DNA of 64,000 nt from the NCBI GenBank assembly GCA_965112735.1, contig OZ218962.1, forward strand, positions 2,914,001 to 2,978,000, written 5' to 3'. This stretch comes from Phaeosaccion multiseriatum. Its lineage: Eukaryota; Protista; Ochrophyta, other classes. Every line of letters begins with the position of its first letter. Position 1 is the stretch's first letter. Shown piece by piece: positions 1 through 64,000 of this stretch. A model generated the notes under the pieces. The model worked only from the letters and a program-made list of their open reading frames with translations. It was not told the origin of the DNA and ran no database searches. The position numbers and the translations under genes were made by a program.

Positions 1-29235
<29,235 letters not shown>

Positions 29236-29438
29236 GTACCGTGTTGGTGCTTCGCCCGGCAAGTGTGAGAATTCGCGCTGAAAGCCGCTCGTAGTAGCGG
29301 TGCTAGCTTACTTAATATAACATTACTTATGATCCTTCTGGCCATCGGCAGGAGAGCCCCCCCTCTCTCCCCTCTCTCCTCCCTCTGCTACCCGCAGCAG
29401 CCCCCCCCCCCCTACCCTCTCTCCCCGCCCCCCATCCA

Positions 29439-32400
29439 CTACCATCCACTGCCATCCACTGGCACTCCCCTCCTCTGGAAGTGAGCCACGGTGAGAAGCG
29501 TATTACCGGCAGCCACGGCCGTGCTGCCCGACGACACTAAGCGCACCTCGGATGGCAACTGAAACACAGCGGGCAGGGCAAAAGCACAGTGCTGCTCCTG
29601 CTCCTGCTCCTGTATCACCAACTGCTGATGCTGTCCCTGTCGCTCTTCCCTTGACCCGCTCGCGCCACCAACACTCCTCCTCACCCCCTCCACCTCACTC
29701 GCCCCCTCCTCCCTCCCACCCTCCCCCAGCCCCCTCCCCCCCTCCCTCTCACCACCCCCGCTGACGCCCCCCCGGCAGCTGCGTCCCACCTCTCCGTAGC
29801 CTCTGCTCTGTCCATAGGCCGAGCCTCTCCGCTCGAAGAAGCTCAGCTTCCGGATCCCCTCGGGAAGGCTGATGCGCACCCCCTCGGGGAGATCCATATC
29901 CCCCCTTGCGCTCACCGTGCGCCCTTCTCGTGTGCCAGCCCCCCTGGGCCCACCCGCAACCCCCCTGGGCCCTTCCACAGCCCCCCTGGAGAGGAGCAGT
30001 CCGAACTTGGCCTCTTGCAGCGCTTTGCAACCCTCCAACGCCAAGGAGCGGCGGAAGGAGTGCCCGAAGGACACGACACGGAGGAACGGGAGGGAGGCGA
30101 GGGCCGTGGTGGAGAGGTCCTGGTCGTAGGAGTGGCCAAAGTGGGCCTCTTCTAGTAGAGGAGGGAGGTTGGTGGGTTGGTTGTATGCCCAACCTGTGGC
30201 GGTGGTGCGACACAGACGGGTCCGGCAGCAGGGTGTGCGGTGTGTGTGGTGGGCAAGGGGAGGGTGGTAAGGAGCGAAGTTAAGGGGAGTTAGTTGGTGA
30301 GTTGATGGCCGTTAATGGCAGTTAATGGCAGTGCAGGGGGATGGCAGTGAAGGGCACTTGAGGAGGGCATGACTATCTGCTGAAAGGCACTGAGTGGTCA
30401 TACGCCTGAGTACATGCAGTTGTCATTTGGAGCTGTCAGCTCGACAAAAGCACCACCGCTGTGGGACCTTCCTCCCTGCCCACCCTGTCCTCCCCGTGCG
30501 GCAGCCAAACCCATGCAAACAAAAGAACGCGCATCGCATCCCATCACCAAATAACCCCATCCAAACTCAAATTCAAACTCAACCTCAACCTCCTCTCGAC
30601 TTGCACGCACCAAACTTGACCTTCCTCAGTGAGGAGGGTAGCACGGTTGGTTGATTGTAGAGCCCTGTCAGCACGGCTTCTTCAAGGCCCTCAGGGAGGG
30701 TGATGCGCCTGTTAAAGTACTGTCCCAGGCTCAGCCGCAGCAGGGAGTTTGGGAGGCGAAGGTTGTGATTGAAGGCCCAGCTGAGCTCCAGGTCCTCAAG
30801 GGCAGGGGGCAGGGCAATAGGCTGATCGAAGGACCAGCCGCATTTGAGCTTACGGAGGGAGGGAGGAAGGATGATGTGTTGGTTGAACTTGCCCCCTGCC
30901 AGAAAGGGAGGGAGGGAGGGAGGGAGGGAGGGAGGCAGGGAGGGAGGGAGGGAAGGAGGGAGGGAGGGAGGGAGGGAGGCAGGGAGGGAGAGAGGGAAGG
31001 AGGGAGGGAGGGAAGGAGGGAGGGAGGGAGGCAGGGAGGGAGGGAGGGAGGGAAGGAGGGAGGGAGGGAAGGAGGGAGGGAGGGAGGCAGGGAGGGAGGG
31101 AGGGAGGGAAGGAGGGAGGGAGGGAGGGAGGCAGGGAGGGAGGGAGGGAAGGAGGGAGGGAGGCAGGGAGGAGGAGAGGGCGGTGCGACACCCTGATAGA
31201 GTCAGCGCCGATAGATCAAGAGGCGAGGGAAGGCGCATTTCGTCCTGCCCGCCCTCCCTCCCTCATCTGTCTTCCCACCCTGTTCCCTGTCCTCCTTCCC
31301 CATCCCATAGAGAGCTCAGACCAGTGACACAGTCAGGAAAAGCAAACAAGCCCCCCCCCCCCCCGTCCCATCCAGTGCCATCCTCTTTCCTCGCTTGGGG
31401 ACCATCTTACTCACTCACTCCCTCACTCACTCACTCACCGAAGGTAACCTCCTCCAAGGCCGGCGGGAGCTCCAATGTGGAATTGAAGCAGTGGCCACAC
31501 ACGAGCTTCCTCAGAGACGAAGGTAGCTGGATGGGCCCGTTGAAGAAGTGGCCGAGTTCCAGCTCCTCCAGCCCCTCGGGTAGATTCACAGGCTGGCGGA
31601 ACTCGCGGCCAAATCTCACCCTCTTTAGACTCCCCGCTACAGGCAGAATCAGCTGCTGATTAAACAGCCAACCGAATTCCACCTCTTCGACTGAGTCGGG
31701 CAGATGGAGAGGCTGGTTGAAGGCCATGCTCAGCTTCACCCTCCGGAGGGCCGGGGGCAGCTGCAGCGGTTGGTTGTACACCCCGCTCATATCAAGCTCC
31801 TCAAGGCCGGTGGGCAGTACCACACCTGCTTGATTAAAGTCGTACCCGAAGGAAAGCCTCTTGAGACGGAGCGAGGAGGAGGGAGGGAAGCGCACTGGGC
31901 GATTGAAGCAATGGCCGAACGAAACGCTCTCCAGCTCGCAAAGGCCTTGCAGCAGAGACGCCCGTCTTCCTTCGGAGCAGCGTGGATCTTCGGCCTCTAG
32001 CGGCGCGTCAAAGTAGTCCGAAAAGTGCAAGTGCTTCACTGACTTGGGCAGCGCCGCCAAGGCCCTTGTCACAAGCAATGCATCCTGCGCTCGGATGTGG
32101 TCAAGCGATCCTTGTCTGGCAGGGTCGTCCGCCTCACCACCACCTGCACCAGCACTACCTGTAGCCGTTGGTGATCCAGAATCAGACGACGCTGCTGTCT
32201 GGAGCGTTCGGCCCTTCATCTCAACGCTGGTGAAGCCGAGCCTCACATGTCGAATGGGAGCCAAACCCAAACCCCCAACGCGCGCCCCCTCCTCGTCTCC
32301 CTGAGCCTGCTGCGCACACATCGGCTCCGACGTTGGCACAGTGCACATCGGGGCCACCATGGGCATGTGACGTCCCTCTTCCAAGCTTGGGTCCTTCTGG

Positions 32401-32681
32401 CGGTACTCGCGCTCACGCTGTTGCTGCTCCCGCTGCTGCGCCCTGAGGCTGCAAATAATCCTCTCCCGCACCTCCGCCGGCATGAGAGCGTGCACGACCA
32501 CCCTTCGACAAGATACGGCCGACTCAATGTCGCGGCAAAGCCCCCACAGTTCCTTCCCGCCGGTGGGGAAGCCACGCTCCGCGAGAATGGCGAGCACCCT
32601 CCTCCCATTGCTGTCTCTCTGCTCCTTTGCCGTCGTTGAAGTTCTTGCCGCCGCGGGCCCTGCCGAGGCGCGCAAAGACAT
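29439..32681 (-). CDS. Intron-containing FNIP-repeat (LRR-like) protein (F0), ~760 aa, divergent relative of the cluster genes
   Basis: Exons 32681-31439, 30895-30611, 30193-29439 (GT-AG, both introns phase 1, 761 codons). Repeats FNQPLHLPDSVEEVEFGWL, FNGPIQLPSSLRKLVCGHC, YNQPTNLPPLLEEAHFGHS. N-terminal KELWGLCRDIE...VHALMPAEVRERII matches KALWGVCKEVD...NDAMPEDVQKRML of the cluster genes. Confidence 0.85.
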
Positions 32682-33319
32682 GCCGCAGCGACACCTCCGA
32701 TTGTCGTAGGTACCCCGTCGCTCAGTCTTGGCACTACCAAGAGAGCTATAAGCAGGGCACGGGTTTAGCGATATCCTTTCATGGGGCAGCAAAAATTCTC
32801 TCAGGTCCCCCGAGGATGTGTAAGATATTGTGGTATTCCACAACAGGATTCCCTCTACTTCTCCTGCAGCGCCTTCAGACTCTTTCTCTCACAACGATGG
32901 TTCGATCACGCCCAAGGCAGCCCGGAACTTCAGCTTGTGTTAAAGCACAGGATCCCTCGACGGAAATTGAGGACAAATGGAAGACAAAGGGAAGTAATAA
33001 GTTAGTAAATAGTGAATGTGAAACTGGAACGGAAGCATATGGAAGGGATTGTCTAAGCCCCCGCCTGGACTGGATGCCAACAACAAAGTGCCAACAAACT
33101 GAGAAAAGACAGCAGAGACAGAGGCCAGCACCTCAGCCTGGACACTTGTGTGAGAGAGGTAGCGGCACCTTATGGCTGCAGTAGACTGTCTCCTGAAGGC
33201 GGACTTGGATCAGCTGCTGGCAAGTGAGTGTTGTTAATGAAGAAAAAAAAAAGAAGAAAAAAAAAAGGAAGGAGGAAGTGGGCCGAGGGGATGGGAAGCC
33301 CGCTTGCACAGAGCTCAAA

Positions 33320-35461
33320 ATGGCAACGCAGCCAAAAGATACTTGGTTTGGTTTCTCTTTCGCTTACTGTCCCGCTCCAATGTGCCCTCCTCCACGATCC
33401 TTCAGAATATCAAGACGAGGCCTTTCCGGTCGACATTTTGCATGCCGTGGAGAAGCAGGCGCGACTGCGAGCTTGCTATGAGCGCGTCAAAGGTGAGCCT
33501 ATACGGCAATATGATACAGAGGTCTGGACCCTCCATGCCTTGCCCCTGAGTGACCTGAGTAGCCTTGAGTAGCCTGAGGAGGTATCCTACAAATTCAATG
33601 CGCGGCTGTGGGCGTTTGCTGCCGAGGGCCTGGAGACAAAGAGGGACGTGTGCAGACTGGAAGAATGTCCGTGTACCGGACATGAGAGCAGAAGTAAAGT
33701 AGGGGAACGCCTGCACTTGGCGCTTACTCCACACACACACACATGTGTAGCCGTTCTTGCTCTGTGCAGCACACACTAAACTGAACCCCTCTCTCTGTCC
33801 GGCGTGCCACTGCGTGCAGCCTCCTTCCAGGTCGAGTCTCTGAAGGACGAGGATGGCAATCTGCAGGCAGACGCGGCGCGCTTCCTCAGCCTCTGCTCCG
33901 TGTCAGAGTACGACAAGGTGAGACCGAACCACATCAACACACTCACACACACACAATTTCTCTCCCATCTCTTCCTCTCGCTCTCCTGACTCTCTAGCTC
34001 TCTCACACACAACCATGCCCATGCGCACATACACGCGCACACACATCATGCATGCTCTCCTCATCGGGTTGCCGAGGAGACCCTTATCTTATGCGTAGAT
34101 GAGTGCTCTCTGCTGAGGGCAAAGGTCAAAAGGGTGACAGTCGAGGGCAGGGAGAGCGAAAAATGCTTGGAAGACGTGACATCCCTTCCTTCCTTCCTTT
34201 CTCCCTTCCTTCCTTCCTTCCTTCCTTCCTTCCTTCCTTCCTTCCTTCCTTCACTCCTTCCTTCCTTCCTTCCTTCCTTCCTCCCTCCCTCCCTCCCTCC
34301 CTACCTCTCTTTCTTCCTTCCTTCCTTCCCTCCTCCGTTCCTCCCTCCCTCTTCTCCGGCGTTTGTCCATACTCCCTCCCTCTCTTCCTTCCTCCCTTCC
34401 TTCCCTCCTTTGCCGAGCCTGCGTCCTTACCCCCCCACCACCCCCCTAAATCCTCTTGTGTTTACCTTCTTCGTTCGTTTCGTGTACGGTGACTTTCTCT
34501 GTGCCAGGTGCAATCGCGCGACTTCTGCTCCATCGAGGCTGTTGTGCAGGTGTCGCTGGAGCCTCGAGCAGAGACAGGAGCAGGAGGGGCAGGAGTCGAG
34601 GCTGCGACCGCGGCGAAGCAAGGCAGAGGGAAGAAGAGGAAGCTGGCGGTGCTTGGAAGAGAAGGAGCGGGAGAGGCCCGGACGCTCCGGCTTTACTTCT
34701 CCTTTTCGAGGAAGCAAGTAACCCTTGACGTAACCAGGGGGGGCAGCACCGACGATCAGGAGGAGGAGGAGGAGGAGGGAGAGGAGGGGGAGGAGGAGGG
34801 GGAGGAGGAGGAGGGGGGGGGGGAGGAGGAGGAGGGGGGGGGGGAGGAGGAGCCGGATACTCGGTCTGGGAATGGCCTTCGTAGCGAAGACAGCAAATGC
34901 ATAAAAACATGCTGTGGCGGCTCGGGAAGCGTCTCCGTCTCCGGCACTCCTTTCCGTGCGAACACCCTGCTCACGTACCGCATCAGCTTCTCGGAGGGAG
35001 CGGGGCGTAAGGCGCCCCTCATGGAGGGGCACATATTCGCCGCTGACGAGGTACCTGCGCCGGATGGAGTAGTGCCTGTGGAGCAGGAAGTGGGGGCTGC
35101 TGTATCACCAACTGGTGTGGATGGTGTGGGTACAGAGGGCCCAGCCGAAGTGGACCTGGTGGAGCGTCAGTATGACACCGAAGCGCTGAACCGTCTGCTC
35201 AAGGACATCGGCACGGAGGAAGAGGAGCAGGAGGAGGAGGAGGAGGAGGAGGAGGAGAGAGGGGAGGGTAGAGAGGCGAACCTAGTCATGTGGCTGCTGG
35301 CCTTCCCCTTCACGGAGGAGGAGTGGGACATCGGGGGGCTTCTATTTGATGGGCTGTTTGGCGACGAGGAGGAGGAGGGGGAGGAGGAAGAGGGGGAGGG
35401 GGCTGGGTCTGGCTCGGCCTCTTCTGTAGAGGGGGGGGAGGAGGATGGCAGTGAGCAATGA
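33320..35461 (+). CDS. Hypothetical protein (~390 aa) with acidic tracts, 4 exons
   Basis: Proposed exons 33320-33350 (weak donor, uncertain), 33406-33492, 33820-33917, 34508-35461; phases consistent; C-terminal LVMWLLAFPFTEEEWDIGGLLFDGLFG looks globular. Confidence 0.65.
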
Positions 35462-35685
35462 AATGGGGGGGTAAAAACAAAACTAAAACTGAAACGAACT
35501 TTACTTTTGCCGCGCACCGAGACAACACACTTTTCCCCTCTCTTCCACAGTGAGGCCCGCAGGCTCATAGTCGTATGCACAGCAACCTCTTATGAAGCCC
35601 AGGCCGAGGAGCGTCTCATCAGAAGTGAAGAACAAGAAGAGAGAGGAGAGACAGAGAGAGAGAGAAAGGACCGCAGAGGAGGGGG

Positions 35686-36804
35686 ATGTTTATGGCACAT
35701 GCTCCCTCCATGCTGCCCACTCCGGCACCGCCACCCGTGGTGCAAGTGAAGGTCATTCGAGTCCTCGTCGTGATCGTCCCTGGTTGCGGCCCCGGCGCTC
35801 CACCATCAAGGAGGGCAGTGGCGGGTGTGGGAGAGGCACTCGAGCTTTGTGGAGCACGCATGGCGCCCGCTTCTACCCCCCTTGTGTTCGACGTGCGCCG
35901 GGGAGGGGGGAGCCCGGGTGATGGGCTAGGCACCACACTCAGGGCTCAGTACGATGTCGTGTTCATCGATACCACTGGCACCATCACTGGCACCATCACT
36001 GGCAGAAGGGGAGATGCAACTATTAGTAGCGCTGGACATGAGCAGGAGCAGAGGGGGAAGGCTGGTGGACCTTTCTCCTTCTCCTCCTCCTCCTCCTCGT
36101 CGTCGTCGTCGTCGTCGTCTGTCTGCAGGTGTTCAGAGCCTCAGCACACGAGTCCGTACTTTGTGGGCAAGGAGATGGCGCGGTTTCTGCGGCATAACGG
36201 AGACGACCAGGCCCACATCTACCTGCTAGTTCCCCCCCCCCCTCCTTTTGCTGCTGCTGCTGCTGCTGCTGCTCCCGATACCCAACACGAGCAAGACGCT
36301 GAGCTACGGAGCTGCGGGGTGAACGGGGTGGTGGTACAACGAGGCGACCATCTCGTCCCGGAGACCCTCGTGAAGCTGACCATGAGGATCCTCATGCTCT
36401 CCACTACGGGCGTGTCCGGGGGTCGGGGAAGGGTTGGAGGTGGTGCCAGAGGTGGTGACGCTCGAGAATCAGAGTGGGCAGGAGGAGGAGTGGGGGGAGG
36501 AGAGGAGGCGTATGCCACCAGGAGCGGCGTCTCTTCCCCGCCCCCGTCCTCGTCCTCCCCCCCGCTACTACCGCTGGAGTACTCCGTCCAGGGTCGCAGC
36601 ACCAGCAGCAGCATGGATGTCTTCGACTCGAGATCTGACACACTTGACGGGGAGGCCCGGCCTCCACTCGCGAAAGCATGTAGGGCTCCGAGCTCGTGCT
36701 ACAGCTCCCAGTCTATAGACCACCTCCTTCATCAGCCACACGAGGGGGGAGGCGGTGGGGAGGAAGAGGTAGGGCGGGGGGGACCATGGGAGGCCTGGGT
36801 GTGA
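35686..36804 (+). CDS. Hypothetical protein with an atypical response-regulator receiver (REC)-like domain, copy 1
   Basis: Intronless 372-aa ORF; motif order RVLVV / YDVVFID / GKEMARFLR..HIYLL / AELRSCGVNGVVVQR / PETLVKLTMRIL fits the CheY-like topology; a near-identical copy lies at 40319-41461. Confidence 0.6.
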   Translation: MFMAHAPSMLPTPAPPPVVQVKVIRVLVVIVPGCGPGAPPSRRAVAGVGEALELCGARMAPASTPLVFDVRRGGGSPGDGLGTTLRAQYDVVFIDTTGTITGTITGRRGDATISSAGHEQEQRGKAGGPFSFSSSSSSSSSSSSSVCRCSEPQHTSPYFVGKEMARFLRHNGDDQAHIYLLVPPPPPFAAAAAAAAPDTQHEQDAELRSCGVNGVVVQRGDHLVPETLVKLTMRILMLSTTGVSGGRGRVGGGARGGDARESEWAGGGVGGGEEAYATRSGVSSPPPSSSSPPLLPLEYSVQGRSTSSSMDVFDSRSDTLDGEARPPLAKACRAPSSCYSSQSIDHLLHQPHEGGGGGEEEVGRGGPWEAWV

Positions 36805-37520
36805 TGGTCCCGTGTGGGGAGGAGTGGTGGAAGGCACTTAATGGAGAGGAGGGAGGGGCGCGTCTGTGGAAGGAGGTGGCACGGACTCGCCCGCCCCTGT
36901 CTATGTCTGCAAGGTGTACCTGGAGAGGAGAGAGAGAGAGAGGGAGGAGAGGGAGAGACAAAAGAGGGAGGGAGAGAAGCCTATACATAGTTTTGTTACA
37001 GAGAGAGGGATCGGAAAGGGAGAGGACGACACAGAAAGTGTGGTAAAGAGATAAAACGCGCGGGGTGGCACAGGAGCGCGAGCACGAGCACGAGAGAAAG
37101 AAGGAGGAGAGGCTCAGCTGCGCTTCGTCCTCTTCGAAAACAAACGTAACTGTGATTACGAAAACAAACATAACGATGTATGTATACACTGAAGAGGGCC
37201 CAGGAGCTCCTGCTCTTCCCACTGCACAACCGACCCAGCCGCTCTTCCTCTGCCGTTTCCCATTCTCGCCATCATAGTTTTCATATATTTTATGCTCGTA
37301 TAAATATAGCTTCCCGCTCCTCCCTCGTTGCTCCTCTCTGCACTGCCTGCTGCTGCTGCTGCTGCTGTGGGCCGGACAGGTGACAAGTGACTCCCTTGTT
37401 GGCTACGCTGCTCGCTCCCCCTCGGTTGCTGCACCTCCTGCTGAGACCTCCTCCCTCTTGAGGCAGGGCCTACGAGAGCTGTGCTGTGCTGTGCGTTGTC
37501 GTCCTGTCCCATCGCCCTCC

Positions 37521-39803
37521 TTACCAGCGAATCACCTCAAGCCCCTCGGGTAGATCTGCAGGCAGCTGGTATTCCTCCCCAACCGTAAGAATCCTGAGGC
37601 TAGCAGGCAGGCTCTCCAGAGGGCAGGTGTACTCCGGTCTCAGTCTGAGCCCCCGGAGAGAAGCAGGCAGCTTCAGAGGGTGGTTAAAGTCACGCCCCAT
37701 CTCCACCTCCTCCACACCGCAAGGAAGGACCAGCTGCTGATTGAAAAAAAGGCCAAATGTGATCTTCTTGAGCGAGGCAGGCAGCTCCAGAGGGAGGTTA
37801 AAGTATTGCCCCATCACTGCCTCCTCCACACCGCAAGGAAGGTCCACGTGCTGATTGAAGAGAATGCCAAATCTGATCTTCTTGAGCGAGGTAGGCAGCT
37901 CCAGAGGGAGGTTAAAGCACTTCCCCATTTCCACCTCCTCCACACCGCAAGGAAGGTCCAATTGCTGATTGAAGCTCGAGATCAAATGAAATGTGATCTT
38001 CTTGAGCGAGGCAGGCAGCTCCAGAGGGAGGTTAAACCCCTTCCCCATGTTCACCTCCTCCACACCACAAGGAAGGTCCAAGTGCTGATTGAACGTTTCT
38101 CCAAATGTGATCTTCTTGAGCGAGGCAGGCAGCTCCAGAGGGAGGTTAAAGCACTTCCCCATTTCCACCTCCTCCACACCACAAGGAAGGTCCAAGTGCT
38201 GATTGAACTCATATCCAAATTCAATTTTCTTGAGCGAGGCCGGCAGCTCCAGTGGGAGGTTAAACGCATACCCCATGTCCACCTCCTCCACACCGCAAGG
38301 AAGGTCCAAGTGCTGATGGAACTCCTCTCCAAACTTGATCTTCTTCAACGAGGCAGGCAGCTCCAGAGGAAGGTTAAACGCCTCCCCCATCACCACCTCC
38401 TCCACACCACAAGGAAGGTCCAAGTGCTGATGGAACTCCTCTCCAAACTTGATCTTCTTCAACGAGGCAGGCAGCTCCAGAGGAAGGTTAAAGTACTCCC
38501 CCATGTTCACCTCCTCCACACCACAAGGAAGGTCCAAGTGATGATTGAACTCAGAGTTCCAGTCAAAAGTGATCTTCTTCAACGAGGCAGGCAGCTCCAG
38601 GGGGAGGTTAAACGCATCCCCCATCACCACCTCCTCCACACCACAAGGAAGGTCCAAGTGCTGATTGAGGTGCTGGCCAAATGTGATCTTCTTGAGCGAG
38701 GCAGGCAGCTCCAGAGGGAGGTTAAAGCACTTCCCCATTTCCAACTCCTCCACACCACAGGGAAGGTCCAAGTGCTGATTGAACTCAGAGTTCCAGTCAA
38801 AAGTGATCTTCTTGAGCGAGGCAGGCAGCTCCAGGGGGAGGTTAAACGCACACCCCATCACCACCTCCTCCACACCACAAGGAAGGTCCACGTGCCGGTT
38901 GAACAAAGAGGTCCAGCCAAAAGCGATCTTCTTCAAAAAGGCAGGCAGCTCCAGAGGGAGGTTAAAGTGCTGCCCCATCACCACCTCCTCCACACCGCAA
39001 GGAAGGATCAGGGGCTGATTGAACTTCGAGCTCCCATCAAATATGATCCTCTTCACTGAAGCAGGCAGGTCCAGAGGGAGGTTAAAGTGCAGCCCCATCT
39101 CCACCTCCTCTACACCGCAAGGAAAGACCACGTGCTGATTGAAGTAACAGCCAAAAGTGATCTTCTTCAGCGAGGCAGGCAGGTCCAGGGGGGAGTCAAA
39201 CTGCAACCCCATCTCCACCTCCTCGACTGTGCTTGGTACCGACACGGCTTGATTGAAACTGTCGGAGAAAATAAGGCGCTTCACCGATGCTGGCAGCAGC
39301 GCCAATGCTTGTTTAGCGAGAGCCTTGTCCTCAGCGGTGTTAGGAGTCGTACTTTCGCTGGTGCCGGCCATGATGTAATCGTGGACGCTGCCGCTAGGGC
39401 CGAGCTTCACAGCCACGACGCGAAAGAAACCACTGCCCGCCTCGACTGTCTGCTCTTCGTCTTCCTCTTCTTGCCTCTCCTGGATCCTTCCCGACTTCCC
39501 CACCTCTTCAGCGCCACCCGCAGGCTCCACGGAGGGTGAAAACGCAACCTTCCTCGCGTCCCCTTCCTTCTGGTGCTTCAGCAAGCTTAGCATACGCAGC
39601 TGCACAGTCTTGGGCATGGCGGTGCTGATCACCAGAGTGCGGGAGGTGACCTCATCCACATCCTTACACACTCCCCACAGAGCTTTGTTCGAGATGAGGC
39701 AGGCCACACTTCTCAGAGCCGCTGGCCCCGCGCTGCTCCAAGGTACTAACCTAGTTACGCCCTTGGATACTTCTTCCCCCCCGCCTTTCGCAGCTCGCTC
39801 CAT
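37521..39803 (-). CDS. FNIP-repeat protein F1 (760 aa): 13 A/B repeat pairs plus terminal A unit and C-cap, F-box-like N-terminus
   Basis: Intronless ORF; scaffold VEEVxMGxxFNLPLELPASLKKIxF(Gxx or xxxSx)FNQHLDLPCG. Confidence 0.92.
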   Translation of the reverse strand: MERAAKGGGEEVSKGVTRLVPWSSAGPAALRSVACLISNKALWGVCKDVDEVTSRTLVISTAMPKTVQLRMLSLLKHQKEGDARKVAFSPSVEPAGGAEEVGKSGRIQERQEEEDEEQTVEAGSGFFRVVAVKLGPSGSVHDYIMAGTSESTTPNTAEDKALAKQALALLPASVKRLIFSDSFNQAVSVPSTVEEVEMGLQFDSPLDLPASLKKITFGCYFNQHVVFPCGVEEVEMGLHFNLPLDLPASVKRIIFDGSSKFNQPLILPCGVEEVVMGQHFNLPLELPAFLKKIAFGWTSLFNRHVDLPCGVEEVVMGCAFNLPLELPASLKKITFDWNSEFNQHLDLPCGVEELEMGKCFNLPLELPASLKKITFGQHLNQHLDLPCGVEEVVMGDAFNLPLELPASLKKITFDWNSEFNHHLDLPCGVEEVNMGEYFNLPLELPASLKKIKFGEEFHQHLDLPCGVEEVVMGEAFNLPLELPASLKKIKFGEEFHQHLDLPCGVEEVDMGYAFNLPLELPASLKKIEFGYEFNQHLDLPCGVEEVEMGKCFNLPLELPASLKKITFGETFNQHLDLPCGVEEVNMGKGFNLPLELPASLKKITFHLISSFNQQLDLPCGVEEVEMGKCFNLPLELPTSLKKIRFGILFNQHVDLPCGVEEAVMGQYFNLPLELPASLKKITFGLFFNQQLVLPCGVEEVEMGRDFNHPLKLPASLRGLRLRPEYTCPLESLPASLRILTVGEEYQLPADLPEGLEVIRW

Positions 39804-39959
39804 TCCGGTCTGGCTCGTTTCGGTGTGAATTTTAGGAGATAGTTGATAGATGGAAGGTCACGCGATCGTCACCCAAACAAAGATCTGTGAGTGCGGCGAC
39901 GATGTCGTGGGTGTTGGTGCTCCGCCTTCCCGGCATATCATATGGAAGAAGCAACAAAA

Positions 39960-40300
39960 GACCAACCTCCCGCTCTCCGATGATCAACGACGCCATGCCC
40001 AAGGCTGTGCAGAAGCAGATGCTTGGTATGCTTAGGCAGCAAGGACAAGGAGGAGAGAAAGACTGCCTCCTGCTGCTCAAATGACAAGACTGAGGGAAGA
40101 GGCAAGGGGAGGAGGGTCCAGTGGTCGGGGGGGAAGAAGGCGAAGGGGCAACAGAAGAAGGAAGAGGAGGCGAGAAGGAGTTCTTCGTCCTCAATTGCTA
40201 CCACAACGGACGGAAGCGGTGCCGGTGGGAGCGGGGCGAAGAAGACGAAGAGGCAGTGGGGCCATTCTGATGATGCGACGACCGAGGGAGGCAGTGCGGG
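39960..40300 (+). pseudogene. 5' fragment of a plus-type FNIP gene (deleted and frameshifted N-terminus, no repeats), cut by the duplication junction
   Basis: TSR..INDAMPKAVQKQMLGMLRQQ, then a frameshift to DKEERKTASCCSNDKTEGRG...GGKKAKGQQKKEEE, homologous to the N-termini of F3/F5/F7. Confidence 0.8.
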
Positions 40301-40318
40301 CGAGGCAGGGGGAGAGGC

Positions 40319-41461
40319 ATGGCACGTGCTCCCCCCATGCTGCCCACTCCGGCACCGCCACCCGCGGTGCAAGTAAAGGCCATTCGTGTCCTCGTCGTGA
40401 TCGCCCCTGCTTGCGGCCCCAGTGCTCTACCATCAAGGAGGGCAGTGGCGGGTGTGGGAGAGGCACTCGGACTTTGTGGAGCACGCATGGTGCCCGCTTC
40501 TACCCCCCTTGTGTTCGACGTTCGCCGGGGAGGGGGGAGCCCGGGTGATGGGCTAGGCACCACACTCAGGGCTCAGTACGATGTCGTGTTCATCGATACC
40601 TGGCACCATCACTGGCACCATCACTGGCAGAAGGGAGATGCAAGTCGTAGTTGCGCTGGACATGAGCAGGAGCAGCAGAGGGGGAAGACTGCTGGACCTT
40701 TCTCCTCCTCCTCCTCTTCGTCGTCGTCGACGTTGCCGTCGTCGTCGTCTGTCTGCTGGTGTTCGGAGCCCCAGCACACGAGTCCGTACTTTGTGGGCAA
40801 GGAGATGGCGCGGTTTCTGCGGCATAACAGAAACGACCAGGCCCACATCTATCTGCTAGTCCCCCCCCCATCTCCTTTCGCTGCTGCTGCTGCTGTTGCT
40901 GCTGCTCCCGATACCCAACACGAGCAAGACGCTGAGCTACGGAGCTGCGGGGTGAACGGGGTGGTGGTACAACGAGGCGACCATCTCGTCCCGGAGACCC
41001 TCGTGAAGCTGACCATGAGGATCCTCATGCTCTCCACTACGGGCGTGTCCGGGGGTCGGGGAAGGGTTGGAGGTGGTGCCAGAGGTGGTGAGACTCGAGA
41101 ATCAGAGTGGGCAGGAGGAGGAGTGGGGGGAGGAGAGGAGGCGTATGCCACCAGGAGCGGCTTCTCTTCCCCGCCCCCGTCCTCGTCCTCCCCCCCGCTA
41201 CTACCGCTGGAGTACTCCGTCCAGGGACGCAACACCACCACCACCACCACCATCAGCACCAGCAGCAGCATGGATGTCTTCGACTCGAGATCTGACACAC
41301 TTGACGGGGAGGCCCGGCCTCCACTCGCGAAAGCATGTAGGGCTCCGAGCTGGTGCCACAGCTCCCAGTCTATAGACCACCTCCTTCATCAGCCACACGA
41401 GGGGGGAGGCGGTGGGGAGGAAGAGGTAGGGCGGGGGGGACCATGGGAGGCCTGGGTGTGA
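40319..41461 (+). CDS. REC-like hypothetical protein, copy 2
   Basis: 380-aa ORF paralogous to 35686-36804; differs by two compensating indels at ~40600-40636. Confidence 0.6.
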   Translation: MARAPPMLPTPAPPPAVQVKAIRVLVVIAPACGPSALPSRRAVAGVGEALGLCGARMVPASTPLVFDVRRGGGSPGDGLGTTLRAQYDVVFIDTWHHHWHHHWQKGDASRSCAGHEQEQQRGKTAGPFSSSSSSSSSTLPSSSSVCWCSEPQHTSPYFVGKEMARFLRHNRNDQAHIYLLVPPPSPFAAAAAVAAAPDTQHEQDAELRSCGVNGVVVQRGDHLVPETLVKLTMRILMLSTTGVSGGRGRVGGGARGGETRESEWAGGGVGGGEEAYATRSGFSSPPPSSSSPPLLPLEYSVQGRNTTTTTTISTSSSMDVFDSRSDTLDGEARPPLAKACRAPSWCHSSQSIDHLLHQPHEGGGGGEEEVGRGGPWEAWV

Positions 41462-42178
41462 GGGTCCCGTGTGCGGAGGAGTGGTGGAAGGCACTTAATG
41501 GAGAGGAGGGAGGGGCGCGTCTGTGGAAGGAGGTGGCACGGACTCGCCCGCCCCTGTCTATGTCTGCAAGGTGTACCTGGAGAGGAGAGAGAGAGAGAGG
41601 GAGGAGAGGGAGAGACAAAAGAGGGAGGGAGAGAAGCCTATACATAGTTTTGTTACAGAGAGAGGGATCGGAAAGGGAGAGGACGACACAGAAAGTGTGG
41701 TAAATACATAAAAGGCGCGGGGTGGCACAGGAGCGCGAGCACGAGCACGAAAGAAAGAGAGAAAGAAGGAGGAGAGGCTTAGCTGCGCTTCGTCCTCTTC
41801 GAAAACAAACGTAACTGTGATTACGAGAACAAACATAACGATGTATGTATACCCTAAAGAGGGCCCAGGAGCTCCTGCTCTTCCCACTGCACAACCGACC
41901 CAGCCGCTCTTCCTCTGCCGTTTCCCATTTTCGCCATCGTAGTTTTATACATCTTTTATGCACGTATAAATATAGCTTCCCCCGCTACTCCCCCCCGCTC
42001 CTCCCCGCAGCTCCTCTCTGCACTGAAAGACGGACAGGTGACAAGTGACTCCCTTGTTGGCTACGCTGCTCGCTCCCCCTCGGTTGCCGCACCTCCTGCT
42101 GAGACCTCCCCCCTCTTGAGGCAGGGCCTACGAGAGCTGTGCTGTGCTGTGCGTTGTCGTCCTGTCCCATCGCCTTCC

Positions 42179-44503
42179 TCAGCAGCGGGTCACCTTAAGC
42201 CCCTCGGGTAGATCTGCAGGCAGCTGGTATTCCTCCCCAACCGTAAGAATCCTGAGGCTAGCAGGCAGGCTCTCCAGAGGGCAGGTGTACTCCGGTCTCA
42301 GTCTGAGCCCCCGGAGAGAAGCAGGCAGCTTCAGAGGGTGGTTAAAGCACTTCCCCATCGCCACATGCTCCACACCGCAAGGAAGGACCAAGTGCTGATT
42401 GAACTGTGAGGCCTCATGAAATGCGATCTTCTTGAGCGAGAGAGGCAGCTCCAGAGGGAGGTTAAAGTCAGGACCCATCACCACCTCCTCCACACCGCAA
42501 GGAAGGTCCAGCTGCTGATTGAACTTAGCATACCCCCTGCCGAATCTGATCTTCTTCAAAGAGGCAGGGAGGTCCAGAGGGAGGTTAAAGTCAGGCCCCA
42601 TCCAAACCTCCTCCACACCGCAAGGAAGGACCAAGTGCTGATTGAACTTCGAATCGGGGTCAAATGTGATCTTCTTGAGCGAGGCAGGCAGCTCCAGAGG
42701 GAGGTTGAAGTACCGCCCCATCCAAACCTGCTCCACACCGCAAGGAAGGATCAGGGGCTGATTGTACTTCGAGCTCCCATCAAATATGATCCTCTTGACT
42801 GAAGCAGGCAGCTCCAGAGGGAGGTTAAAGTGCTGCCCCATCTCCACCTCCTCCACACCACAAGGAAGGATCAGGGGCTGATTGTACTTCGATTCCACAG
42901 CAAATTTGATCTTCTGGAGCGAGGCAGGCAGCTTCAGAGGGAGATTAAAGTCACGCCCCACTATCACCTCCTCCGCGCCACAAGGAAGGAGCAGCTGCTG
43001 ATTGAACTTCTGGCCCAGTCTGATCTTCTGGAGCGAGGCAGGCAGCTCTAGAGGGTGGTTAAAGCACTTCCCCATCTGCAGCTCCTCCACACCACAAGGA
43101 ATGTCCAACTGCTGATTGAACTCCGATTCCATATCAAATGCGATCTTCTTGAGCGAGGCAGGGAGGTCCAGAGGGAGGTTAAAGTGCTTCCCCATCTGCA
43201 GCTCCTCCACACCACAAGGAAGGTCCAAGTGATGATTGAACTGTGAGCCCTTATCAAATCTGATCTTCTTCAACGAGGCAGGCAGCTCCAGAGGGAGATT
43301 AAAGTACTCCCCCATGTCCACCTCCTCCACACCACAAGGAAGGTCCACGTGCTGATTGAAGTGATTCCCAAATATGATCTTCTTGAGCGAGGCAGGCAGG
43401 TCCAGAGGGCGGTTAAAGCGCCACCCCATGTCCACGTCCTCCACACCAAAAGGAAGGTCCAAGTGCTGATTGAAGAGTGAGTCATACCCAAATCTGATCT
43501 TCTTGAGCGAGGCAGGCAGCTCCAGAGGGAGGTTAAACCCACACCCCATGTCCACCTCCTCCACACCACAAGGAAGGTCAATGTGCTGATTGAACGTAGA
43601 GGTGAAGCCAAATCTGATCTTCTTGAGCGAGGCAGGCAGCTCCAGAGGGAGGTTGAAGCCATTCCCCATCCCCACCTCCTCCACACCGCAAGGGAGGATC
43701 AGGGGCTGCTTGAACTTCGAGCTCCCAACAAATATGATCCTCTTCACTGAAGCAGGCAGCTCCAGAGGGAGGTTAAAGTCACCCCCCACTATCACCTCCT
43801 CCACGCCACAAGGAAGGAGCAGCTGCTGATTGAACTTCTGGCCCAGTCTGATCTTCTGGAGCGAGGCAGGCAGGTCCAGGGGGGAGTCAAAGTGACACCC
43901 CATCTCCACCTCCTCGACTGTGCTTGGTACCGACACGGCTTGATTGAAACTGTCGGAGAAAATAAGGCGCTTCACCGATGCTGGCAGCAGCGCCAATGCT
44001 TTTCTAGCGAGAGCCTTGTCCTCAGCGGTGTTAGGAGTCGTACTTTCGATAAACGCCGTTGTCACGTCAAAGTAGGGGGCGACGGTACGGCCGAGCTTCA
44101 CAGCCGCGACGCGAAAGAAACCACTGCCCGCTTCGACTGCCTGCTCTTCGTCTTCCTCCTCTTGCCTCTCCTGGATCATTCCCGACTTCCCCACCTCTTC
44201 AGCAGGCTCAGTACCCGCCGGCTCTACGGAGAATGATAAAGCAACCTTCCTCGAGTCCTCTTCCTTCTGGTTCTTCAGCAAGCTTAGCATACGACGCTGT
44301 ACACACTCGGGCATGTCGGTATTGATCACCAGAGTGCGGGAGGTGGCCTCATCGAGCTCCTTGCACACTCCCCACAGAGCTTTGCTAGGGAAGAGGCACG
44401 CCACACTTCTCAGAGCCGCTGGCCCCGCGCTGCTCCAAGGTACTAAGCTCATTAAGCCCTTGGAGGCTCCTCCTCCCCCCCCGCCTCTCCCTGCTCGCTC
44501 CAT
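42179..44503 (-). CDS. FNIP-repeat protein F2 (774 aa from the native ATG): 13 A/B pairs plus terminal A unit and C-cap
   Basis: Intronless ORF; ATG at 44503 aligns with the F1 start (MERA..GGG); the upstream in-frame ATG at 44578 lies in the retroelement tail. Confidence 0.92.
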   Translation of the reverse strand: MERAGRGGGGGGASKGLMSLVPWSSAGPAALRSVACLFPSKALWGVCKELDEATSRTLVINTDMPECVQRRMLSLLKNQKEEDSRKVALSFSVEPAGTEPAEEVGKSGMIQERQEEEDEEQAVEAGSGFFRVAAVKLGRTVAPYFDVTTAFIESTTPNTAEDKALARKALALLPASVKRLIFSDSFNQAVSVPSTVEEVEMGCHFDSPLDLPASLQKIRLGQKFNQQLLLPCGVEEVIVGGDFNLPLELPASVKRIIFVGSSKFKQPLILPCGVEEVGMGNGFNLPLELPASLKKIRFGFTSTFNQHIDLPCGVEEVDMGCGFNLPLELPASLKKIRFGYDSLFNQHLDLPFGVEDVDMGWRFNRPLDLPASLKKIIFGNHFNQHVDLPCGVEEVDMGEYFNLPLELPASLKKIRFDKGSQFNHHLDLPCGVEELQMGKHFNLPLDLPASLKKIAFDMESEFNQQLDIPCGVEELQMGKCFNHPLELPASLQKIRLGQKFNQQLLLPCGAEEVIVGRDFNLPLKLPASLQKIKFAVESKYNQPLILPCGVEEVEMGQHFNLPLELPASVKRIIFDGSSKYNQPLILPCGVEQVWMGRYFNLPLELPASLKKITFDPDSKFNQHLVLPCGVEEVWMGPDFNLPLDLPASLKKIRFGRGYAKFNQQLDLPCGVEEVVMGPDFNLPLELPLSLKKIAFHEASQFNQHLVLPCGVEHVAMGKCFNHPLKLPASLRGLRLRPEYTCPLESLPASLRILTVGEEYQLPADLPEGLKVTRC

Positions 44504-44543
44504 AACGGCTTGTTCTTTGTCTTTTGGTTTGGTTGAAGGAACG

Positions 44544-45106
44544 GCTTTTGGTAACTTTATTACACCCTTAAGTGCCATCTATGGTTGAAATATATATTAC
44601 ACCCTTAAGTGCCATCTATGGTTGTCTAAAAGTAATGTCTCACCGCCCCGGGGAACTTAGCCCTCGAGGTCGTGTCCCTCTGACTCATCAGTTCTTCCCA
44701 TTGGAACAAAGTTGATACCAGCCAGGATCCTGTGGCGAACCGATCGTTCGTGTCGGGCCCGCTGGAGCGCTACGGCTAATCGTCGCCGAATGACGCAAAC
44801 AGCCCTCGCATAAGCCCTCGTGTCAAGATGTTCGTGCCCCCCAGCCATGTGGGTGGCGAGTGTTTTAAAAAACATCTGTGCTGACGGGCCAAATGCACCT
44901 TGCTGTTCTATTGCAAAAGGGACAAGGTGGTACCGCGTGGGGTCATAGTGGATGTCCCCACCCTGGCCTTCCATGCCTACCTGTGGCACCCCATACCTGG
45001 TCCGCTTGGTCGCTTCAGCCTTCTTGGCTGCCGCGAGTGCCTCCTTCGATGCCTTGGCCCGGTTGGTGGTGTTGGTGGCATCTGTGAGCGTGACGTCGAT
45101 CATGAA
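44544..45106 (-). mobile_element. 5'-truncated non-LTR retrotransposon (restriction-like endonuclease type, CRE/HERO-like): C-terminal endonuclease fragment plus 3' UTR (element A)
   Basis: ORF 45103-44657 IDVT...AAAKKAEATKRTRY...LVPFAIEQQGAFGPSAQMFFKTLA...RRRLAVALQR matches the C-terminal REL-endonuclease signature; duplicated 30-bp tail at 44558-44624; flanked by copies of TGGTTGAAGGAA. Confidence 0.82.
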
Positions 45107-45118
45107 TGGTTGAAGGAA

Positions 45119-45166
45119 AAAACTTTATTGACTTAATAGGAATCACCTAAGAAACTGAAAGTGTGA

Positions 45167-45200
<34 letters not shown>

Positions 45201-45327
45201 GTGTCGCTGTGTCTCCGGGGCCCTCGAGGGGCCGGTTACTCCCCCTCTAGGGCGGGGAGGGGGAGTGCGGGACCGGCTCCGCGGTTGAGCCGACCCAGGA
45301 AGGCGCGCTCCCGCTCCGAGAGCCACA
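45119..45327 (-). mobile_element. Second short insert (element B), probably the 3' end of a related retroelement
   Basis: Bounded by TGGTTGAAGGAA (45107-45118 and 45328-45339); minus strand reads WLSERERAFLGRL...LEGE-stop, then (CA)n and AATAAAGTT, like the end of element A. Confidence 0.55.
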
Positions 45328-45457
45328 TGGTTGAAGGAACGAAAATTCTGTGATTGCGGCGACGATCTCGTGGGTCGTTGGTGCTCCGCCTTCCTCAAAG
45401 CCTATCAACGACCACTATCAACGACCACGAGAAAGAAAAAAACAGACATAGGAGGGG

Positions 45458-47104
45458 ATGACGGACAATGGTTCGAAGGTGGCCACGGTGGCCTTAAGAA
45501 CGGTGGCGTGGCTCTTCCCCAGCAAAGCTCTGTGGGGAGTGTGCAAGGAGGTGGATGAGGCCACCTCCCGCACTTTAGTGATCAACGCCGCCATGCCAGA
45601 AGATGTCCAGCAACGCGTGCTGGGTATGTTGGAGCAGCAGAAGAATGACGAGGAGGAGGGAAACGCGACATCGCCCTGTTCAAGTGATATCAATGAGGGA
45701 AGAGATGATGGGGGGAGCGTCCGACCGTCCGGGGGGAAGAAGGCGAAGGGGCAACGGAAGAAGGAAGAGGAGGAAGTAGTGGGTGTTTCGTCCTCTTCAA
45801 TTGCTACGACGAGGGACGGAAGCAGTGCCGGGGGGAGCGGGGGGAAGAAGGCGAAGATGCAGCGGAAGGAGGAAGAGGAGGAACCGTTGTCCTCTTTCGA
45901 TGATGCGACGACTGAGGGAGGCAGTTCTGGGGGAGGTGTCCGACTGTCATTGGAGATGAACAAGGCGAAGAGGCAGCGAAGGGAAGCTCAAAGAATGTCA
46001 TTTCGTGTCGCGGCTGTGGAGCTTGGCCTCAGGAGCATACCAAAGTCTTTAGGGCGCGAAGCCAACGTTTCTGCTGATGAGGCTCTCATTGCCAAGGTTT
46101 TGACGCTGTTGCCACGATCATTGAAGCGGGTCCGCTTCTTCGACTCTTTGGACCAGGACTTCGGCCAGGCCCACCTGTGTCTACCGAGCACAGTGGAGGA
46201 GTTGCAGTTTGGTCCTCAATTCAACAAGCCGGTGCAGGTACCTGCCTCGCTCAAGAAGATCACATTTGGCAAGACTTTCAATCAGCACGTGGTCCTTCCT
46301 AGTGGTGTGGAGGAGGTGGAGATGGGGCATGAGTTTGACCTCCCTCTGGACCTGCCTGCTTCGCTGAAGAAGATCACATTTGGGGAGAGCTTTACTCAGC
46401 ACGCGGTCCTTCCCTGCAGTGTGGAGGAGGTGGAGATGGGCAGGGCCTTTAACCGGTCCCTAGTCCTGCCTGCCTCGCTCAAGAAGATCTCGTTTCACTG
46501 GAAATCGAACTTCAATCAGCAGCTGGTCCTTCCTTGTGGCGTGGAGGAGGTGCACATGGGAGGTGACTTTGACCTCCCTCTGGACCTGCCTGCCTCACTG
46601 AAGAAGATCAAGTTTCGCAAGCTCTTCAATCAGCACGTGGTCCTTCCTAGTGGTGTGGAGGAGGTGGTGATGGGGCTTGAGTTTAACCTCCCTCTGGAGC
46701 TGCCTGCCTCGCTAAAGAAGATGATATTTGGCAGTCGCTTCAATCAGCACGTGGTCCTTCCTAGTGGTGTGGAGGAGGTGGAGATGGGGCGTGACTTTAA
46801 CCTCCCATTGGACCTGCCTGCCTCGCTCAAGAAGATCAGACTTGGCAGAAAGTTTAATCAGCACGTGGTCCTTCCTGGGGGTGTGGAGGAGGTGGTGATG
46901 GGGCGTGACTTTAACCTCCCTCTTGACCTCCCTGTCTCGCTCAAGAAGGTCAGATTTGGCAAATGCTTCAATCAGCCCTTGGTCCTTCCTGACGGTGTGG
47001 AGGAGGTGGAGATGGGTGAGGGCTTTGACCTGCCTCTTGACATGCCTGCCTCCTTGAAGAAGATCAGATTTGGCAGACACTTCAATCACACGTGGCGCAG
47101 ATAG
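45458..47104 (+). CDS. FNIP-repeat protein F3 (548 aa, 8 A/B pairs); C-terminally truncated, possible pseudogene
   Basis: ORF stops at 47104 after a disrupted repeat; frameshifted repeat remnants continue to ~47272; the YTCPLESLP C-cap of the siblings is missing. Confidence 0.8.
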   Translation: MTDNGSKVATVALRTVAWLFPSKALWGVCKEVDEATSRTLVINAAMPEDVQQRVLGMLEQQKNDEEEGNATSPCSSDINEGRDDGGSVRPSGGKKAKGQRKKEEEEVVGVSSSSIATTRDGSSAGGSGGKKAKMQRKEEEEEPLSSFDDATTEGGSSGGGVRLSLEMNKAKRQRREAQRMSFRVAAVELGLRSIPKSLGREANVSADEALIAKVLTLLPRSLKRVRFFDSLDQDFGQAHLCLPSTVEELQFGPQFNKPVQVPASLKKITFGKTFNQHVVLPSGVEEVEMGHEFDLPLDLPASLKKITFGESFTQHAVLPCSVEEVEMGRAFNRSLVLPASLKKISFHWKSNFNQQLVLPCGVEEVHMGGDFDLPLDLPASLKKIKFRKLFNQHVVLPSGVEEVVMGLEFNLPLELPASLKKMIFGSRFNQHVVLPSGVEEVEMGRDFNLPLDLPASLKKIRLGRKFNQHVVLPGGVEEVVMGRDFNLPLDLPVSLKKVRFGKCFNQPLVLPDGVEEVEMGEGFDLPLDMPASLKKIRFGRHFNHTWRR

Positions 47105-47918
47105 GATATTCATTCACCCTCCCCATGGACCTGCCTTGTGGTGTGGAGGAGGTGGTGATGGGCCACGCCATTAACCTCCCTCTGGATCTGCCTGCCGCTC
47201 AGGAAGGTCAAATTTGATGGGTGGTCGAAGTTCAGTCAGCACGTGGTCCTCCTTGCGGTGTGGAGGAGGTTGTATATATAACGGAACACCACTCAAAAGG
47301 CACCTTCTGGACCGGCCTACCCCTGCGAAACGGCTCCTTCAATTGAGGACCGAGCCCTGGAGGGAAATCACGATTGCTCCGACTACTGTAGCAAAGGGTG
47401 ACTCAGGGGGAAGGAGGGGATATCAATTTTTCCAAAATAAAGGTAGCATCGCTTTTATCTTGCGTTGTGCTTTCTTGGTGTCCTTTGTCCTGCACATCTC
47501 CCCACCGCACACCCCTTCCACTCTTCCTACCGCACAACCACCCCAGCTCTCCCCCTGACTGCTTCCCCTGTAGCTGCAACTGTGGAGTATGTTTGTTCGC
47601 ACTTCCCCCCGCCTCCCCGTTGCTTCACTCTGCATCGCCTCCTGCTGCTGCTGCAGAGGGCCGGGCAGCTGACTTTCTTGTTGGCTACGCTCCCTCTCCC
47701 CCTCACGCTGCTGCACATCTTGCTGTGACCTCCCTCAGCTCCGTTGAGCACCGCCTGCCTGCCCTCGTGCCTGGAGACAAGGGTGGGGCTCTTCCACAGA
47801 AAGGGTCTGGCTTGTCAATCCCAAAGCCCCCTTTCCCCCTCGACAATAGCACGACAATAGGAGCCATCCTCCTCTTCCTCCCACCGCCCCATCGTCCCCA
47901 GTAGCGTCGTGCAATCCG

Positions 47919-49584
47919 TCAGTAGCGAACCATCTTCAGCCCCTCGGGTACATCTGCCGGCAGGGGACACCTCGTGCTAGCCTCGAGCTTCCTCAGTCCA
48001 GCAGGCAGGCTTTCCAAGGGGCAGGTGTACAGCGCTGACAGCACCAGAGTCCGCAGCGAGGCAGGCAGCTCCAGAGGGAGGTTGAAGTTACGCCCCATCT
48101 CCACCTCCTCCACGCCACAAGGAAGGACCAACGGCTTATTGAACCTGGAGAACTGCTCAAACGTGATTTTCTTCAGAGAGACAGGGAGGTCCAGAGGGAG
48201 GTTAAAGTCATGCCCCATCACCACCTCCTCCACACCACAAGGAAGGTCCAAGTGCTGATTGAACTGTGAGCTCCTGCCAAATGTGATCTTCTTCAGTGAG
48301 GCAGGCAAGTCCAGAGGGTGGTTAAAGCTATCCGCCATCACCACCTCCTCCACGCCGCAAGGAAGGATCAGGGGCTGATTAAACATCGAGCTCCCATCAA
48401 ATCTGATCTTCTTGAGCGAGGCAGGTAATTTCAGGGGGAGGTTAAAGTTCCACCCCATCTCCACCTCCTCCACACCACAGGGAAGAACCAAGTGCTGTTT
48501 GAAGTGCTGGCCAAATCTGACTTTCTTCAGCGAGGCAGGCAGGTCCAGTGGGAGGTTAAAGTCACGCCCCATCTCCACCTCCTCCACACCACAAGGAAGG
48601 TCCACTTGTTGATTAAACCTCGGGCCAAATTTGATCTTCTTGAGCGAGGCAGGCAGGTCCAGAGGGAGGTTAAAGGCACGCCCCATCTCCACCTCCTCCA
48701 CACCGCAAGGAAGAACCACGTGCTGATTGAAGAGATTCCCAAACTTGATCTTCTTCAAAGAGGCAGGCAGCTCCAGTGGGAGGTTAAACTCACGCCCCAT
48801 CACCACCTCCTCCACACCACAAGGAAGGGCCGCGTGCTGATTGAAGAGATTCCCAAACTTGATCTTCTTCAAAGAGGCAGGCAGCTCCAGAAGGAGGTTA
48901 TAGTCACGCCCCATCACCACCTCCTTCACACCACAAGGAAGGTCCACATGTTGATTGAAGAAATTCCCAAACTTGATCTTCTTCAGAGAGGCAGAGGTTG
49001 AACATATTCCCCATCACCACCTCCTCCACACCACAAGGAAGGGTCACGTGCTCCTCGAGCTGAGATCTCCAGCCAAACCGGATCTTCTTCAGGGAGCTAG
49101 GAAGGACCAGAGGACTGCTAAACGCATCCCCCGTCTCCAGCTCCTCGACTGTGCTTGGTAGACACACGCCGGTTTGATTGAAAAAGGGGGAGAAAGACAC
49201 CCGCTTCACCGAAGGCGGTAAAAGCGCGAGCACCTTTGCAACAAGGGCCTCATCTGCACACACCATGGCCTCATCCTCCGCATCTTGCCTAGTCCTGAGG
49301 CCAAGCTCCACCGCCGCCACGCGAAAGAAGCTTCTGCAATAATCGCCTCCCTCCTGTTCCTTCTCCTTCTCCTCAGTAGCATCCGAAGGTGGAGGGGGAA
49401 ATGCAGCGCTTCTCTCATCCTTTCCCTGTTGTCGCTCCAGCATACGCAGGATGCGGTGCTGGACATCGTCGGGCATGCTGGTGCTGATTATCAAAGTGCG
49501 GGAGGTGACCTCATCCACCTCCTTGCACACTCCCCACAGAGCTTTATCGGGAAAGAAGACTGCCACAGTTCGAAGAGCCGCGGG
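47919..49584 (-). pseudogene. FNIP-repeat pseudogene F4 (9 A/B pairs plus cap)
   Basis: 14-bp deletion at ~48994 (FNL-CLS instead of FNLPLDLPAS) shifts the frame; the segment upstream of AALRTVA is deleted relative to F1/F6, so there is no native start; 3' ORF 47919-48947 is intact. Confidence 0.85.
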
Positions 49585-49648
49585 TAAAAGTAATGATCTG
49601 TGAGTGCGGCGACGATCTCGTGGGTAGTTGGTGCACCACATTCCCTGC

Positions 49649-49667
49649 TTAAGGGTGTAATATATAT
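49649..49667 (+). mobile_element. 19-nt retroelement-tail insertion with an 11-bp target-site duplication
   Basis: ACATTCCCTGC-[TTAAGGGTGTAATATATAT]-ACATTCCCTGC; the paralogous site at 54184-54194 has one ACATTCCCTGC; the insert is the reverse complement of 44590-44608. Confidence 0.8.
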
Positions 49668-49717
49668 ACATTCCCTGCCGCCGAGGAGCCGGGCGGCAAC
49701 GACAATCAAAGGAGAGA

Positions 49718-51019
49718 ATGGAGGCAAGGAATAGCATCTCCCAGGGGATGGCGGCCCCTGGCTCGATGGTGGCCACGAAGGCCTTGAGAACTGTGGCTGG
49801 GCTCATTTCGAACAAAGCTCTGTGGGGAGTGTGCAAGGAGGTCGACGAGGTCACCTCCCGCACTCTGGTGATCCACGACGCCATGCCGGAAGATGTCCAA
49901 AACCGCATGCTCGGCATGCTTAAGCAGCAGAAGAAGGACGACGAAGAGAGGGAGGCTGCCTCGTGCTGCTCATATGACAAGACTGAGGGAGGAGGGGAAG
50001 GGGGGATTGGGGGGAAGAAGGCGAAGGGGCAACGAAACAACTCCTCTTCGTCCTCTCCTAATGATATGACGCCTGAGGGAAGCAGTGCTGAGGGGAGTAT
50101 CCGACGGTCGGGGCGGATGAAGGCGAAGAGGCAACGGAAGAAGGAAGACGAGGAGAGAGTGGGTGCTTCGTCCTCTTCAATTGCAATGACGACTGAGGGA
50201 AGCAGTGCTGGGGGGAGCGCCCGATGCTCGGGGGGGATGAGAATGGCAAAGATGCAGCGAAGGGAAGCTCGAAGAAGGTCATTCCGTGTCGCGGCGGTGA
50301 AAATTGGCTGGAGCTTCAATGAGTACTTGGACCTTCCTTGCGGCGTGGAGGAGGTGGAGATAGGGCCGGGGTTTAATCAACATGTGGACCTGCCTCCCTC
50401 ACTGAAGAAGATCAAGTTTGTCTGGAACTCTAGGTTCAATCAGCCCCTGACCCTTCCTTGTGGTGTGGAGGAGGTGGAGATGGGGCTGCACTTTAACCTC
50501 CCACTGGACCTACCTGCCTCGCTCAAGAGGATCAAGTTTGGCCGGGAGTCACAGTTCAATCAGCAGCTGGACATTCCTTGTGGTGTGGAGGAGGCGGTGA
50601 TGGGGGATTTCTTTAACTTCCCTCTGGACCTCCCTGCCTCGCTCAAGAAGATCAAGTTTGGCAGCAAGTCGAAGTTCAACCAGCAGCTGGTCCTTCCCTA
50701 TGGTGTGGAGGAGGTTTGGATGGGGCCGTACTTTAACCTCCCTCTGGACCTCCCTGCCTCGCTCAAGAAGATCATGTTTATCTGGACCTCTGACTTCAAT
50801 CAGCCGTTGGTCCTTCCTTACGGTGTGGAGGAGGTGCAGATGGGGCCGGAGTTTAACTTCCCTCTGGACCTCCCTGCTTCTCTGCGGACTCTGTGGCTGG
50901 GACGGAATTACACCTGCCCTTTGGAGAGCCTGCCTGCTGGCGTGAGGAACCTCACAGTTGGGGAGGAATACCAGCTGCCTGCAGACCTACCCGAGGGGCT
51001 TGAGGTGCGTCGCTGGTGA
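49718..51019 (+). CDS. FNIP-repeat protein F5 (433 aa): 4 A/B pairs plus terminal A unit and C-cap
   Basis: Intact intronless ORF with F-box-like N-terminus, basic low-complexity linker, repeats and cap. Confidence 0.9.
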   Translation: MEARNSISQGMAAPGSMVATKALRTVAGLISNKALWGVCKEVDEVTSRTLVIHDAMPEDVQNRMLGMLKQQKKDDEEREAASCCSYDKTEGGGEGGIGGKKAKGQRNNSSSSSPNDMTPEGSSAEGSIRRSGRMKAKRQRKKEDEERVGASSSSIAMTTEGSSAGGSARCSGGMRMAKMQRREARRRSFRVAAVKIGWSFNEYLDLPCGVEEVEIGPGFNQHVDLPPSLKKIKFVWNSRFNQPLTLPCGVEEVEMGLHFNLPLDLPASLKRIKFGRESQFNQQLDIPCGVEEAVMGDFFNFPLDLPASLKKIKFGSKSKFNQQLVLPYGVEEVWMGPYFNLPLDLPASLKKIMFIWTSDFNQPLVLPYGVEEVQMGPEFNFPLDLPASLRTLWLGRNYTCPLESLPAGVRNLTVGEEYQLPADLPEGLEVRRW

Positions 51020-52275
51020 GGACGAGAACGACGGTGGAGGGGGGCCAGGACGACGACGGATGACGCCGCAGCTCACGTAAGCTTATGTGGGAAGCACGGA
51101 AGGCGGCAGAGAAGCGGTTGTCATCTACTGTGGCACGGGAGGGGTACACCAAAGTGGATCCTTGATTCAACGGAGGCCCGACCCTCCGTGGGAGGGGAAG
51201 GAAAGGAGAAGATGAAAGAGAGAGAGAGAGAGAGAAAATACGCACCCACCGCCCAGGGGTGCAGCGGGACGATTGTATGTGCGCTTGCTTTTGACTGCTG
51301 CTAACCATCGGAAATGAATATGACTGAAACCTCAGACACTTTATACATACATACATACACAGCCGTACCTGGCAGGGACGCGCCCTTCAAAGTTCCCCAG
51401 GAGAATGCTGTCAGTACTCGCCTCTGACCCGGCCTTCTGGTGATGCTGCTGGGAGGGCTGGCAGGCAGCTTTGTTTCCGAGGTGAGGTGGCGTACCTCCT
51501 CTGCTGCCAGCGTTGCGGTGTGGTCCCCCTTAAAGGCAGGGCAAGTTGACGATGGCGCATACACCAGTCAGCGGGCAGCCTCTCTCGGGCCAGCCGTTGC
51601 TTGGGAACGGAAGCTCAAACTCAACCTCCGGTCGGGTGGGACTGGGTGGTGCCCAGGAAGGTACTGAGTCCCACCTCCTCCCTTCCTTACACAGCACAAG
51701 GAGCAGCAGAAGCGTTCACGTCTAATGTGTGTGTACAGAAGCGTTAACGTCTAATGTGTATGTACATTGTTTAGCAACATCGTGAGAGCTCTTCTATGCC
51801 CTTGCCTCAGCCCCCACCTGGTGGTGTAGTTTCTTGGGTCGGGCCCTCCTCCTCCTCCTCCTCCTCCTCCTCCTCCTCCTCCTCCTCCTCCTCCTCCTCC
51901 TCCCACTCATCCTACCGCACAACCAACCCATCTCTCCCTCTGACTGCTTCCCTTGTAGCTGCAACTGTAATGTATGTATGTTCAGCACTGCATCGCCTGC
52001 TGCTGCTGCAGGGGGCCGGACAGCTGACTTTCTTGTTGGCTACGCTTGCTCTCTCCTCCTCACGCTGCTGCACCTCTTGCTGTGACCTCCCTCAGCTCCG
52101 TTGAGCACCGCCTGCCTGCCCTCGTGCCTGGAGACAAGGGTGGGGCTCTTCCACAGAAAGGGTCTGGCTTGTCAATCCCAAAGCCCCCTTTTCCCCTCGA
52201 CAATAGCACGACAATACGAGCCATCCTCCTCTTCCTCCCACCGTTCCATCGTCCCGAGTAGCGTCATGTCATCCG

Positions 52276-54087
52276 TCAGTAGCGAACCATCTTCAGCCCC
52301 TCGGGTACATCTGCCGGCAGGGGACACCTGGTGCTCGCCTCGAGCTTCCTCAGGCCAGCAGGCAGGCTTTCCAAGGGGCAGGTGTACAGCGCTGACAGCA
52401 CCAGAGTCCGCAGCGAGGCAGGCAGCTCCAGAGGGAGGTTGAAGTTACGCCCCATCTCCACCTCCTCCACGCCACAAGGAAGGACCAACGGCTGATTGAA
52501 GCCGGAAAACTGCTCAAACGTGATTTTCTTCAGAGAGGTAGGGAGGTCCAGAGGGAGGTTAAAGTCATGCCCCATCTCCACCTCCTCCACACCACAAGGA
52601 AGGTCCAAGTGCTGATTGAAAAATGAGTCTTGATGAAATCTGATCTTCTTCAGAGAAGTAGGGAGGTCCAGAGGGAGGTTAAAGTCATACCCCATCACCA
52701 CCTCCTCCACACCACAAGGAAGGTCCAAGTGCTGATTGAACTGTGAGTTCCTGCCAAATGTGATCTTCTTCAAAGAGGCTGGCAGGTCCAGTGGGAGGTT
52801 AAAGTCACTCCCCATCTCCACCTCCTCCACACCACAGGGAAGAACCAAGTGCTGTTTGAAGTGCTGGCCAAATCTGACTTTCTTCAGCGAGGCAGGCAGG
52901 TTCAGTGGGAGGTTAAAGTCACGCCCCATCTCCACCTCCTCCACACCACAAGGAAGGTCCACTTGTTGATTAAACCTCGGGCCAAATTTGATCTTCTTGA
53001 GCGAGGCAGGCAGGTCCAGAGGGAGGTTAAAGTCACGCCCCATCCCCACCTCCTCCACACCACAGGGAAGAACCACGTGCTGATTGAAGAGATTCCCAAA
53101 CTTGATCTTCTTCAAAGAGGCAGGCAGCTCCAGTGGGAGGTTAAACTCACGCCCCATCACCACCTCCTCCACACCACAGGGAAGAACCACATGCTGATTG
53201 AAGAGATTCCCAAACTTGATCTTCTTCAGCGAGGCGGGCAGGTCCAGAAGGAGGTTGAACATATTCCCCATCACCACCTCCTCCACACCACAGGGAAGAA
53301 CCACATGCTGATTGAAGAGATTCCCAAACTTGATCTTCTTCAGCGAGGCGGGCAGGTCCAGAAGGAGGGTGAACATATTCCCCATCCCCACCTCCTCCAC
53401 ACCACCACAAGGAAGGTCAACATGTTGACTGAAGAAATTCCCAAACTTGATCTTCTTCAGTGAGGCGGGCAGGTCCAGGGGGAGGTTGAACATATTCCCC
53501 ATCACCACCTCCTCCACACCACAAGGAAGGGTCACGTGCTCCTCGAGCTGAGATCTCCAGCCAAACCGGATCTTCTTCAGGGAGCTAGGAAGGACCAGAG
53601 GACTGCTAAACGCATCCCCCGTCTCCAGCTCCTCGACTGTGCTTGGTAGACACACGCCGGTTTGATTGAAAAAGGGGGAGAAAGACACCCGCTTCACCGA
53701 AGGCGGTAAAAGCGCGAGCACCTTTGCAACAAGGGCCTCATCTGCACACACCATGGCCTCATCCTCCGCATCTTGCCTAGTCCTGAGGCCAAGCTCCACC
53801 GCCGCCACGCGAAAGCAGCTTCTGCAATAATCGCCTCCCTCCTGTTCCTTCTCCTTCTCCTCAGTATCACCTGAAGGTGGAGGGGGAAATGCAGCGCTTC
53901 TCTCATCCTTTCCCTGTTGTCGCTCCAGCATACGCAGGATGCGGTGCTGGACATCGTCGGGCATGCTGGTGCTGATTATCAAAGTGCGGGAGGTGACCTC
54001 ATCCACCTCCTTGCACACTCCCCACAGAGCTTTATCGGGAAAGAAGACTGCAACAGTTCGAAGAGCCGCGGGCCCAGAGCTGCTCCA
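52276..54087 (-). CDS. FNIP-repeat gene F6 (10 A/B pairs plus cap); start region disrupted, first in-frame ATG at 53964, possible pseudogene
   Basis: Frame is open from ~54090 to the stop at 52276; in-frame TGA just upstream of LPWSSSGP; ATG at 54103 is out of frame (8-nt deletion relative to F1). Confidence 0.75.
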   Translation of the reverse strand, partial: WSSSGPAALRTVAVFFPDKALWGVCKEVDEVTSRTLIISTSMPDDVQHRILRMLERQQGKDERSAAFPPPPSGDTEEKEKEQEGGDYCRSCFRVAAVELGLRTRQDAEDEAMVCADEALVAKVLALLPPSVKRVSFSPFFNQTGVCLPSTVEELETGDAFSSPLVLPSSLKKIRFGWRSQLEEHVTLPCGVEEVVMGNMFNLPLDLPASLKKIKFGNFFSQHVDLPCGGVEEVGMGNMFTLLLDLPASLKKIKFGNLFNQHVVLPCGVEEVVMGNMFNLLLDLPASLKKIKFGNLFNQHVVLPCGVEEVVMGREFNLPLELPASLKKIKFGNLFNQHVVLPCGVEEVGMGRDFNLPLDLPASLKKIKFGPRFNQQVDLPCGVEEVEMGRDFNLPLNLPASLKKVRFGQHFKQHLVLPCGVEEVEMGSDFNLPLDLPASLKKITFGRNSQFNQHLDLPCGVEEVVMGYDFNLPLDLPTSLKKIRFHQDSFFNQHLDLPCGVEEVEMGHDFNLPLDLPTSLKKITFEQFSGFNQPLVLPCGVEEVEMGRNFNLPLELPASLRTLVLSALYTCPLESLPAGLRKLEASTRCPLPADVPEGLKMVRY

Positions 54088-54137
54088 AGGTAATCACGCC
54101 CATGGACTCGTCTCCTCCCCCCCCCGCTGAAAGTAAT

Positions 54138-54190
54138 GATCTGTGAGTGCGGCGACGATCTCGTGGGTAGTTGTTGGTGCACCACATTCC
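54138..54190. promoter_or_regulatory. Conserved spacer motif between head-to-head FNIP genes (candidate bidirectional promoter); also at ~39882, ~45347, ~49595
   Basis: TCTGTGAGTGCGGCGACGATCTCGTGGGT..TTGGTGC is retained in all four spacers; function inferred from position only. Confidence 0.45.
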
Positions 54191-54236
54191 CTGCCGCCGA
54201 GGAGCCGGGCGGCAACAACAGCGAGCAGAGGAGAGA

Positions 54237-56942
54237 ATGGAGGCAAGGAATAGCAGCTCCCACGGGATGGCGGACCATGGTTCGATGGTGGCCACGAAGG
54301 CCTTGAGAACTGTGGCTGGGCTTATTTCGAACAAAGCTCTGTGGGGAGTGTGCAAGGAGGTCGATGAGGTCACCTCCCGCACTCTGGTGATCAACGACGC
54401 CATGCCGGAAGATGTCCAAAAACGCATGCTGGGCATGCTTAGGCAGCAGAAGAAGGACGAGGAAGAGAGGGAGGCTGCCTCGTGCTGCTCAAATGACAAG
54501 ACTGAGGGAAGAGGGGAGGGGGGGGGGGTCCGACGGTCCGGGGGGAAGAAGGCGAAGGGGCAACGAAACAACTCCTCTTCGTCCTCTCCTAATGATATGA
54601 CGCCTGAGGGAAGCAGTGGCGGGGGAAGTATCCGACGGTCGGGGCGGATGAAGGCGAAGAGGCAACGGAAGAAGGAAGACGAGGAGAGAGTGGGTACTTC
54701 GTCCTCTTCAATTGCAATGACGACTGAGGGAAGCAGTGCTGGGGGGAGCGCCCGATGGTCGGGGGGGATGAAAATGGCAAAGATGCAGCGAAGGGAAGCT
54801 CGAAGAAGGTCATTCCGTGTCGCGGCGGTGAAAATTAGGGGAAGCTTCAGTGAGTCCTTGGACCTTCCTTGCGGCGTGGAGGAGGTTGTGATGGCGGATA
54901 GCTTTAACCACCCTCTGGACCTGCCTGCCTCACTGAAGAAGATCAGATTTGATGGGTACTCACGGTTCAATCAGCACTTGGTTCTTCCCTGTGGTGTGGA
55001 GGAGGTGGAGATGGGGCGTGACTTTAACCGCCCTCTGGACCTCCCTGCCTCGCTCAAGAAGATCAGATTTGGCCAGCACTTCAATCAGCACGTGGACCTT
55101 CCCTGTGGTGTGGAGGAGGTGGAAATGGGGCAGCACTTTAACCTCCCTCTGGAGCTGCCTGCCTCGCTCAAGAAGATCGAATTTGCGTATGACTCACACT
55201 TCAATCAGCACGTGGTCTTTCCTTGCGGCGTGGAGGAGGTTGTGATGGCGGATAGCTTTAACCTCCCCCTGGACCTCCCTGCCTCGCTCAAGAAGATCAG
55301 ATTTGATGAAGACTCGGATTTCAATCAGCACTTGGACCTTCCTTGTGGTGTGGAGGAGGTGGAGATGGGGCGTGACTTTAACCGCCCTCTGGACCTCCCT
55401 GCCTCGCTCAAGAAGATCAGATTTGGCCAGCACTTCAATCAGCACGTGGACCTTCCCTGTGGTGTGGAGGAGGTGGAAATGGGGCAGCACTTTAACCTCC
55501 CTCTGGAGCTGCCTGCCTCGCTCAAGAAGATCGAATTTGCGTATGACTCACACTTCAATCAGCACGTGGTCTTTCCTTGCGGCGTGGAGGAGGTTGTGAT
55601 GGCGGATAGCTTTAACCTCCCCCTGGACCTCCCTGCCTCGCTCAAGAAGATCAGATTTGATGAAGACTCGGATTTCAATCAGCACTTGGACCTTCCTTGT
55701 GGTGTGGAGGAGGTGGAGATGGGGCGTGACTTTAACCGCCCTCTGGACCTCCCTGCCTCGCTCAAGAAGATCAGATTTGGCCAGCACTTCAATCAGCACG
55801 TGGACCTTCCTTGTGGTGTGGAGAAGGTGGAGATGGGGTGGCACTTTAACCTCCCTCTGGAGCTGCCTGCCTCGCTCAAGAAGATCGAATTCGGCGTTAT
55901 CTTTAATCAGCACGTGGACCTTCCTAGTGGTGTGGAGGAGGTGGTGATGGGGCAGGACTTTAACCTCCCTCTGGAGCTGCCTGCCTCTTTGAAGAAGATC
56001 AAGTTTGGGAATCTCTTCAATCAGCACGCGGCCCTTCCTTGTGGTGTGGAGGAGGTGGTGATGGGGCGTGAGTTTAACCTCCCTCTGGAGCTGCCTGCCT
56101 CGCTCAAGAAGATCGAATTTGCGTATGACTCACACTTCAATCAGCACGTGGTCTTTCCTTGCGGCGTGGAGGAGGTGGAGATTGGGCATTACTTTGACCT
56201 ACCTCTGGAGCTGCCTGCCTCGCTCAAGAAGATCAGATTTGGCATAAACTTCAATCAGCACGTGGACCTTCCTTGTGGTGTGGAGGAGGTGGTGATGGGG
56301 CTGCACTTTAACCTCCCTCTGAACCTCCCTGCCTCGCTCAAGAAGATCAAATTTGGCATTATGTTTAATCAGCACGTGAACCTTCCCTGTGGTGTGGAGG
56401 AGGTGGAGATGGGGCAGCACTTTAACCTCCCTCTGGACCTGCCTGCCTCGCTCAAGAAAATCAAGTTTGGAGAGGAGTTCAATCAGCACTTGGTCCTTCC
56501 TTGTGGTGTGGAGGAGGTGGTGATGGGGCAGGAGTTTAACCTCCCTCTGGACCTCCCTGCCTCGCTCAAGAAGATCACTTTTATCTGGAACTCTGAGTTC
56601 AATCAGCACTTGGTCCTTCCTTGCGGTGTGGAGGAGGTGGAAATGGGGTATGCGTTTAACCTCCCTCTAGAGCTGCCTGCCTCGCTCAAGAAGATCGAAT
56701 TTGAGGTTGAATCACAGTTCAATCAGCAGCTGGCTCTTCCTTTCGGCGTGGAGGCGGTGGTGATGGGGCCGGAGTTTAACCACCCTCTGGAGCTGCCTGC
56801 TTCTCTGCGGACTCTAGTGCTGGGACGGAGTTACACCTGCCCTTTGGAGAGCCTGCCTGCTGGCCTGAGGAAGCTGAGGGTTAGAATGAACTGCCCGCTG
56901 CCTGCAGACCTACCCGAGGGGCTTGAGGTGCGTCGCTGGTGA
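54237..56942 (+). CDS. FNIP-repeat protein F7 (901 aa): 16 A/B pairs plus terminal A unit and C-cap
   Basis: Intact intronless ORF; ATG 54237 aligns with the F5 start MEARNS. Confidence 0.92.
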   Translation: MEARNSSSHGMADHGSMVATKALRTVAGLISNKALWGVCKEVDEVTSRTLVINDAMPEDVQKRMLGMLRQQKKDEEEREAASCCSNDKTEGRGEGGGVRRSGGKKAKGQRNNSSSSSPNDMTPEGSSGGGSIRRSGRMKAKRQRKKEDEERVGTSSSSIAMTTEGSSAGGSARWSGGMKMAKMQRREARRRSFRVAAVKIRGSFSESLDLPCGVEEVVMADSFNHPLDLPASLKKIRFDGYSRFNQHLVLPCGVEEVEMGRDFNRPLDLPASLKKIRFGQHFNQHVDLPCGVEEVEMGQHFNLPLELPASLKKIEFAYDSHFNQHVVFPCGVEEVVMADSFNLPLDLPASLKKIRFDEDSDFNQHLDLPCGVEEVEMGRDFNRPLDLPASLKKIRFGQHFNQHVDLPCGVEEVEMGQHFNLPLELPASLKKIEFAYDSHFNQHVVFPCGVEEVVMADSFNLPLDLPASLKKIRFDEDSDFNQHLDLPCGVEEVEMGRDFNRPLDLPASLKKIRFGQHFNQHVDLPCGVEKVEMGWHFNLPLELPASLKKIEFGVIFNQHVDLPSGVEEVVMGQDFNLPLELPASLKKIKFGNLFNQHAALPCGVEEVVMGREFNLPLELPASLKKIEFAYDSHFNQHVVFPCGVEEVEIGHYFDLPLELPASLKKIRFGINFNQHVDLPCGVEEVVMGLHFNLPLNLPASLKKIKFGIMFNQHVNLPCGVEEVEMGQHFNLPLDLPASLKKIKFGEEFNQHLVLPCGVEEVVMGQEFNLPLDLPASLKKITFIWNSEFNQHLVLPCGVEEVEMGYAFNLPLELPASLKKIEFEVESQFNQQLALPFGVEAVVMGPEFNHPLELPASLRTLVLGRSYTCPLESLPAGLRKLRVRMNCPLPADLPEGLEVRRW

Positions 56943-57135
56943 GGACGAGAACGACGGTGGAGGGGGGCCAGGACGACGACGGATGACGCCGCAGCTCACG
57001 TAAGCTTATGTGGGAAGCACGGAAGGCGGCAGAGAAGCGGTTGTCATCTGCTGTGGCACGGGAGGGGTACACCAAAGTGGATCCTTGATTCAACGGAGGC
57101 CCGACCCTCCGCGGGAGGGAAGGAAAGGAGAAGAT

Positions 57136-57181
<46 letters not shown>

Positions 57182-57809
57182 AAATACTCACCCACCGCCC
57201 AGGGGTGCAGCGGGGCGATTGTATGTGCGCTTGCTTTTGACTGGTGCGAGCCGAGACAGCAAAGGGAATGAATATTACTGAAACCTCAGACACTGTATAC
57301 ATACATACACAGCCGTGCCTGGCAGGGACGCGCCCTTCAAAGCTTCCCCAAGGGATTGCTTTCAGTACTCGCCTCTGACCCGGCCTTCTGGTGATGCTGC
57401 TGGGAGGGCTGGCAGGCAGCTTTGTTTCCGAGGTGAGGTGGCGTGCCTCCTCTGTTGCCAGCGTTGCGGTGTGGTCCCCCTTAAAGGCAGGGCAAGCTGG
57501 CGATGGCGCATACACCAGTCAGCGGGCAGCCTCTCTCGGGCCAGCCATTGGTTGGGGGGGGGCTAATGAACGGAAGCTCAAACTGAACCTCCCCAGGCCG
57601 GGTGGGACGGGGTGGTGCCGAGTATGGTACTGAGTCCCCCTCCTCCCTTCCTTACACAGCACAAGGAGCAGCAGAAGCGTTCACGTCTAATGTGTGTGTA
57701 CAGAAGCGTTAACGTCTAATGTGTATGTACATTGTTTAGCAACATCGTGGGAGCTCTTCTATGCCCTTGCCTCAGCCCCCACCTGGTGGTGTAGTTTCTT
57801 GGGTCGGGC

Positions 57810-58063
57810 CCTCCTCCTCCTCCTCCCCCTCCTCCTCCTCCTCCTCCTCCTCCTCCTCCTCCTCCTCCTCCTCCTCCTCCTCCTCCTCCTCCTCCTCCTC
57901 CTCCTCCTCCTCCTCCTCCTCCTCCTCCTCCTCCTCCTCCTCCTCCTCCTCCTCCTCCTCCTCCTCCTCCTCCTCCTCCTCCTCCTCCTCCTCCTCCTCC
58001 TCCTCCTCCTCCTCATCCTCCTCCTCCTCCTCCTCCTCCTCCTCCTCCTCCTCCTCCTCCTCC
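57810..58063. repeat. (CCT)n trinucleotide repeat; shorter paralogous run at 51846-51903
   Basis: Direct observation; lies at the end of each duplication-2 unit. Confidence 0.92.
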
Positions 58064-58122
58064 TGCTGGCCCCCCTCCACTTCCTCTTGCTCCCGCTCCT
58101 CCTCCCCCTCCCCCCTCCTCCT

Positions 58123-59093
58123 TTATTTCTGTCCTATCTCGGCCCCCTCTTCCTCCTCCCCCTCCGGCTGCGACTGAGGGCCGGTAACCCCACCCAGATA
58201 CAGTCCAACCTCCGCCGCCACCACAGCCGCCCTCATCCGCCTCTCCCGAGCCGCCGCCAGCTGCGCTCTCTTGGTCCCCCTCTTCTGCAGCGGCGGCACC
58301 CCTCCCCCTACCCCTCCCCCTACCCCTTCCCCTCCCCCTTCCCCTCCCCCTACCCCTTCCCCTTCCCCTTCCCCTCCCCCTCCCCCTTCCCCACTCTCCC
58401 CCCCTCCCCCTACCTCCTCCCCTTCCCCTTCCCCTCCCCCTCCCCCTCCCCCTCCCGCCCCCTCGGTCGCTGCGCACGTGCCTCTCCTCTTGTGTTGGGC
58501 GTGGAGGGACTCCGCAGCGCTCGCCGCGCTCGCTATCCGCCGCCCCTCTTCTTCTTCTTCTTCTCCTCCTCCTCCTCCTCCTCCTCCTCCTCCTCCTCCT
58601 CCTCCTCCTCCTCCTCCTCCTCCTGCTCCTCCTCCTCCTCCTCCTCCTCCCTCTACGCCTCCTGCCTCTGCTCTTCCATCCTTCATCTCCTTCTCCTTCT
58701 CCATCCTCTCCTCCTCCTCCTCCTCCTCCTTCTCCTTCTCCTCCTCCTCCTCCCTGTTTCGAGTGTACGCCGCCACCCTTCCCATGACTGAACAAGAGAC
58801 GGCCCCATCCTCGTGGATGCACTGTAAAGCGAACTCCCCCCCGAGCTCCCACACCACTCGCGTCAGGAGAATGTTACGGATATCCACCAGCGCCTGTTAC
58901 CCATCCAGGGAGGGAGGGAGGGAGGGAGGGAGTGGATGAGTGAGTGTGATCAGGCAAGAGAGGAATGTGAGAGAGCGAGAGAGGACGAGTGAGAGAGACA
59001 GAGTGAGAATGGTGAGACAGAGCAAGAGGAAGAGAGAGGATAACGAGAGAGGAGATGGACAGAAGATCGCGCAAGAGAGACACACAAGACACA

Positions 59094-59136
<43 letters not shown>

Positions 59137-62100
59137 GGGGAGAACAACTGCACCGACCTTTTCGTTCTCTCTGTGCTTCCGCATGATGACCTCATCTTCC
59201 GTCTCTTCCTCCTCGAGAGCGCCCTCCGAAGCCGCCATGGAGCTCTGGAACAGGTCGTCCATCTGAGCAGTTTCGGGGCAGACCGGAGCAGAATGGGGGA
59301 GAATGGGCAAGTGGAACCGAAGACAAGGAAGAGGGGAGGAGAGGCCGAGTGAGTGAGTGAATTCGTTCCATTTCTTCCTCGAAGGGGTTGAAGAGGAGCT
59401 GGCTAGTGAGCGAACTTGCAGACAGGCTCTCGTCTATTCATTCCCACTGGGCCTTTCCTCCTCCTACATGCTACTGCATATGCATCCTTCCTTCCTTCCT
59501 TCCTTTCATCCTTCCTTTCTTTCTTCCTTCCTTCCTTCCTTCCTTCCTTCCTTCCTTCCTTCGCCTCCCCCTATGTCTCTGTGGGCTTGCAACATACGCA
59601 GGCTACTCTCCTTCTTTTCGGGGAAGGAAGGGAGGAGGGAAGGGAAGAAGGAAGGAATGGAGCAAGGAGGGAAGGAAGGAAGGAAGGAAGGAAGGAAGGA
59701 AGGAAGGAAGGAAGGAAGGAAGGAAGGAAGGAAGGAAGGAAGGAAGGAAGGAAGGAAGAAGGAAGGAAGGAACGAACGAACGAAGGAAGGAAGGAAGGAA
59801 GGAAGGAAGGAAGGAAGGAAGGAAGGAAGGAAGGAAGGAAGGAAGGAAGGAAGGAAGGAAGGAAGAAAGGAAGGAAGGAAGGAAGGAAGGAAGGAAGGAA
59901 GGAAGGAAGGAAGGAAGGAGGAGGACCGCGTGCTGGTATCGATAGCATCGCCATTTAATCGACTCGATGTTCAACAAACGGAAACGCACACTGCAGCTCC
60001 CTCCCTAATCTATGAAGAGACACCTTATGATTTCGTAAGCTTACGTAAGTACATACCTGCTGTGCCTCTGTATCAACATCCTGCACCCTCTGGCGCATCC
60101 TGCCCGCGAGGCTGAGACGGAGAGGGTCCGCCTCGGCAGATGTGATGATCTTCTCGGCCGCAGCAGTCTGGGGGGTGGGGAGGGAGGAGTAGCGAGGGCG
60201 GAGAGGAGAGAGACAGAGGGGGGAGAGGAGGGAGAGGGGGGAGAGGGGGGGTTGGCGGGGGAGGAGAGCTGGGCAACAAATAGAGGGAAGAGCACCCTAT
60301 GCGGTGGAGGGAGACGGAGAGGGAGATGGAGAGGGAGGGGAGAGGGAGGGGAGAGGGAGGGGAGAGGGAGGGGAGAGGGAGGGGAGAGGGAGGGGAGAGG
60401 GAGGGGAGAGGAAGGGGAGAGGGAGGCAACAGTTTCGCTACAGAGAATGGATAAGTCAATGGAGCCCTAAGGAGGAAGTCAATTAACAAGTCAATGAAGC
60501 CCGGCCTTGCCCTTTTCCATATATATATAATATATATACATTATGTATACATACCTTCCAGAGGTGTGAGAACTCGTTGTTCTGCCTGGCGATTCTCGAA
60601 GCCAAGGACGCCTGCGCGTTGTGGGAGGTCTGCACACGATCACTGCGAGGTGAGGTGGGAAGGGGGTGGCCCAGAGAGAGAGAGGGGGAGAACGGGGTGG
60701 GGACAGAGGGAGAGGGAGGGGAGAGAAGAGAGGCAGGAAGAGCGTCGGTTACGGATAAAAAGAGGGTAAGGTGGATTCATCACGGCTTTCACATCTGTCC
60801 GTCCGTCTCACTTTCGCTCTCCAGCAGCAGCACCAGAGATCGAAGGCTCCTCTCTCCACTCAATGTCGATGGAAGAAGAGATAAGCACCACCCACCCCCA
60901 CCGACTACATCCCACCCATACAACCCCGACCCCACCCATGACCAACCATACCCATTCATGATCCACCCCAACCACACACATTCATGATCCATCGCCCCTC
61001 CAACCCGACTCCCGTCCCCAAGACAACATCGATACCCAATCAAGCACCCCACCCCCCCCCCCCAAAGTGCACTCACGTGGAGTGTTCGCCCGCCAGGCCC
61101 GCCCCTTGTTTGCTTGTCTCCTCCTCCTTGAGCTGCTTGTGCTTGCTCTCCACCCGCAGGGCCCTCTCTCTGGCCTTCTTGCCCGCCTCTGCCTGCTGCC
61201 GCTCCTTGTCGGTGGGCTCGTTGGGATCGGCCTTTCGTACAATGAGCCGCACTCCTGAGGGAGGGAGGGAGGGAGGGTGAGAGGGAGGGAGGGAGGGAGG
61301 GAGGGAGGGAAGGAGGGAGGGAGGGAGGGTGAGAGGGGGAGGGAGAGAGAGAGAGGGGGAGAGGGGGAGAGGGAGAGAGGAAGGAAGGAAGGAAGGAAGG
61401 AAGGAAGGGAGGAAGGAAGAGAGGAAGGAAGGAAGGAAGGAAGGAAGGAAGGAAGGAAGGAAGAAAGAAAGGAAGAAAGGAAGAAAGGAAGGGAGGGAGG
61501 GAGGGAGGGAGGGAGGGAGCGAGGAAGGAAGGAAGGAAGGAAGGAAGGAAGGAAGGAAGGAAGGAAGGAAGGAAGGAAGGAAGGAAGGAAGGAAGGAAGG
61601 AAGGAAGGAAGGAAGGAAGGAAGGAAGGAAGGAAGGAAGGAAGGAAGGAAGGAAGGAAGGAAGGAAGGAAGGGAGGGAGGGAGGGAGGAAAGAAGGAAGG
61701 AAGGAAGGAAGGAAGGAAGGAAGAGAGAGATGGGTGGGTGCGGGGGCGGAGGGATGGGCATGCCGCGTGTGCGTGCGTGCGTGTGGATGTCTAGATGTAT
61801 GCGTGCGTGCGTGCGTGCGTGTGCTTGGGTATATGTCTCTGTGCGTGGGTGTGTGTTCCAGTCTGAGTGACTGCCACTTCCCTAACCCCTCCCCTACCGT
61901 CCCCACCCCCTCTCCTCTTGCACCATACGCACCCGCTGTGACCTGCCGCGGGTCCGTGACTCCGTTCCAGCGCGTGAGGTCTCTGACGGACACGTCATAC
62001 TTGGCTGCGATTCGGCTGAGACCCTCCCCTGCAGACACAATATGGTACTTGTGTTCACGCTTCTTGCGAGAGTCCACCCACCTCCAGTATCTGCAGAGGA

Positions 62101-63722
62101 TGGCAGTGGATGGGGGTGAGGGGTGAGGGGTGAGGAGGTGGGGGTGTATACGCCGCATGCCTCCCTACCCGTATGCCTCTCCACTGCGCCGCTCGTCTCC
62201 TCTGAGTATCCCGTTCTCTCTCTCTCCCTCTGTCCGGCCTCACCTTAGGGTGCCATCGCTGGAGGCCGAGAGGATCTTCTTGGTGTCGAAGGCCTGCTGC
62301 AGCACGGCGTCGGAGTGTCCTCTGAGGCTCATCATGAGCTCTCCCGAGCTGATGTCCGTCACCGCAACGACACTGTCCGCCCCGGCAGACACAATCTTCA
62401 TGGCGTCTGTCTGCACCTGCCACACTCGGCCCTGTTGGTGTGTTGTGTTGTGTGTGTTGTGTACGCAGTATATCAGCAAGCGCAAGCAAAGGGAGGTATT
62501 GATAAGAAAAGAAAGCAAAGCTTCACAGGGGGAGCGACGAGCACCAGCCGCAGCGGTTGGTGGTACAGCAGTGCAGTGTTCTCTCATCTGCCTTCTTCCT
62601 TCCTTCCCTCAGGACTGGCCAAGGTGGAGTGAGCACAGCCCTCCCCTCCTCTCCCTCACTCCTCCCTTCCCCGGGCCTCAGCTGAAAAAATTCCCCTTCT
62701 CTGTCGCGTCGCCAAACCAACCCCCCTGCCCTCTCTCCCCTCCCCTCCCTTCCTCCCTCCCTCTCTCCCTCTCTCCCTCTCTCCCTCTCTCCCTCTCTCC
62801 CTCCCTCCCTTCCTTACTCCCTCCCTCCCTCCCTCCCTCCCTTCCTCCCTCCCTCTCTCCCTCCCTCCCTCTCTCCCTCCCTCCTTCCCTCCCTCCCTCC
62901 CTCCCTCCCTCCCTTCCTTCCTTCCTTCCTTCCTTCCTCCCTCCCTCCCTCCCTCCCTTCCTCCCTCCCTCTCTCCCTCCCTCCCTCCCTCCCTCTCTCC
63001 CTCATTGACTCACCTCATGAACTTTAACCTCCAGCATGACCATCCCTGTCTCTGTCCACCACACCTTAATACTCCCATCAACGTGCCCGCTCACCACCTC
63101 GAGCTCGCCGTACGTCAGGGCAGTGACACCCTGCGGTGTGACAGTTACACCCTGCGGTGTGACACCCTGCGGTGTGACAGTTACACCCTGCCGGTACGAC
63201 TCGAGGCGGGTCTTGGCATAGAGCTTGTGCACGTCGCGCTCGTCTCTATGGGGGGGTCAGAGGGGGTCAGAGGGTAGAGGAGGTGAACGGGATAGAGGGG
63301 CGTCAGTGTGGAGAGTAGAGGGTGTCGGTGTGGGGACTAGAGGGTATCGATGTAGAGAGTAGAGAGTATCGACATAGAGAGTAGAGGGTGTCGATGTAGG
63401 GAATAGAGGGTATCGATGTAGAGAGTAGAGAGTAGAGAATATCGATGCAGAGAGTATGGATGTCGAGAGGAGAGGGTATCGACATAGAAAGTAGACGGTG
63501 TCGACATAGCGTCAGAGGGGGACATGAAGGAGAGAGGGAGAGAACGAGGTGTTTCTACAGGCATAACCGGTTACTGTAATGGGCAGGCAGGCACTCACTT
63601 CCCCTTGGGCGTCTTCCAGATGAGTATGTCTCCATCGGCACAGCCACTCAGCAACCCCCATGTGCCGCACTGCAGTGCCATGACACTCTTGGTGTGGCCG
63701 TGTAGGGTGCGCAGCAGCTGGC
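58123..63722 (-). CDS. WD40-repeat plus LysM-domain protein, 3' part (5' end beyond the window)
   Basis: Exons 63722-63599, 63245-63014, 62431-62244, 62090-61933, 61254-61077, 60642-60555, 60167-60057, 59262-59158, 58893-58123, phases consistent. WD40: LRTLHGHTKSVMALQCGTWGLLSGCADGDILIW and LRGHSDAVLQQAFDTKKILSASSDGTLRYW. LysM: YHIVSAGEGLSRIAAKYDVSVRDLTRWNGVTDPRQVTAGVRLIV. Confidence 0.85.
59670..59918. repeat. (GGAA)n repeat, intronic; complementary (TTCC)n at 59485-59562 and another (GGAA)n at 61379-61723
   Basis: Direct observation. Confidence 0.9.
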
Positions 63723-63754
63723 CTGGAGGGGGAGGGGAGTGGAGGAAAGAGGAG

Positions 63755-64000
63755 GGGAGATGAGAGGAGAGGAGAGGAGATGAGAGGAGGGGAGAGGAGA
63801 TGAGAGGAGAGGAGAGGAGATGAGAGGAGAGGAGAGGAGAGGAGAGGAGAGGAGAGGAGAGGAGAGGAGAGGAGATAAGAGGAGAGGAGAGGAGAGGAGA
63901 GGAGAGGAGAGGAGAGGAGAGGAGAGGAGAGGAGAGGAGAGGAGAGGAGAGGAGAGGAGAGGAGAGGAGAGGAGAGGAGAGGAGAGGAGAGGAGAGGAGA
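63755..64000. repeat. (GGAGA)n pentanucleotide repeat, intronic
   Basis: Direct observation; the minus strand gives a pyrimidine tract upstream of the acceptor at 63723. Confidence 0.92.

What the first reader, a model, noticed from the sequence alone, without database searches (positions are those of the whole stretch)
37521..56942. Hypervariable FNIP-repeat gene cluster: candidate diversifying recognition (immune-like) repertoire
Seen: seven intronless genes or pseudogenes built from strictly alternating A units (VEEV-x-MG-xx-FNLPLELPAS, 19 aa) and B units (LKKI-x-F-Gxx or F-xxxSx-FNQHLDLPCG, 19 or 21 aa). The DNA scaffold is nearly identical from unit to unit and gene to gene, while the codons at the x positions vary across almost all residue classes. 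Duplicates F1 and F2 have near-identical C-caps and the same 13 pairs, yet almost every variable loop differs (F1: GCY, DGSSK, GWTSL, DWNSE, GQH...; F2: GQK, VGSSK, GFTST, GYDSL, GNH...). Pair numbers are 13, 13, 8, 9, 4, 10 and 16. Known: FNIP repeats are LRR-like and expanded in Dictyostelium and giant viruses; the x positions correspond to the beta-strand/concave face that binds ligand in LRR proteins. Conserved repeats with hypervariable sites are typical of fungal NLR repeat domains, lamprey VLRs and brown-algal LRR-ROCO genes. Inference: a fast-evolving binder repertoire, probably under pathogen-driven selection, using an unusually short FNIP unit.
Basis: partly seen in the sequence, partly recalled or inferred. 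Interest (0 to 1): 0.92.

Follow-up and report, generated by a model that had tools for sequence, protein, structure and literature searches.

The report
Module-swapping FNIP binder gene cluster
A eukaryote carries a cluster of seven leucine-rich-repeat (FNIP) genes, three of them broken, that duplicate and swap near-identical repeat units while the predicted binding face changes faster than silent sites, so they are likely an inherited, fast-evolving set of intracellular binders against parasites, a cellular counterpart of gene families already known from giant viruses.

Summary
In detail: seven FNIP genes (Pfam PF05725) of alternating A/B units, variable at positions 5, 8, 9. They sit in four head-to-head cassettes multiplied by tandem duplication; four ORFs are intact, three broken. 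Units move by internal duplication and by conversion between genes (114-bp identical tract F4/F7); loops absent from the window occur in the organism's reads. Diversifying selection is moderately supported: close unit pairs show amino-acid change at 5/8/9 at 1.5-1.8x the scaffold silent rate, with no raised silent rate, but part of the codon-model signal is reproduced by recombination alone. Corrections: 19-aa units are not unusual (19 of 47 relatives); variability at 5/8/9 and the VLR analogy are already published for FNIP proteins (PMC9525666); no signal peptide, membrane or signalling domain, so these are not VLR/NLR/ROCO-type receptors. The conserved head looks F-box-like but failed profile tests. 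No ligand, expression or somatic rearrangement shown. The scan noted the same pattern earlier in giant viruses; here it is a cellular genome.

The parts
37521..39803 (-). F1, intact type I gene, 760 aa: head, low-complexity insert, N-cap, 14 A + 13 B units, C-cap
42179..44503 (-). F2, intact type I gene, 774 aa, duplicate of F1; 14 A + 13 B (one B of 22 aa)
45458..47270 (+). F3, type II pseudogene: stop at 47102-47104, degenerate frameshifted units to about 47270, no C-cap
   Evidence: contigs of X1, X2, X3 cross the broken 3' end with 0-1 differences
47919..49640 (-). F4, type I pseudogene: 55-nt deletion at 49585 and 14-nt frameshifting deletion at 48995 relative to F6
   Evidence: the 55-nt deletion is bridged by an X1 contig
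49718..51019 (+). F5, intact type II gene, 433 aa, 5 A + 4 B, basic NLS-like stretch in the insert
52276..54110 (-). F6, probable type I pseudogene: long ORF (11 A + 10 B) whose upstream ATG is out of frame after an 8-nt loss at 54098 relative to F1
54237..56942 (+). F7, intact type II gene, 901 aa, 17 A + 16 B, NLS-like stretch
39940..40260 (+). 5' relic of a type II gene, head-to-head partner of F1
   Evidence: blastn matches to F3, F5 and F7 5' regions; translation
39880..54180 (-). four copies of a shared about 45-nt element between the head-to-head partners (core at 39903, 45366, 49616, 54159); likely a bidirectional promoter (inferred)
35692..44503 (.). tandem segmental duplication I: 35.7-39.8 kb = 40.3-44.5 kb (unknown gene X + F1/F2); non-FNIP part 0-9% diverged per 150-nt block
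47540..57880 (.). tandem segmental duplication II: F4/F5 block = F6/F7 block; non-repeat parts mostly 0-8% diverged
48778..48891 (-). 114-bp tract identical to 55970-56083 (+) in the non-sister, inverted gene F7: gene-conversion tract (inferred)
   Evidence: next-longest exact match between non-sister genes is 58 bp
54990..55810 (+). very recent internal duplication in F7: 354-bp block (three A+B pairs), 467 bp exact match at offset 354
29500..32681 (-). F0, older FNIP gene with the same head motif and GT-AG introns at the FG glycine

Best explanation
This is an inherited, duplicating family of FNIP leucine-rich-repeat genes in a eukaryotic genome whose products are predicted to be intracellular horseshoe-shaped binders, and whose predicted binding face is likely diversified by selection from fast-evolving parasites such as giant viruses. 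Shown: head-to-head cassettes copied in tandem, gene death, gain and loss of repeat units by internal duplication, and an identical tract shared by non-sister genes. Inferred: the near-constant 114/120-bp scaffold lets unequal crossing-over and gene conversion move whole A+B modules within and between genes, point changes at positions 5, 8 and 9 are favoured, and each gene so presents a new stripe of residues along the concave edge. Least certain step: the output. The proteins have no enzyme or signalling domain, so they would act either by binding and blocking a target or, if the conserved two-helix head is a degenerate F-box (about 30%), by handing the target to an SCF ubiquitin ligase; type II copies carry an NLS-like stretch and would act in the nucleus.
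For: FNIP family and fold: Pfam; F1 model matches CroV588 6NYR at E 1e-24. [quoted passage not shown] Scaffold is under purifying selection (omega 0.28-0.39). Close pairs of units (57-77 spanning-tree edges): nonsynonymous rate at 5/8/9 is 1.5-1.8x the scaffold silent rate (p 0.01-0.0002) and 1.9-2.5x the silent rate at the same codons (p 0.07-0.008). dN at 5/8/9 is about 1.0-1.1 against four-fold-site divergence of 0.30 outside the repeats between non-sister genes (177 of 594 non-independent comparisons). F1 v F2: pN 0.57 at variable codons against pS 0.155 in the scaffold and 0.156 in the N-terminus. Against a neutral-plus-free-recombination null: B21 shared-rate test reached in 0 of 80 simulations, A free-rate test in 3 of 80, B19 shared-rate test in 3 of 60. 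Module traffic: (nearest neighbour lies in a non-sister gene for 38 of 146 units). Larger family: three loops from read contigs at about single-copy depth are absent from the window. No hydrophobic segment (max 19-residue hydropathy 1.19).
Against: Recombination alone inflates the shared-rate test (nominal false positives 33-81% of simulations) and reproduces the A shared-rate result in 7-11 of 80, the B21 free-rate result in 9 of 80 and the B19 free-rate result in 31 of 60; B19 alone gives omega 1.1 with a free silent rate. The closest pairs (3 nt or fewer apart, 37 edges) are not significant (p 0.13-0.31). Three of seven genes are broken. No ligand, no expression data, no infection data; the organism's lineage is not established. 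F-box head: no Pfam hit and profile-profile probability 0.1 against viral F-box-FNIP heads. In the second sample a contig over 50079-50463, which includes the first two and a half units of F5, has only 3 differences, at least two of them upstream of the repeats.
Confidence: 0.6

Rival explanations
1. Relaxed constraint plus concerted evolution: positions 5, 8, 9 are simply free surface sites drifting neutrally, while conversion keeps the scaffold young; the family expands because its repeat DNA recombines easily, not because new specificities are selected.
For: Recombination null reproduces several test values; B19 omega 1.1; a silent site inside the long loop (Ser10) is saturated at 0.72; 3 of 7 genes are broken; N-terminus F1 v F2 pN/pS is about 0.77.
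Against: In close pairs silent change at variable codons is not raised (0.04-0.08 v 0.08-0.09) while amino-acid change is about twice it; B21 result never reached in 80 null runs; dN at variable sites exceeds silent divergence outside the repeats.
Confidence: 0.2
2. Diversifying binders whose opponent is not an infecting pathogen: transposon proteins, self/non-self or mating recognition, or host/prey proteins if the organism is itself a parasite or predator.
For: Selection tests say nothing about the opponent; NLS-like stretches in type II genes; a multicopy retroelement-like sequence has inserted twice between cassette partners; lineage unknown.
Against: No signal peptide or membrane anchor for surface recognition or secretion; FNIP variability is tied to virus-virophage-host conflict in published cases (PMC10945749 passages).
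Confidence: 0.12
3. Decaying remains of an inserted giant-virus segment rather than a host gene family.
For: Intronless genes; giant viruses carry tandem F-box-FNIP clusters with the same variable xx (L003); nearest structural and feature matches are viral.
Against: No other viral-type gene seen between the copies; same GC3 (0.69) as the intron-bearing relative F0 (0.70), which shares the head motif; best protein relatives only about 31-37% identical. An older viral origin of the family remains open.
Confidence: 0.04
4. A somatically rearranged, VLR-like system that assembles new receptors in each cell.
For: Constant scaffold, modular units, pseudogene neighbours that could act as donors, and many extra loops in reads.
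Against: Extra loops that were checked sit at about single-copy depth, as germline paralogues would; no empty acceptor gene or free cassettes in the window; silent rate at variable codons not raised.
Confidence: 0.03
5. The paralogues are assembly artefacts (haplotypes laid in tandem or repeat mis-assembly).
For: No read contig spans a whole array; the perfect 354-bp repeat in F7 was not independently confirmed.
Against: Gene-specific stretches of F1, F2, F3 and F5 are each matched without differences at a similar depth (about 380-510 in X2), and a stretch shared by F4 and F6 at about twice that (1164); F1/F2 differ by pS 0.16.
Confidence: 0.01

Closest known systems
FNIP/FGxxFN LRR families (Pfam PF05725) of Cafeteria roenbergensis virus (Crov588, Crov539), mavirus, Dictyostelium and brown algae
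   Same: Same repeat family and fold; same variable positions 5, 8, 9; multigene expansion; already proposed as a variable-ligand repertoire and compared with VLRs (PMC9525666); 121 FNIP proteins in Saccharina (PMC4421812 passage); FNIP gene is a hypervariable region in virophages (PMC10945749 passages).
   Different: Unit of 19/21 aa rather than 22; strict A/B alternation giving a 38-40 aa period; DNA-level near-identity of units across genes with a conversion tract; head-to-head cassettes; cellular genome; no relative closer than about 37% identity in the databases searched.
F-box + FNIP tandem gene clusters of giant viruses (Mimiviridae)
   Same: Short conserved helical head, N-cap, constant scaffold, variable xx loop, tandem copies (L003: five such ORFs; 5 of 5 heads hit Pfam F-box at E up to 1).
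   Different: The head here does not match F-box by Pfam or profile comparison; long low-complexity and NLS-like inserts; eukaryotic host DNA with an intron-bearing paralogue.
Ectocarpus LRR-ROCO and NB-ARC-TPR candidate immune receptors (PMC3341825)
   Same: Birth and death, repeat shuffling within and between loci, diversifying selection on the repeat face.
   Different: There each repeat is an exon and the protein has a ROCO or NB-ARC signalling domain; here arrays are intronless FNIP repeats with no signalling domain.
Lamprey/hagfish variable lymphocyte receptors (features recalled, not from a call, apart from the mention in PMC9525666)
   Same: LRR solenoid with constant frame and variable concave face; module copying by conversion-like events.
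   Different: No signal peptide or anchor, no incomplete germline gene, no evidence of somatic assembly; genes here are complete in the germline.

Membership tests
FNIP/FGxxFN LRR proteins (PF05725) | Pfam PF05725 above gathering score | tested here: met
   7 of 7 cluster ORFs and F0, 93-315 bits against cut-off 21
FNIP/FGxxFN LRR proteins (PF05725) | hxxhx(F/M)GxxFN motif with variable positions 5, 8, 9 | tested here: met
   against PMC9525666
FNIP/FGxxFN LRR proteins (PF05725) | LRR solenoid like Crov588/Crov539 | tested here: met
   F1 model (mean pLDDT 66, single sequence) best match 6NYR E 1e-24; model of relative P0031 best match 7ZAL Z 12.0, rmsd 2.6, 117 aligned
FNIP/FGxxFN LRR proteins (PF05725) | canonical 22-residue unit | tested here: not met
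   units are 19 or 21 aa; 19-aa spacing is the commonest in 19 of 47 FNIP relatives examined, so this marks a subtype, not exclusion
F-box + FNIP SCF adaptors | N-terminal F-box recognisable by sequence profile | tested here: not met
   0 of 7 heads hit F-box at E up to 10; hhalign probability 0.1 against an alignment in which 7 of 14 members hit Pfam F-box; language-model leads of 0.84-0.86 only
F-box + FNIP SCF adaptors | F-box three-helix fold | tested here: inconclusive
   model of relative P0031 has two helices (residues 4-21, 26-31) then a low-confidence stretch before the beta-alpha-beta N-cap; the fold search barely tested residues 1-32
F-box + FNIP SCF adaptors | binds Skp1 | not tested
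VLR-type somatically assembled receptors | signal peptide and membrane anchor | tested here: not met
   no hydrophobic segment in 5 of 5 proteins scanned (hydropathy only, no dedicated predictor)
VLR-type somatically assembled receptors | incomplete germline gene filled somatically from donor cassettes | tested here: inconclusive
   four complete genes and no empty acceptor in the window; contigs drop rare variants, so somatic events cannot be excluded
NLR / ROCO immune receptors | NB-ARC, NACHT, ROC-COR or kinase signalling domain | tested here: not met
   only FNIP passes a Pfam cut-off over matched stretches in the 7 ORFs
NLR / ROCO immune receptors | one repeat per exon, exon shuffling (Ectocarpus ROCO) | tested here: not met
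   arrays are uninterrupted ORFs
Diversity generated by targeted hypermutation | raised silent rate at the variable codons | tested here: not met
   close pairs: 0.044-0.076 at variable codons v 0.075-0.090 in scaffold

The most novel reading that the evidence does not exclude
A cellular eukaryote has turned the giant-virus-type head-plus-FNIP adaptor into a genome-wide intracellular immune library: dozens of paralogues and pseudogenes share one recombination-friendly 114/120-bp frame, trade binding loops by gene conversion, and route captured parasite proteins to the host ubiquitin ligase in cytoplasm (type I) and nucleus (type II), with each pair co-expressed from one head-to-head promoter.
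Probability: 0.15. Interest if true: 0.85.

Novelty: new variant of a known kind. Interest (0 to 1): 0.5.

Why it matters
How single-celled and algal-type eukaryotes recognise intracellular parasites is largely open, and FNIP proteins have no known ligand. This cluster gives a clean, testable case on the host side: four intact genes, three variable positions per unit on a known face, measurable selection and visible module traffic. It would let one test whether cellular FNIP families are defence genes mirroring the viral ones. The very regular 19-aa frame is also a natural binder scaffold. The general concept (variable FNIP repertoires) is published, which caps the surprise.

Tried and rejected
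No whole genome is held, so family size could not be counted; summed contig depth over the arrays is far above flanks but is not a copy number and was not used as one. No RNA holder listed: no statement on expression. Bins without cover in run X5 were not used as evidence of strain differences. Lineage: a WD40 exon search gave only generic hits; microsatellite-rich introns recall eustigmatophyte or other ochrophyte algae, from memory only. Head-domain searches: none in the 5.8-billion set, one chance hit in metagenome contigs on the opposite strand of an unrelated ORF, no meaningful PDB sequence hit, no F-box structure aligned over the head in the fold search (barely tested). Single-site codon fits for scaffold positions stalled at their start values and were discarded; only class-level fits are used. 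All-pairs NG86 within variable codons (pN/pS 1.0-1.7) is saturated and was given little weight. No complex prediction was run, for want of a Skp1 sequence. Gene X looked like a degenerate receiver domain by eye but had no Pfam or PDB hit. Literature: FNIP + positive selection + F-box found 0 papers; listings showed no study of selection on a cellular FNIP cluster; two Matsushima papers on short viral LRR units were seen only as titles in a reference list and could not be read.

Full report
Observation. The seven arrays are real and hit Pfam FNIP far above the cut-off. Parsing gave 77 A and 71 B units in strict alternation; variability is concentrated at positions 5, 8, 9 (entropy 2.0-3.5 bits) and also 7 and 11 in the 21-aa B units, around an invariant Ser10. 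There are 56 distinct loops among 77 A units and 53 among 71 B units, and none of 27 positionally matched F1/F2 loops is identical. No chance explanation is possible at these E-values.

Anatomy. The window is eukaryotic: the neighbouring FNIP gene F0 has GT-AG introns at the FG glycine. The cluster is four copies of a head-to-head cassette: a minus-strand type I gene (F1, F2, F4, F6) and a plus-strand type II gene (a relic at 39.9-40.3 kb, F3, F5, F7), separated by a short interval with one shared motif. Two tandem segmental duplications are visible, with non-repeat DNA mostly under 9% diverged. F1, F2, F5 and F7 are intact; F3 is truncated, F4 has a 5' deletion and a frameshift, F6 has lost the frame of its upstream ATG. 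Read contigs cross F3's broken end in three runs of one sample and F4's 5' deletion in one; F4's frameshift is crossed only by a 51-nt contig of the second sample, short of the tool's bridging rule; F6's lesion was not confirmed. Each protein is a conserved 50-residue head, a low-complexity insert (basic and NLS-like in type II), an N-cap, the array and a C-cap, with no hydrophobic segment.

Fold and face. The single-sequence model of F1 (mean pLDDT 66, head below 50) is a solenoid with one short strand per unit whose best match is CroV588 (E 1e-24). I had no coordinates, so co-planarity is taken from the crystal structures: in PMC9525666 (parts 1-3 of 6 of the text read) position 5 lies on the concave surface and 8-9 along its edge, these are called the most variable positions in CroV, mavirus and Dictyostelium proteins, and the families are proposed to recognise many ligands, with an explicit VLR comparison. 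I used those positions as the a-priori test set.

How diversity arises. Units are gained by internal duplication (467-bp exact match at offset 354 in F7; 103, 83, 70, 67 bp in F6, F1, F2, F1) and move between genes: F4 and the inverted, non-sister F7 share 114 identical bases including a variant that F4's own sister F6 lacks, where the next-longest non-sister match is 58. The nearest neighbour of a unit is in its own gene for 45, the sister for 31, a non-sister for 38 and tied for 32 of 146 units. Read contigs contain loops between scaffold stretches that are not in the window; 3 of 3 checked were absent (chosen from the 24 rows shown of 150), at about single-copy depth, so the family extends beyond the window or has other alleles.

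Selection. Scaffold omega is 0.28-0.39. At 5/8/9, omega with a free silent rate is 4.2 (A, p 6e-4), 2.6 (B21, p 0.025) and 1.1 (B19, p 0.83); against the scaffold silent rate it is 2.0, 3.5 and 2.5 (a second tree gave 3.1, 2.4, 1.3 and 2.2, 3.5, 2.4). Because units recombine, I simulated neutral variable sites on a fully shuffled tree: this alone gave nominal significance in 33-81% of shared-rate tests and 11-12% of free-rate tests. The observed values were reached in 0 of 80 (B21 shared), 3 of 80 (A free), 3 of 60 (B19 shared), 7-11 of 80 (A shared), 9 of 80 (B21 free) and 31 of 60 (B19 free) runs. Counting changes between close pairs gave 55 amino-acid and 6 silent changes at 5/8/9 against 27 and 54 in the scaffold (57 edges up to 4 nt apart); rate ratios 1.5-1.8 and 1.9-2.5 held for thresholds 4-6 but were not significant at 3. 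Silent change at the variable codons is not raised in these pairs, which argues against targeted hypermutation. Outside the repeats, four-fold sites differ by 0.30 between non-sister genes, well below dN of about 1 at the variable sites. Verdict: diversifying selection is likely, of moderate strength, not proven.

Strains. The second sample differs by 3 in 589 and 3 in 385 bases in F3 and F5 5' regions; the latter contig covers the first two and a half units of F5. This shows no rapid turnover there, but the samples are very close and contigs cannot assign inner loops to a locus.

Relatives and the head. The best full-length relatives are 23-37% identical FNIP proteins (17 hits). The 19-aa spacing is the commonest in 19 of the 47 relatives examined (hits were selected by likeness to the query), and a paper on shortened viral LRR units exists (title only), so the short unit is not unique. 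Three unnamed proteins (P0020, P0045, P0031) share the head without the insert. A model of P0031 built on a 10-sequence alignment shows two helices, then a beta-alpha-beta N-cap. The head sits where giant-virus FNIP proteins have an F-box (L003) and has a similar xCK motif (resemblance by eye, F-box consensus recalled), and feature searches give F-box leads below the tool's threshold, but Pfam and profile-profile tests fail. It is not filed as an F-box.

Comparison and novelty. [quoted passage not shown] Large FNIP families are known in kelp (PMC4421812, passage) and Dictyostelium (10.64898/2026.03.01.708701, passages), and FNIP genes are hypervariable in virophages (PMC10945749, passages). 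PMC2373305 and PMC9127612 were seen as passages only and add nothing. Supplements were not read; the repeat annotation file of PMC9525666 could bear on unit lengths. My searches listed no study of selection or module exchange in a cellular FNIP cluster, but subscription journals are not covered. Earlier notes of this scan describe the same pattern in giant viruses; none in this genome. What is new is the cellular, cassette-organised, A/B-alternating, DNA-homogeneous form. Interest 0.5.

Noticed in passing
window 44590-45124 (-), and 49640-49679: A 5'-truncated, multicopy element between F2 and F3: its ORF ends in a motif that recalls the endonuclease end of non-LTR retrotransposons (recalled), its end has many different flanks in read contigs, and a 21-nt piece of the same end sits between F4 and F5 inside a 9-nt direct repeat. 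Both lie in the interval between cassette partners, which hints at a preferred target.
   Followed up: partly
window 35629-36804 (+) and 40274-41461 (+): Gene X, duplicated with F1/F2; by eye a degenerate receiver-like domain, but no Pfam or PDB hit; pN/pS between copies about 0.78.
   Followed up: partly
window 29500-32681 (-): F0: older FNIP gene whose first exon holds the head plus about nine repeats; the intronless cluster could derive from such a first exon (untested).
   Followed up: partly
window 59955-64000 (-): Intron-rich gene with WD40 exons and, by eye, a LysM-like exon near 61900.
   Followed up: partly
window 1779-2667 and 9864-10313: Minisatellites of 53 bp (13 copies) and 32 bp (14 copies); the whole window is rich in 2-5 bp microsatellites.
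   Followed up: no
L003 4607-11787 (+): Five tandem F-box-FNIP ORFs with 21-aa units and variable xx loops on a 1.26-Mb viral contig.
   Followed up: partly

What the first reader, a model, noticed from the sequence alone, without database searches (positions are those of the whole stretch)
48778..56083. Repeat cassettes exchanged between paralogues, including a 114-bp identical tract shared by pseudogene F4 and gene F7
Seen: 48778-48891 (F4, minus) is the exact reverse complement of 55970-56083 (F7, plus). The tract equals one A+B unit in length and includes the HAAL variant found nowhere else. F6, the direct duplicate of F4, has HVVL instead. The VVMADSFNHPLDL unit is also shared by F4 (~48292-48362) and F7 (~54867-54940) but is absent from F5 and F6. 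KFGEEF, WNSEFN and MGYAFN are shared by F1 and F7, VWMGPxFN by F2 and F5, and FDGSSxxNQPLIL by F1, F2 and F4. Inference: sharing cuts across the duplication history and gene orientation, pointing to ectopic gene conversion of single repeat modules, with broken copies (F3, F4, possibly F6) acting as donors or recipients. The direction of transfer cannot be read from one sequence.
Basis: partly seen in the sequence, partly recalled or inferred. Interest (0 to 1): 0.82.

Follow-up and report, generated by a model that had tools for sequence, protein, structure and literature searches.

The report
Repeat unit copied between paralogous genes
In a cluster of seven leucine-rich-repeat (FNIP) genes of a stramenopile alga, one 114-base repeat unit is letter-for-letter identical in a broken gene and an intact gene that are otherwise only 75-86% alike; this is ordinary gene conversion, seen in a family where it had not been described.

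Summary
Window 48778-48891 is the exact reverse complement of 55970-56083, and every listed motif sharing is present. The genes are FNIP/FGxxFN leucine-rich-repeat paralogues (PF05725) in a 67-Mb eukaryotic genome, probably an ochrophyte alga.

The identity is not chance. F4 and F7 are 75% (N-terminal module), 78% (C-cap) and 82-86% (tract flanks) identical. Among 2132 B half-unit pairs between gene lineages (mean 68%), this is the only identical one. The genome holds only these two exact copies; the next best are 95%, 94%, 92% and 91%, all in F6, F4 and F3.

At all nine sites where F4 differs from its near-identical duplicate F6, F4 matches F7 (p=4e-5). Six of the nine are synonymous, which points to copying and not convergence.

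Best reading: one short (about 72-114 bp) non-crossover ectopic conversion between inverted paralogues 7 kb apart. The unit type is native to the F3/F4/F6 arrays and is an island in F7, so pseudogene F4 to F7 is the likelier direction, but this is not proven.

The other shared motifs (91-98% DNA identity, partly out of order) fit older exchange but do not require it. A misassembly or polishing error cannot be excluded without reads.

Two first-reader notes (s1-352775, s1-362997) reported similar FNIP mosaicism elsewhere in this genome; I did not check them.

The parts
55970..56083 (+). 114-bp tract in intact gene F7. It covers the last 2 codons of unit A18, all of B19 (KFGNLFNQHAA) and most of A20 (VVMGREFN). 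It is the probable recipient copy.
48778..48891 (-). The same 114 bp in pseudogene F4 (units B1 and A2). It is the probable donor copy.
47919..49600 (-). F4, an FNIP-repeat pseudogene. A 14-bp deletion immediately after 48995 shifts the frame. It is otherwise about 99% identical to F6 outside two divergent patches.
54237..56942 (+). F7, an intact FNIP-repeat gene (ATG at 54237, 16.5 A+B dimers). It contains a 354-bp higher-order repeat with 467 bp of exact self-identity (54990-55456 = 55344-55810).
52276..54110 (-). F6, the direct duplicate of F4. It has HVVL where F4 has HAAL, one extra 114-bp unit (103-bp self-identity, 53368-53266 = 53254-53152), a lost start codon and an in-frame TGA at 54094-54096.
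49718..51019 (+). F5, an intact short paralogue of F7 (N-terminal module 96% identical). It lacks the tract. F4/F5 and F6/F7 are two copies of a tandemly duplicated head-to-head block.
46579..46692 (+). F3 units B8-A9, the positional counterpart of the F4 tract in the collinear F3 array (104/114 identical). This shows the unit type is native to the F3/F4/F6 arrays.
   Evidence: (I5)
45458..47330 (+). F3, an FNIP-repeat gene whose 3' end is degenerate. The frame is lost after 47104, repeat remnants continue in other frames, and there is no C-cap.
48309..48365 (-). F4 unit A10 (VVMADSFNHPLD). It is 56/57 identical to F7 unit A0 (54864-54920) and 92% identical over 119 nt including the next unit. 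This is a second, weaker candidate exchange.
54864..54920 (+). F7 unit A0 (VVMADSFNHPLD), the partner of F4 unit A10.
37521..39803 (-). F1, an intact FNIP gene. It shares the KFGEEF, WNSEFN and MGYAFN unit types with F7 at 91-95% DNA identity, in a different order.
42179..44578 (-). F2, an intact FNIP gene and sister of F1. It shares the VWMGPxFN unit type with F5 and FDGSSxxNQPLIL with F1 and F4.

Best explanation
A short, non-crossover ectopic (non-allelic) gene conversion copied one A+B repeat unit between two inverted FNIP/FGxxFN leucine-rich-repeat paralogues 7 kb apart on the same chromosome: the pseudogene F4 and the intact gene F7.

Shown: the two copies are identical over 114 bp, including all synonymous sites. 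The genes around them are 75-86% identical. No other exact copy exists in the assembly. Both genes keep their own flanks and orientation.

Inferred mechanism: a break or stalled fork inside one array was repaired by strand invasion into the other array. The near-invariant scaffold DNA (FNLPLE-LPASLKKI and LPCGVEEV) served as homology. A patch of about 72-114 bp was copied and the repair resolved without crossover; a crossover between inverted copies would have inverted the 7-kb interval.

Inferred direction, with about 60% confidence: F4 to F7. The KFGNLFNQH + VVMGREFN unit type has five other copies in F4/F6 and a positional counterpart in the collinear F3 array, but it is a lone island in F7.

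Inferred consequence: the patch carries repeat positions 5, 8 and 9 of two consecutive LRRs. These are the hypervariable positions that line the concave face and its edge in solved FGxxFN LRR structures. The event therefore moved putative ligand-contact residues from a dead gene into a live one.

The same arrays also change by unequal recombination, as shown by the 354-bp higher-order repeat in F7 and the extra 114-bp unit in F6.
For: Exact identity with no extension. The longest exact match between genes of different lineages is otherwise 58 bp. Genome-wide there are two copies at 100%, then 95, 94, 92 and 91% in F6/F4/F3, and at most 89% elsewhere. F4-F7 identity is 74.7% in the N-terminal module, 78% in the C-cap, 82% in the 5' flank and 86% in the 3' flank. 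One of 2132 inter-lineage B-unit pairs is identical, against a mean of 68%. Under independent columns the chance of an identical B unit is 1e-12 and of an identical A unit 1e-6. In the F4/F6/F7 triplet there are 9 consecutive sites where F4 equals F7, all inside the tract, permutation p=4e-5. Six of those 9 nucleotide differences are synonymous. In the dimer ML tree F4_48771 and F7_55977 pair at 100/92. The F3 and F4 arrays are collinear (I5) and the F3 counterpart is 104/114 identical. Entropy peaks at positions 5, 8 and 9, matching the variable positions in the CroV FGxxFN structures (PMC9525666). Unequal-recombination footprints are the 467-bp and 103-bp self-identities.
Against: There is only one genome and no reads, so a polishing or consensus error that homogenised two similar units cannot be excluded.

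Direction is not proven. F4 differs from its duplicate F6 at 9 sites in the tract, and all 9 are F7-like. A transfer from F7 to F4 would explain that in one step. At those sites the outgroup F3 splits roughly evenly between the two states.

The region of F4 just 5' of the tract (48892-48995) is also unlike F6 but is not F7-derived (82-91% identity), so more than one event has touched it.

The PHI test on all dimers gave no signal (p=0.36). Only this one event is demonstrated rigorously.
Confidence: 0.8

Rival explanations
1. The assembly is wrong here. Short-read polishing or consensus calling in a highly repetitive array imposed one unit's sequence on a similar unit, so the real F4 and F7 units differ.
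For: The repeats are 83-86% identical with near-invariant scaffolds, which is a setting where mis-mapped reads can mislead polishers. All nine F4-versus-F6 differences in the tract are F7-like, as a mis-polish of F4 with F7 reads would produce.
Against: The assembly is chromosome-scale (67 Mb in 22 contigs). It resolves many other near-identical repeats with single differences intact, for example F4 against F6 at about 99% and three copies of the F7 higher-order repeat. Reads from the true F4 unit would normally outvote mis-mapped reads. The tract is bounded cleanly by real differences on both sides.
Confidence: 0.07
2. Both F4 and F7 received the unit from a third copy that is not in this assembly (the other haplotype, or a lost or collapsed paralogue). 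They never exchanged directly.
For: No copy in the genome explains F4's other non-F6-like segment (48885-48990; best outside match 91%). So unsampled or extinct donors are plausible in this cluster.
Against: The genome-wide search finds only the two exact copies. This reading needs two transfers of the same 114 bp with the same end points, where one transfer suffices.
Confidence: 0.07
3. No transfer took place. The unit is an old shared unit kept identical in both genes by purifying selection or by chance.
For: Unit types are shared between lineages far more often than independent columns predict (18 B pairs at 90% or more, against 0.01 expected). Inherited unit families therefore exist.
Against: Identity includes every synonymous site, whereas the closest related units differ at synonymous sites. 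Related units differ by 7-10 changes, giving P(0 differences) of about 1e-3 to 5e-5. At the divergence of the non-repeat parts (75-80%), P is about 1e-11 to 1e-14.
Confidence: 0.02
4. The cluster is a dedicated cassette system. Broken copies are kept as silent donors, and modules are copied into expressed genes at high rate, somatically or at each generation, to diversify a receptor repertoire.
For: Three of seven copies are broken yet keep intact repeat scaffolds. The transferred patch carries the hypervariable positions. The likely donor is a pseudogene.
Against: Only one clean event lies among seven genes. The pseudogene lesions look young and few, as expected from ordinary gene birth and death. 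There is no expression site, no targeting signal and no somatic data. PHI was not significant. In the C9 cluster, exact unit-length tracts occur only between genes that are already 96-99% identical.
Confidence: 0.04

Closest known systems
Sequence exchange and ectopic gene conversion among clustered LRR paralogues: plant NBS-LRR and Cf-type resistance gene clusters (own knowledge; review PMC3645687), vertebrate TLR1 family (PMC3125219), Anopheles funestus APL1 (PMC9222773), rice multigene families (PMC2277409)
   Same: Tandem or inverted paralogues with LRR arrays. Short tracts of identity are discordant with the gene tree. Unequal recombination changes repeat number. Pseudogenes sit in the cluster. 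Variable solvent-exposed positions are moved between genes.
   Different: The repeat class differs: FNIP/FGxxFN, alternating 19-residue A and B units, intronless. So does the organism, an ochrophyte alga. The N-terminal module has no Pfam assignment, and there is no NB-ARC, TIR or transmembrane part. A full-text search found no paper that holds both 'FNIP repeat' and 'gene conversion'.
[quoted passage not shown]
   Same: A stramenopile alga. Clustered genes with many pseudogenes. Single LRR modules are shared between paralogues against the gene tree. Proposed as a repertoire-generating process.
   Different: There each LRR is a separate 72-nt exon and the shuffling is exon-based. Here the array is one uninterrupted reading frame and the transfer is a 114-bp homology-bounded patch. 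The LRR class and the attached domains also differ.
Pseudogene-templated gene conversion systems: chicken immunoglobulin V genes (PMC5224512), lamprey VLR assembly and trypanosome VSG mosaics (own knowledge)
   Same: A broken or silent copy probably served as template for a short patch in an intact gene. In the lamprey case the modules are also LRRs.
   Different: Those systems are programmed, frequent, and somatic or clonal, with dedicated enzymes and expression sites. Nothing here shows programming, high rate or somatic occurrence.
FGxxFN/FNIP LRR proteins of Cafeteria roenbergensis virus, Megavirus, Dictyostelium and brown algae (PMC9525666; PMC4421812)
   Same: PF05725 hits with E-values from 9e-27 to 6e-96 across the seven copies. 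The LxxLxFGxxFN core has its most variable residues at positions 5 and 8-9. Species-specific families are large.
   Different: The repeats are 19 residues, not 21-23. They alternate between an FG-type and an MG-type unit. There is a conserved C-terminal cap and an N-terminal module that gives no F-box hit.

Membership tests
FNIP repeat / FGxxFN LRR (PF05725) | Significant match to the Pfam FNIP model above its gathering score | tested here: met
   all seven copies score 93-315 bits (cut-off 21), with 3-13 matched stretches each.
FNIP repeat / FGxxFN LRR (PF05725) | LxxLxFGxxFN core with greatest variability at positions 5 and 8-9 | tested here: met
   entropy is 2.1-2.2 bits at position 5 and 3.2-3.5 bits at positions 8-9, and mostly below 1 bit in the scaffold (up to 1.9 bits at a few positions after the FN motif). 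This matches PMC9525666. Every second unit has MG instead of FG.
FNIP repeat / FGxxFN LRR (PF05725) | Repeat length of about 21-23 residues | tested here: not met
   the units are 19 residues (B units 19-22). The family here is a short-repeat variant.
Ectopic (non-allelic) gene conversion | A tract of identity between paralogues bounded by clearly more diverged flanks | tested here: met
   114/114 identical, against 85/104 and 196/228 in the flanks. N-terminal module 74.7% and C-cap 78%.
Ectopic (non-allelic) gene conversion | Phylogenetic discordance: inside the tract a gene groups with a distant paralogue and not with its sister | tested here: met
   Triplet test with 9 consecutive sites where F4 equals F7, p=4e-5. 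Unit tree pair at 100/92.
Ectopic (non-allelic) gene conversion | No exchange of flanking DNA (non-crossover) | tested here: met
   Both genes keep their own N-terminal modules, caps and flanks. The head-to-head blocks F4/F5 and F6/F7 remain collinear duplicates.
Ectopic (non-allelic) gene conversion | Non-reciprocal transfer with an identifiable donor and recipient | tested here: inconclusive
   Context favours F4 as donor. The F4-versus-F6 differences fit the reverse direction. One genome cannot decide.
Ectopic (non-allelic) gene conversion | The tract is real in the DNA and not an assembly product | not testable with these tools
   No reads or second assembly are available. The organism is absent from the protein collection (best FNIP hit 35% identity).
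Programmed cassette diversification (VLR / Ig / VSG type) | Somatic or high-rate generation of new mosaics from silent donors into an expression site | not testable with these tools
   This needs population or clonal long-read data. Nothing in the sequence points to an expression site or a targeting signal.
F-box-FNIP proteins (as in Megavirus) | N-terminal F-box domain | tested here: not met
   the N-terminal 100-120 residues of F1, F2, F3, F5 and F7 give no F-box hit even at E up to 10; none for the whole proteins. A profile-profile or fold comparison was not done.

The most novel reading that the evidence does not exclude
The broken FNIP copies are not just decaying genes. They are a maintained reservoir of repeat cassettes, copied at high frequency (mitotically or every generation) into expressed FNIP genes. 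That would give this alga a pseudogene-templated, LRR-based diversifying recognition system analogous to lamprey VLR or chicken Ig gene conversion.
Probability: 0.04. Interest if true: 0.85.

Novelty: new member of a known kind. Interest (0 to 1): 0.3.

Why it matters
The finding shows that the very large FNIP/FGxxFN LRR family of this alga evolves like classical receptor clusters. This genome has at least 1900 candidate repeat matches. Repeat number changes by unequal recombination, and single units carrying the hypervariable, putatively ligand-facing residues are moved between diverged paralogues, with a pseudogene taking part.

That supports, but does not prove, the idea that these proteins form a fast-evolving recognition repertoire. 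It also gives a concrete locus where rate and direction of exchange could be measured. For genome annotation it is a caution: unit-level trees in this family do not follow gene trees. The mechanism itself is textbook.

Tried and rejected
(1) PHI test for recombination on 66 distinct B+A dimers gave p=0.36. There is no distance-dependent homoplasy inside units, so sub-unit mosaicism is not shown.

(2) F7's C-terminal cap looks like a mix of F5-like and F4/F6-like states (15 of 85 informative sites), but they do not cluster (p=0.30). I make no claim from it.

(3) I searched the genome for donors of F4's two other non-F6-like segments. For 48885-48990 the best match outside the segment itself is 91%. 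For 48246-48428 the best is 84% over the whole segment, or 92% over 119 nt to F7. No recent donor was found.

(4) I tried to generalise to another cluster (G000:C9:3.06-3.11 Mb, four genes). Exact 102-119-bp tracts in displaced register exist there. But those genes are 96-99% identical in the N-terminal module, so the tracts are not discordant with the gene history. Three genes 1-30 kb beyond the window's end share no long exact matches with the window's genes.

(5) Nearest-neighbour and label-change counts on the unit tree do not work as a test of conversion. Arrays inherited from a multi-unit ancestor give the same pattern.

(6) F-box in the N-terminal module: no Pfam support.

(7) Literature: no paper in the library holds both 'FNIP repeat' and 'gene conversion'.

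(8) Organism: the FNIP proteins have no close relatives in the protein collection (35% at best). A plastid-type dnaK on G000:C18 and C21 is 66-69% identical to ochrophyte plastid DnaK of Vaucheria, Chrysoparadoxa and Gonyostomum. The genome is therefore an unnamed ochrophyte-like alga, and the species was not identified.


Full report
**What is there.** The window is G000:C13:2914001-2978000 of a 67-Mb, 22-contig, 58% G+C genome, so it is a eukaryote.

- A plastid-type, intronless dnaK on two small contigs is 66-69% identical to plastid DnaK of Vaucheria, Chrysoparadoxa and Gonyostomum. The species is not in the protein collection.
- Between 37.5 and 57 kb lie seven paralogues, all matching the Pfam FNIP repeat PF05725 at 93-315 bits.
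- F1 is 37521-39803 (-), F2 42179-44578 (-), F3 45458-47104 (+), F4 47919-49600 (-), F5 49718-51019 (+), F6 52276-54110 (-) and F7 54237-56942 (+).
- Each has a conserved N-terminal module, an array of alternating 19-residue A units (LPCGVEEVxMGxxFNLPLx) and 19-22-residue B units (LPASLKKIxFGxxFNQHxx), and a C-terminal cap. I delimited 78 A and 77 B units.
- Variability is concentrated at positions 5, 8 and 9 of the LxxLxFGxxFN core. These are the positions that are variable and lie on or beside the concave face in the solved CroV FGxxFN LRR structures (PMC9525666).

**State of the copies.**

- F4 has a 14-bp deletion immediately after 48995 that shifts the frame.
- F6 has lost the start codon and carries an in-frame TGA at 54094-54096.
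- F3 loses its frame after 47104, continues as repeat debris in other frames and has no cap.
- F1, F2, F5 and F7 are open.

**Gene history from the non-repeat parts.**

| Pair | N-terminal module | C-cap |
|---|---|---|
| F4-F6 | 99.3% | 98% |
| F5-F7 | 96% | 88% |
| F1-F2 | 86.7% | 96.7% |
| F4-F7 | 74.7% | 78% |

- F3 stands alone.
- The head-to-head blocks F4/F5 and F6/F7 are two copies of a tandem segmental duplication. They are 96% identical overall, including the spacer and 3' flanks.

**The observation.** Window 48778-48891 is the exact reverse complement of 55970-56083, 114 of 114 bases, with mismatches immediately outside both ends.

- The tract spans one full A+B period: the last two codons of one A unit, a whole B unit (KFGNLFNQHAA) and most of the next A unit (VVMGREFN).

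**Is it more than chance?** Yes, by several routes.

- The longest exact match between genes of different lineages is otherwise 58 bp, and that match is the same F7 unit against F4/F6 neighbours. After that come 53, 51 and 50 bp.
- In the whole genome only these two places match at 100%. The next are 95% (F6), 94% (F4 neighbour), 92% (F6) and 91% (F3), and everything else is 89% or less.
- Among 2132 B-unit pairs between lineages the mean identity is 68% (sd 12%), and this is the only identical pair.
- With columns treated as independent, two B units are identical with probability 1e-12 and two A units with 1e-6.
- Even if F7 had natively carried a related unit differing by the 7-10 changes seen among the closest relatives, the chance of zero differences is about 1e-3 to 5e-5.
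- The flanks of the tract are 82% (5', 85/104) and 86% (3', 196/228) identical between F4 and F7.
- In an alignment of F4, its duplicate F6 and F7, the informative sites switch. At 9 consecutive sites inside the tract F4 sides with F7; afterwards F4 sides with F6 at 50 of 53 sites. The permutation p for the run is 4e-5.
- Six of those nine nucleotide differences are synonymous, so convergence under selection does not explain the identity.
- In a maximum-likelihood tree of 75 B+A dimers, the F4 and F7 dimers pair at 100/92.

**What it is.** The simplest account is one ectopic, non-crossover gene conversion between inverted paralogues 7 kb apart.

- Both genes keep their own modules, caps and flanks. 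A crossover between inverted copies would have inverted the interval.
- The patch is at most 114 bp, because it is bounded by mismatches.
- It is at least about 72 bp (56001-56072) if it brought in all the unit-specific variable codons.
- The near-invariant scaffold DNA on either side would provide the homology. This mechanistic step is inferred, not shown.

**Direction.** The KFGNLFNQH + VVMGREFN unit type has five further copies in F4 and F6 and none elsewhere in F7.

- F3's array is collinear with F4's (563 nt at 85%, I5). F3's B8-A9 (46579-46692) sits at exactly the position of the F4 tract and is 104/114 identical to it.
- In F7 the unit is an island. It is followed, with an 11-bp overlap, by 104 bp identical to two other units of F7 itself (56073-56176 = 55137-55240 = 55491-55594).
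- This favours F4, the pseudogene, as donor and F7 as recipient.
- Against this, all nine F4-versus-F6 differences in the tract are F7-like. A transfer from F7 to F4 would explain that in one step, and F3 as outgroup splits roughly evenly at those sites.
- F6 has itself been remodelled here by a 114-bp tandem duplication (103-bp self-identity).
- The 100 bp of F4 just 5' of the tract is unlike F6 but not F7-derived. So several events overlap.
- I put F4 to F7 at about 60%, the reverse at about 30%, and the rest on a third, unsampled donor or an artefact.

**The wider claim of module exchange.**

- The VVMADSFNHPLD unit is 56/57 identical between F4 (48309-48365) and F7 (54864-54920). Over 119 nt it is 92%, which is the best match in the genome for that part of F4.
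- The F1-F7 pairs (WNSEFN, KFGEEF, MGYAFN) are 91-95% identical, and the F2-F5 pair (VWMGPxFN) is 91%.
- These values are far above a column-shuffle null: 18 inter-lineage B pairs at 90% or more, against 0.01 expected.
- The F1-F7 matches are not in the same order along the two arrays.
- Some inter-lineage unit clades are well supported: F7 KFGEEF with the two F1 units at 96/85, and F6 RFHQDS with the F7 RFDEDS units at 98/92.
- Unit types inherited from a multi-unit ancestor, combined with unit loss and duplication, could give much of this. A PHI test on the dimers is not significant (p=0.36).
- I therefore regard one exchange as demonstrated, a second (the ADS unit) as likely, and the rest as compatible with older exchange.

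**Arrays also change length quickly.**

- F7 holds three copies of a 354-bp higher-order repeat with 467 bp of exact self-identity.
- F6 has an extra 114-bp unit.
- F5 (4.5 dimers) and F7 (16.5 dimers) differ greatly between flanks that are 96-100% identical.

**Rivals.**

- A polishing or consensus artefact cannot be tested without reads. I give it about 7%, because the assembly keeps many single differences between other near-identical repeats.
- Retention of an old unit is excluded by the synonymous-site identity.
- A dedicated cassette system is not supported. There is one clean event in seven genes and the lesions look young. In the sampled C9 cluster, exact unit-length tracts occur only between genes already 96-99% identical.

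**Comparison with what is known.**

- Ectopic conversion and unequal recombination in clustered LRR genes are well documented: plant NBS-LRR clusters (PMC3645687), the TLR1 family (PMC3125219) and Anopheles APL1 (PMC9222773).
- Module shuffling among LRR paralogues and pseudogenes has been described in the stramenopile Ectocarpus, where each LRR is an exon (PMC3341825, PMC11378527).
- FNIP proteins are known to be numerous in brown algae, with 121 in Saccharina (PMC4421812).
- No paper in the library combines 'FNIP repeat' with 'gene conversion'.
- This is therefore a new member of a known kind. It is a clean, well-bounded example in a family whose function is unknown.

**Earlier notes of this scan.** Two first-reader notes (s1-352775, s1-362997) report similar FNIP mosaicism on other pieces of the same genome. 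I did not check them.

Noticed in passing
window 54990-55810: F7 contains a 354-bp higher-order repeat (three A+B dimers) in three copies. 54990-55456 is exactly identical to 55344-55810 (467 bp), a sign of very recent unequal recombination inside the gene.
   Followed up: partly
window 53152-53368: F6 carries a recent 114-bp tandem duplication (53368-53266 is identical to 53254-53152). The middle A unit is a chimera of its two neighbours. F4 lacks this extra unit.
   Followed up: partly
window 48246-48428 and 52603-52722: F4 and F6 are about 99% identical, yet each holds a dimer the other lacks: F4 has RFDGSSMFNQPLI + VVMADSFNHPLD, and F6 has VVMGYDFNLPLD + RFHQDSFFNQHLD. No recent donor for the F4 dimer was found in the genome (best 84% over the whole, 92% over 119 nt to F7).
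   Followed up: partly
window 56736-56942: The C-terminal cap of F7 is only 88% identical to that of F5, although their N-terminal modules (96%) and 3' flanks (97-100% over the first 300 nt) are much closer. 15 of 85 informative sites are F4/F6-like, but their clustering is not significant (p=0.30).
   Followed up: yes
window 57694-58791 and about 51850-51950: Long trinucleotide tracts give homopolymer reading frames (about 100 Leu, then runs of Ser; elsewhere about 20 Pro/Gly/Glu). The first 4 kb of the window has extreme GC and AT skew (-0.35 to -0.41). These are simple-sequence DNA, not genes.
   Followed up: no
window 1-37000: Ten ORFs of 339-470 aa upstream of the FNIP cluster give no Pfam hit at E up to 0.001. 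They are probably spurious open frames in G+C-rich DNA, or exons of spliced genes.
   Followed up: partly
window 40319-41461: A 380-aa low-complexity ORF (runs of Ser, Thr, Gly) lies 515 bp beyond the start of F1 on the opposite strand, where the other FNIP genes have an FNIP partner. Its nature is unknown.
   Followed up: no
L001 (G000:C18:91178-95950) and L002 (G000:C21:25261-30033): Two different contigs carry a plastid-type intronless dnaK with the same score (809 bits). They are probably two copies or two assemblies of the plastid genome.
   Followed up: no
L003-L007 (G000:C9:3060001-3110000): Four FNIP genes here are 96-99% identical in the N-terminal module. They share exact 102-119-bp tracts at displaced positions in their arrays, and their repeat consensus is different (LPSSLEE.. 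/ FNRPIVLPSSLKKV..).
   Followed up: partly
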